NCBI GenBank assembly: GCA_964658305.1
Contig: OZ210885.1
Span: forward strand, 9,734,001 to 9,798,000
DNA length: 64,000 nucleotides
Direction: 5' to 3'
DNA from: Leptogorgia sarmentosa
Lineage: Eukaryota
The notes under the pieces are model-generated. The model searched no databases, was not told where the DNA came from, and worked only from the letters and a program-made list of their open reading frames with translations. A program made the translations under genes and the position numbers. Shown here in pieces: positions 1-64,000 of the stretch. Positions within the stretch are counted from its first letter, which is position 1. Each line of letters starts with the position of its first letter.

Positions 1-30
1 ACATCTATGGTTGTCATGGGATCCTTAATG

Positions 31-831
31 CAGCGCCGGATTAACCCGTCATTGGGCCGGGGACAAACAAAAAGTAAAGGGCCGTAATTTGGTGAAAATG
101 AAAACATGAAACATATACGTAATGAAATTGAAAGTCTTGCCCATTGTATAGTCAAAAACGATAATATGCATGAACATAGGGAATAGCATTTTAACGTGAA
201 AGTGGCATTTACCACAGCGACATTAACTTAAGCGAGTCTAGTATTTCGTGTTCAATGCTAAGCATAAGCGTACGTGGTACATTTTTTACGAGGGGGGCAG
301 AAAGTTTATCTTTGCCCGAATTTGAGGGGAGCGAATGTCACGAGGCGCCACCATGCTTGGCGCCGAGCGAGAAATTTTTGAACTTTTACAACCTCGGATT
401 GCCGGAAACGGCGATTTCAAAGTCCTAAGTCCACTTTCTTAGTACGCTCGTTCAGGTGAACGACCGGAGGATTGTTGACATTACCTTATTCCTTCAACCT
501 ATTCCCCATGTTGCCCGAATTATGCTCAAAATCAGTGCCCGAATTTTCCAATTTGAATTTTTTTGGGGCCGCCCGCCTCGTACGGCTATGATGCTAAGTA
601 GATTGAAGTTTGCAATCTTATCGTTGTCTATAGACGCAGACAATTCTTGAGTAATTTAGGACTCTAGAATTTCCTGTCTTTCAACTGACCAATTTTTAAT
701 CAAAATTTGTTTTTTCGAAACCAACAGTAACTGAAATTTTTTATACATTGTTTTTCCAGGGCCGGTAAACAAGCTTTTGAGCTGGGGCCGGGGGCAAATG
801 CCCCCATTGCCCCCTAGATAATCCGGCACAG
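31..831. mobile_element. Non-autonomous hAT-like MITE
   Basis: Imperfect TIRs cagcgccggatta / taatccggcacag; perfect 8-bp TSD ccttaatg at 23-30 and 832-839. Confidence 0.8.
263..590. mobile_element. hAT-like MITE nested in the 31-831 element
   Basis: TIRs cataagcgtacg / cgtacggctatg; 8-bp TSD atgctaag at 255-262 and 591-598; a second copy in opposite orientation lies at 38067-38395. Confidence 0.85.
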
Positions 832-1622
832 CCTTAATGGATCACTCTAATTACTATATTTTTTTGTTCTTTTCATAATTATTATAATTACTCCTATTAT
901 ACCTATAAACAAAATGCTATTAATATTCTATTCTATTCTGTTCTTAACAACGTCTTTCCATTAAATATTTTCCCCACAAAATGATATGAACGCCAATCCA
1001 GTTATAAAAGCTTATTATTACGTATTTTAAATTCGAGAATTCCTTTCGAACTATTTTCTATTATTCTTGCTTGGTTACGTCAAACAGCTCATAAAGTAGC
1101 AAAATGAACAAAAAATCAGCCGTCAGAATCGAAGTTCTTGAATTCATAATATGTATTTAAAATGAATGAAGGCAAGAGGTAAATCGTGGTGGGGGGATGA
1201 CACAAGCATCGAGAGGGAGGGGGATGACACAAGTCACCAACTGTTTTGGCTGAAAGGATGAATATTGTGTCGTCCCCTAACGTTTTAACAGACAATTCAC
1301 CGAGCATTTGCATTTATATTTATCAAGTATAATGTACTTTATGTGCAGGAAACATTGTGTGTAAATCTAATTGAACTCTTGCGTTTAGCAATTACAATGC
1401 ATCTATATTTCAGCAGTCACGTTCACTAAATTACAGTTAAATTACTGCAATACGTGTGGAAAATGATTAATAAATGAACATGAAGGTTAATTCTATTCAA
1501 ATTGCTGTTTTTGCGTTACGCACATGGTTAAAAAATCTTTATTACGCTGTTAATTTGCTTCACATGCAATGAAGGTTACAATTGAACAATTAAACAGATT
1601 TATTTAATTGATGTAATTCGCC

Positions 1623-4600
1623 CAGTGAACTCAAATAAAACTGGAACGCTAGCTTCAGGTAAACATGCCCATAATGCCTGAAGCCAAGATGGCGGAAATT
1701 GAAGCCTCTCTTGTAGGTATAAAACACGCGTGTTTTTTGCGTGGGGTAGTCACGAAGGGTGAAAGCATGGCGACGAAACGCCGACGATGTTGTGGAAACT
1801 CGTTGTTCAAATGCGGAAATTTTGTAGTTTTTGTTTGAATTATGCAGGATTTTTACGCTATTTCTAAATCATTTTCAAAGGACAGTTTATTTCTAAATAA
1901 CAATTTACAATCGATCGAATATTTATCTTATTTTGTGAGGATACAATGTCTTCAATGTATTTGGACAAAATTCGAACGTTCAGAGTGAACTTCAACAAAT
2001 TTGTATTATTTTAACGAACGATCAATGGATTAAAGATAAGTATTCAAATATTTTTAAATATATAACTTTACTGATTATTAAACAAAATCATTTTGTTCAA
2101 ATGATGCCTAGAACTGGGCATTTCATTTTGTCCAACCGTCTCACTAAAGTGTTTCCCGTAGGTAAACAGACGCAGCGTGAAGTATTGATCTGCAGTCCAC
2201 TTGATTAGTCTCATTTGGTGGTCATTTCCCGTCTCGTGGTCTGCAAATACTGAATTGCTGGCTTCAAGAAACAAATGATGGCAGACCTTGAGTATCATTT
2301 TGTTTTTTAGATTTTTTACAGTGCTGATGCCATTCTGGATAACAGAAACTTTGAAAATATGTTCACATTGTTCGATTGTCCTAAATACGGACTTGGATGG
2401 TATTTTCAATCCACCGTTGTTGACGAACAGAGTGAATGCAGAAGCTGAAGACACTTCGTCATATGTGGACGCTCCACAGTAGTCATGATCTGATTGGAAA
2501 ATGTTGCCAACAAGACATTTCTTGCATTCTTCACAGGTGAGCTTCTTGATTAATTTTTTCACAATATATCCCCCAATGTAGAATAAAATGTTTGAAATGA
2601 AATCAGAGTGCATGTTCTGGTCCAAACGCTCAAACATTAAATTTTCTTCCACGTCTTCCTCATCTTGACCTTGAGTATTAACATTTTCATCCATGCCCTC
2701 GCTAAGTGGTGCCTTATGTTTTTTCCTGTGAAAAATTGGTATGATCGTGTTGGTTTCAAAATCCATGCAGTTGGCATTTTTAGAAGCAGTGATGGCATTT
2801 TTCATCATCATTTGTCGAAGAGCATACTTGAGCTGTAAACAGTTCGGGTTGTTGTTCCAACCTCCTCTTGACCGCACACAAGAGAAGAGAAGTTCCAGAT
2901 GGTCTTGGGAATACTTGTAAGTCAAAATGTACTTGAACGGGTTGTTGGGCATTGTAAACATTTGGTTGGCCATGTCAATGGTTGATACGATGTCGGTTAC
3001 AAAACCAATGATGAATGTCTTTCTTCTGTGGGTGGCTAAAAGCTTAGATTGTGAGCCTACTTTTAACGATAATAAATAGGTTGCTGTTGATTTCAATACT
3101 TCTTCATAGCTTGCTTTGTTTGCAAAACGTAAGGGCTGTTTGAATCCTTTCCCCACAGGGTTTCTTGAATTTAGCATATCAAAAAGGCGGTCAATCATCC
3201 TTATGAACCTAACAGTGCCATTACTATCTTGGAATTTAGTATTTTTCATCACCACATCTAAAAATTCGATGGCATCTGCCACAGAAGAGCTGAGTGTTTG
3301 TGCGGCCAGACGCACATTCATTTTATGCTTTTCAAACTTGATATGATTCAATGAAAGCTTGTTTCCCATCTTTAGTCCCTCTTGTTGTTGAAGCTTGTTG
3401 AGTTCTCGAAAGTAATCCCATTGTATCGTTTGGCCTTTGTCATCTGTGATGGTGCCAAGGAATGCCAATGCATTCCTTGCCAGCTTGAGCATATGGCAAG
3501 GATCTGCAATTACAAATACATCTTCTCCAGTAGTTGGGTGTGGAAATTTTGTTTTGAAGGTATTGTATGTTGAACCAAACTGACATCCTAGTTGCTCAAA
3601 GGTACTCAAATTTACAGATGTCCCATCTGCAGTAATTGACCACACCTTGAGTCCTGCTTCAGCTGCTTTAATCAGAGCCATCTTAATTAACTGTGTCTGA
3701 GTCAATGATGCAATTTTATCTGTCAAGAAGTAACCGACAGGGCATTTCCAATGGCTTCTTGACCCAACAAGAAGAAAAACATGTGCCTCTGTAGCCATTG
3801 TGTCTGGATCATCAGGAATTGGAACACCTTCTCCATAGTTTACAAAACCAACATAGCGATCATTCTTTGGCTCATATACTGTTTGCTTTCTTATAGCCAT
3901 TGCATCTATTATCATGCAGCAATCCTTTTTTATTGCATCCCTACTGACCTCACTTGCCAGTGCGTTAAAAGCTTCCTCAGAAAAGCCTGGTTCACAATTG
4001 ACTGAGGATAACCACCCTCGAAGACTTGAAGGATCAGGTAGAGGAATTATTGATCGAACGTATTTGTAGGCCTTAGGTGAATAAAAGTAAAGTGTTAGAG
4101 CAAACTCCTTCACTTGGTCATCATATCTTCTTCCTGATGGTTTTCTTTTTGCATTTTTTTTGGTGTTCTTAAAGAGTGATAGCTGGAGGTTATCAAATGA
4201 TGCATGTAGTATTCCTGCCTGTTCTGAACTGATGACCAGTTTTTCCTGCAAGTGGGAAATCAAATTTCCCATGTTATCTAATTTGTTTTTTGACCTTCTC
4301 AGCTTCTGTTGCAAATTTTTTATTTTTTGCCTTAGTTTCTGGGACAAATCTGGCTTCTCTTCTGCTTCTTCTTGCTCATTATCGTTCAAATCCTGACCTT
4401 CTGCCAAATTTTCTGTCATTTGTCTTGCATAGTTGTGATCTAGGAAGACCTTAGCCGCGGGAGACATGCCGCCTGACTCTCTGGGGAGGTTTCGTTTTCT
4501 GGGAATTCCTAGTCTATTTCTTTCGGCATTGGAAAGGCCCATGGCATTTGATTGGTCTGGCATTGAAAACACTGATGGCACTGCATATTTTTTTAATCTA

Positions 4601-5865
4601 CAGGGCCCATCAGAGGATGGTGGAATGATGTAATCTTGGTTCTCGAAATGGTTACTACAGATGAAACTAAATCTAGTGGCTTTCCACACTTGGTTATTAT
4701 TTAGCTTCATAACAGCACTTTCCCATTTCTGAAGCATATCCACATCCTTCAAAGGGAATCTGTACATACAAATGTATGGTTTAGTGTAATATGGTAAAGA
4801 TGTAATTCATTTTTTAAATGTTTATGGTGAATTTGAGTGCTTATCTCATTGTGTCTTTGTCACTGAATAGCTTATTGCTTTATCTACTTACCTACATTGT
4901 ACATACTTAGGTACATAGCCTGTGTACATAGTCATTGCATACAGGGCAATGAAATATAAGCTTATTGTGTATGCTTTTTCTATTATAACATAAAAGTGGA
5001 TTAAAATTTCCATTTTTCTGTAAAAATGTGTTTTTATCTTGTGAGTTATTATTTTCAGTGGGTTGTGTAGTTATAAAATATTTTAAAACTATTAGTCTTT
5101 ATTATATTTTGGGTTTGACATCTTTCACTGTTAGTTATAAATAAATGCCAGCTGATTGGTTGGGTAAATAAAAACTTGCCTGTGAAATGAAATATGTTTG
5201 TTTTCTTTCCCATCAACCTTGTAACCATTACTTTTGCACCCACGAATTGTGCAATTTACTGGCATATTTTTATCTTTATTTTAGGTAAATGTCTCCTCAG
5301 TTTTGCCTTTCAAAATTATTGTTTTTTAAATTTTAAAAAACTTTCCTCTCTGTCAGATTATAAAGTACTGGGGAGAATCAATTTTTGAACATAAATAGTA
5401 TGAAATATATAAGCTACTTAAAACGTAATTAACTTAAAAACAGTAAATGGAAGGCTTGTGCAAGTAGAGCTCTTGTTGTTCGTGTTGTGACTTGTGAGTG
5501 ATGACTTAATTACCTCAGACAATGACAAAATATTTGTTTTTGTTTTTTATACCGCATATAAACGTCTGTTTACAAAGTTTTCTCGAACAATGTCATACAA
5601 AAATAATTTTGCTGCTCCGTTAAGTGTTTCTAAAAGTTGTTCATGCAGAATACCTGCTCTATTCTGTGTTATTATTAACTAAAAAGGTCTGTAAATTGAG
5701 TGTTAAGACGAGACTTTTTTTACATATTCATAATTGCCGCCATATTGCCTACGGATAATCCGCGCAGGGGCCTGGATCATACCTACAAGACGAGCTTCAA
5801 TTTCCGCCATATTGGCTTCAAAATTTCCCGCCCAGCTAGCGTTCCAGTTTTATTTGAGTTCACTG
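1623..5865 (-). mobile_element. Full-length autonomous P-superfamily DNA transposon
   Basis: Perfect 32-bp TIR cagtgaactcaaataaaactggaacgctagct at 1623-1654 and 5834-5865; 8-bp TSD aattcgcc at 1615-1622 and 5866-5873; subterminal inverted repeat at ~1680-1720 / ~5779-5820; internal THAP transposase. Confidence 0.97.
2068..5265 (-). CDS. P-element (THAP9-like) transposase, 2 exons (5265-5180, 4759-2068), 925 aa
   Basis: Exon 1 MPVNCTIRGCKSNG...ISFHR supplies the first two THAP cysteines and joins through a GC-AG intron to FPLKD...W...ICSNHF...AVPS. Catalytic-region motifs IIDAM, TADG, DPCH and QDHLELLFS are present and the ORF is uninterrupted. Confidence 0.95.
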
Positions 5866-5969
5866 AATTCGCCTGATAATCAATGTCACATGATCAAATA
5901 CATGTGGGATGTGGACTCTGACAATACTAAATCATTATTGAATGATTTGAGGCATTTTAGATTGCCTAG

Positions 5970-5993
5970 CTACGTTCTTATCCATACGAATAA
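5970..5993 (-). CDS. Candidate terminal coding exon of the STAND gene (LFVWIRT-stop)
   Basis: Acceptor tcattgtttgcag in phase 0 matches the previous exon and completes the strand SGKK-LFVW. Confidence 0.5.
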   Translation of the reverse strand, partial: LFVWIRT

Positions 5994-8900
5994 CTGCAAA
6001 CAATGATGAACAATAGTATAACGTTAAAATTGCGTTAGCGAGTAGCAAAACATGTGAATTTTCGTTCAAGAAAATGTCCTCTGAGACGCGCTTTTAAATT
6101 ATTTTTCGCAATATTTTCATGTTTGATCTCTGATTCTACTGAAACAATTAGATTACTCGCTCTCTATTTCTACGAGATGATAGTTGATTCGGGCTTCGCC
6201 CTCATCAACTATCACCTCATAGAAATCTCGAGCTCGTAATCTAATTGTTAAATAGAAATCTCGAACTCGTAATCTTATTGTTAAGTAGAAAACAACCTTT
6301 GCGAATAGAATCGAGTAAAACCTCGCCAATTTACGACAGCTTTAGAACTTGGCAAAGTTATCTTACTGTTCTCAAAATGTATTTTCTACAAAAAACACAT
6401 GATGGTGGAAAAAAGAAGTTGTGGTGCCTTCGTATCTCGAAATTTGTTCGGGGTTTGCCCTGACATGCATTCCGTAGAAAATGTTATTTATCACGACCAT
6501 TATTAACTTATGTAAAATGCATTGCAAGCATTTAGACTTTTGTTCAAGGACGAGATTTAATTTAATTTAATTGTTTTAACCTGATCGCTCGATTTCTAGC
6601 CCATGTTATTCGCAAATATATATTTTAATAAAAACTGCCTTCGCATACTTTAATTTTAAAGGTTTCGCCGTCTTATACAAAATAGTATGGAATTTTTTTC
6701 ATATTCATTTTAAAATTATAGCTTTGGGTTATTGCGTCATCGCGGCTCGCACATTTCTGGTAATGAAAGAAAAATCCAGCAAGAAAAAAAATATTAATTT
6801 GGTTGATTTCTTCCTGACATGGTGTGAACAATGGGGATTTATTCCGAATTTGCTTCCCAATTTTCAAAATGAAGATTGGGGCGAAGTTCATTTGCAATAA
6901 TTCTAGAAACGCTTCATAACGTGTATGTGCATGTGCTGTTTTACATCATGAAATTTGAATTACAGCTCAACCAACAACAAGTAACACGCCCAAAAATAAC
7001 ATTTGAAAATCTCGTTCGGAAAATGATATACATACCTTTTTGCCAGAAGCAACTATGATATTATCGGAGCGGGACGCGATGAATTCTAACGCGGTAATGG
7101 AATCAGAACAAATGTTGTCATGTGACCATATTAACGTCGGCAAGTTTTCTTCAACATTCCAAAGCTTCACAGACCCACCGATAGACCCCGATGCAAAGCG
7201 ACGTGAACGATCATGACCTCCTACCTCGCCTCTAACTTGAGAAATGGCAACCTCGTGTGCTGGGAACTTCAACTGCGAGTTATTGTTAAGATGAAACCAT
7301 AACAGTTCTCCGTCATCACAACCAAGCAATGCATAGTTTGAACCAAGAGCAGTAATGCAAGTGACTTTAACGTCTGGTTGACCCAAATTAATGCTGGCCT
7401 CGATATCATTAAAAGTTCTAAGTTCGATTCTGTTTACCTCGTCAACAAAAACGAAACGGACATCATCACTTAATAAGCAGACAAGACGTATGGCGACTCC
7501 AGATGCGGTCTTTGCGAATTGAACTATTTTAGAACACTCTATGTCGACCAGCGACAATGTTCCCGAACTGCTTCCAGACAGAGCAAATTTCCCATTTGAT
7601 GTGATGTCAATTGCTGTAACTATCGAGTCGTCAGGGTGACCTGCATGAAGGAAGTAAAATTTTTATTTGAAGTATTCATGTATGCGACGCTTCAGCGGTG
7701 TAGCCTGCCAATCATCGAAAATTATCCTTCAGGCGACAAGTAATCTTTACAGTTGCAGCAATAGAAATTTTATTCAAATCCAGGTAGGAAAATGCATCGC
7801 TGATATCGAAAACGCAAAAGTAAGTCATTCACTGTTGTGAATAAAAGACTACTATACTGGAATAAAGGTCGTTTTCCATTACAGTCGTTTTGCCCGCCCA
7901 AAATTCAATCACTTTCACCTGATAAATAGTACGTACATTGGACGAACTTTAATTTGAATGGCCATAATATGTTTTAATTGTTCCCAATCATTGCAGTTAT
8001 ACTAATTTTGACACATAATCGGAACAGAAAATTGCCTGTAAAGCTAGTCATTGCAAGACAATTTCAGAGCTAACACGTCAATCGAATTCAATATTTGACT
8101 CATTCGCCAGTGAATGCATTGGTTTTTCGGGAAAAATATATTCTCCTTTAAAACGGATATTTCACACATATAAATTATTGCATGTGTGTACGAATATAAT
8201 AAAAAATCCTGTAGTCGCAATTTGAAATAGTCCTTGATTTACCCACCTGCATTATGGTCGATCGAACTATCAGTTGAAAGTTTCCACTGGGAAAACACAT
8301 TATTCTGAAGCGAGCCAAACAAAAGATCTTTGGCGTCGGGTGATATTACAGGTGCGACCCTCGGACGTACAGTCGATACTTGCAAAGAGTCGAGATTGAT
8401 TTCACAAATATGCATATCAAGGCTGCATGTGTAAATCATGTTGCGATCGCATGCTATTTCCATTGTATAGGACGCGGGTAAAATGGCTTCTTTCAAAGAC
8501 GCATCAGGCTTTTGCCAGTCCCAGATGAACACATGGTTATCTTCGCATCCAATTATAACTTGCAACGTATCAGAATTAAAGCGAACAATCTCAGGTGCGC
8601 CATTGCTATCAATTTCATTGATTACACTGCCATCGCACAAATTCCACACCTTAAAAAATAAAAGGAAAAATTAATATTCTGTATGAAGCTTAAAACTTGT
8701 GACTATAATGATTTATATTTAAACTAATTGCGAATATAATAGCTAACAAGTAGAGTAGGTATCGTTATTTATATTATGCGTGCTGCTCAAAGCGATTACT
8801 GGAAGTTAGTTTTTAAAGATGAGTAGATAGGGCGTAAAAAGTTAGTTGATACGTTCCAGATTAGTTTTTACGACTTAGTTTCCAAATTATACGTACACTG

Positions 8901-11900
8901 AGCTATAATATGAATGGACTAAGCGTCTGTAATGCATAAACAAACCCATCGCCAACTTTAACGGAAACTGAGCGTTTCGGCTTCGCCTCGTTGAATGGAA
9001 CATTCCATCTTTCACCTCATGAAAATATTCTTACCATTGCACTCATAAACATTCATTATTTGTATAATATAATATACCAGAGCGTGTAGACGCACAGCGG
9101 CCAGGACGCGGGCGCACTAGTACCCAGCCTCTTGAACAAGATGGCGGAGGCCGGAGCAGTACTGCATTTAGCGGCTCGTGGCGATCACTGAGCTATAAGA
9201 AGACTGGAGAGAGTGCACGCACTTTTTTTCAGATAAAAGAGTGAAGCCAAAATAATGGCGTGGATTCATGTGATTCGTCATCATTGCCATGACAGCAAAT
9301 ACTCCGTCCTCATGGTAGGTACCACTGACCAGGCTCAAATCTGAGCCCGCTGCCGTTTTCACACCCCCCTGGTTTTTTTCAAAAAAAATTTTGTTTTTGC
9401 AGAGCTTTGACTGCTTTTTATTAAATTTTCGTTTGTTTTCAATCTTTTTTTTCATGTTTTCGAGATATTTACAGACCATGAGGGTCATACATATTTTTTT
9501 CGTAACATTGATTGATATGAAAGACGATAAATGTACTTGAACGGACAAATCAAGGCTCTTGAAAATTTTATTGAATACACCATTTCATGATCCTGTTTTT
9601 TGTTCAGTGCGAATTCGGTAGAAAATTATATACATATGGTAGGTGAATTTCCTATTATTTCAACTGCTAATCACTAATCTTTGTGGTATGCACATAGTTT
9701 TGACGATGCGAACTATCTTGAGAGTTATGTACATGTGATGACAAAACAGCTGTCAGCACTTGTCACCTGAGAGTGTCAAGTTAAGACCCGAGGAACTCGT
9801 TTTATAAATAAACCCAACTTTGCTGCAGGCTGTTACTTGTAAAGGATAAATTAGGGTGGATAGATTTTCATTTTAAGTCAAAGCACAGATTGCAATCATA
9901 GCATTATAATTACTGTATGCATGTAATTCTGCCAAAACTGTCAAACACACACAAATTTCTTGTGGGGAGAGTATAAACCATCCTAGGTAAAAGGCTAGTA
10001 CAGTACAGAGTTGGCTGACTGGAATGGTTTAGGACTAGTTAAGGTTATGATCAGGTTGGTTATCAGTCATTTAAGAAGGCTATTCAAGTGTTGTGGATGG
10101 ACTCTTAAGCCAGATCATTCTGTTGTTTTACCACTTTACCCTTTGTCATTTTCACACTAATATGAACACATTCTGAACAATTTCACTCTGTATAATATAT
10201 TTTTTGTTTATTACAGATTTTTCCATAAAGACAGACACCAATTATAAATCTTTGGAGTTGAAGTCAGGAATTCATCAATTTCAAGATATCTTTATACAAT
10301 TATTAGCAGCAAGCAATTTAAAAATGTACTAATATTATTTTTTTAAAATACATATGCTCTGCTAGAAGACTAAATTCTACAATTTAATAAAATTATCATA
10401 ATATGTTATAAATATGACTGCAGTTTGTTGTTGTCTTTTTGGTGCCATATCCCTTCTGGTATCAAAGTACTGCATGGGCAGATAATTCCTGGAAAATACA
10501 AGACAATATCATAATACATTTGCTGATTTCTTAGCCCATTAGATCTCATTAATACACAAGGTTTCCCTTGTAAAACTATCAAAATTTTGGAGTTGATATC
10601 ACAGGGTATAAAAACAAGGCAAGGTGTATTCAAGCAATGTAACCCATAAAGCTGCAATGCAGCCAACCTTCCAGGAAATTATACTTGTTAGAAGGAAACT
10701 TCTGCCCTTCTATTAATAGATGCACCAACTATATCTCAGGAGTGCTTTAAATTTTCTATCAGAAAGAGATGGCTAATTGGCTATGCAGAGCTAAAAACAG
10801 CTGTAAATTTTAAGCCTCTTAAAGGCACATTGCTTGTCCATTAAGCCAGACTGTAAGTGCAAGTGTCTAGCTCAGTTGATGTGGCAATATACAAAAATCC
10901 TCACTACAACTTAACTTGATCTGAACTTTTACAGGACGTTTTATTTTAATACTGCAAAAACACCAGGCCATCCCATGTTTTTGCAAAAAAAAAATGCTAG
11001 AGCTCACATATGATCAATAAACAAAATGCGAACTTTCGAAACAAACATATTTTCCATTAACAAGACGTTTCATTCTGAATTTCTGCTGTTTATAATAGCA
11101 GTTTTTAATGCACTATCACATCTTCTAAATTTTATAAAATAGAGCTCGAAAAAATGAAAAGATGGAGTTTGACAATCAAAGCAGTTTCAAAAATCTTACC
11201 TGAAACAACTGAAAGAATACTTTATAGTGAATTATTGTGTAGGGAGAACACAACTTTATCACCGTGTTGCAAAAAGAGAGACGTGAGCTGCAAAATCTGG
11301 GGAAAAAACTTGTCAAAATACAATAAAAAAAAATTATGAAAAAATCTCTTGCAAAACCAGGGGGGTGTTTTCCATCCTCGGATGCTGAGGATCGCGGTTG
11401 GTCAGTGGTGCCTACCATGAGGACGGAGTATTTGCTGTCATGGTAACGGCTTGAAATCCGCCATGTTTTTGGCTTCACTCTTTTTCCGCGTGCGCTTCCT
11501 CCAGTATTCTATTATAGCTCAGTGGTGGCGATGCAATGGCGGCCATATTGGTCTGAATAAATTTCCTCCAAAAATGGCGTCTTTTTCCTTTTAAATTTGC
11601 CGTGAATAACTAATGAGGTCACACCAAGATGGACGCGATATTGAGATATTTTACACCCTTTATTTTAAAAGTTGTCTTGTTTCAACGCATAACTCGAATA
11701 GCAATGGAGCGAGTTTATGGTAAATTCATTAAATTGAAAAGGAGATCGTCTTGCACCCAGTCCCTCCTTGCGCGAAGGAGATAACCAAATTTGAAACGAG
11801 TTCAGTAAGTTTAGTAAGTTGTGGTCCTGAACTAAGCAAATTCAACTATTAGATTAAATTAGTTGCTCTGAATATATTCCCTAAACGAGTGCTAAAAAAT

Positions 11901-14900
11901 TGCTTTACCGCAATGTGAAACAGAAATTGTGTGAAATTTTACCTAATCCTTTTCTAACCAACTAGCCAATGACTTTGTTCAATTCTTCATATTTTATGTA
12001 TGCATTTAACAGTTTAACTGCATATATTATACCTCAAATTTAAATTGTCCAATGAAAAAACAACATTTGTACCACGTGATGGTGTGATTTTTTACGGTAT
12101 TTCACTAAAATTTATGATTTCGCAATCCAGCGTGGGATACTATAATATCCCACGGCAGATCCACCGTGGGATATTATAGTATCCCACGCTCACGCGACGC
12201 GCTTAGCATAGCTAATTAGCTATGCAAAATGGCGGGCGAGCAAGACTCGGACGAAGAAATAAATGGACTTCTTGAAAACAATGATGCAAAAATGTTTTGT
12301 TCGGTATAATATATCATTTATAGACCCTCCGCTCGGGGGATTCGGCGTAATATTTCCCATCCCTCTCGCTCCGGGTCTATAAATGATAAGTATACAACCG
12401 CGTGAATAAAGCTACTGCAGAAAGTTTGACTGGTTTGCTTGAGTTCAGGAGTCTATTGAATTTTTCGTTAAACGAATAATGAAACAGCCATGCAAATTGT
12501 GGAAAATTCTGAAAGGGCTATTTAATTGTTAGCAAATATTTCAAGTTTCAACCGTTGTTAAAATGCTCGGAAAGCTATAAAATCGCAGATACGGAGCAGG
12601 CAATTGATAAAAAGTATGTTCAACGTCAAAATATTTAAGTTTTATTCGCCTTAGTGTTTTAACGCGTTGTTTTAGGAAATTCAACAAAGAGCAACAGTCT
12701 TGCTCACCATACCTAAACGAAACAGATTAAACGTTTCGATGAAACGTCCTTCCTCGTGAATTGGTGTGTTCACTAATGTAGTTATTCAGTGGATAGCGCA
12801 ATCTTACATGTGAACAACCATCTCGTTACAGGAACGTTATAAATTGTTACTGCATGAGACTTCCTCCATTAAACGAGCGGGGGAGTTGAAATTTGATTTC
12901 TTTCACCAGTTGACAGGTATTACTAGTTACGCATACAGGATTATCTCGAGCTTCATATTAATTGGACTATATCAAATGTCAATTATACATAACTATAGAT
13001 ACCGATTTTGAACAATATATATCTTGTGTCGCATCACGAATAGGTAAAGTCGTACATGACAGAACTTCAGCATTCAGTAAGTTGTTGCTTGGTCTTCCAG
13101 CAACACAAAATAGATAGTAAGTATCTTTCCCGTATAGACGACAAATTGCATGGTGGGGATTTTAGTAATGGGGATATTTTACGATCGGGTTAATTTGGTT
13201 CCAAATTTTCTAACTACAATAGAAATAAAAGATGTATTTATAGTACTCAGTTGTGTTGGTATTGGTTTTATTAACAGGCAGCAAAGAGTCTACTCACTAC
13301 CTAAATAACATAAACAGATTTTACGTTTCGAGCAAGGCCCTTCGCTGGGATCGAATATTGTGTTAAACTAATTCCCGACGAGGGCCCTTTAGCTGGAAAC
13401 GTCAAATCCGTTTGTATCCCGTCTATATGTATTGAGAAGAACTTTATTTGTTGTTAATGTTGCCATCTGCTACCTACACTAGTCACATATTCATACTTCA
13501 ATTATTATCTATCATGGGTTACGTGTACGTTGACCTGAAACCGTCATCATATAGGTCTGAATGAAGTTGATGTATAGTTTGTCTTAAATCATGCATGAGA
13601 ATCCATAACACATGGCAAATTAGTAACTTACTGAATCTGTCGAAATTTAAAGCTGTTTATGAAATTAAAAGCCAATGCTTCAATGCTCGTATCCATATAC
13701 TGATATACAAATTTATCTATTTTTAATATTAAAATATAACTTACTTCAAACAGTCATTCTTATCATGGCCAGAAATGCGCGACAGTCAGCGGCTCGGACA
13801 ACGGGCGCGTAATTGACAACAGAGCATGCGCATTACGATGAAGGACTTTGAATGGATAATTTAAATTGCAAATCCCCTGTTTACGAGGCTTTGGACCTAA
13901 ATTTTGTGCTAGAAATATGGACACGTTTGGGGCTAAAAGGAACCGCTTTCTGTGGACTTTTAAAAATTACAAATGGTTTAAACTGGTAGCGGAACTTTCA
14001 AACTTTAAAATACGATGTTGGCAACATTGAAAACTTGAAGATAAACCAGGGTAATTTTGCCACCAATTCGGGCATTACAACATAAATTATGGATTTAATA
14101 TAGCTTATTAATGGCATAGTTGGTTCGATAATTATTTTATGAGAAACCAACTCCCCGAATCCTTTGTATTATATAATTTCGTACAGGTTCACGTTGGGTT
14201 GTTTTAATCATTTCTAGATGTTGGCAAATAGGTTTATGCTCTCAATACTAATGCTATTTGTGGAAAATGCATTTTACTAGTATAATCTACTAGTAATAAA
14301 CGCCATTTTGAATAAATACGTATCAGGCTTTGCGCATGCTAAGTAGCTGACTGTCGTGCATTTCCGGCCATGGTTTTCTTATTATGTATTATATGTAAAT
14401 GTACATTTCTTTCGGTTCCGCGGTTTAAGATATGTCAGCATGAAGTCCTGGAATGGATTAAATGTGAAGTTACAGGTTTCAAAACAAAGCGCAAAACACG
14501 GATGTCGTGCAGTTTAAGCCAGTTTAAGAACACATCTGATATAGCATCAGAAAATCAAAGTTATAGTTTATGCCAATCAACCGAAATCTTCGTATTACAT
14601 TATACTGACACCTGCACGCTGATGATTTCCTCTTTGTTTCTTCATAATTATTAATGCATTTCACAAGTATATGTACCCATGTTTTGTAAAAATTGTATAC
14701 ATTCCTAATAATGAATACGCCGAGTCGAAACGTGGGACAAACAATTCAAAAAAATTCTTGTGTTTGGACGTTTCTATTGTTTTGTATTTTTATATGTACA
14801 GTATGGCTAGTAGGCTTGTGTACCATACCTTTATCGAGGACTTCGTTGAGTAATAATCCTTTGACAGCGACACGACATATTGATCATCAGCAGAGACTGC

Positions 14901-17900
14901 AACATCTTTTGCCCATTCAAGGTCACCTATTGATCAGGAAGGAAAAATAATCAATTCAGAAATTGAAGTTAACATTAAAAGGATATTTTCTGTAACAGTC
15001 ACAAATAGGTTGTGCATGATCAAGTTGGACGCGTTATTAAAATTAATGTAAAAATCTTTGCAATTTAAGGATTCATATACAATGAAAAGGAAAATCTTGA
15101 GTAGTGGATTCAATACTGTATCTAATATAACTTGATAGTAAGTTCTACTCACCAACTGAACGATAGGCAGTGAATTTGTTTTCTAACGTTTAGGTAGTAA
15201 GTAGAACTTTTGTTGCTTGTTGTGATGCTATTATATCCGGAACCTACACAGCAGTTGTCTACCAGCATTCGATATTGCCATTTTTTTATCATAGAAGATA
15301 TTTTCATCATCACAAATGGAGATGTATTTTTTACTTGTAAAAAAATGCACACATTGAGCTATCGCAAGCACCTCCATTCATATGACGTTGCATTGATAAA
15401 TAACATTGTAGCAATAAATTACGATGAACTACTAGACTACCATCCTTTAGATATTTATAGGAATTGTGAGAAAGTACATTAGAATGCGATACGATTTAGC
15501 GGATTGTGAAAGTTAAGATGCAAATTTAAATTGTAATGTAATATATAATATTGTTCCCACATGCTGGACCATTTGTCAATATTTTAAATATAGCTATATA
15601 AATTTCATAAAAAAATCTGGCTTGTATTTATTACCGATAATATAGGTGGGATTTCCAAAGAAATTAATCAATGCAAAACACGATATAGGAATATTCACGC
15701 CCTCTCACCCATTTAGCCACACCAAAATTGTGCAAATTTACACTTAGTGTTCTCTGAACACTTCGGAATTTAGGAGTGTGGTCGCATATTGAACCTTATT
15801 CTAATGGACTAGAGCATCAGGGCCGTAGCTACCGGGGGGTGTGGGGGGTGTCACACCCCCAATAATTGCGAAATCCCTATTTCAGGTAACTTTCCAATTA
15901 AAATTCAGGTAGATAATAAAGTAAATAACTTATCTAAAGACTAAAGACTAAAGTTCGTGAAGACTGATTGAGAAACAGAAAAGGTTAAAGCTGGGAAACA
16001 GTCCCTTGTGCGCATGTCTCAAATGTGTACACATTTTGTGAACATTGCCATATAATAACATTGCGTAATTCAGAAAGATGGCTGACGCAGGGGAGCGCCA
16101 AATTGCAATTGTTTTTAGCTCGCCTATATAATCACATCAGAGCAAGAAACGCGGTAAAAAGAACTTTATATCTAAAAAAGATGTATTAAAAAGTGTGCTT
16201 CTATGAATTATTTCGTGATGAAAATGTTTCAAAATCAAATATAAACCAAGTTACCTAATGCGTTATGCGTATGAATCTGCATAGTAGTATCATCCCGGGT
16301 AAACTAAACGTGAAGGATTTGTGTGGCGAAATTAAATTATACAAAGTGATATGAATTCCCCATAAGTAAGCTGTTGGTATCAAATATCATGTCGCATATA
16401 AATACAAATACAGTTAATACACATATTCAACACGCTACAGCAAAGTTGACAATGGCCGACTCGCGGCCATCTCCTTCAAGTCCAAGAGCTTCGAAGGCAA
16501 ATCCTTCAAATCCTGGTCGCCAAACTCAACAAGAAGGTCGCAAAGAATATTTCGCGAAAAGGTATGCATCGAAAGTGTTCCTGAATAATGCTATCGGTCG
16601 GTGGAATCGGTTGAAAACTGTCAACTTTGCTGTAGCGTAAAACTATTGCAATTTGGCACTCCCCTGTGTCAGCCATCTTTCTGAATTACGCAATGTTATA
16701 ATATGGCAATGTTTACAAAATGTGTACACATTTGGGACATGCGCAAAAGGGACTGTAACCCAGCTTTAAGTATCATAGAAATTTATTCAAAAGGGCAACA
16801 ATTGGCAGGAATGTTATGGATATATTGGGGTAAAAATTGACAGCTCATTAATATTCTATTTTGTGGTTGACGAAGAAAATTGACGATCCGATAAAAATGC
16901 ATGCCGGGACCTAGAGTCGCTTGGGCACAGGTGCCCCAGCGACTAATAAAAACATTTTGACTTTTGTTGTTTTATTTTGCTTTAAATTTTCTGGTAAATT
17001 GATAAAATTAGAAAATTTCAGGTAAATTATCGTTGCTCACCTCCCCCCCCCCCCCCCCCAATCGAAGGTTACTCGCAACGGCCCTGTAGAGCATAAACTA
17101 TCAAAGAATGGACTGGAAACGCACGCTGAAACTGCACAACAACAATGATACGCTTTATGTGAAACCCTGTAACTTCACATTAAATCCATTCCAAGACTTC
17201 CTGTGGACACATTTCAAATCAGAAGAGAAATGAGTGTGCATCTATCCACGGTTGAAGGCAAAAAATCACCGTTGCAATAAGTGGTGAGAAATTTTATATC
17301 TTGATATTTTGCTTGCGTTTTGTTTGTCATTGTTGTCTGTCAGTTTCAAATATTCCGTATCTCTACACTCTTCTTTATACTCCTGTAATAAACAAATAAC
17401 TTCACAGTTGCTCGTTTGTACCGTTATTATTTAATCGTTGTGATCGCTAAGCTCATGATCGTATAAGCTAAGATCGTATTTAGCGATCCATCACAATTAG
17501 TGAATAAAAATTGTATACACTCGCCAACCGTGAAGTAGCCAATCTCTATATATAGTCTTTCCATCTTAGAGAGTCCCCAAATCTCATAAAACATTTCCCT
17601 TTCGTCAATGATGCAAGTAGAGATTCGCAAAAAATAAAATTTGAACAAACGAGCCAACTGCGCATGAAGTAATTTGTTTATTATATGGATACAAGGAAGA
17701 GTGTAGAGATACTGAATATTTGATACACACAGACGACAATGACAAACACAACACGAGCGAAACATCAAAATATAAAATATCTTACTACATGAAACTAGTT
17801 GAGATTTTGTAATTACGATTGGTTATAAGAATACCAAAGGAATTCTTTTCTTTACATGCAATTATCTCAGGGAATACAAATCAAATGGCAATTAACGTAG

Positions 17901-20900
17901 GCCTAATTAATCTACGAAGGACTGCTATCCATTCAACTGTATTATTTTAACCACCGGTTTTCTGTCTTCATATCAGTGCAGAGCGTTGCAGATTAGAACG
18001 TTTCTCATTAACTATTCCGATTTGCTAATTATACATTGAGTATCTACAAGATTTTAATTTCTAGGTAAATTTGTTCTACGTAAAAATAGTAGTTTTTGAA
18101 CATGGTACAGTACTTGAAGCACAAAAATTAACAAGGTTGAGGCTAGGTTAATATGAATTTAGTAAAATGAAAATGAATTTAGTGAAATGAAATGAAAACG
18201 AGATCGTCCGCAACCTATTTATAAGAAAGCTGGCCCAAATAGACAATTTGAACTATACCTGTGACAGAAAAGCACTGTGTGTGAAGATTCCAAACTCTGA
18301 AAGTTCCATCTGTAGATGCGGAAACACATCTAGACTCATCACGAGTGATTGTAATATCTGTGACGTCACTTGAATGATCAGAGAAACTGTTTTGTTCCAT
18401 GTACGCAGCAGTTTCCAGGTTCCAAACCCTGATACTTCCATCCCTTGACGCTGTCAATACCTTCTTTTCTTTGGAAATTATTGCAGCATCGCTGAAATAT
18501 TACAAGTTGATTGTTTATTTCTAATAATAATTTGTTCTACCGAAAAAAGGCAAAGACGATCTCTGTCTGACTATTGATTGTTTAAGAAACCAATGTTATC
18601 AAAATATGCTGCATAATTTATTCATACATGATCAGGGAAATATGTCGTATTCATCGAATGTTAATGCAAATGAAAACTACATCTATGGTCACTTTATCTT
18701 TAGCAAAAATCGTTCTATTACTAAGTCGACAACAATTAAGAAGATAGATAGATAAAACCTTTATTTACATAGGCTAGTTCCGTCAGTAATAAAAATAACT
18801 GTTACCAACGGGAGCCCTATTGACATATTGTAGAGTTCAGTACGGCAGAAAATCAACGAAAGCAGCAATACAAGATAGGATAATGATAGATGTACAACAG
18901 GTAAAATTATGTTGCATTGGATGTCATACGCTGAATTTCCTACGTTTATCCCTCATTAAAATCTTTCTAAAGCCCAAGTCGTCCATTGCAAATAAGCACG
19001 ACTTTAGCCAGAAGCCAATTAGTATATTAGTGTAATAACTAGAAATTCTTATAGCGTTGTGAACAAATGGATGACTGAAAATTACTTTCATGGTGTTCAA
19101 CTTCGCTATCTTTTCAATTCATCAATAAACGATGTCAAGAAGCAGTACGTCTAAGTGTGACTGTGAAATATCGTAATAAATTAATACAATTACACAAAAC
19201 AGAATGTGTTGTATGTTAAGCTTAATGTGATGTATTGGGTCTTCGTTGTTGCCTTGCCCGCTTAACGATCCTTTCGCTAAATTAGATATAGCTGCTAGAG
19301 TGAACCCACCTGATTCTACCTTTATGACCTTCATAACAGGAAAGGCACTTTCCAGTGTGGAAACACCACAACCTCGCACTTCCTCCGCTGTCTCCAGAGA
19401 TAATATTCTTTTTATCATCGCTCACAGCGACACTGGTAACATCGGATTCATGACCCTTAAGAGTACGAATTTCTTGATATTTTTTTAAATCCCAAATTTT
19501 TATTGTCCCATCGTATGAACCAGACACAAGCATTGGATTGTTTTTTCCCGAATCTAAAACAGAAACTTCGCACTTTAGTCGAACTGGCACAAAAAAAAAC
19601 AAGGGAAAGCAAAGTACATGATATTCTAAATATATTCAATAACTAGATCGCTGACAGGAGAAATTTTCATATATGCATTCTGCAAGTCCAGGCAATGGAT
19701 TCTGCAGTAGTAGAATACCGAAAGTTTATTTTGTTGGTACCGTTAGGATATTGAAGAGAAATTGACGCAAAAAGAAATTCCAATGTGTCAGGATAAATTT
19801 GAAATACTCAAAATATGGCCGAACCGTCTTGCACGTACAATAGTCATGATCACGAATGAATTGTGCAAAGTAACATCATTCTTCCAGTTAGTTTTGCATA
19901 AGCATAATGTTAAAGCTCATTACGACCGCGAGGAGGTTATGTAATCATCCTGGTTTGTTTGTGAAAATCGAACGTCTTGCACAATTGTTTGCCATTACAC
20001 AAGGAAGAGATGATTACATTTTGGTTCAATTCGGCTGAGAATCAAGCAAAACATTTATAAAAAAAAACTTTCGTTCCTTTATTTTTTAATGCGTAATGAA
20101 GTTGATTGATATTCTGAATGTGTTGTGTGAATTAGTATATTTACGGTACCAAATTTGGGTGAAAATTTATTAAGCCCCCACCATCTACTTGCCACCTTGC
20201 CAAGAAAACATAAATATCCCCCAAGGGGCTAAATAGAGGAAATACGGTAGACTTTCTTGAAGCTGCTCGAATAGTTAATTTCGCAATACGTGTTTAATTG
20301 AATTTTATACAAAACAAATTTCCTTCTCGTTTAATAAAAATACATAGGAAATACGCAGTCGTAATCAACGTTTAATTTGGGCCGCAAAGTTCTAAAAGTT
20401 TGTTGAAGTTATTTCCTAATTTTATGATAATATAAGTGTTAAAACTAAGTTTAACTTCTGAAAAGTCTAAAAAGTTTTTTCCTGAGGAAATATTCGAGTA
20501 CCTAAATATATAATTGCTATTTCTACCTATATCAATACTATGTACTGTAAAGTTACGGAAAAGTCTAATGAAAGATCGTAAGAACTCTGCGTCGGTGCAA
20601 TTACTCAAAACCAGAGTGTAACAGTATTGACAGTACATACATTGTAGCATGTACCGCAATGGGAAATTTTCATTGCTGCATTACATTATTATTAGTTTGC
20701 ACATGTATTCATACTTATGTTTGGGAACATAACGGTGTTTAACTGCTCTTAACTGTTGCCTAACTGCTCTTTCATGTCAATGAGTAGCTGTGATAATTGA
20801 CTGATTAAATTCAATTATTATCACATTTATTCAAGCAATTGACCTACCAAGTTCTAACAGTACAGCACAATGTTTGTCACAACAATTATAAAACAGGTCA

Positions 20901-23900
20901 AACTATATCAATTTTGTCTGTTGGAATTAGAGGTTCTGAGGTCAAGATGGACAAGATAAGTCAAACGACACCTGGCTATATAGCTTGGCAATGGACAGTA
21001 TATCTAAAACAATATTACTTTACAAACAACATTCATGTTGGTTTCCATTTGTTACTTTATCTATATAATTTCATAAGTTAAAAACAAATGGTATAAAATG
21101 CTGTCATATTCTGTTGTCAGCTTGTAATTCAATTCATTCTCTGGTAATTGAATTCTATTATATATTGTAGTTCAATTCGATACGTGTGCATTAATTAGAT
21201 ACATGTGAAACGGCTAGAATTGTTCTTGGTCGATATACAGTATCCCTATGAAATGCATTTCAGAGCAGTGGCGTAGGATGGTGGGGCACTTGGAAGGAGC
21301 CCCCCCTAACTTTCACGGTTATAAGAAAAAGTGTCCTTTTAAAAAAGAAAGTGCCCTTCTTTCATGCCTAGAATTTGTACAGCTTTCTGATAGACATGAG
21401 AATTTGCCCAAATGTACTGAAATATTTTGTAGGATTCCATCATTCACTAGCTTTTATACGTTTTTTTTTCAAAATGCCGCCTTGCGGATTGCAAGTTGCA
21501 AATACAGTAATAAGTTTTCCCAACCAAAAATATCATGTCTTCTTGTTGCTAAGTTATCGAAAGTTAAAGTTGAAACTTATTTAAAGTTGCAACATTTAAT
21601 AGTAAAGATTTGGATTCTGTTCTCCCTGTGCCCCCCCCCCAAACTACAACTTGATTCGTATGCCCTTGTTTCATAGCCTGCTTCTACTTTTAGGGCAGAC
21701 TATTATTACTTACAAGAGGTCTAAACGGTAATAAAATATACAATACCCGGCCTAAATGCCAAGTCTTTTGAATCTACTTGTACAGTATCACAATTTATAC
21801 ATTAAGGTCTGCAACACAGGGTAATCAGTTGAAATATACACACACAAGCAAATTGTCTCAAAGTATATTTAGAAAGCTAGCATAGATAAATCTAATGGCC
21901 ATTTTAAAATACTCTTAGCATATACAAATACAAACAGCCTTAAAATTTGAAAGAAATCAGAAAGTCCTAAAATAGTGCTTGTACATGAAAGCACTGGCTA
22001 CCACCATACTAACAATTAAGGAAAGACATTGCTTTCTTTCTATGCATAATTTTTCATTACAATATTAGAATGCTGTTGCAAGCAGGTATTTTTGTGCAAT
22101 AATTGGGAAAATTTATTCCAAAACATGATATTCCCCTCCAATTGATTAATCATTGCTTTATTGAACCATTAAGGAAGTTTATAAATTATAATAAAGAATA
22201 ACAGGTGGGAAAATTGACTGAGCATGCGCGGGAAATCCCCACGAGACGTGCGTGTATTTTGCGGGAAGAAGAAATGTACATTTCACGAACAATCAAAACA
22301 AATCTTGTGTCGATTCTGAATGGCATACTTCTACCTACTGTTTACAGTCACAAGTTAATCTGCAATAATTAGAATTTTCTGTGAAATGTTCGTATCGTAA
22401 CGAGAATGACAATAGTTATGTCATAAAGGTTTAAATATCAGCGACAGAGCACAAATCACGGCGGAGCAAAATAACTTGTGATGAGGCGTGAGATTTCACT
22501 TCTACCGAAGGCTAAAATACAAACCCCGGGACTGTTCAAGGCCCTATTTTGACGCTTACAAGTAAAGTATCACAAGAAAATACATGAAGTGGAGAGTATT
22601 TTTAGAATGTTTCATCGTGAGGCCACCGCCAGTTTTTGAAATATCTTCATTTCATTGCCGGTTATCATTATAATTACACTGAAGCCTGACTTGAATAAAC
22701 ACAAAATTTTGAATCTCATCAAATACAAAAATATTTCATTTCCAACCAAATTATGCTAACGAAATCTAAATTAAAAGCTATATTTTTAAACTAGACCTTT
22801 CTCGAAGCAGATTTGATGATGTAAATTAACTTTTGGGTCTTTGATTCTTGGCCAGAATTTGACCACAACACGTGTGAAGCAAGTGGGTCTCAAACACTTA
22901 ACTAAAGCATCACGAGGCCCTATTTTCCTGTTGATGGGTTTGGTACCACTAAACGCCAAAGAAGTGTTTCTTTTCATTTAGCTATATTTGAAATTGAGGC
23001 CACCGGCGATTTTTACAAAAATACAGTTCAAAGTCAAGCTATTTTCACAAATTTTCAAAATTCGTCAAATTTCGCGAGCTAGTACTTCGAGTATAAATCG
23101 CACAAGTTACACTAACAAACAAATTACGGGAAATTTGAGAGATAAAAAGAATAATTTCAACTTTCATTTCATTCTCATATCACGTTTTCCTCGTTGATTA
23201 CGGTTTCAAACAAGCCACATCTCGACATTTACGGTATTTGCCACTCATTTGCTCCTATTTTAACGTCGCCATATTTACTTCTTCCACGCACTCGATTGCA
23301 AAAAAAAACCACCGCAAAACAAGGAATTTATGATCGGTTTTAAAAGATTAAGCACTAAGTTAGACATCATTTGAATAAAAAGCAAAAATTCGTCAGCTAA
23401 AACAGTCGTTTGCTAACTTTCTGCCATGTTTTGGAATGTAAACACATTGTGCCCGCGATTTTTTGGTCAGCGCCGACAAATTTCCCACCTGTTATAAAGA
23501 ATATGTTTTATCCGAATGAAATAACAAATATAATTCTAAAGAGACTCTATTGAAGTAAGATCTTCAAAATGTTATGAAATATTAACTCATACAGTATTGC
23601 ATACCTGTTGCGACAACGCATGTCACGTAATCTATATGGCCAACCAAACTGGCGTCAAAATTTAGTGTATCCGCTTTCCACAAGTTGATAGTCTCGTCAT
23701 AAAATCCAACAGTAGCAATGAACTGTCCATCTTTGGTCGTACACAGCGACTCGACTCTCTCAGGAATACTTGTTGAGAGGTTTTCTCCGGTAGATACACA
23801 ATACACTTTCAGCCCTACAACGCATGATGGATACTCGTCAGACTGATATTTCAATAATGTCTAACCCTAGACGATTTTGTGAAATGTTGTTTTTAATTGT

Positions 23901-26900
23901 GTCCCTCTCCGGCACTGAACATGCTCTGGCTGTTGCTGGCTTATGTTTTTACACTGCGTTTCACTGCGCTCTACACGACGTTTACAGTTAACCGCTGGTT
24001 TGAAGATACGCAGTCGCTGGAATCCTCAAACCAGCTGTTGCAATTATTGTTTAAATATGAACAATTTGTACTTTTGGCGAAGGTTGAGAGGTGCTACTAA
24101 AACAGACATATCTGGTTTTCCCAGGAAATCATTTTACTACAGCTACGTTGTAAAACTGCTGTTCCTGGCATAGAACACAAAAAGAATTAGTGAACATGTA
24201 CATGATCCAATCACATGATACGATGCCGTTTGTAAATTTCATAAACCCACCCTATACCATAGCCACATTGTGGTCAAATTGTATGCATTGTACAGGGCAT
24301 CCATACCAGTGGTACTGTTGGTAAAACTTGGTTACAGATCCCGAAAGTTAGAACCGTGAAGCAAGGGCCATGTATGCCAGTGGGCTTCGCTTCAAAATAA
24401 TGAAAATATACTTTCTTTTCAAATGTAGTCGAATATATACAAGTTGTAAACTGTTGTACAGTACAACAGGTTACAGGTACGAGTTCAGATAAAATGGTTG
24501 AAATGTACGACGGATTACAAACGAGCTCTCTTTCTCTCCAACACGTTTCCGAAAGTTGAAATATAAATTTTTATAAATCTTTTTTTCACTGAGTATATAC
24601 CGCACGAAATAAAGACAAACACCATTGAAATCCTAATAAAATGATCTTTCGAACGGTGGGTTGCATGGTAGTTAAAACACAACACACAAAAAAAATAAAG
24701 ATTGATCGTCGGAAACGTAAGGCATATTAGCATCTATCTGAGAAAAACAGAGTCCAATATGTTGAATTTCATGTCCTTATTTCTCCTTGAAGCCACATAG
24801 TCATGAAACCGGTGTTATGTTCTTTTTATTTTGAATATTTTGCACATATAAAAACATTTTTACAAGCTTTTTTGCAATTGTCAAAAATTTGCGCACGCGC
24901 GAAAAAAAAACAAAAAAAACACTAAAAAACACTGCATAAAAAACACTGTATTAATTAACAACCTGGCCGGGGGCCCTGGGAAGAGGTTTCTTCAGGGCCG
25001 TGGCTAAAGTTAAATTCAAATAATTTTTATTGAAACTGAAGATGCAAAAAAGTTCGAAGTTAACAAAATGTTTGATATCATTCAGTATAGCTAGCTGAAA
25101 CAATTTATCGCCTTTTAAATTGTGCTTGGATGTTGACAGTATATTAATTGTTGTATATTACAGTCAAACTTTTACTGTTGTCATTGTTTCTGCTTTATAG
25201 GAACTTATTTTAGTGCGCTTCTTTTTACGGAACGTTTTTGCCTTTTGGGTATAATTGAAGCAGAAGAGATGTTAAATAGCTATAATATGTTCAATAAGAA
25301 ATAGCAGAATTTAAATGCATATCATATGCAGAATTCTGGAGAATATTTCGTAGAGTTAGCATAGTAAAAATGTGAAGCTAAGAGGTATAATTAAGAGGCC
25401 ATCCACAACAGTTCAACCGAGGGCCGACACTGGAGATTTACGCCGCTGAATTTGCAACGTAAAACAAACATTTTGTGAACGTACTTCCAAGTATTTTTAT
25501 TTGAATAAAAATAATTATTTTAATTTAATAAAAGTATTCCAATATTGAATTTGGTACCGGCGGGGTAACATATTTCCGAAAGTATGATCATTTGCGGAGT
25601 TATTTGACAAACATAATATGAAAAGGATTTAATTTTTTCTCCAATGGCATCGTTGCTGGCGTTCCTTCAGAACCGTTAAATCGAAATTCGCGCACTTTAA
25701 TACTAACTTTTAAGCAGAGCGGAAGTCGAGAAAACGTTTATGCAAATTTTCGTTTACCTATTCTGAATGACATTTGGATATCCTTGTTTGATTTGTGTTT
25801 AAGATGCTTACCACCGTATGTTCCAATAAACACTCGCTGATCATCTGCACTGAAATCCAGAGCATTAACGTGATTCTCCCCTTGGAACACAAAAAGCTGT
25901 TCATAATTATCCATTCTCCAAAGGATTGTACTTCCGTCCCACGACCCCGACGCTAGTATTGTTCCACTTTGTGTCACAGCCAAACAGCTAACGGTGCGAG
26001 AATGTCCCAGAAGTTGTTGAACTTCTCTACCTGTTTATAAAATAAGATAGCACGTACATAAAAGGGTGTAACATTGGGAGTATTTTTCAAAACATTGCGG
26101 CGATAAAATAAATGATTGAGACAAGTAACTACATTAACTAACCCATCAGCTACACTCTGTTTACACTGCTAACTTCCATTTATACTATTACGTCCGTATA
26201 GCAACTTAAACAGCAATGTAAGCGATAGACAAACACCGAAACGATCTTCAATACTAAAAACAAAATAACTGTAATTTTGCGGAATTTACTGTGGCGTGTT
26301 TTACAGGCGTGTGTTTTCATTCGTTACTTCTTGGGATTTCATAAAAGTATGCCCTCATCTTTGTTGTGCAAGTCCATAGATATAGGTATCGAGCCAACAT
26401 GAACGCTTGGGTAAGACTCGCTACCGCTCCCTGTTGCCTCAATAACTAAAGTGGTAGAGTAACGGTCAATGCCGAACAGTTTACTGAAACTTATAATATA
26501 TTTACTAGTGTTTAAAATTTAGTGGCTGATGTTGGTGGTAGAACAGAAAGTAGATAATTGGAAAGCATGCATAAAGCTATAAGCTATGTTACTACCTGAC
26601 GTCGAAACGACGTCAAAAACAGGTCGAAAACGCAAATCGAATCGACGTTACATTTTCGACGTCGATTCAACGTTGAACTTTCGACGTCGATTCAACGTTG
26701 ACTTTTCGACGTCGATAGTACGTTAGAAAATACGACGAAGTTGCAAATTGATTAAAATTAATAAATTTTCTGTTGCAATTTGTTTTGATGATATATTTAT
26801 TTTCGAACTCAGTCAGTATCTTACATATTACATATTATATACTTTAATACACTTGATTATTTACAAACACCGAACTGTAATTAAGCGATTCCAATTTGGA

Positions 26901-29900
26901 CCTATATTATACTATCTGCACTAATTTATTATCAACTAGCTATACGTTAATTAATTTGTTACCACGATATTATTTGAAAGAACATCTTACAAGTTTGGTA
27001 AAATTACCAAGATTGGTTGTGAAATGTAGATTCCTGGCAAATTTTGTATTCTTCTGCAGTTACAGTTATCAATCTTGCATGTGTATGGACTATATGTTTA
27101 TTATGAAAAATGTCCCATGATGATCGATTATAGATAGACTTTCTACTTCCCCCTTTCCTGTCCGGAGCATACTTTAAAATCTGTCCCATTGCTTTATAAA
27201 CATCACTTTCGGTGCTCTAATAAGTGAAAAATATCAATAAATTAAGCCTGTCTCTCTAATGTAGCTACAGTATATCCCTCTACATAACTAAGCAGTTATC
27301 TTTTTGATGGCTTTGTTAATCGATTTATTGAAAGCAAGTAATTCTCAATTTTCATCTTCAACACAATATAATGTGTGCCAGCCAGTATGGAATTAGCATA
27401 GCAATGGCATTGTAGTTCAGGTTTATAGTCTCGATCTACTGTAGCCAGTTTAAGTCAACAAATTTTGAAAGGATATCAAAAAAATCAGTTTGCTTAATTG
27501 CTTTTGCCAAACCTGATGAGTTATGTCCCTACTATAACTAGTGATTATTTGCTTAACAAACCTGATGAGTTATGCATGACCCTACTAACTAGTGATTATT
27601 TGCTTAAAGTCCCCCCACCCCCCCCCCCCCCCTTAAAAAATTCGCTTCCACTGCCTCTTTGTATGCTCAGTCTGTATAATTGGTTGTCTGAAATTCTATT
27701 TGAAAAAATTGAAAACCAGCCTAAATCAATTACAAAAAATTTCCTATGCAGAAATACTCGGTTTTTAATATATCACTGATGAAACCAGGCTGACAAAGTC
27801 TAACTAAACTACTAGATTGATTTGGATTGTAAAATGTAACTCTAGTTAATCAAATACACAAACGTTACACATCATTGTCGAGGCAAGGATCTTGTCTAAA
27901 AGTACACACGAGTGACCACGAGTGACCACGAATGACCACGAGTGACCACGAGTGACCACGAATGACCACGAATGACCACGAGTGACCACGAATGACCACG
28001 AGTGACCACGAGTGATTTCTGTGTTTAAAACTAATAAAGTAACAATAAAAACTATTTTTATTTACAAACGGAAATAAATATTATTAAAAGTAAGACTAGA
28101 ATTTAGTCTAACTTCAGAAAAATTTTGTCCGTGTTTTTCTACCCTTCCTGACTAGTACAACCGGCACTTTGTGGGGCCCACTAAGGGGGTAAATCATGTC
28201 GCGTGTCACTCAATTTTTAGCTGCTTTGTCGCTTGCATCAGCCCAGTAAATGTCTATGTCGCTTTCAAGTTATAAAAAAAATGTCGCTTTCATTTGTTTA
28301 TGTAGCATATACACAGTACCACTTTTACATATTAAGTTTAATAATAGCACAAGTTTTCCTTACAACCTGGAAGCGCTAAAGCCGTCGTGGTTGGTGACGT
28401 CGGTTACCTCAGTTACTGGGGAGTGGGGGTTGGTAACTTGGTCCACTGGTTGACCCAAGCTAAAATTTGCTAAATTACGTTTTGTTTTGTTTGTCGCCGT
28501 CGTAAAGCATGGTAAAATCGTCTGTCGCTGTCTTAATTATTGGCAGTTATGTCGTTGTCGGAATGTGTCGCTTTTTTCCTGTCGCTTTTCGCCTTTTTTT
28601 AGATAGCCTGTCGCCTCTTTTTAAGCAACGTCGCTTGTCGCTCTTCACCCCTTGGTGGCCCCCCTTTGTACCTATCAAAACATTATTAAAACCTCCTGTT
28701 GTACTTGCCACTTGCCAGGATGAAGTGACGTCGGCAAGTTAAAATTTTTTCGCACGAAAACATCAGACAAGGGGAAATACTTGTGGTGTTATTCTAAATT
28801 CTAGTCTTACTTTTAATAATATTCATTTCCGTTTGTAAATAAAAATAGTTTTTATTGTTACTTTATTAGTTTTAAACACAGAAATCACTCGTGGTCACTC
28901 GTGGTCATTCGTGGTCACTCGTGGTCATTCGTGGTCATTCGTGGTCACTCGTGGTCACTCGTGGTCACTCGTGTGTACTTTTAGACAAGATCCGAGGCAA
29001 GAGCTAGGAATCGACTTTTCTGTAGCATAGTAAGAATATATGATACAGAATTGATCTCTATGTACAAGCGATTAATTTTGTGAATTATAGTGCTGATCAC
29101 TAGTGTTCCAGTTCAGTTTATTGAACCAGCACTTTTGAAGCACGAGCACTTCGAACTTCGAAGCGCATCGCAGTGCACACTGATTGAACAAAATATAAAG
29201 CGATATATCACAAAATAAAAATAAACAAGTTGCATATTATACTAACCTTTTCTGTAGTCTTGAGTTAAATCAACTAAATGAACGGGAAATTATCCCCAAA
29301 AGACAAGAACAACGACAAGCAATGAAATCCTTTGTGTGAAATTTTGAATACACGCGGTTTGTGAGCGTCTATGACAACACTTCCCATGATTCTCAGTCTC
29401 GTGTCATCGCCGATTGTATGCCGAGCCGAACGGCCCGAACCGAGTTTGGGCCGAATGCGCGACACCTTATTCGTATTTCGCCAAAGTCCAAACACGCGTG
29501 CAATTTTTCATTAATACTTCTCGAACCGAGTAATTTCCTATACAAATACCCTACCAAAAAATTCAAAATTATTTAAAAAATATCAATGTCTTAATAAATA
29601 CGATCAATCACATGTTGAAATAGCAAACGTAATCGTCGGTACGAACTTTGCCAAAAAGATCGGTTTCTAAAGTTTTGAGATGCAATTTTATTTTTTTGCA
29701 AATCAGCAGCGGGCGGAATTCAAGCGTTTTCTGCGATCTGATTGGCTGCAGCAGTGGGCGGAATTTTACGATATCTTGACCACGGTCCGGAATCCTAAAT
29801 CCGTAATGCCAGAAGCAAATAAATTTTGATTGTCAGTGTCACGTTGAGTGAAAAGGCAGCAATTGTACTAAAACTGAAGGGGTTTTTTCACTTCGCCTTG

Positions 29901-32900
29901 ACTGTTTGGCAGCCATACTTGCGATGGAGTAACAAAGTAAACAAACACAACTGATCTCAAATCTAGTTCGCTACACTGGAATGTCTTATGAATTTGATCA
30001 TAGCATTGCGCAGCAAAAAAATAAAGCCGTTATTTGCCGTTTAGGTCGGTCCGGATAGAAAAATATTTTGTCTCGGTCTCAAAAACGTCCCTCGGCCTTC
30101 GGCCTCGGGACGTTTTTGAGACCTCGACAAAATATTTTTCTATCCGGACCTCCCAGCCGGTAAATAACATATATGTATGTTGGGGTATAAAAATATGCTG
30201 ATCCATATTCAACGTCAGCGATAGGGCCCAAAACGTAAATATATACATTTTTGTAAATTAGTTGTTTAATGTTCAAGTCAGGTTAACGACGTCGATTGAA
30301 CGTCGAAACGAGGTCAATTTTTCGACGTCGATATTAAGTCAGGATAACGACGACGATTGAACGTCGAAACGAGGTCAATTTTTCGACGTCGATATGAGGT
30401 CAGGTTAACGACGTCGATTCAACGTCGAAACGAGATCAATTTGACGACGTCGATATTAAGTCAGGATAACGAAGTCGATTGAACGTCGAAACGAGGTCAA
30501 TTTGTCGACGTCGATATTAAGTCAGAATAACGACGTCGATTGAACGTCGAAACGACGTCAATTTGTCGACGTCGATATGAGGTCAGGTTAACGACGTCGA
30601 TTCAACGTCGAAACGAGATCAATTTGACGACGTCGATATTAAGTCAGGATAACGACGTCGATTGAACGTCGAAACGAGGTCAATTTGTCGACGTCGATAT
30701 TAAGTCAGGATAACGACGTCGATTGAACGTCGAAACGAGATCAATTTGTCGACGTCGATATTAAGTCAGGATAACGACGTCGATTCAACGTCGAAACGAG
30801 GTCAATTTGTCGACGGCGATATGAGGTTAGGTTAACGACGTCGATTCAACGTCGATATATAGTCGATCGACGTCCCGACCAAATATCAACCTAAATTCGA
30901 CGTCGAAACGACGTCGTGTGTTTGCTGGGAGGAAATATTCTATACAGTGAATACCAATGATTGCACAGAAGTGTTGTCCTACTTGTATTTGTAATTACTG
31001 AACTTTCACATTTTAAAATTGGTAGACATCATTTATGCACACGATTTCTTAATAATTGTATGTTTTATTGTTTAAAAGAAATAATATCAATGTCACTGTC
31101 CTGAAATAATATCAATGTCCGAATTGTTTTTTATAGTCTGATTAATATGTTGTAGACAAAAGCATTCGCTCCAGCCATTTGTGCGATTTTTTTATTTTTA
31201 CCCAGTAAAGATTGATCCTGTTCAAGAAATGACTGAATTAATTTTTATCCCAGCGTAAATCTGGATGAACATGTCTCTTCAAGTATCTAATCCAAATTTC
31301 AAATATCATCATATGGCGACGACTGCCGTACATGATTGGCTAATTTTCTAATGAATTATCAATTACTTTGAGAGTAAACTTTTGTTCCCTCACCCATATC
31401 AACTGCATTTTAACTATGTTCTCATTTCAATGAATAATCAAGATTAAAACTCTTGTTTAGCTAAAAAGGCATGTACGAATATGTTTAAAATATAGTCATA
31501 ATATATTTGCTAAAATTCAAATTGTCTCCTTCCAAAACTGAAACTTTTCTCAAAAACTGGGCAATTATCCGTGTAACGAAATGAGATTTGGATGGCGTGA
31601 TATTATTAATACTTACTTATTTGCGCGAAATATGACGTGTGTATACAGTGGTTTATTTTACACTGCACCAATATAGATTTTTAAAATTTTATCAAACTGT
31701 AACTATCACCAGACTTTTCTGTCATTCCTAATAGAAAGGCAACTGCATTGTGGATAAGTTCAAAAATGGTTTCATAGCAATTTTGTAGCAGAGGATTAGG
31801 GACCTTAAATAAGATCTACTACGTGACCAACTCGACGACGAGCTTTCCGAACAAACAAATTTTTATGCTGAACAAAAACCAAGCATAAATTGTGGTATCA
31901 ACAGCTTTGTTGTTATCAACGCAACATTAAGCTAAGCATTAAAATGTCTTCAAATCAACGTGAAGGCTGATTACAACGTGAGAGCTGTAACTTCAAGTTG
32001 ACTACACAGCAACGATCGCATTGCTTTAGCTGAACCTGTGTCACTGTTTCCTGAAAAAATTTCAACATCTATTTAAAGCATAAAAAGGTCAGTACTCATT
32101 TCATTTCAACCTGAAATTTATACCCCGTCGGCGAGTTTGTTGCGTTTTAGATTTTAAGGTCCCTACTATCAATTATTGGACGAAGTCCCACGAAATACCG
32201 CGAGTTATCGTTGGCGAGCGGATCAATTATTTGCCGATTCCGAAAAGAGAAGCGCGTAAGTAATCTGATAACAACCGATATATAACTGAAGCAAAGCAAA
32301 GCCACATTACCTAGAGTGATGCGAAGCATAATGGGACGAGTCCTGAGGCCAGTGGCCAGTGAGCTCCATGAGATTATAGCGCCGTAAATTTCCGATGTAA
32401 TCAACTACTGTATACATGTGACAGCACGAAAGTTAAACATGTACTTATTAAACTTTTTATCTATATTTAGTTCATTATCAGCGCCAACAAAAAGAATTGA
32501 AGGTGAAGGCTAGTACAACGTTTCTTGACAAGGGGTGATTTTGCACTGCAAAGTTTTGTTAATTAATAACGTCACCCGAGTAACTTTGCGAAATTGAGAG
32601 CGATTTCAAATTTGCTCAGTTTTTTTATACACGTATATTGCGCAGCCGCTCAACTTGCATATAACTCAGAACTTATGATTCTTACAAATGTGAGTGAGGA
32701 TATGGTTGCACATATAATTACAATTACAAACAGAGGCGATCGGTCAAAAGAAAAAAAAACTATTGAAACTCCCAAACCTTGCCATTAGTTTTATCCATAG
32801 TACGTTACCACACGATTACTTACCTGTATCAAGGTCAAAGATTGTGATTGAACCATTCCAGCAGCCACAAATTACAAGAGTAGCGGATGAGGTATTGCAC

Positions 32901-35900
32901 GTCGCTAATGAGCATACGCTGGAATCAAACTTTTTTCGAAAGATCTCAGGGCCTCCAAGATCAAAACATGAAGATTCCGGCATAAGATGACAAGTGTGCG
33001 TGCATGTTGCACGGAGTTGCTCTAATAGCGTCTTTATCCCCGGATACTCTTCATAAGATAGCAGTCTGCCTGGAAAACAAAAATACACAACAGTATTAGC
33101 GCACGTAACAAATTCGGAAAATTTAAAATAGCATTTAAAGATGAAGACAATTTTTGACCGGGGAAAAATTGAAACTGAACAACTAACGGGCCTATCTGAT
33201 TATACTATATGCCGAGTGGCGCAAAAAAAAAGTACAACTGTTTGATTACTCATAACTGAAAAACCATACGCACTGGAACCCTAAATGGAGTTTCATTGCA
33301 TCCAGCGATGTCTGTTCTTCGAAAATGCCTGTCGAATATACCAAAATTTATGTTAGACATCGCTGGATGTAGGGTTCTACTGCTTATGGTTTCTGAGTTA
33401 TAAGTAATCAAACACATGTACTTTTTTGCGCCACACGGTATATCGGTTTCTTGATTATTAACATATTAATAGGTTCTTACAATTCATCATATGAGTTCTT
33501 TTCTAATTTCTAAAGGAGGTTTTTGATTGTTTAACAAAATGTTTGTTCCCCTCCAGTGAATTAATATAAAAAGGACATAAAGTAATATCAAAGTTTGAAA
33601 CTGAGACACTGAAAAAAAGTTTTTGAAAGCTTTGCAATTGTTGAAATGATGTTTAAAGAAGTAATTATTTTTGAAATGATGTTGAATGAAGTAATTATTT
33701 TTGATAACGGAACGAGTATTTGTGAAATGATTTATTTCTGCATATGTTACACTGACAAGAGTTAATTCTGCTATATACCAGCAGTTGTCATGCTTAGTTG
33801 CTAGTTACAATTATTGACATCAGAACCAACGATTAACAGAGTATAGTATGCATATGTTCTTGATTAAGTTAGCAATGTTCTTTACGACGGGAAGGATATG
33901 CAACATGTGCGGTTATGCATAAAGTCCATAAATATCGACTTCAGCTCTGGGAAGAATAATCCTTCTTTGGTGGTGTCTTCAAAAAATCTTGGAAGTTTTC
34001 ATTGTATATAGTCATTTTCGGGAAGTTGAGTTCACAGACATATTTACGATCGTGCTATAGTTTTCTTATCTGATCATTGGTGGCTGACAGTTGAAATGTT
34101 GCATAACAAATAGTCTTATATGTAGCTTTTATATACTGCTGTTCTGATAGACTTAGCTTCTGAGAAAATTCAACAAAATTAATGTCATGGTTTCATCTGC
34201 TTTGATGGTGTCTATATAACTCAGGTATTCGTTCTAAAGCTTTCTTTAATATAGCTGCGACATTTTCCTCAAGATCAGTCTCAGATGAAGGCTCTAAAAT
34301 CATGGTTTTTGGCATTGGTGGTAACGGAAAATTAAATCTGCAAACAACCTGACCACTCTTCTTACACGTTTTCGAGTGTTTATGCCTTCGTAAATTTACG
34401 AGATCAGTTAAATCATCTGAGTCAACTTTACATGAAACATAACTATCGACAAATTCAGCAATATCTTCATCACTATCTATACGATACTCCGGAGCATTTT
34501 TTATCTAGAATAAGCCGTGGATATGTGGAGAACCTCTTTGCGGAAATTCAACGCGATAGAAGAAGTCAACAACTTCTCCAACCGGATAACTTGAGCTTTT
34601 AAAAAATTTGTGAATGGATAATTGTACCATATGTCAAAAATTTCTTGCATATGCGACTGGATCTTTCTGTATCAGTTCAGATTTCTTCTGCCATGTAAGT
34701 TGTTTAATTTCGTCGTTAGTAGAATCTTTACTGTCTATAAGACGACCAAGAATTTTAGTCAAATGAATCCACTGTGTTTCAGCTGCTGAAAATGAACAGA
34801 ACCACGTATAGAAATTACCAAGCAGACGAATCATGGCAAATAGATCTTTTTTACACCTTTCAAAGTATGGAGGAGATGCGCGTAAATTTCTTAAAACTCC
34901 AAATCCTTCATCCAAATTTATTAACTTGTTGACACAAATTTCTGATTTTAAAATTTTAACTTTAGTTTTACAGTTACGCAATGGATAACCTGCACTCCCT
35001 TGAATTTGCCTGATCTGTAATTCCTTTAGTTCGTTAAAAATGTTTGGGACAGACTGCGCGAGTCTTCTATCTTTGCTTCGCAATTCCCATTTACATATAG
35101 TGCTATAATTAACAGGCATTCCTTCTCCTGGTGCAAAACTTATTATTCTGTCACCATCTTGGGTAATGTCGGTTTCTTGTAATAATGTATCCATAAGACC
35201 AGATGACCGTTCAGTCGCTGCACACCACTCATCATCTGTATCATTATCAATCAAGTCATTATTTTCTTTTCTCTCAACTACTTCTTGACTGTGAGCGTTC
35301 AGATTTTCTGAAATCTTCATTCCATCCATGGAAATAATTTCTGACCACTTCTCTTCATTATTATCGACTTGATTTGATACATAACTGTCCATTACTTGTA
35401 TTCCTTCGTTTTTAAATATTGCACTGGTACGAACTAGCTGGTTAACAATAGAGAATCTTTGTTTTCGGATAGCATGCCTGATGGAGTATTTATAAAGATA
35501 TATAGGCATAACATTCATAAGGTAATACTTCGCGCTATATACAGGGTGTATAAAAAAAAACTGAACAGATTTTAAATCGCTCTCAACTTCGCAAAGGGGC
35601 TCGGGGTACAACGTTTTCGGTATATGTGGATTGGTTGAGAACTTATAATGTAGAATAAACGAAAACATATTGTAATTTGAATTTTCAAAAACCCGGGGGG
35701 AGTGTTTTTTTCCAACAGATGGAAAATGTCTTGCGCACGAAATTTAAAGGCTCAAAAGCAATTTTTAGTTGATGGACGAAAACTTTGTCAGGTTTTGTAT
35801 TTCTGTTAAAAATTTCAGAAAAAATGCTTGAGTTTAAGCCCTTCAAAGCGCCGCGCAAACTTTCATTTTTTGGAATAATTAGCTTTTTGCATGCTCAATT

Positions 35901-38900
35901 TATTCTTGTATCTCATTTGCATATGCTCGTATCTTATTTGCATATGCAAATTTGGCAATTAGACACGCAAAAGGCGAATTATTCCAAAAAATGAAAGTTT
36001 GCGCGGCGTTTTGAAGGGCTTAAACACAAGCATTTTTTCTGAAATTTTGAACAGAAATACAAAACCTGACAAAGTGTCCGTCCATCAACTAAAAATTGCT
36101 TTTGAGCCTTTAAATTTCGTGTGCAAGACATTTTCTATCTGTTGGAAAAAACACTCCCCCGGGGATTTTGAAAATTCAAATTACAAAATGTTTTCGTTTA
36201 TTCTACATTATAAGTACTCAACCAATCCACATAAACCGAGAACTTTGTATCTCGAACCCCTTTGCGAAGTTGAGAGCGATTTAAAATCTGTTCAGTTTTT
36301 TTTATACACCCTGTAGTGTGGTAACAATCCAAAACAATTGCCATTCATCTACATGCAAGCGTACTTGGGCAGTGCTGGTAGCCGTTTCGACATATCGAGC
36401 AAAGACCCTTAGTCGTTAATTAGTAGTGGGGTCGGGGGAAAACACAAGGGTTTTTATATTAGTGAATATATGAAAACCAAGTAAAAACCAATCGGATGGA
36501 TTTGATACACCAGTTTTCGAAAGCCTTCGCCAGAAATGTGGAATCTTATCGTATCGTTTAGCCAGTGAAACAAAATTTATCAAAAAAAGAAAGTAATTAC
36601 CTAACAGCTGTGGAGCAATAGAATGCAAATTCTCCTCGATAACCGCAAAAGACCGCATCAACGACGTCTTGAGCAGTTCGATTTCTCTCGAGGGCTGGTC
36701 CAGAAAACGAAAATCTGACATTAAGGAAGGGAGATCGAATTGATTCACCTTTTCATAAAGCCAGTTAAAATTGAAGAACAGTTTATGTAGTTCATCAAAT
36801 TGTTCGGAGGAGTGGAGGTGATAGGACAGGTACTTGAAATAATAATCCTTGTTGCCTTCAAATTTACCCCAATCACCGTTCTCGGAATAACCACGAAGTG
36901 CCTTCACGAACAATCTTTGGACAGAACTTAGTTTGCCACCTAGTTTTGCACGTGCAAAACCCAAAAGGAGATCGTGGAGACGGTAGCTCTTGTTTCCATG
37001 GATATCAGATCCTGAAAATTATCGTTATAAGGCGAATTTCAATTAAGTGCAAAATTTTGGTTAGCGATCGCTTTCTTTTGAAATGCTTGCAATCAGCCAA
37101 AGTTTATGAGAATCGTTGACTGTTTGTATTTCAAAATAGAGCGTTCGCTAAAAGTCGATCGCGCGCCATTTCGCACTGAATTAAATTCTGCCATTAGAGA
37201 ACATAGTCACGTATGGTGATTCGAAACGTTTTTGTACAGGACACTAGAGCAGTCTGGGTCTGCCGTCAGGCTATAGTACAATAATTTTTTAGACTTAGCA
37301 TACCCCAGGGCGATGGAAGTATTTTCCATTCAATTCGATTTGTTACTCATCTAGGAATGTCAGAGGAAAACACTGAAAATATTGGGCAAATGAACGGGCC
37401 AAGGGCGTCAATCCTGGGGGGGATGGGGGGACGCGTCCCCCTCACTTTTTGAAGTGGGGGGGACGAATGTCAAATTATCCCCCCCACTTTTTATCATATT
37501 TAAAAAAAAATGTTTTTTGGTAATCTTAAAACCCCATGCCTGTATGCTATATATCGTGAATTGTGAAGTACAATCAACAATCTGAGATCAGAAGAAAACT
37601 ATTCGGAGCCTTCCAATAGTTCTGCGAATGAAATCCTAATTGGAAAGGCAATGGACCTCAGCCACGTACACACGTTCAAATTTGCTTTTGTTTTTATTGA
37701 TCATTTTATGTACAATTGATATAATTGTTAAAGAAATCGATCATTTCATTTGCGATTAAAATCTTTATTTTATTTATTACGTGAATATATATATTTATAT
37801 CAAATCTTTATATTATTTATCACGCGTAAATAATACGTGTTCAAATAATACACATGCATTCGACATCGACAAAAAATTCTCATAATTTAGGCAAGAAATT
37901 CGGCGGAAGAATTTTAGTAAAACTCGTCCCCAGAACACTGAAAATGGCATCTGTGCATGAGGTTTCAAATTTCAAAATTTTTCGGGAAAGCATGCCCCCG
38001 ACCCTTCTAGAAAGGGGCACGTTTCATTACTATTTTACAACAGATAGATTTTGCCCCCCCCCCCCCCATAAGCGTACGAGGCGAGGGGACAAGGGGGGCA
38101 ACCCCCAAAAAATTCAAATCGGGAAATTCGGGCACCGATATTGAGCATAATTCGGGCAAAAATTTGAGGAGTAAGGTAATGTCAACAATCCTCCAGTCGT
38201 TCACCTGAACGACAGTGCCAAGAAAGTGGTGTTAGGACTCTGAAATCGCCGTTTCCGGCAATCCAGAGGTTGTAAAAGTTCAAAAATTTCTCGCTCGGTG
38301 CCAACCATGGTGGCGCCTCGTGACATTTGCTACCCTCAAATTCGGGCAAAGATCTTTCTGCCCCCCCCTGAAAAAATGTAGCCCGTACGCTTATGGTCCC
38401 CCCCACTTTTTGGGACGGATTGACGCCCTTGGAACGGGCAAATTTGGCTAGCCCACATATGAGTCAACATATGATTATAGCTGAAAATTAATTTCGCAAA
38501 AGGAGCTGTAGTAAAAAAATATTTCAGAAACCTCTCGTCGTTTTCTTGAATTTCATTTGATTATGGTGCAGGAAGCAACAGACAAATTTAGCGATCGCGA
38601 AATTTAAAAATAAGACAACAAGCAACAAGCTATCATCATAGTTGAAAACAGCGTGCTGAAAATAGTCTGAATGCAAAGTGTGAAGAATAAAAATCATAAA
38701 ATGGGGAAATTGTGCCCATGCAAATTTAGCACAATTTACATACTATTTATGACGCAGAAGTAAGTTAATACACATTATCGTCTGAAATGGATATAATTTA
38801 CTTTGTGTTGATAAAATAGTACACAAAATGAATGTGTCTGGCAATGATATTCCCATTTTATGACATTTCTTCTTTATACTTTGCAGTTATAGTAATTTTT

Positions 38901-41900
38901 GCACGCTGTTTCCAACTGTGGCGATAGATTTTTGTCTATTATCATGCACCCTGCCTTCATTTACCTTTTTGAATCATCGACTTCTTTTCGAGCTCATCAA
39001 GTATACGTCTTCCATCACGACGGCTGCACGAAGTTCTTCCGGCTACTTTGGCAGACCAAAACAGCTCAAGAATGTCTAATGGTACATCCGTATCTTCTGG
39101 AAATAAAGCGAAATCTAGAAACTTTTCTCGTATTTCTTCGTCCAAATGTTGAAAGCTGGCGTTAATGGCTGTTAAGACGTTGTCGTAAGGATAAGCGTTG
39201 GCGGGATATATTGAACGTAATTTTACCAAGTCTGCTGTTTTTAGGTCATTTAAAACGTCTTCCCAGTCTTGTTCGTCGCGAGTGTCGGCTAAACTTGAAC
39301 CCACTAGGGACAGAGCTAGCGGTAGATCGCCGCAGTGGTTTAACAGTTCCTCTATAATTTGCCGCATGTTTGAACTAAACTTAGACTGCTCGTCCTCGGT
39401 GACTCGGGCAGTTTGATACAAGAGCTTGTAAGAATCATCCCGTTTTAAAAATTTGAGTGTGTACAAAGCAGAACCTTGTAAACCGCGCACAACTTCAGAA
39501 TCTCTGGTAGTTATTAATAATTGGCATTTTCCAGAGAGATGATCAAACACAGAAGCGTGGTTTACATTCCAAACATCATCAAGAATCACCAAGCAATCTT
39601 TGTCACTCTGCAATACATAGAAATCTACGTTATCGTCGCATCAGTTGATACTTTTCGAGTTGTTTACTGAAAGGGTAAAATTAATTTCGGCAAAGCAGGA
39701 GCAGAGTAAACATGGCTTCTGAATCAGAAGGACGACCCTCACCAACTCTCATGACAGAAACGTGGTAAAAGAATCGGGATCAATGAAAGTTTATGCTGGA
39801 AAATAGAAATACGTATATGCATCAACCCCTCGCCTTTTTTAGAAGTTGCAAAAAAATGCAACTATATATTTGGAACATGAAGTACGACAGAGACGCCTGA
39901 GGTTGTTGTCATGGCAACGCAATCGGCAATTCATATTTCTGTATTTTTTTGAAAACAGTCAAAATATTAGCTTTTATATCTTTGTTTTATTGGCGCTTTT
40001 TTTAATTTGGAGAACCATTAATTGTTATCCGTACGATATTAGGACTAATATAAACTTGAATTTTCTGCGAAATACTGCATTTATTTGCATGAAACTTTCC
40101 ATTTAAATATTCAAGTCAGTCTTTGATATGAAACAATTTCCAGCCAGTGTTCGCTCGTGTTCTTTTGGGATAAAATTTGTAAATATTTTGTGAAGTTTTG
40201 CTTTTAAAAACATGAACTTATACTCTGGAATTAAATCGTGAGTAGATTAAATGCGGCTACGGCGACCTTAAATCTTACAGCGCAGATCTTGTCTTTGTTT
40301 TCGCCTTTCCAAAGGCTTTAAAAAGCTTCGGCTCTTCATGATTGTCCGCCATATTTTTGAGATCAGTGATGACCATTCACGATAGCCCAAAGCGGCGGCG
40401 CCGAATCTGAGCCCTGCATACTCCGCTACGCTGCCGTTTACGGGGATAAAGTAAATTAGCCCTATGGGTATATTTTGTTACATCGTGGCAAGCAGTATTA
40501 TATAAACCCTGGGAAATGCGCACATACCGTATTTGCTTTTATCCAACCTTGCGCGGCGCGGATATCAGGGAACGTCATTTCTCCACCAATGTCTTTTATG
40601 AGGAGGTTAATCAGCGCTAGACAGTCTGGAGTTTCCCCAATGTCAAGTCATATTACCTGACGAGATTCTTTGGCAGCCCAAGCAACAGCCAGAGCTAAGA
40701 TGGTCTTACCCAGACCCCCCATACCACGGATACCAACGACGTCGCTCCCACGATTCCCAACCACACCAACTCTACTATTTCCATCCGCAAGTAACCTTAA
40801 TATCTCGTTCACTTCTGACGGTCTCTCCACCATGTCACGAGGTAGGCTGCGCAAACCATGGGCAACTAACATATAAAATAAGAATTGATGCTGTATTAGT
40901 AGACCCACTTTTGTGTGCGTAACGAATCGACAATTAATTACATATATTAGCCTGCACACCCATTTGCTAACGCTCTGTCGTGTCATTCTACAGAGTGTCC
41001 CAAAAAAACGCTACCATTGAAAATAATCTATTGTTAGAATTACAATGCCTTGCACTATAAGTTTAGCCCAAGGGTGCATAAATTATTGAAAATTTCTTAA
41101 TAGCTATTAAAATTGTTGTTATAGATTATTTTGAATGGCAGCGTTTTATTGTGGGGGGACCCCCTGTGTTCCAGGGACAAAATCACGACTACGCCGTAGA
41201 GATTTTTCGTAATGTATTTATTAATACATTCTATAGTAAAGTGATTAGATTGGATTAGAAATGATTCAAAATGACTAGGTTTGTACCCAGACCAATAGAT
41301 TTCTATTTACATTGAAGAGTGGATCTCTACAGCTTTACAAATACGACGCAAACTGACAAACACACTTTACTATCAACTCATAGACTCATAGACTCAACTC
41401 GTCTATTTGTTCCCTGTTCCCTGTCACAGTCAAACTGACATCCTGTTCTTCTTATCGTCAATCAACCATTACAAAATTATAGTTTTCTGCATGCGCATCA
41501 GTTACACAAATCATGGCCGGCGTAATCAAGTTAATAATCAACGGTTAATTAAAGTAAATGTAAATGTAGGCTGTCCATAACAACCTGTATGTATTTAAAA
41601 GGCGTTGCGTTTAAAAATGCACATTCTCTGTAATTGTCTCAAACTGGCTACTTTTTCTTATAATCATATACAGCTCGAGGGTAAATTTAATAAAACCTGA
41701 TTGACTAAATCTTCAGCATTTTTCACGTACGGCTTCCTCGCATTATTTGTCGTGTGTGAAATCGTCAAATTAAATTAGCTTGAAAGTAATTTGGTAAATA
41801 ATTAAGAAAATTCGGTAATTTGCTTGTGCCAAAACACTGCATGCGAAATCTCTTGGATTACATGCAAGCCATTTTTCCAACTTTTTGCGTTGTACACCTG

Positions 41901-44900
41901 TGCTAATTTAGAAACGTTAAACTGGAGAATATAACGCAGACTATCTTACTGATGGACCAAATATTGACTGAAATGCCTAAAATACTAAACGCCCAACTGA
42001 TATACTAATACAACTGCTTAATTCGTACATAAAATTAAGTGGCTTCCCAACAGATCCGACTATACTTCTACAATTACTCTCGCTGGCTAATTTTTGGCGC
42101 GTAATCTCACTGTAATATGTTTTTTCCACAATTTGATACCTTTTTTTGGCGAATAATTTCTTTGTTTCTCATAATGATTTTCCGTCATGTTGACATTTTG
42201 CTGTAAACTCTCAATTTTGTCAGCATGGCTTTGCAGTTCCTTCGAATGATGTTTAAATTTTGCCGAGTGTTGTTCAAGTTCCTTCGAATGCTCTCCAAGT
42301 TCCTTCGACTGATGATCAAATTTTGCCGAGTGTTGTTCCAGTTCCTTTGAGTGTTCTCCAAGTTCCTTCGACTGATGATCAAATTTTGCCGAGTGTTGTT
42401 CAAGTTCTTTCCAGTGTTCTCCAAGTTCCTTCGACTGATGGTCAAATTTTGCCGAGTGTTGTTCAAGTTCCTTCCAGTGTTCTCCAAGTTCCTTTGAATG
42501 ATGATCAAATTTTGCCGAGTGTTGTGCAAGTTCCTTTGAGTGTTCTCCAAGCTCCTTCGACTGATGATCAAATTTTGCCGAGTGTTGTTCAAGTTCCCTT
42601 GAGTGTTCTCCAAGTTCCTTCGACTGATCATCAAATTTTGCCGAGTGTTGTTCAAGTTCCTTTGAGTGTTGTTCAAGTTCCTTCGACTGATGGTCAAATT
42701 TTGCTGAGTGTTCCTCAAGTTCCCTTGAGTGTTCTCCAAGCTCCTTCGACTGATGATCAAATTTTGCCGAGTGTTGTTCAAGTTCCTTTGATTGTTCTCC
42801 AAGTTCCTTCGACTGATGGTCAAATTTTGCCGAGTGTTGTTCAAGTTCCTTTGAGTGTTGTTCAAGTTCCTTCGACTGATGGTCAAATTTTGCTGAGTGT
42901 TGGTCAAGTTCCCTTGAGTGTTCTCCAAGCTCCTTCGACTGATGATCAAATTTTGCCGAGTGTTGTTCAAGTTCCTTCGACTGATGATCAAATTTTGCCG
43001 AGTGTTGTTCAAGTTCCTTTGATTGTTCTCCAAGTTCCTTCGACTGATGGTCAAATTTTGCCGAGTGTTGTTCAAGTTCCTTTGAGTGTTGTTCAAGTTC
43101 CTTCGACTGATGGTCAAATTTTGCTGAGTGTTGGTCAAGTTCCCTTGAGTGTTCTCCAAGCTCCTTCGACTGATGATCAAATTTTGCCGAGTGTTGTTCA
43201 AGTTCCTTTGATTGTTCTCCAAGTTCCTTTGACTGATGATCAAATTTTTCCGAGTGTTGTTCAAGTTCCTTTGAGTGTTCTCCAAGTTCCTTTGACTGAT
43301 GATCAAATTTTTCCGAGTGTTGTTCAAGTTCCTTTGAGTGTTCTCCAAGTTCCTTCGACTGATGATCAAATTTTGCCGAGTGTTGTTCAAGTTCCTTTGA
43401 GTGTTCTCCAAGTTCCTTTGAATGATGATCAAATTTTACCGAGTGTTGTTCAAGTTCCTTTGAGTGTTCTCCAAGTTCCTTTGACTGATGACCAAATTTT
43501 TCCGCGTGTTGTTCAAGTTCCTTTGAGTGTTCTCCAAGTTCCTTGGACTGATGGACAAGTTTTTCTGAGTTTTTCGCGACACATTTTTCAACTTTTTCAA
43601 TTCTGCAGACCAGTTTTGAATAGATGTTGTCAAGTTTCTCTACCACGGCATTCATCTGCAGAGATACAATTAAGGAGCTATAAATATTTCAGTTTATATT
43701 AAATATTCATGATAAACATTAAAGATTAAAATATCAACAGAGATACAAATTATTCTTTATTCAGAGAACAATACATGTATGAATGTGCGAAATTTTCTGG
43801 TCAGCACTAGAAATTAATTGATATTTCGAAGCATCATGCATTATTCTGTTTAGAAATATTGCCCCATTATCCCACAATGTGTTCCAAAAATGCGTCCAAA
43901 AATGGGCACTGTTGAGTCAGCGATATTTAGCTATCACATCTGAAATTGCCAAAAAAAAGAAGCAGAAATTCTATAATTAAATATGCTTTTGGAACTTATT
44001 GATCGATTATAAAGCAAATTCAACAGTTACGGGATAAAAATAAATATAAAACAGGCCATATGTCGGCAAAATTTACATTCATCTTCGCAGAAGTATTATA
44101 GCCAAAGCGTTAGCATAAAAAAGGATTTCAAATTTCTCTTTAAAAAGGTATAATTCAAGTTTCGTTTTACTTCACTTCGGATTCAAATTCGAAAGGCATG
44201 TTATAAGCATTGCCGCCATTAGATTTTCGTTCTTTAGGATGCCGTAGGCCTCGTTTAGACGTCGTACATTTCATGTGCCAAACCTAGTGATAACGAGCTA
44301 AGTTCTTTGTTTGAGTTCGATTGGATTAGGCTCGGCACATGAAAAGTTCGACGTCTCAACTAGGTCTCATTCCAGGAAAGAACAAAGAATATGCTCAGTT
44401 TGGATTTGAATTGAATAAAACAATGTTCCTGTAGTTATAAAGTAGTAGCTTGTAAAATACTGCATGGCATTTCAACAAATAAACTACATGGCCTCATGCA
44501 TAAACACGTCACAAGGTGTGATGCATACAGACAATTCTGGTTTTAGTAGTAAAAGCAGGAATCTTTGAAAACAAATGAATGTTCCCGTCCCGACCACCAG
44601 AACCAGAATCGTGCACGACAACCTTTCGTGACGTCATTATACATAAGGTCTATTGAAATTTGACATGCAGGTCTGCTAGTTTTTAAACTTTTCAGAAAAT
44701 TGTAGCTCAACGTTGAAACATCAATAGCAATTTTGCAAGGAAAAGTTATTGTTATCTACGAATTGTTTTGCTTAATGGGGTGTCCTACGGCTAGTTTTTT
44801 CCTAAAAGAGAATTTATATTAGTATTTATCAGTAATTGATATGTAGTGTGTTTTATTTAACAATTAGATTACGAGCTCGAGATTTCTATGAGGTGATAGT

Positions 44901-47090
44901 TGATGAGGGCGAAGCCCGAATCAACTATCATCTCATAGAAATCGAGAGCGAGTAATCTAATTGTTTTAGTAGAATAAGAGATCAAACAGGAAAATATTGC
45001 AAAAAATAATTTAAAACCGCGTGTCAGAAGACATTTTCTTGAACGAAAATTCACATATTTTGCTACTCGCTATCTATCGAGGATTAGATAGCGAGTAGAG
45101 TAGCCAATCAAATTGCAGCATTTGCAATAGTATACGAGTATGATTCTACTAATTATCATTACACGCTTCGTTCTAAGTATTATATTGCGAACGTCTCCTT
45201 TCAAAAAAGTATGCACATGTTTGACTTGTAAGGTGCAACGGGTAAAATAAAACTCATAAAAACAGCATTATCGAAAAAAAAGCACAGATTGCGTTCCCAC
45301 GCTGAAAATTTGTACTCGCTCGCATTTGAAACATGTCTTATGTTAATTTGAACATTGTCTTCCTACTTATTCAATGGCTGTTAAATGCAACATAAAAACT
45401 TCCTCAAACCTTTGTGTCGGCGTTCGAATTGAAGTTTTTGATACAACGGCAAAGTTCAGCTACACTTTCTGCAATTAGTTTTGCGTGACGACCATCAACA
45501 AGAATGTCTGGAAATAATGAAGAAAATTTATCTTAAGTATCACAAACACTATAAATCTACCGCTGCTAATGCGCGTAGCACGAAGGATACATTGAAAAGC
45601 ATGCCCTGCTGTCCATACAAACTATTTGATAAGCATGGTCTGCCCTCGTTATTAGCAAACTTCAATATGCGGCCAGTGTAGTAGGCAGGGGATAACAACA
45701 TCAGCAAGCAGCACATGTCATACCCACTACCTAATCAATGCAAACTGGTTGGAAGTTTTGAGTAAAGTAGATCTAAAACAAAAAATTGGTAATAATGCTT
45801 TAACATTCGCTTTTATTCGACTTTTGAATGATTAAAGTTTTGAACACAAATTTCGAACTGTCCAATTCAAGTGAACAATTTTGATTTTATGCATATGATA
45901 GGATATATTAGTTGTACAATACTGTATACAGGGGCCGCGGAACCGGGGGGGGGGGGGGCAATGGGAGCAAGTGCCCCCCCCCCCACTTTTTGTACAAAAG
46001 GTCAATGTGCCCCTTTTTTTAAAGTAAAGTGCCCTTTTTCATCCGTGCCCTTTTCCAATTGTGGCCGCCAACTTTTGAGGTGCTTCCGCGGCCCCTGACT
46101 GTATAATTATGATGTTAAAAATGGCATTAAAGGCATCTGTCAAGGCATTTAATTTCTGCACTCAATATATGAAGGTTTAAAAATGAATCACTGTCTTCAA
46201 TTAAACACTAGATTTCTACGTAAAGCTTCAAAGTACACTATGATGCAAGGCCCCATGGGATACGACCTCATGTGATTCCAAAGATCATATTTAGAATTGC
46301 ATTGAATTGTGTGGTTGTATATGAATCAAATTGGATAATAATTATAATAAATGAATAATAAGAGAAATTGTTTCCACACGTGGGGGTTTTCTTACAGGAG
46401 ATCAAAAATGAACTGCGCGAAACATATTTAAAGGCATGATGAGCTTCCGGCAATAATGTTAATAATACAGTACCTGTTTTCTTCCAGAAATCTAGTTCAT
46501 CACAAATTGTTTTTTCGTCAGCTATTGGTAAATTTAATATTTTGACCAAAGATTCCATTGCTTGAAACGAGTCATTGAACATATGTAGGGTCCATTCAGA
46601 GATGTTACAATGAGCCCATGGGTTTCTGATGTCCGATCGTACTTTCTTTGCCTCAGCTGCAGCACCAGAAGATACGAAAGGAGCTGCCTCACCCATAATA
46701 GTCAAAAGTGCTGACATATCCATGGTCTCGTCAAATCCAGTGCAATGTGCCATAAACTCCTTGAGGAATAGTTTCGCCAGCGACAGAGAATCTTTAACAG
46801 CATAATCATAGGCATAGGCGGAAGCTCGGTTATGGATACGGTTGTTGTTGATGTTCCTGTACTCCAGCCTCTGTTTGGAAGGAGGTAATTTCTTCTTGTG
46901 CTTTGTAAAATCTTGCTTTTGAATTTCATCAGGTGGTTGGCATAAAGAATGATACCACTTCCCAAGTTCAGTGGCGACAACTTTCCTCAATGCAGGTGCA
47001 AGAACTTTGGTAAAGGCAATGCCAACTAAAACCCAATGTTGTTCTTCCTCCGATATCTTTTCGCTGCTACTCGGTAGAGAATGTGCCGAT
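5970..47090 (-). CDS. Multi-exon STAND/Apaf-1-like gene: HEPN-like domain, His-heptad coiled coil, NB-ARC, WD40 repeats (~1,980 aa; one in-frame TGA; start exon unresolved)
   Basis: 15 exons with AG/GT boundaries and matching phases: 47090-46474, 45507-45410, 43655-42140, 40865-40528, 39607-38965, 37011-36601, 33069-32824, 26030-25812, 23814-23605, 19583-19310, 18491-18259, 14926-14829, 8649-8247, 7640-7036, 5993-5970. Motifs: Walker A GMGGLGKT, Walker B LVILDDVW, LLITTRD, CGDLPLAL, LHD, multiple GH...WD repeats. Confidence 0.85.
6036..6254. repeat. Interspersed repeat with terminal hairpin (possibly a Crypton-like end); second copy inverted at 44854-45072
   Basis: Near-identical reverse-complement copy; hairpin gattac...gatagttga-ttcgggcttcgccc-tcatcaactatc...gtaatc. 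Confidence 0.75.
7036..7640 (-). CDS. WD40 exon of STAND gene
   Basis: GHPDDSIVTAIDITSNGKFALSGS...FASGSIGGSVKLWN; cag acceptor, AAG|gtatgt donor. Confidence 0.9.
8247..8649 (-). CDS. WD40 exon of STAND gene
   Basis: VWNLCDG...IIGCEDNHVFIWDW; polypyrimidine-aag acceptor, G|gtgggt donor. Confidence 0.88.
9186..11524. mobile_element. Non-autonomous P-like DNA transposon in STAND-gene intron
   Basis: Termini cactgagctata / tatagctcagtg; ~190-bp imperfect TIRs; perfect 8-bp TSD gtggcgat at 9178-9185 and 11525-11532. Confidence 0.85.
12129..12190. repeat. Perfect 27-bp-arm hairpin whose arms are themselves near-palindromic
   Basis: agcgtgggatactataatatcccacgg, 8-nt loop, ccgtgggatattatagtatcccacgct. 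Confidence 0.9.
13764..14372. mobile_element. MITE with CA...TG ends
   Basis: ~27-bp imperfect TIR catggccagaaatgcgcgacagtcagc / gctgactgtcgtgcatttccggccatg; TSD not clean. Confidence 0.7.
14829..14926 (-). CDS. WD40 exon of STAND gene (not in ORF track)
   Basis: GDLEWAKDVAVSADDQYVVSLSKDYYSTKSSIK; phase 1 to 0, exactly bridging the flanking exons (SIK|VWN). Confidence 0.85.
15818..17086. mobile_element. hAT-like MITE
   Basis: TIR cagggccgt / acggccctg; perfect 8-bp TSD tagagcat at 15810-15817 and 17087-17094. Confidence 0.85.
15989..16765 (+). mobile_element. Kolobok-like non-autonomous element nested in hAT MITE
   Basis: TTAA TSD, AG...CT termini, ~120-bp TIRs; internal peptide remnant MADSRP...KVFLNNAIGRWNRLK. 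Confidence 0.75.
17291..17778. mobile_element. Diverged MITE with ~130-bp TIRs
   Basis: tgtttgtcattgt...tatctctacactcttc is mirrored by gaagagtgtagagata...acaatgacaaaca. Confidence 0.7.
18259..18491 (-). CDS. WD40 exon of STAND gene
   Basis: VLTASRDGSIRVWN...DHSSDVTDITITRDESRCVSASTDGTFRVWN. Confidence 0.92.
19310..19583 (-). CDS. WD40 exon of STAND gene
   Basis: LVSGSYDGTIKIWD...GHESDVTSVAVS...YEGHKGRI. Confidence 0.93.
22200..23493. mobile_element. Non-autonomous Mutator-like (9-bp TSD) element
   Basis: TIR aacaggtgggaaa / tttcccacctgtt; 9-bp TSD ataaagaat at 22191-22199 and 23494-23502. Confidence 0.8.
23605..23814 (-). CDS. WD40 exon of STAND gene
   Basis: GLKVYCVSTGE...DGQFIATVGFYDETINLWK...LVGHIDYVTCV; ttgtag acceptor, G|gtatgc donor. 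Confidence 0.87.
25812..26030 (-). CDS. WD40 exon of STAND gene
   Basis: QLLGHSRTVSCLAVTQSGTILASGSWDGSTILW; G|gtaagc donor. Confidence 0.92.
27888..28992. mobile_element. Non-autonomous TIR element (Merlin- or MULE-like) with 10-bp subterminal arrays
   Basis: GATC termini; ~200-bp TIRs containing (cacgartgac)n; perfect 9-bp TSD cgaggcaag at 27879-27887 and 28993-29001. Confidence 0.88.
30048..30150. repeat. ~45-bp-arm hairpin at the end of an interspersed repeat
   Basis: ggtccggatagaaaaatattttgtc...aaaaacgtccc / gggacgtttttg...gacaaaatatttttctatccggacc around tcggccttcggcctc. Confidence 0.8.
30275..30860. repeat. 61-bp tandem array, about 10 copies, CpG-rich
   Basis: Unit aagtcaggataacgacgtcgattgaacgtcgaaacgaggtcaatttgtcgacgtcgatatt with 61-bp period (30275, 30336, ...). 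Confidence 0.95.
32824..33069 (-). CDS. Helical-domain/first WD40 exon of STAND gene
   Basis: GRLLSY...LMPESSCFDLGG...VICGCWNGSITIFDLDTG; ccag acceptor, G|gtaagt donor. Confidence 0.9.
33212..33438. mobile_element. Tc1/mariner-like MITE
   Basis: TIR ccgagtggcgcaaaaaa / ttttttgcgccacacgg-TA; largely palindromic. Confidence 0.7.
33900..35530 (-). pseudogene. Helitron/Helentron Rep (HUH) fragment, degenerate
   Basis: LFAMIRLLG..TWFCSFSAAETQW, LIQKDPV, FFYRVEFPQRGSPHIHGLF*, HKHSKTCKK...CRFNFPLPP; stops and frameshifts. Confidence 0.88.
35542..36313. mobile_element. Tc1/mariner-like foldback MITE (772 bp, almost wholly palindromic)
   Basis: TA-cagggtgtataaaaaaa ... tttttatacaccctg-TA; arms ~370 bp; mirror-image ORFs in the track. 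Confidence 0.92.
36601..37011 (-). CDS. Winged-helix (MHD-equivalent LHD) and helical-domain exon of STAND gene
   Basis: SYRLHDLLLGFAR...YYFKYLSYHL...LFFNFNWLYEKV...LMSDF...QLLG, an Apaf-1-type helical region. Confidence 0.92.
37400..38431. mobile_element. hAT-like MITE containing nested 38067-38395 MITE
   Basis: TIR caagggcgtcaatcc / ggattgacgcccttg; 8-bp TSD gaacgggc at 37392-37399 and 38432-38439. Confidence 0.88.
38067..38395. mobile_element. hAT-like MITE, same family as 263-590
   Basis: TIR cataagcgtacg / cgtacgcttatg; interior is the reverse complement of 263-590. Confidence 0.85.
38965..39607 (-). CDS. NB-ARC exon (Walker B, sensor 1, GLPL-like)
   Basis: CLVILDDVW, QLLITTRD, CGDLPLALSLVG, FLDFALFPED. 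Confidence 0.95.
40528..40865 (-). CDS. NB-ARC P-loop exon with internal TGA at 40650-40648
   Basis: VVGIRGMGGLGKTILALAV...RQVI*LDIGETPDCLALINLL...KANT|gtatgt. Confidence 0.9.
42140..43655 (-). CDS. Coiled-coil exon of STAND gene: ~63 tandem heptads (QSKELGE / HSKELEQ / HSAKFDH)
   Basis: tgcag acceptor in phase 0 and G|gtatca donor in phase 1 fit both neighbours; 21/63-bp tandem DNA repeat with non-repetitive coiled-coil flanks in this frame only. Confidence 0.85.
44854..45072. repeat. Second (inverted) copy of the 6036-6254 repeat
   Basis: Near-identical ORF-track peptides MNFRSRKC... on opposite strands. Confidence 0.8.
45410..45507 (-). CDS. Linker exon joining the HEPN-like domain to the coiled coil (not in ORF track)
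   Basis: ttatttccag|ACATT... DILVDGRHAKLIAESVAELCRCIKNFNSNADTK|gtttga; phase 1 to 0 as required by both neighbours. Confidence 0.7.
45929..46097. mobile_element. Small hAT-like MITE
   Basis: TIR caggggccgcggaa / ttccgcggcccctg; 8-bp TSD actgtata. Confidence 0.9.
46474..47090 (-). CDS. N-terminal HEPN-like domain exon of STAND gene
   Basis: EEEQHWVLVGIAFTKVLAPALRKVV...DMSALLTIM...VRSDIRNPWAHCN; Rx4H motif at 46627-46610; helical character; G|gtactg donor. Confidence 0.8.
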
Positions 47091-50000
47091 CTATCAATTT
47101 GATATAAAAAATGAGGGTTTAGAATTCTAGCAGCGAAAGCATAATTGTGTAATCAGTACAGGCGAAATTATCCTCGGAGAGCTAGTTTTCAAGGCTTTAA
47201 AATTATCTAAAAGTGAAATTTTCTGGTGTGGATTCATTTGGTAACAACTGGCTTGGAACATTAAAATAATTGGGTAACCTTACATGTCTACATTTATCAC
47301 AAATACATTTTAACTGCTCTAATTTACCTGATGTTACACGGGATGATTTTCAACGACGATTCGCAATGCAAATGAAGTTGCACGAGAAATTGTTGGTTAG
47401 CTAAGCAGCTCATTGTCGTTGAAAATCGTTTTGTGTAACATCAGCTTTAGCAACACAACAATCAGACATTGTTGGCCGAAATTACTGATTCACGGCCCCC
47501 CTCTTAGCGTCGGCTATATCGTGCATACACAGAAATTCAAACATTGTCGCCAAATTTGAAAATCTGGACGGACTTTCCGTCGTTGTTCGTGGTAACTTAT
47601 GGATTTCTTCAATCACATGCACAACAATAATGAACAACAGAATATTGCTACAATCAGACAACTTTTGTTTAAAGATTATAAGGATATCAGTTAACTACAA
47701 AGTTTCGCACATCACAAGCTGCCATTTATTGTAAAATATATATATAACGGTCTCATACCATGCCTTGCATCATAGGCGTGAAATTGTAAATCCCGCCAAG
47801 CGCGAGTGAAATGTGTAAAGAGGCCTAAATTAAGATTGATAGTTCAAACCTTTGGATTCGATTCCCCATGGTTTTATCTCATTCTATAGTAACGCCTGCA
47901 CAGAAACCTGAAACGATAATAAATGCTGGATTAACGTTGATCGAGAAGCACAAAAAAACGACTATGGCTGGAAGCACGAGATATGTTCATTCACTTAGTG
48001 TAAGAAGTCTGGGTGGTGAAAAACAATATTATCAGGCAGGAAAAGTTCTACTTACCACCGGAGCTAAATGATGCAATAAGATTCCATGTTCGACCAAAGG
48101 CCGTTGTCTAAAACTAAAAAATGTTTGCACATTTATGTAGCTATAATATCCACGGCACTAGTTGATAGTATGGGCCATGGCCATTTTTGTTCATGACAAA
48201 CCTATACCTGTTTTCTAGATTTAAGGCAGATATTCAAATAACATTTTAACCACTTTGGCAACATATTGAAACATTGTTGAAACTTGGCAACGTTTCTTTA
48301 GCGTCCGCAATATTGCATTACACAAATATTTCATCCCCAGAACACGAGCTGAATTTGAACGATTATTGCATTAGAATGAGACGGCATGAATGACACACAT
48401 AACGAAACAAATACAGTATATTTAACGGCAGTAAGTTTACAAATACCAGTAACATGCCCGAAATATTGAAGGAAGCGCCACGCACTGCATCCGGATGTTT
48501 ACAGACAACGTAGCTCGTACTCATCTGGCTTGTCTGATTTTTCAAAACAATCAACATTGCCACCCAAAACATTCGAGTTGACAGGGCGTTGTTTCAGTAT
48601 GTCAGAATTTAGACAGAATTCCTATCAAAATGTCACTATTCCATTTGTTATACCTGATTGTGTTGTCGCCATTGCAAGGGAATTTTCCCTATCAGAATTA
48701 AGGCTTACGTGTACACACGTAAAAGTCTAAATCTCTCTATATTTCATTTTAGAAACACATACTACATCATTCAAAGTATGAGATGCTTTACATTTATTCA
48801 TGTGATTGTTTATTAAAATCAATTTCAATTTTTACGTGGGTACACGTACGTAAAAAACGCGAAACTGGAAAGCAGCTTAAAACTTTCTCTCTGTGAACGC
48901 AGAATTTGTCAATACTACTCGATATTCCCACGTAGCTGTTATAAGTTTATTACGAACGGAAAAAATGTTATATTTGGCTTCTAAGCAAGTTTAATGTGTA
49001 CTTGTACATAATTATTATTTGTTATATGGACAGCGGTATTTTATTGGGAACTAAAACACTCGTAGAACTCATACATCACTACATCCGGGATGCGGTGCGC
49101 GTATTTTCCGTATGTCACGCTTAGGGGTGACATAACCTTCCCGCCTTTTTCGCTGTTTACAAATGGCTTCTACTTCAAGGTTTGTGAATTTCAGCGAAGA
49201 CGATATTAGTACGTTTTGCGACGAACAATAAAGCTACAATACTACAATGAACTACAATGAAGCGGTGTGTATTTGTGTCACTCCATATAATAAACAGAAC
49301 TGCGCTCACTCGTGAGATATTGTTCTTGCCACTCGAACATAAAATCCATATCTTCTCGCAACCGTGTAATATCCTATATTTATAGCTGCATTTCATACCG
49401 CAAGGTTACAATCAAGATTTAATGTCAGGGAAATAATTTCAGCAATTACGTAGGCTGACAGAAGTCTATCAAAATTCACCTTCTCAATAAACATAAAATA
49501 CATACTGTACTTTGGTGTCTGTCCCCATCATTATTGGATTTTTACTACAGATTTTTACTGAACTATTCATTAGATATGAACAGGGAATTCCAAACCAATC
49601 TATTATGTGCTGAGTAGTTGACTTTGGCAAAATTCCTTCAAAATTTTTCCAATAATTTAGAAGCATAATGCGCACCAGGCGCATTCCAGTTTGAATGCTC
49701 AACTAAACTGTGGCCCAGACTGGACTACTAAACTGAAAATGTTGACAGATTTTTTGGTTTGCACATTCAACTGAGGGTTGTCTGCCCTTGTTGGGTAAAA
49801 TCCTACTTTCCCTTCAGAAAAAGTAACATTGCTAAAACCAAATAACGAAGTATTGTAAATTTAATTGGGGCTCCTTGGCTTTAGGGCATCCCAAGACATT
49901 TCAAAATGATTTTTTTGAACCTCAACAACTCAAAATGCTTTTGCGGAGCAACCCCTCCCCTTACTGACCAAGATTTGGAGATTATATTTGTAGATTGTTG

Positions 50001-50324
50001 CCATAGCAACACGGAAATTTATGTTCTTTGTTTGAAAGTATCAGTTTAATTTATTCTTCGTTTTTAGTGCATTGTGTTGAGAGGCGAAAATTCACATCAG
50101 TTCTTCATTCATCCAGTCATGGTGTTAACTAGTGGGGGGCGCTTCCCAAATTCTCCCGAAAGTTAGCTAGACAAATAATGTGATCTAAGGTGCCACAACT
50201 TATAGTACATAATGCCGCAAAGCCCCTCCGGAGTTTTGATTTTTGCGAAAGGTACAACTCAGCCTTCAAAAATACGCTTAACTTTAGGTAAAACATTGTT
50301 CGGCACAATACATAATTTCCCTCC

Positions 50325-53000
50325 TGAAATACGCATATAGTACACTGGAGGGCATAATAAACAACCACAAAAACTTCCGCGCTACAATAGAATTTACTTG
50401 CATGCTATCAGTTAATTTAATCTCAGTCTTGCATTAATTAACAATGATTGACGTTTTATGGTAGACGGAATCTATCAACTGTTACAGACTGAAATGTTGC
50501 CTATCCTATACTATAGTTTTTAATGAAACTTGTAAACAAACTTGCGTGAGGTATACACTGCTAGTATTGAAGTTTGCTTTCCTATGAATTTGAAGACTTC
50601 GTCACAACCTAATTAGTCAAGAACAGCAAATTTGCTAACAGCGCTACAGACTGAGCGTTGCTAAGTTGCAGTTATATCGCGGAAAACTGAAAGCAATAAA
50701 GGTCCACCTGTTGTTTGGTCCCTGGTTATTGCATGCTCAAGTCTGTATTGAATGAGCCCGAAGTGAGGATGGAGGCTGCTTTGTTTGGCAATGCTCAATT
50801 CAATTGATGATTTCAACAAATCGTGCCAAGTAGCGCTGTATGCATGACATGTCAGCGATTGAACACGCACCAGTCACATGTGTATGTTCACCATGATATA
50901 ACCACCCAAGAATCACTACAGATGAGATAGTTAATGAAAAGCTTTAAAGCATTTATTAAGTAATGATTCATGACCCAAGCTTTTATTAAAAGATCCAAAT
51001 CTTGTCTAGTTTTATCAGTATCTTGTCTGAATAAATCAAGTTTAATTTACAAACATGTACAAGCGCTCTTGCATGACAAATATCTTAGATAAACTAAGTG
51101 GTGATATGAGGAGTTTATGTGCAATACAAGGCTCACGAGATCACAGATAATTAAAAGTAAGAGCGACATAGAACACCCTCACATAACCTGAAACGATATT
51201 ACACGAATGGTAGAAGCGTAAAGGCATGTTTGTTTGTCATTGTGTTGCAACGTCATCAGATGGATATTGTGCTTTGAAAGGGAATCTGTAATATTGCATT
51301 TTGTAACGTTATTGTGCAAACTGGAAATTATATTTTCAAAAACATTTATTGGTACTCACCGAATGTTGAATTTGCAATGATTTTAAAAGGACAAACGCTT
51401 CTGTATTCAACCTCTACGACGTAAATACATGTCGTCACATCTCGAGAACGTTCCAGCAATTGTGTTTGCGGGTTTCACTTGAATAACGCTGGGTCGAAGA
51501 ACAATACAACAGGAAGACACTCATGTCACAAGTTGCGTGTGAGCGAAGAGCAGCAATGATTAGTTCAGGTTGAACAGAATTAGATTTAGAGATTATTCAA
51601 TTGTATATTGGCTGGATTTAATCTTTAGCTATTAATATTTAAAAGCGATGTCTGAACGACCAATACAAACTTGCCGTATGAAGTAAAATACCAAAATATG
51701 GTTCGTTTTTTATATGAGTTCGTAGCTGTAAAGAAACGCACAATACGACACAACTTGTGTTGTCAGTAAGTGAAATTGTTTTTACCCCTTCATGAATTTA
51801 AAATCATCTGGTTGCATTGTCCCTATTCTTGCGAAAAATAATTATCATATGAATGTAAAATTAATTAAAGACAGTTCGCATATGAAATTTCGCAAAGATT
51901 TAGTAATGTGTTAGGGAGGTAATGTGTTAGAGAGGGAAAGAGTTTTCTAGTGAGAATTTTAAAACGAAAGAAGCCCACAGTTCAAAAAAGTGTTTTAAAG
52001 AACCCCACAGTTCGGAAAAGTGTTTTGAAATAATTATTTTTAATATCTCCACTGCACGACAAATTGCTTTGGGTTCATTTCAATGTAATGAATTTTGTCG
52101 TACCGTGGTATTGAGATTCTGCCAAGGCCATTTACACCATAAGATTTGTATTATAGCGTCTGGAATGCATGCAGCAAACATGCGTGAATACAATGAAATG
52201 CCGTAGTAACGTAATCAACAGGTAATGAGACCTCACCACTCATTTCCATAAGTCAGAACACGAATCGTATAAGATATTCGCATCGTGTGGATGGAACTTT
52301 ATATAGGTTTACTTCAGTGTACTATTTTTTATACCATGATATTGATATTGCATATGTGTTATATGTTTTGGGACATTCGGTCCATATTGCACCATATACA
52401 AAAAATACGCATGTAGTACACTGGAGGGCATAATAAACAATCGCGAAAACGTCCGCTATAATACAATTTACTTGCATGCAGCATGCTATCAGTCGAAACT
52501 TTTACGGACTGAAATGTTGGCAATCATATACTATAGTTTTTTATGAAACTTGCAAACAAATTTGCGTGAGGTACGCACTGCTAGTATTGAAGTTTGACAT
52601 AGAACTACATAATAAGAGCGACATAGAACACCCTCGCATAACCTGAAACGATATTACACGAATGGCAGAAGCGTAAAGGCATGTTTGTTTGTCATTGTGT
52701 TGCAACGTCATCAGATGGATATTGTGCTTTGAAAAGAAATTTGTTATATGGGATTTTGTAACGTTGTTGTGCCAACTGGAAATAGTTTCAAAACTTTTAT
52801 TATAGTACTCACCAAATGTTAAATTCGCAAAGATGTTAAAAGGACAAAAGCTTCTGTATTAAACTTCTACGACGTAAATAAATGTCGTCACATATTGAGA
52901 ACGTTCCAGCTTTTGTGTTTGTGGGTTTCACTTGAATGGTGCTGGGTCAAAGAATAATATAAATCATATGTCACGAGTTGCGTGGGAGCAAGGAGCAGCA
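50325..53000. repeat. Local direct duplication: ~50325-50575 plus ~51158-51555 repeated at ~52403-53000
   Basis: Shared blocks tacactggagggcataataaacaa and taagagcgacatagaacaccctc...gtactcacc; ~580 bp is present only in the first copy. Confidence 0.85.
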
Positions 53001-54766
53001 TGTATTTACCATGCATCAGACATTGAATATGAGTGCGAATTAAAATCGACTCAGACTTGTATAGGGTGCCGGTTCCAAAAAAGTTTTCTTTATAGAAATC
53101 ACTCTTTTGTTGTTAATCTCGGGTTATAAATTCACTATAAGTTTAAATTCACTTCTGGCGAACAGCATCATAAATTCGTGTTGTTTAGCCTCATTTGCAC
53201 CAACAAGATTTATTTGGCAAGTTCCACTTTAACAATTTTTTCCTTCATTTATAGTTTTTAATGGACGTGAAACTGCAGAGACCTGTCCAAAGTTAATACA
53301 ACAAAGGTTGGATACAGACATAAAGAGCAGACCATCATGTGTTTGCTAAAGCTGCAATAACAACTCAACTGATAATACGTTAAGTATGGCGTAGCGTTCG
53401 CAGTAATTGCAACTGTCATTCAATAGAAACCTATCACTAGTCATGGCTAGCTGCTCTATATAGAATTGTAAGGTTAAAAATAAAATTGTAATCAGCAGGA
53501 ACCAAACCCGAGTTATTGTGGTAAATATCCAGTGAAGCAATAATAATTTTAATACACATTAATACACAGGCAGAAAGCTAAAAACATCATACACTACAGT
53601 CATGCTTTGTAGCGGGAAATTCTACATTTTTACACGTCTCTGCGACGCAATGATTGCAATTTTCAGGGCACCAGATTAACTTGTACATTTAATATATTAA
53701 TAGGGAGCTAGGGCAATCTTTCTAGTTTTAAAGTGCCCAGTTTAATTTACATGTACATGTGCCAAAATTAACAAAAACTTCAACAATATATGTCTACAGG
53801 TTTTACAGATCGAAAGGAAGTGGCGAAAGGAAAACAATTAAAATATTCCACAGAATCAAAACACTTCACTTATAAAAACTCTTTGATATCAATCACACTG
53901 ATGAATAAAGCAACTTTGTTATTTCACGAAGTTCGGTGCCAGCGAGATATTTGTTATCATTCTTTACAGAGAGTATATAAAATCGGCAGGATTATCGCTC
54001 AACGTTTGTATTTTCAACAATATATAACATAATCGATATCATTGAAAAGATTGGGCTACATTTGGTTTGGGATACAAAGATAAAGAAAGAGATTTAAAAG
54101 GTAATCTTGAAGCTACATTATATGCAGTTAAATTTGCAAGTCTGAGAAATCATCTGACCATGTCGGTATAATATCTATAATATTCGAACATTAATTGGCT
54201 TATAAGCTATTATTTGTGATTCTATATATTTGGTGAGTTTGCCATTTTGCAAGAGTAACAGTAAATGACAAAGATTTGTCATTCGCTTTGCAATTTTAGG
54301 CTTTAAGGTCTATTTTCCGCGTCGCACACTGTAAATGGGCATTCATTGGGTATGGTGCATTTAAGCAGTAATTCATAACTTTCAGAAGCTTAAATCAACG
54401 TAGTTCTGGTTTCATCCCAATCAGAACCTTTCCATAATTTTAATACGTCTACTGCCCAGAAGTCAAAATGTGATTGTTTAAGGTGTGAAAACATAACCAT
54501 TCGTCGCTTTGTGTCAAAGTATGTCAAAGTATTTGAATGATGTAATTATTGAATCTGACGAAATCAACACATAATATTATTACAACGAGAAATTTGGCCG
54601 TGGGGCTTCATTTCTCATTTCATGTGGGGCTCCATTTTTCATTTCAAAGTAGATGTTGATTTGGTGACCATGATTGTGCCAGCATTGTAACAAGAGGGGA
54701 TAACTACAGGCTATGTGTGAAACAAGGAAGGGGGGACCGGGAAAGGGGATCGTAAAGGGAATACAT

Positions 54767-55250
54767 GAATCTGTAAAAGCCGGAACCTGTAAAACCAGGA
54801 CCTGTAAAAGCCGGAGCCTGTAAAAGACGGAATCTTAAAACAAGGAATCTCTGAAGCCAGGAATCTGTAAAACCAGGAATTTGTAAAACTAGGAATCAGC
54901 AAAATCTAGAACCTAAAAAAACAGGAATCTATAAAACCAGGAATCTGTAAAATCAGAAATCTATAAAATCAGGAATCTTTAAACTCAGGAATCGGTAAAC
55001 CAGGAATCGGTAAAACCAGAAATCTATAAAATCAGGAATCTGTAAAATCAGGAATCTGTTAAAACAGGAATTTGTAAAACCAGAAATCTATAAAACCAGG
55101 AATCTGTAAAACCAGAAATCTATAAAACCAGGAATCTGTAAAATCAGGAATCTGTAAAATCAGTATTCTATAAAATCAGGAATCTGTAAATTTAGGAATC
55201 AAAACCAGGAATCTGTAAAATCAGGAGTCCTTTAAAAGCCGGCATCTGTA
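54767..55250. repeat. 16-bp tandem array (~30 copies), probably subterminal to a transposon starting near 54709
   Basis: Unit aaaaYcaggaatctgt, preceded by ggctatgtgtgaaacaagga. Confidence 0.85.
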
Positions 55251-56265
55251 GTAAAGCCAGTCGAACCGAGAGTCAATTCACCAATCAATTCATTTCATTT
55301 CAAAAATCCAGTGCACTTAGTGCATCTAATGCCAAAAAATCCGCTAGAAATCCGGTAAAATAAAAAAAACTTGTGCTTCGCCCAAAGAATGCTGTACAAG
55401 TCCAAAGTAATTCAGAAAAAATCAATAGGTTTAAAGACATCAACAAAAATTCATTTGCCGTGCAATGCTATAATCAAATTCATTTGACATCAGTTGTTTG
55501 TTTACATTATTTTTGTTACTGTTGCTGGCAAACAGCCAAAGCGAAATGAAAAAATATATAAAATTGCTGCTTTTTTATTCCACATGACAATCATAAAAGG
55601 TAGGTGATAGAAACATGGTTAAAATATACCGTTTACGACACCAAAATAGTTCGCCGAAAATGTTCGTACTAAAAAGTATTTCCAAAAATATAGAAGGGAA
55701 ATTAAATCAACTGGTGATCGCATTTTTTAAAAATTTAAATTTTAACTTAAGATAAACTGCAAGTTTCCGATATATATTTCAATTTTTTCCATTAAAACAG
55801 ACATACAAAAGAGATTTTTGAAGTTGTTTTGGCCAATGAAACGTTTTAACCTTCAGAAAGTCTATTTTGATTGAACACAAAAATCTAAAGATCGTTAGTA
55901 TTTTGAAATAATAAGAAGGCAGTCTTACATTTACAAAACGTAAACTTTCTTAAATTAAGCTGTTAACAGTTTAATGCGGCGCTAAACCAGCAATTCATAA
56001 AAATACGCAAAATTTTATATGCAAACAACACATACGCTTGTCCTGTATTTCAATCCATCCTCGTTTCTCCTGCCTTCTCTATCTTTGCGAGAACGTATGC
56101 GTGCATTCCAACGCCATTTCTAGCCATGACCTGATTGAGTGTTGTTAACGTTAGCATTGTCAGCATTACGCTTGGCCAGCCAATCACAGTTGGCTGGCCA
56201 TTCTCTCTAGTTATTTTCCAAGTTTTACCTGGGCTTAAAATAGTTTTATAACTCTTGTTTTGCAG

Positions 56266-57904
56266 CAAATATCAAATGTGTTTTGACGTTTCTTGAAGAA
56301 CCCTATAAGGTATTGAGAGAGGATATTGTGAGAGACATTGATCAAACGTTTGTCTCTGTATTGAAAAGTGAAATCTTAGAAAGGCCTACAACATTTGCAA
56401 AACCGTTGATTGCAATTGTAAAGGATGCCATCACCAAGGAAGATTTTGATGAATCCAAAATTGATGGATTATCGCTAGAAGTGATGGGTGGAAACCACCG
56501 CCGTGAGGCATTGTTGCAACTTAACAAAGAAGGAAAACTTAAAGAGCACCCATAATGTACGCAATGGTGCAGTTATATACAGGTTTGTCAGTTGCTTTGG
56601 GATGAATTAGGGTGTTTAGGAATTTTTAATCACAAGCAATGTATGCTTCCCTTTTCTTTCCAGAAATGCCTTCTAAAGATGCATTACGATTGGCACGGTT
56701 GTATAGCAGGGTAGATGCCTTGCACCACAACCTCAACACAGCTGATAAGGTGCCATTATGTATAATAAGTTGAAGAGGTGTACCATAACCTGTATACGTA
56801 ATGTTTGTTTGATCTTGCCGGAAAACAATCAACAGTGTAATTAAGTTTTAAAAAGATACCCTCTTGTTTATAACATAAATCATAATCTCCATATTGCAAC
56901 CAATTGCAAAATACAACATTATTTTACTCTAGATGTTACTGTGCCGAAAACTATTGGTGGAGCAATTTAATAAAGAAAAGTGCCCTGAATGGAGGAGTAT
57001 GTGTTCTGCCATTATTGGTGAATCAGTAAGTTTTTCTGGAATAATAATACCTTGAGAGTGAAAGTTATAGTATAAACTGGCATTTTTATTGCTATAGTGT
57101 GATAAAATAGGGGAGCAATACTCATATTGGTATTTACTTGATAGACGTCTACATTTGCAAATATTCTGTTTGTGTGTGCTGATGTCGGTGAGAAAGTTTT
57201 CCACATATTAGTGGAAATTGCCGTGAAATATCGGAAGATGGAATTGAAAAGGCAAAGAGCCACAAAGAAGGTATTGCAAAATATCAAATCCCAAGCTGAT
57301 TTTCCGTATCCAAAAATAAAATGCATGAGAGGGGATGTGACTGGGGAAGAGTTACTTGACATCAATTGGGTCAAGTGAATTCACGAGAGAAGTCTTTGGC
57401 AGACATGGAATCAGACCTAATTGGGATAAAGGAGATGCGTGCATTACAATGCTTCTTTGTCAAGCATTCCAAATGCACATCCTGGCAAGATGCACAAGAA
57501 AGGTACTGTGTGCTGATAGTTAGTGATATTAATTCTTGTGACATGGAAATTGATCAGACCCTCGGTAAGAGTTATCAATCGAGTACTTGGCTTGACTGAT
57601 AAATCTCCTATCTCATACAAAAATTATCAATCCTTCAATAATTGCTCCTTTTGTTTGTTATAGTTATCCGAAAATTACCAGTGAGGATAGCATCCAAGGT
57701 TTTAGAGGCGATGTAGTTCGTGGAAAGTGCTCTGAACGCTTCAAGTCCTACGTTCAGCGAGCTATGACATCTACAGAGACTACGTTTCAAGAGGCTGCCA
57801 CAGTGTTAACGACGGATTGCCTGTCTGAACTATGTCCATCTCTCCTTGATGAAAATATACCAGGATTCAAAGGGGCTGAAGTGGTGTTTCTTGATTTACC
57901 AAGG
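56266..57904 (+). pseudogene. Spliced ParB/Sulfiredoxin-like domain gene, frameshifted and 3'-truncated
   Basis: PLIAIV...LEVMGGNHRREAL motif; five exons with GT-AG introns; frameshifts near 56555 and 57365; ends VVFLDLPR|gt. Confidence 0.7.
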
Positions 57905-58155
57905 GTAATCTCTCTCGTGATGTCTGATTTCAAGGCTGACTTAACATTACTCATTGATTTCGCAATAAACATTTGAAACTGATCAGCATGCATGTTATAA
58001 TTGGGTTGCTGATATTGTCCCATATTTCCTAGTGACTTGTGTTTTGGACATATTGTATACAGTATTGCCAATGGATGCACCCGTGACATTCACTAGGTAT
58101 AATAACCGGGACGTAAGTGTATATTTAATTTGGCAGACTGTGTACAGTTGCCATG

Positions 58156-58575
58156 GATGCATCATGTCACTATCTAGTAAGTATGTCACAAATACACTGT
58201 GCATTTCGTTTGAGCGACTATCAAGATCTTGGTTGGCGTAGATGCATCCATGACATTCCCTGATTATAAGTATGTCACAAATACACTGTACATTTCGTTT
58301 GAGCGACTGTCAAGATCTCGGTTGGCTTAGATGCATCCATGACATTCCCAGATTATAAGTATGTCACAAATACACTGTGCATTTCTTTTGAGAGACTGTC
58401 AAGATCTTGGTTGGCGTAGATGCAGCCATAACATTCCCTGATTATAGGTATGTCACAAATACACTGTACATATCCTTTGAGCAACTATCAAGATCTTAGT
58501 TGGCGTTGATCGATGCATCCATGACATTCCCTGATTATAAGTATGTCACAAATACACTGTGCATTTCGTTTGAGT
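58156..58575. repeat. 89-bp tandem array, 4-5 copies
   Basis: aagtatgtcacaaatacactg recurs at 58179, 58268, 58357, ... Confidence 0.92.
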
Positions 58576-58898
58576 AACATTCAGTGCCAGTGACATACCA
58601 ACTAAGTATATCAATGACGCGTCCATGACATTCATTGTGCTTTTGACTGTATAATGCAGAAAACCTGCCATTGTTCTTAATCATCGTTTAAATCCGGGTG
58701 CTATAATGTAAATAATTTATTTCTGTGTGTTGGTATGGTAAATATGTACTGTTATTTCAATATATACCTCAACTTCTGATTGCATTAATAAAACTTTCTT
58801 CAATATATTTAAGAACGAACTTTCCTTCAGCCTCATTTAATTAACAATGTAAAGTTCAGATAGTAACGACCAAATTTAAGGCTTATAACATTTATTAC

Positions 58899-58936
58899 AA
58901 AACGACGTTTCGGAGTTTACTCCATCATCAGGTTTT
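58899..58936 (-). ncRNA. Minimal type I hammerhead ribozyme in the Penelope-like terminal repeat
   Basis: Minus strand aaaac-CUGAUGA-u-ggag-uaaa-cucc-GAAACGUC-guuuu: core boxes, stem I, stem II and vestigial stem III. Confidence 0.8.
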
Positions 58937-59109
58937 TACACAATTTAAAAACTACGAATATTAATTGCGACCGTTATATTGTCGCGCGCGCAAATTCGCG
59001 TAAGCATATAAAGGAATGTTCGAGTATATGGCGTAAAGAAGAATGTTAGATATGACGTGTCTGAGATTCTAATAGAACTACGAACTATTATTTGATATAT
59101 AATTCGTAT

Positions 59110-61572
59110 CTAAACGACGAAATCTAAAATACCTAATTGTTCGTATTTGCCATTCAAATCTGGCTTTAGTTTTTGGATGAAAAGCGCTTCAGTAATTTTT
59201 CGCTGTAAGGATCCTTTGGTTTTCTTTAAAACTTTAACTGGAAGATTCGGCTTTACTCTTGGGTGCTGATCGTTATAGTGCTTCGAGAATGCCATGTTTT
59301 GGTATGATTTGGCTGTAGGGTTTGATGCCGAGCGATAATGTTCTTGGAATCGGGTTACAAGGGGCCTACTTGTTTCACCAATATAGATTGCCTCACAAAG
59401 GTTACACGTCACCTGATAAACTGTGTCTTTCTGTGAGCACTGTACGGGGACGGATGAGGTTCGACAGACTAGGCACTTTTTGACATCCTTACAGGTCTTG
59501 TCATAAGGTCGCGATTCTACAAGGAGATTCTTTAGGGAGGCTTGCGGTTGTTGAACAATTCGAACGTTAAGATTTGAACGTTGCACAGCTCTTTTGATGT
59601 CATTGGTGAAGCTTCTTGATATGAATGGGATGGTGAGTGTTGTTTTTGATTCATCTTTGCGTCTTGCTTTCGTCGTTGCTTTCTTTCTTTTTAATGTTTG
59701 GATATATTCTCTGTTGTAACCATTTCGTATCGCTCGTTCTTCAAATGAAAGTTCAGCTTCTTTGAGCAAGGCGTCGTTAGAACATAAGGCTTCGTACGTT
59801 ATTATGTTGTTGACAATGGTCGCTCTCTTTATTTGTTCTGGGTGGTGGGATTTTGCATTTAACATCAAACCTTTGTTGGCTGGTTTAGTGTACCATCCTA
59901 TTTCAACTGTCCCCGAGTCGTTCACTTTTATTTTGGTGTTTAGGAATGGGAGGAAGCCGTCTTCGTTGGGTAATTCAATTTCAAATTGGACGGAGGGGTC
60001 TTGGGAGTTGAGCACGTTTTGAATCATGAAAGCCTCGTTGGGGCTGCTTGCAGGTGTTATACAATCATCAATGTAGCGGTAATAGAATGAAATGGACTGA
60101 TCGGAGTAGATGGCTTGATTTTCAATTCTATCCGTATATAATATAGCCAGTATTGGTGCTAACTGGTTTCCCATTGCTAAGCCACGTTGTTGTTGGAAAT
60201 ATGTTCCTCTCCAGGAGAAACAGTTGCTTTGGAAAATGGTTTTGGTTAGGAGGACTATGTCGGGGATAGAGAATTGAAACAGTTCGATGTTTTTCTTTTC
60301 TTTCTCCAAGTACATACGAAGGGTGTCGATAGCGGCATCGGTGTTTACACTGGGATATAGGGAAACTACATCTAAACTGAAAATGAACTTGTTCTTCAGT
60401 TCTCCATTCTGCATCTTACGTAGAATTTGTATTAGTTGTCCGGTGTTTTTAAGATGGGCTTTCACAAACTGTAGGAGAGGTGTGCATATCTTTTGAACAA
60501 GCCATGATATTTTATCAGCAGGACCACCACAACCAGAGATGACTGGTCTGACCTTGATACTTTGTGGATCGGATGTAGGGACGTTGTCAGGAAATTTGTG
60601 GGTTTTGGTTAGTAGATACAGGACGGGACATATGCTGTGGGTTGACTTTAGTCGATTGATGTGCCTTTCATTCACCCAATTCTTCTTTGCCACGTATTCC
60701 CATACTTCATTAATATCTTTCTCTGCTTTCCGAGTCAGATCATCACATGGTTGGTAGATGGATCCATTTTCTAGGTGTTTGCTTACTAGTTCGTCATCAA
60801 GGTTGCTCTTCATCACCACGAACTCACCACCTTTGTCACTCACGGATATTCGGACTTCACGAGACGTTTTAAGCTTTATCAATTCTGACAGGGTTTTCTT
60901 TTGGTTGCATGTAAGGTTAGTGGGAATGGGTTTTGATTTATACTTATTTATGACTTTCGAAATTTCATGTTTAAGGTGTTGTAAGGATAATTCAAGGTGT
61001 TGAAACTTGGTCTCGGGAGTTTGGCAGTATTTGTCAAAAGGACAGTGTTCAATAGTTTGTTCTATACACTTAGGTTGGGGATTTGTTGTAGGTGCAGGTG
61101 TAGGTGATTGTAGTTCGCTTGACTTTTGATCATGTATCTCTTTCCAGCGCAATCGATACGCGAGTTTAGCTAATTGTACGTTAATGTTTAACTCGGTTTG
61201 TTTGTTTATGGTTTTCATCGATGGAACAAACTTCGGTCCTAAATCAAGTAATTCTGCTGTGCCATCAGGAAGATCCGTAGGTGGAGCTAATAATGTAACT
61301 CTCGGTAGTGTTTTCTCTGTTTCGTTAATGGCAATGGGAGTGATACTTTGCGTTGCAATTGTGGACTGTTCATGAAGATTATCACACAAGAGAACTTGAA
61401 ACTTACGTATAAGATTTGACTTCGTCCTTTGCTTTAACCGCTCAAGGCATTTGGTTAAATGATCATCAATTATTCTTTTTACTTGGGAATCCAGTTTCGA
61501 TATTTCAGCTTTCTTCTTGAAGATTTGATTTCTCAGGAGATGTAATTCTTTGTGGTGATTATGAATAGTAAT
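59110..61572 (-). CDS. Penelope-like reverse transcriptase - GIY-YIG endonuclease (open frame, native start missing)
   Basis: SDKGG, SLDVVSLYPSV, GLAMG, RYIDD, LPFL, Cys-rich linker, VYQVTC...YIGET...RFQEH; frame stays open upstream of 61389 to 61572. Confidence 0.95.
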   Translation of the reverse strand: MTIHNHHKELHLLRNQIFKKKAEISKLDSQVKRIIDDHLTKCLERLKQRTKSNLIRKFQVLLCDNLHEQSTIATQSITPIAINETEKTLPRVTLLAPPTDLPDGTAELLDLGPKFVPSMKTINKQTELNINVQLAKLAYRLRWKEIHDQKSSELQSPTPAPTTNPQPKCIEQTIEHCPFDKYCQTPETKFQHLELSLQHLKHEISKVINKYKSKPIPTNLTCNQKKTLSELIKLKTSREVRISVSDKGGEFVVMKSNLDDELVSKHLENGSIYQPCDDLTRKAEKDINEVWEYVAKKNWVNERHINRLKSTHSICPVLYLLTKTHKFPDNVPTSDPQSIKVRPVISGCGGPADKISWLVQKICTPLLQFVKAHLKNTGQLIQILRKMQNGELKNKFIFSLDVVSLYPSVNTDAAIDTLRMYLEKEKKNIELFQFSIPDIVLLTKTIFQSNCFSWRGTYFQQQRGLAMGNQLAPILAILYTDRIENQAIYSDQSISFYYRYIDDCITPASSPNEAFMIQNVLNSQDPSVQFEIELPNEDGFLPFLNTKIKVNDSGTVEIGWYTKPANKGLMLNAKSHHPEQIKRATIVNNIITYEALCSNDALLKEAELSFEERAIRNGYNREYIQTLKRKKATTKARRKDESKTTLTIPFISRSFTNDIKRAVQRSNLNVRIVQQPQASLKNLLVESRPYDKTCKDVKKCLVCRTSSVPVQCSQKDTVYQVTCNLCEAIYIGETSRPLVTRFQEHYRSASNPTAKSYQNMAFSKHYNDQHPRVKPNLPVKVLKKTKGSLQRKITEALFIQKLKPDLNGKYEQLGILDFVV

Positions 61573-61763
61573 TTAATGTTTAATGTAATTTAATAATAAT
61601 TTAATGTAATTTAATGTTTTGTAATAAATGTTATAAGCCTTAAATTTGGTCGTTACTATCTGAACTTTAAATGAAGAATTGTTGTAATTTGGGTGAAAAT
61701 TCGCTGCTAGGTAAAATATCCATATTTTCTTTCATTACAATTTTAGAACTCGTTGGATTAACC

Positions 61764-64000
61764 ATGTTCCAAGCTTCGAATGTTGTCTTCTTCCTTGTGT
61801 TGCTGTGGTGGATTGCGAATGGGCTCACGTCACTTTACTCCAAGACAAAAATGTCTGAAGGTGAAACGAAAAAATCTTCCCAAGAAATGAAATGGTTGGA
61901 CCTCACAGTCATGCAATTTCTCTTCGGCGTAATTGGCTCTGCATTTTGGATATTCTTCGTTGAGAGAAGATCTTTGACTATTTCAAAAATCCGTGACTGG
62001 AATGGCCTTGTTTTCATACTAGGAAATCTGGTCGGCCATCTTTCTGTCAATGTTTCCTACACTTTTGTCAGTTCAAGTGCGACTCAAGTTGTGAAATCGT
62101 CAGAGCCCATTTTCATGTTCTTATTCCTCAAGTTCTCTTGTCTCAAATCGCAGCCCACCGAAAAACAAAGTACGAGTTCTCTTGTATTATTTTCAATAAT
62201 TCTCATGGTATTTGGAACATGTATTTTCGTCATATGGGATATAGCGTTCAATCTTTGGGGGATTCTTGCGGCTGTGGCGTCAAATATCGCATTTCCGCTT
62301 CGAAACATTGCTTTAAAAAATATCGGTCGACAGTACGAAAGTCCGTTCGAAAAATATTTCATATTGTCCTTCTTTGGAACTCTTTTGCTTTTCCCGTTTC
62401 TGATACTAAAATTGATCATTCAAAACACGTCCCCACTGAATTTATCTCAATCGGGTATTGCAGCTTCAGGCTTCCACTGTGTTTATAACCTAGCTTCCAT
62501 TTCAGTCCTTCAGAACGTCTCGCCATTGAACCACGCTATTTTAAATTTCTCAAAACGTATTTTCGTCATTACGCTCAACATCAAATATTTCAACCTCGCT
62601 CTGACGTGGCTCCTCGGATTGGTGATCATATTCTCAGGCCTAGCCCTCTACCTTTTCTCCCACAGCGGAAAAACCTCTTCGAAGAAATTTTTTATTTTCC
62701 CATCATTGAGAATCACTCCACGAAGATGCTGCCGATACTTCTTGCTCGTCGGCTTCCTAACCTTGCTGTCAACTTTGGTGTATTCGCCACGCAAGCTCAA
62801 AGAGAGTCTCAATGAACATCCTTTCGAATTTGACGTACGTCGCGTTAATGACAGACCTTCCCCGAATCCTGTTGTAAATCGTGACACCTCACTGGTTCTG
62901 ACTACAGCTTGGCTTTTTAATAAGCCAATGTCAGATGCGTTCATCAAAGACATGGTTATGGCACACAAACAAACTGGCGCATCTATACAAGTGTACTGCA
63001 GCACAATGAAATGCTTGGATACCATAAAGAAGCTAGAAAATCCAGCGATAACCGCAAGTTTCCTCGTGGTTCCAAATGTGCTTGGGAAGACAACATTAAA
63101 GGAATGGGGCGAGCGTCATGTCTTGTAGAAAGTCTTAGCTGGCCTTCATTATGAATGGTACCTTACCGAAGCTTTATGTCTTGCCCATCTCTGGCAGTAC
63201 GGTGGAAGTTTTTTTTTTGCCTTCTTACCCAATGACGCAACGCCTGTCGGGTGATGAACAAGAAAATAACTGGCCTTGCATGTCGTTGAGATTTGCTGTC
63301 AGGGAAAAAACCGCCTTCGAACACCTCCAATTACATGTAAAGGATCAACGATTACAACAACACGTTACCAGGTTTCTTGAAAACATGAAGTCCTGGAATT
63401 CCAAACCATTGTTGCCCAGTATGTTCCAAGATACCGTGTGGAATGGGTTTTCACGACATTGTCCAAATAACACACGCTGGTGCATGATTCGTCATTCGAA
63501 GACCTTTCGTGATATGTACGCCCGCCATGGAATGCCATTCGAACACGAACACCATTTCGGGATGTTATCGTTTGACGGCAGTCCTGGTCCCATTGTTCTT
63601 GCAAATATCGGAGACGAGATTCATGCCCTCGCTGGATTGCAATTCTTGCCATTTGTCCACTTCTTCTTGGACAGAGAGTACCTGATACCTCCAAACACCC
63701 ACGGCAGTAAGCACCCTGTGTTCTTTAACGCCTGGTGGGGTAACCGTAGGTTCAAATGGCCACCCCCAGAAAATATCGATCCAATGATGCTTTCTATTCA
63801 CACTGACGCAAGATTTCGTTCCGTTGTTTCCTCCTCGACAAAAGCCATTGATTTTCTAAAATCCAAGGCGCCCATTGGCGCTCGCGATATGGTCACAAAA
63901 AAATTTATGGATAAGTTACAAGTGCCATCGTTTTTCTCAGGTTGTATGACGCTGTCTCTACGAATACGAAACCCTCAGCCGCTAGAAAAGCGGGACAATA
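61764..64000 (+). CDS. Fusion of triose-phosphate/PEP translocator family (SLC35E-like) transporter, GT32-like segment and polysaccharide pyruvyltransferase; in-frame TAG at 63126-63128 and +1 frameshift at T10 63209-63218; runs off window
   Basis: TPT motifs QVVKSSEPIF, ASNIAFPLRN, VSPLNHAILNFSKRIFVI; then LAHLWQYGG; then ANIGDEIHALAGLQFLP, WPPPENIDP, PIGARD, FSGCMTL. ATG 61764 follows the acceptor ttttag at 61746. Confidence 0.85.

Follow-up and report, generated by a model that had tools for sequence, protein, structure and literature searches.

A broken Apaf-1-like receptor gene of an octocoral, with a likely HEPN domain and repeat rod ahead of its NB-ARC

Introduction

Does a gene of the octocoral Leptogorgia sarmentosa couple an Apaf-1-like chassis to an RNA-cutting effector, and from what was such a gene assembled? 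The question arises from a first-pass annotation of a 64,000-nucleotide window (assembly GCA_964658305.1, contig OZ210885.1, positions 9,734,001 to 9,798,000), by which we mean the whole stretch of DNA analysed here. It read one frame across 15 exons as a STAND receptor with a HEPN RNase-like domain in place of a CARD. In RNase L dimerisation and in bacterial Avs, a sensor-driven multimer turns on a nuclease. PMC2246300 describes Apaf-1 homologues of Nematostella, amphioxus and sea urchin that bear a DED or Death domain instead of a CARD.

Results

A fifteen-exon gene model and its lesions

The fifteen exons are real: they run from 47090 to 5970 on the minus strand with AG/GT ends and compatible phases, and every motif quoted for them is present on that strand, namely RNPWAH (46627), GMGGLGKT (40725), LDDVW (39583), GDLPLAL (39331) and LHD (36979). 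In the 15-exon model Pfam recognises an NB-ARC (E 3.9e-21), APAF1_C (E 4.4e-10) and WD40 repeats; Walker A, Walker B, GxP and MHD motifs and a winged helix are also found, the NB-ARC being interrupted by a TGA. The features are as follows.

Exon 1, 46474..47090, minus: HEPN-like domain of 205 aa with RNPWAH (residues 155-160) and a conserved Asp, D124; without initiator ATG
Exon 2, 45410..45507, minus: helical linker, 73% identical to homologue P0001; homologous to the post-HEPN linker of P0001 and of the TPR/beta-helix family
Exon 3, 42140..43655, minus: rod of 63 heptads (P0001 has 8) from a 21-nt tandem repeat, predicted to form a coiled coil
Exon 4, 40528..40865, minus: NB-ARC start with Walker A; 77% identical to P0001; RNA-like cover 40528-40867
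In-frame TGA, 40648..40650, minus: within the NB-ARC (exon 4); Trp in relatives
Exon 5, 38965..39607, minus: Walker B, sensor-1, GxP motif, winged helix; Pfam NB-ARC; joint to exon 6 in X8/X9
Exon 6, 36601..37011, minus: LHD (MHD-type) motif, APAF1_C helical domain; X8/X9 joints on both sides
Exon 7, 32824..33069, minus: end of helical domain and first WD40 strands
Exon 8, 25812..26030, minus: WD40; Pfam match; exon 7-8 loose end in X9
Exon 9, 23605..23814, minus: WD40; Pfam and homologue match
Exon 10, 19310..19553, minus: WD40; Pfam and homologue match
Exon 11, 18259..18491, minus: WD40; Pfam and homologue match
Exon 12, 14829..14926, minus: WD40; tblastn match to P0165, E 0.005; phases fit
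Exon 13, 8247..8649, minus: WD40; Pfam and homologue match
Exon 14, 7036..7640, minus: WD40; last exon with homologue support
Putative exon 15, 5970..5993, minus: 8 codons to TAG; neither homologue nor RNA support

Homologue support is absent for exon 15, in place of which relatives run on for ~170 aa; these C-terminal WD40 residues of full-length relatives gave no tblastn match within the window and could sit past its edge.

The single frame originally proposed does not hold, as an in-frame TGA in exon 4 breaks the 15-exon model and exon 1 has no ATG. The stop is codon 816 of 1967, aligned with W421 of P0001, and lies inside an exon boundary (40865-40528) supported by homologues and RNA-like contigs. 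In exon 1, the position of the initiator Met of 14 of 18 close relatives is occupied by Ser, and the earliest in-frame Met comes at residue 113. The window copy is a broken receptor gene, with a premature stop and without a start codon; the TGA is probably confined to this one haplotype or to the assembly.

Two runs, X8 and X9, were taken as RNA-like because their cover is limited to exons and their joints are of the CT..AC type, not from their records. Read mapping covered exons 4 to 7 and the non-repeat part of exon 3. Within that span, several of the 15 exons are spliced in the RNA-like runs: splice joints 33068-36600 and 37010-38964 occur in X8 and X9 only, being absent from X1 and X4, and exon 3 is joined to exon 4 in loose ends of X9. 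Many fixed differences separate the mapped runs from the window, so they do not derive from the source individual.

It could be argued that the animal itself has an intact gene, that both the TGA and the lack of an ATG are assembly errors, and that the last WD40 exon lies past the window edge. Four runs, each with several haplotypes or paralogues, show no variant at 40648, the base lying too near contig ends to show one, and none of the seven listed contigs over 40648 matches the window exactly; a TGG in every other copy fits these observations. Furthermore, one spliced contig of X9 is near-identical, with 4 differences in 368 letters, a second gene in the window (61671-64000) is likewise interrupted by a stop and shifts frame at a T run, and 39 of the 43 HEPN columns conserved in the family are intact in the window copy. 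This reading nevertheless requires two separate errors as well as a missing exon, in a window that also contains two unbroken ORFs (912 and 820 aa) and an unbroken exon 3 of 505 codons, and the runs that would speak for it come from other individuals. We consider it unlikely, and treat the window copy as broken.

The N-terminal domain as a likely HEPN

Family comparison makes it very likely that the N-terminal domain is a HEPN related to those of Swt1 and CXorf38. Among 126 family domains covering the motif, the R and the H are each kept in 121 and the N of RNPWAH in 119, upholding the HEPN reading of the first-pass annotation; the motif fits the Rx4-6H signature of the superfamily, in which a polar N, D or H comes next to the R. 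When the domain was shuffled 10,000 times, an Rx4H arose in 25% of cases and R[NDH]x3H in 3.8%; as Rx4H is weak by itself, the case rests on conservation and position. In the predicted all-helical model (pLDDT 95.8 from a 72-sequence alignment, 45.6 from the single sequence), residues 155-160 fall at the end of helix 143-159, ahead of helix 168-184, and it is this location at the end of helix 3 that PMC3710099 used as a criterion for HEPN motifs.

Profile evidence points the same way in the relatives, with matches at E<=0.1 to HEPN_Swt1 in 37 of 72 and to DUF4559 in 22 of 72, both weak. In the nearest Atlas clusters (0.93-0.97), 11-38% of the members have DUF4559 or HEPN_DZIP3. The 50 VIA matches listed include four entries titled HEPN, one Csm6 and the yeast Swt1 C-terminal domain, to which 119 of 136 residues align (Z 7.3, rmsd 3.4). 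Z values of 5.8-7.3 to the Swt1 domain, 2hsb, 7ae2, 3o10, 4nqf and Csm6 are equalled by other helical bundles, and acyl-CoA dehydrogenase helical bundles share the Z 7-8 level, a range common for helical models. The window domain itself has no match in Pfam, NCBIfam or PADLOC; Foldseek returned nothing at E<=0.001 in PDB or viral libraries, and PDB sequence profile searches gave no significant match. A decisive match to any solved fold is absent. Unlike Swt1-like and CXorf38 (DUF4559) proteins, with which it shares the weak profile matches of its relatives and the Swt1 fold match, the window domain misses these Pfam models and has a ~75-residue insert with a conserved YxxINxN motif of its own.

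Membership of the DZIP3-type HEPN (PF18738) was rejected, the window domain having no Pfam match above cut-off. PF18738 reaches E<=0.1 in 6 of 72 relatives, wherever in the protein the match falls; in P0141 it falls on a second, separate domain.

A HEPN fold need not be a nuclease, and the domain may conceivably act as a scaffold or RNA binder, the receptor signalling through protein partners. Indeed, the eukaryotic Swt1 HEPN is classed as inactive (PMC3710099), our literature search found no cleavage data for this domain family or CXorf38, and catalysis by CXorf38 is a model only (10.64898/2026.05.28.728550). Yet R, N and H are 94-96% conserved over the 126 domains despite very different partners, and D124 lies 31 residues ahead of R155, a spacing close to that of D134 and R162 in the CXorf38 model. 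A non-catalytic role thus appears improbable to us, and a nuclease remains the preferred reading of intact members.

Least probable of all is a functional window copy, using a cryptic donor at 40657 or ending at the TGA as a truncated HEPN-rod protein. The donor does restore an open frame of 1924 aa, but as the normal splice it was rejected: it removes 43 core NB-ARC residues (30 of them identical in P0001), and X8 and X9, which show no loose end at 40657, cover exon 4 as far as 40528. Nonsense-mediated decay is the usual consequence of a stop as early as exon 4 of 15, and the N-terminal helix of the HEPN would be lost because no ATG precedes residue 113.

The rod of exon 3 recurs in P0001 with the same heptad repeat. 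Its likely core positions are Ser and Leu/Phe, which leaves a stable coiled coil as a prediction.

Origin of the fusion

Fusion of the HEPN to NB-ARC and WD40 is borne out by P0001 (1205 aa), which carries the N-terminal domain, rod, NB-ARC and WD40 in a single ORF; the fusion is therefore real in the family. Compared with the window copy, P0001 is 71% identical over exon 1, 53-77% over exons 2-10 and 39% over exon 11, and among 19 NB-ARC matches it alone carries the HEPN. The window NB-ARC is 64-65% identical to those of the DED-bearing P0164 and P0165 and only 22-25% identical, over long alignments, to that of the TPR/beta-helix family, within whose clade the HEPN nests (SH-aLRT 100). The HEPN exon would thus most likely derive from the octocoral HEPN-NB-ARC-TPR family, and these discordant affinities argue strongly for an origin by shuffling.

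Replacement of a CARD was rejected: the model, unlike Apaf-1 proper, contains no caspase-recruiting N-terminal CARD, and its nearest NB-ARC relatives bear tandem DED or Death domains (neither the trees nor the 19 matches included an Apaf-1 orthologue). The HEPN probably replaced the death-signalling domains, tandem DEDs, of these closest relatives. The test for DED as the older state was weak (p-AU 0.03), its group having been named once the first tree had been inspected.

We compared octocoral proteins from Dendronephthya (P0165, P0166), Xenia (P0171, P0172), ENA (P0164) and Logan (P0167). These Apaf-1-like DED/Death-NB-ARC-WD40 proteins are colinear with the window gene through NB-ARC, helical domain and WD40 array, with 44-53% identity over ~1250 residues to P0165, P0166, P0167 and P0171, and differ in having a DED or Death pair at the N-terminus where the window gene has HEPN and rod. 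Conserved NB-ARC columns are kept at 80-85% in the HEPN-bearing branch versus 92-94% in the DED/Death relatives.

The N-terminal domain occurs with many partners. In 44 long representatives, scored on their best five families each, 17 have nSTAND3 and/or ankyrin, 11 an NB-ARC/TPR-type partner, three NACHT, two NPHP3_N and two Roco; AIG1, kinase-KEN, a PARP14-like RRM and a second HEPN occur once each, and five have no partner or another one.

Discussion

Building on the observed exons and lesions, the same fusion in P0001 and the splicing of several exons in RNA-like runs, the account that we favour, with somewhat better than even confidence, is a broken copy of a likely octocoral Apaf-1-like receptor. 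In it tandem DEDs were probably exchanged for a likely HEPN RNase and a repeat rod, and intact members would cut RNA under the control of oligomerisation. The HEPN identity within this account is strongly indicated by the family sequences. By analogy with Apaf-1, the WD40 propellers of intact members would sense a ligand, whose binding would drive oligomerisation through the NB-ARC. As in other HEPN proteins and RNase L, this would pair the HEPN domains into a dimeric composite active site able to cut RNA, in the HEPN superfamily a metal-independent reaction that depends on the R and the H, with a possible antiviral or cell-suicide outcome. RNase L and Ire1 (KEN-type HEPN) and bacterial Avs would share this logic of sensor-driven multimer and nuclease; RNase L differs in its ankyrin repeats and kinase fold, and Avs in that the window domain has no PADLOC match.

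The novelty of this architecture was overstated in the first-pass annotation, whose author knew of no characterisation of it. In the 60 of 180 WD40 rows covered from Additional file 17 of PMC10236652, HEPN-NACHT-WD40 is already catalogued in 38, and fusion of CXorf38-family HEPN to NACHT and DEATH in cnidarians, with a proposed RNase L-like action, dates from 2013 (PMC3710099). What stands is that the HEPN-NB-ARC-WD40 combination is absent from those 60 rows; the one NB-ARC-WD40 orthogroup examined carries DEATH in 5 of 5 rows, and HEPN-NB-ARC-TPR receptors are already on record for corals. PMC8260672 reports 83 HEPN-NACHT proteins in D. gigantea, and PMC9646362 >50 in pearl oyster. The DZIP3-like HEPN-NACHT-WD40/LRR and HEPN-NB-ARC-TPR proteins of corals and bivalves share with the window gene the layout of HEPN effector, STAND ATPase and repeat sensor. 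The window gene differs in its HEPN subfamily (RNxW[AG]H, under Pfam thresholds) and, from HEPN-NACHT proteins, in its Apaf-type NB-ARC. Our literature search found no biochemical test of any coral or bivalve HEPN-STAND receptor.

It is tempting to speculate, somewhat short of an even chance in our estimation, that marine invertebrates use the RNxW[AG]H subfamily in immunity as a mobile RNase effector, carried on NACHT-LRR, nSTAND3-ankyrin, NB-ARC-TPR, Roco, AIG1 and kinase-KEN chassis. Replacement of the DEDs in octocorals would have made an 'RNase apoptosome', independent of caspases, out of a platform that recruits them, with the rod pairing HEPNs on oligomerisation and the gene being active in other individuals of the species.

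An Apaf-1-like chassis that exchanged DED for HEPN, with DED-bearing sisters as controls, would offer a clean system for STAND-RNase switching in animals, comparable with the bacterial Avs nucleases. The window copy is a poor test object, and an intact paralogue such as P0001 is preferable. Few NLR-like proteins are commoner in corals and bivalves than HEPN-STAND receptors, and published counts are probably too low because Pfam thresholds miss the RNxW[AG]H subfamily, which comprises 568 clusters at 50% identity.

A HEPN-like receptor gene, intact in a homologue and broken in the window

The fusion of a HEPN-like domain to NB-ARC and WD40 repeats is real in this family. The 1205-aa homologue P0001, encoded on a single 4084-nt contig, has the N-terminal domain, linker, heptads, NB-ARC and WD40 array all within a single ORF and is 71% (N-terminal domain) and 73% (linker) identical to the window; it stops after exon 11, to which the comparison extends. 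Its rod comprises 8 heptads against the 63 of the same type in the window, so that rod length probably reflects repeat expansion, not design. Furthermore, the exon 5-6 and 6-7 splices are present in the RNA-like sequencing runs X8 and X9 and absent from runs X1 and X4, and loose ends in X9, some derived from slightly different copies, fit exons 3-4 and 7-8.

The window holds a genuine copy of this gene, but a broken one. Every motif named by the first-pass annotation is present on the minus strand, the 15 exons have AG/GT ends and matching phases, and Pfam matches on the exons confirm the NB-ARC and WD40 array, together with APAF1_C. The single open frame that had been proposed is, conversely, interrupted at codon 816 of 1967.

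47090-46474, minus strand: exon 1, HEPN-like domain
Exon 3, minus strand: rod, a 21-nt tandem repeat
40650-40648, minus strand: TGA codon
5993-5970, minus strand: exon 15, without homologue support
2071-4806, minus strand: THAP/P-element transposase ORF, 912 aa, unbroken

The TGA aligns with W421 of P0001, and a Trp likewise occurs in this motif in the other relatives shown. Splicing from a cryptic donor at 40657 would bypass the TGA, but the nucleotide-binding core would then lose 43 residues, of which 30 are shared with P0001, and no loose end occurs there in X8 or X9; we rejected this donor as the normal splice site. Exon 4 is covered at 40528-40867 in both these runs, as RNA would be, with its flanking introns uncovered, and by-eye comparison places the long exon 4 end spliced to exon 5 in a diverged X9 copy. 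At the N-terminus, exon 1 has Ser at the initiator-Met position of 14 of 18 close relatives (the other four begin a few residues downstream), and the earliest in-frame Met is residue 113. Full-length relatives extend about 170 residues beyond exon 14; tblastn found no exon for this extension within the window, and the absent C-terminal exons could be located past its edge. The transposase ORF lies directly downstream of the gene, in a place where one might look for the missing last WD40 exon(s).

No variant is recorded at 40648 in any of the four runs, whose reads do not directly display the base itself, and none of the seven listed contigs spanning it is identical to the window. As each run carries several haplotypes or paralogues, the simplest reading is that the runs lack the TGA, which would be either private to the window haplotype or an assembly error. 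A shared word fraction of at most 0.43 and fixed-site differences suggest that no run comes from the source individual. Another gene in the window is likewise interrupted, which favours errors, but nearby long ORFs are unbroken, which speaks against a high error rate.

Identity of the N-terminal domain

The N-terminal domain very probably adopts the HEPN fold. Rx4H alone carries little weight, since it occurs in 25% of shuffled sequences. A profile search with the domain returned 568 clusters (50% identity level). The best 150 matches contain 157 domains, of which 126 span the motif; R and H are each conserved in 121 of these, with N following R in 119. The predicted model (pLDDT 95.8) is all-helical, its motif closing helix 143-159 at a helix end, as described for HEPN domains (PMC3710099), and conserved D124 lies 31 residues upstream of R155, akin to the modelled D134-R162 pair of CXorf38 (10.64898/2026.05.28.728550). 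Relatives show weak Pfam matches to HEPN_Swt1 (37/72) and DUF4559 (22/72), and a minority of members of neighbouring Atlas clusters carry DUF4559 or HEPN_DZIP3. The HEPN identity originally proposed rests on conserved R/H and motif position, but the window domain has no curated match (Pfam, NCBIfam, PADLOC) and no Foldseek match in the PDB at E<=0.001; VIA comparison gives Z 5.8-7.3 to Swt1 CTD, 2hsb, 7ae2, 3o10, 4nqf and Csm6, with unrelated bundles scoring equally. Intact members are probably active RNases.

Origin of the chimera

Sequence comparison gives good support to the gene being a chimera of HEPN and NB-ARC lineages. For both domains the closest named relatives belong to Dendronephthya, Paramuricea and Xenia, which makes an octocoral source for the window probable. 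The NB-ARC shares 64-65% identity with DED-bearing proteins, against 22-25% with the octocoral HEPN-NB-ARC-TPR-beta-helix-MYND family, the clade within which the HEPN domain nests (SH-aLRT 100; 35 rows hand-picked out of 162). Among 19 NB-ARC matches, only P0001 carries a HEPN domain. Rather than a CARD, which the HEPN domain had been proposed to replace, the NB-ARC relatives bear DED pairs, a single DED (P0165/P0166) or Death pairs. The NB-ARC tree groups the window sequence with P0001 and a coiled-coil protein from Paramuricea, next to DED-bearing P0164, and constraining the seven non-HEPN, non-coiled-coil ingroup rows, a set defined after the first tree was seen, as one group is weakly rejected (p-AU 0.03). 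The DED is likely, if weakly shown, to be the older N-terminal state. The HEPN module ends at a phase-1 intron immediately before the NB-ARC, which makes exon shuffling plausible.

Proposed mechanism and precedents

In Apaf-1, WD40 propellers keep the NB-ARC closed until ligand arrives, whereupon nucleotide exchange forms a ring. By analogy, the propellers would hold the ligand-free receptor shut, and ligand binding would drive nucleotide exchange and ring assembly. Since HEPN RNases are reported to require two motifs within a dimer (10.64898/2026.05.28.728550), ring and rod would pair the HEPN domains and trigger RNA cleavage, with antiviral arrest or caspase-free death as the possible outcome. 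In 44 long relatives this HEPN subfamily is joined almost always to a STAND, GTPase or kinase-KEN chassis, which fits a putative immune effector. Xenia P0124 carries two different HEPN-type domains, with the subfamily on a kinase + 2-5A-RNase (KEN) protein; it is C-terminal on Roco GTPases (P0059 from Actinia, P0070) and joins an AIG1 GTPase in Mytilus P0040.

The overall design is known. Cnidarian CXorf38-family HEPN domains fused with NACHT and DEATH have been proposed to act in RNase L-like defence or apoptosis (PMC3710099), large HEPN-NACHT sets are described (PMC8260672, PMC9646362), and Apaf-1 homologues bearing DED or Death domains are on record (PMC2246300). HEPN-NB-ARC-TPR is catalogued in corals (PMC10236652, Additional files 16-17); of the 60 WD40 rows seen from that source, 38 are HEPN-NACHT-WD40 and none is HEPN-NB-ARC-WD40. 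The literature searched, which covered few subscription papers, yielded neither a study that had assayed an animal HEPN-STAND protein biochemically nor a description of exactly this HEPN-NB-ARC-WD40 architecture with a rod, which is a new variation on that design.

Neighbouring elements

59113-61572, minus strand: unbroken 820-aa reverse transcriptase + GIY-YIG ORF
34196-35743 and 35540-36313, intron 6: decayed Helitron-like fragment (weak Pfam) and the stretch adjoining it
27907-28973 and 30275-30855, intron 7: element bounded on either side by inverted 10-bp repeat arrays; also a 61-bp tandem array
61671-64000, plus strand: intronless TPT/PEP-translocator ORF and following stretch

The reverse transcriptase ORF is Penelope-like. 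A 774-bp stretch adjoining the Helitron-like fragment is missing from contigs of X1, X4 and X8, which makes it a polymorphic insertion. The translocator ORF leads into a glycosyltransferase-like stretch, broken by TAG 63126-63128 and by a shift of reading frame at a run of T, and then into a polysaccharide-pyruvyl-transferase-like ORF (Atlas 0.95, PF04230). Fission yeast pyruvylates its glycans, and a PEP carrier with a pyruvyl transferase in one animal unit would resemble that system.
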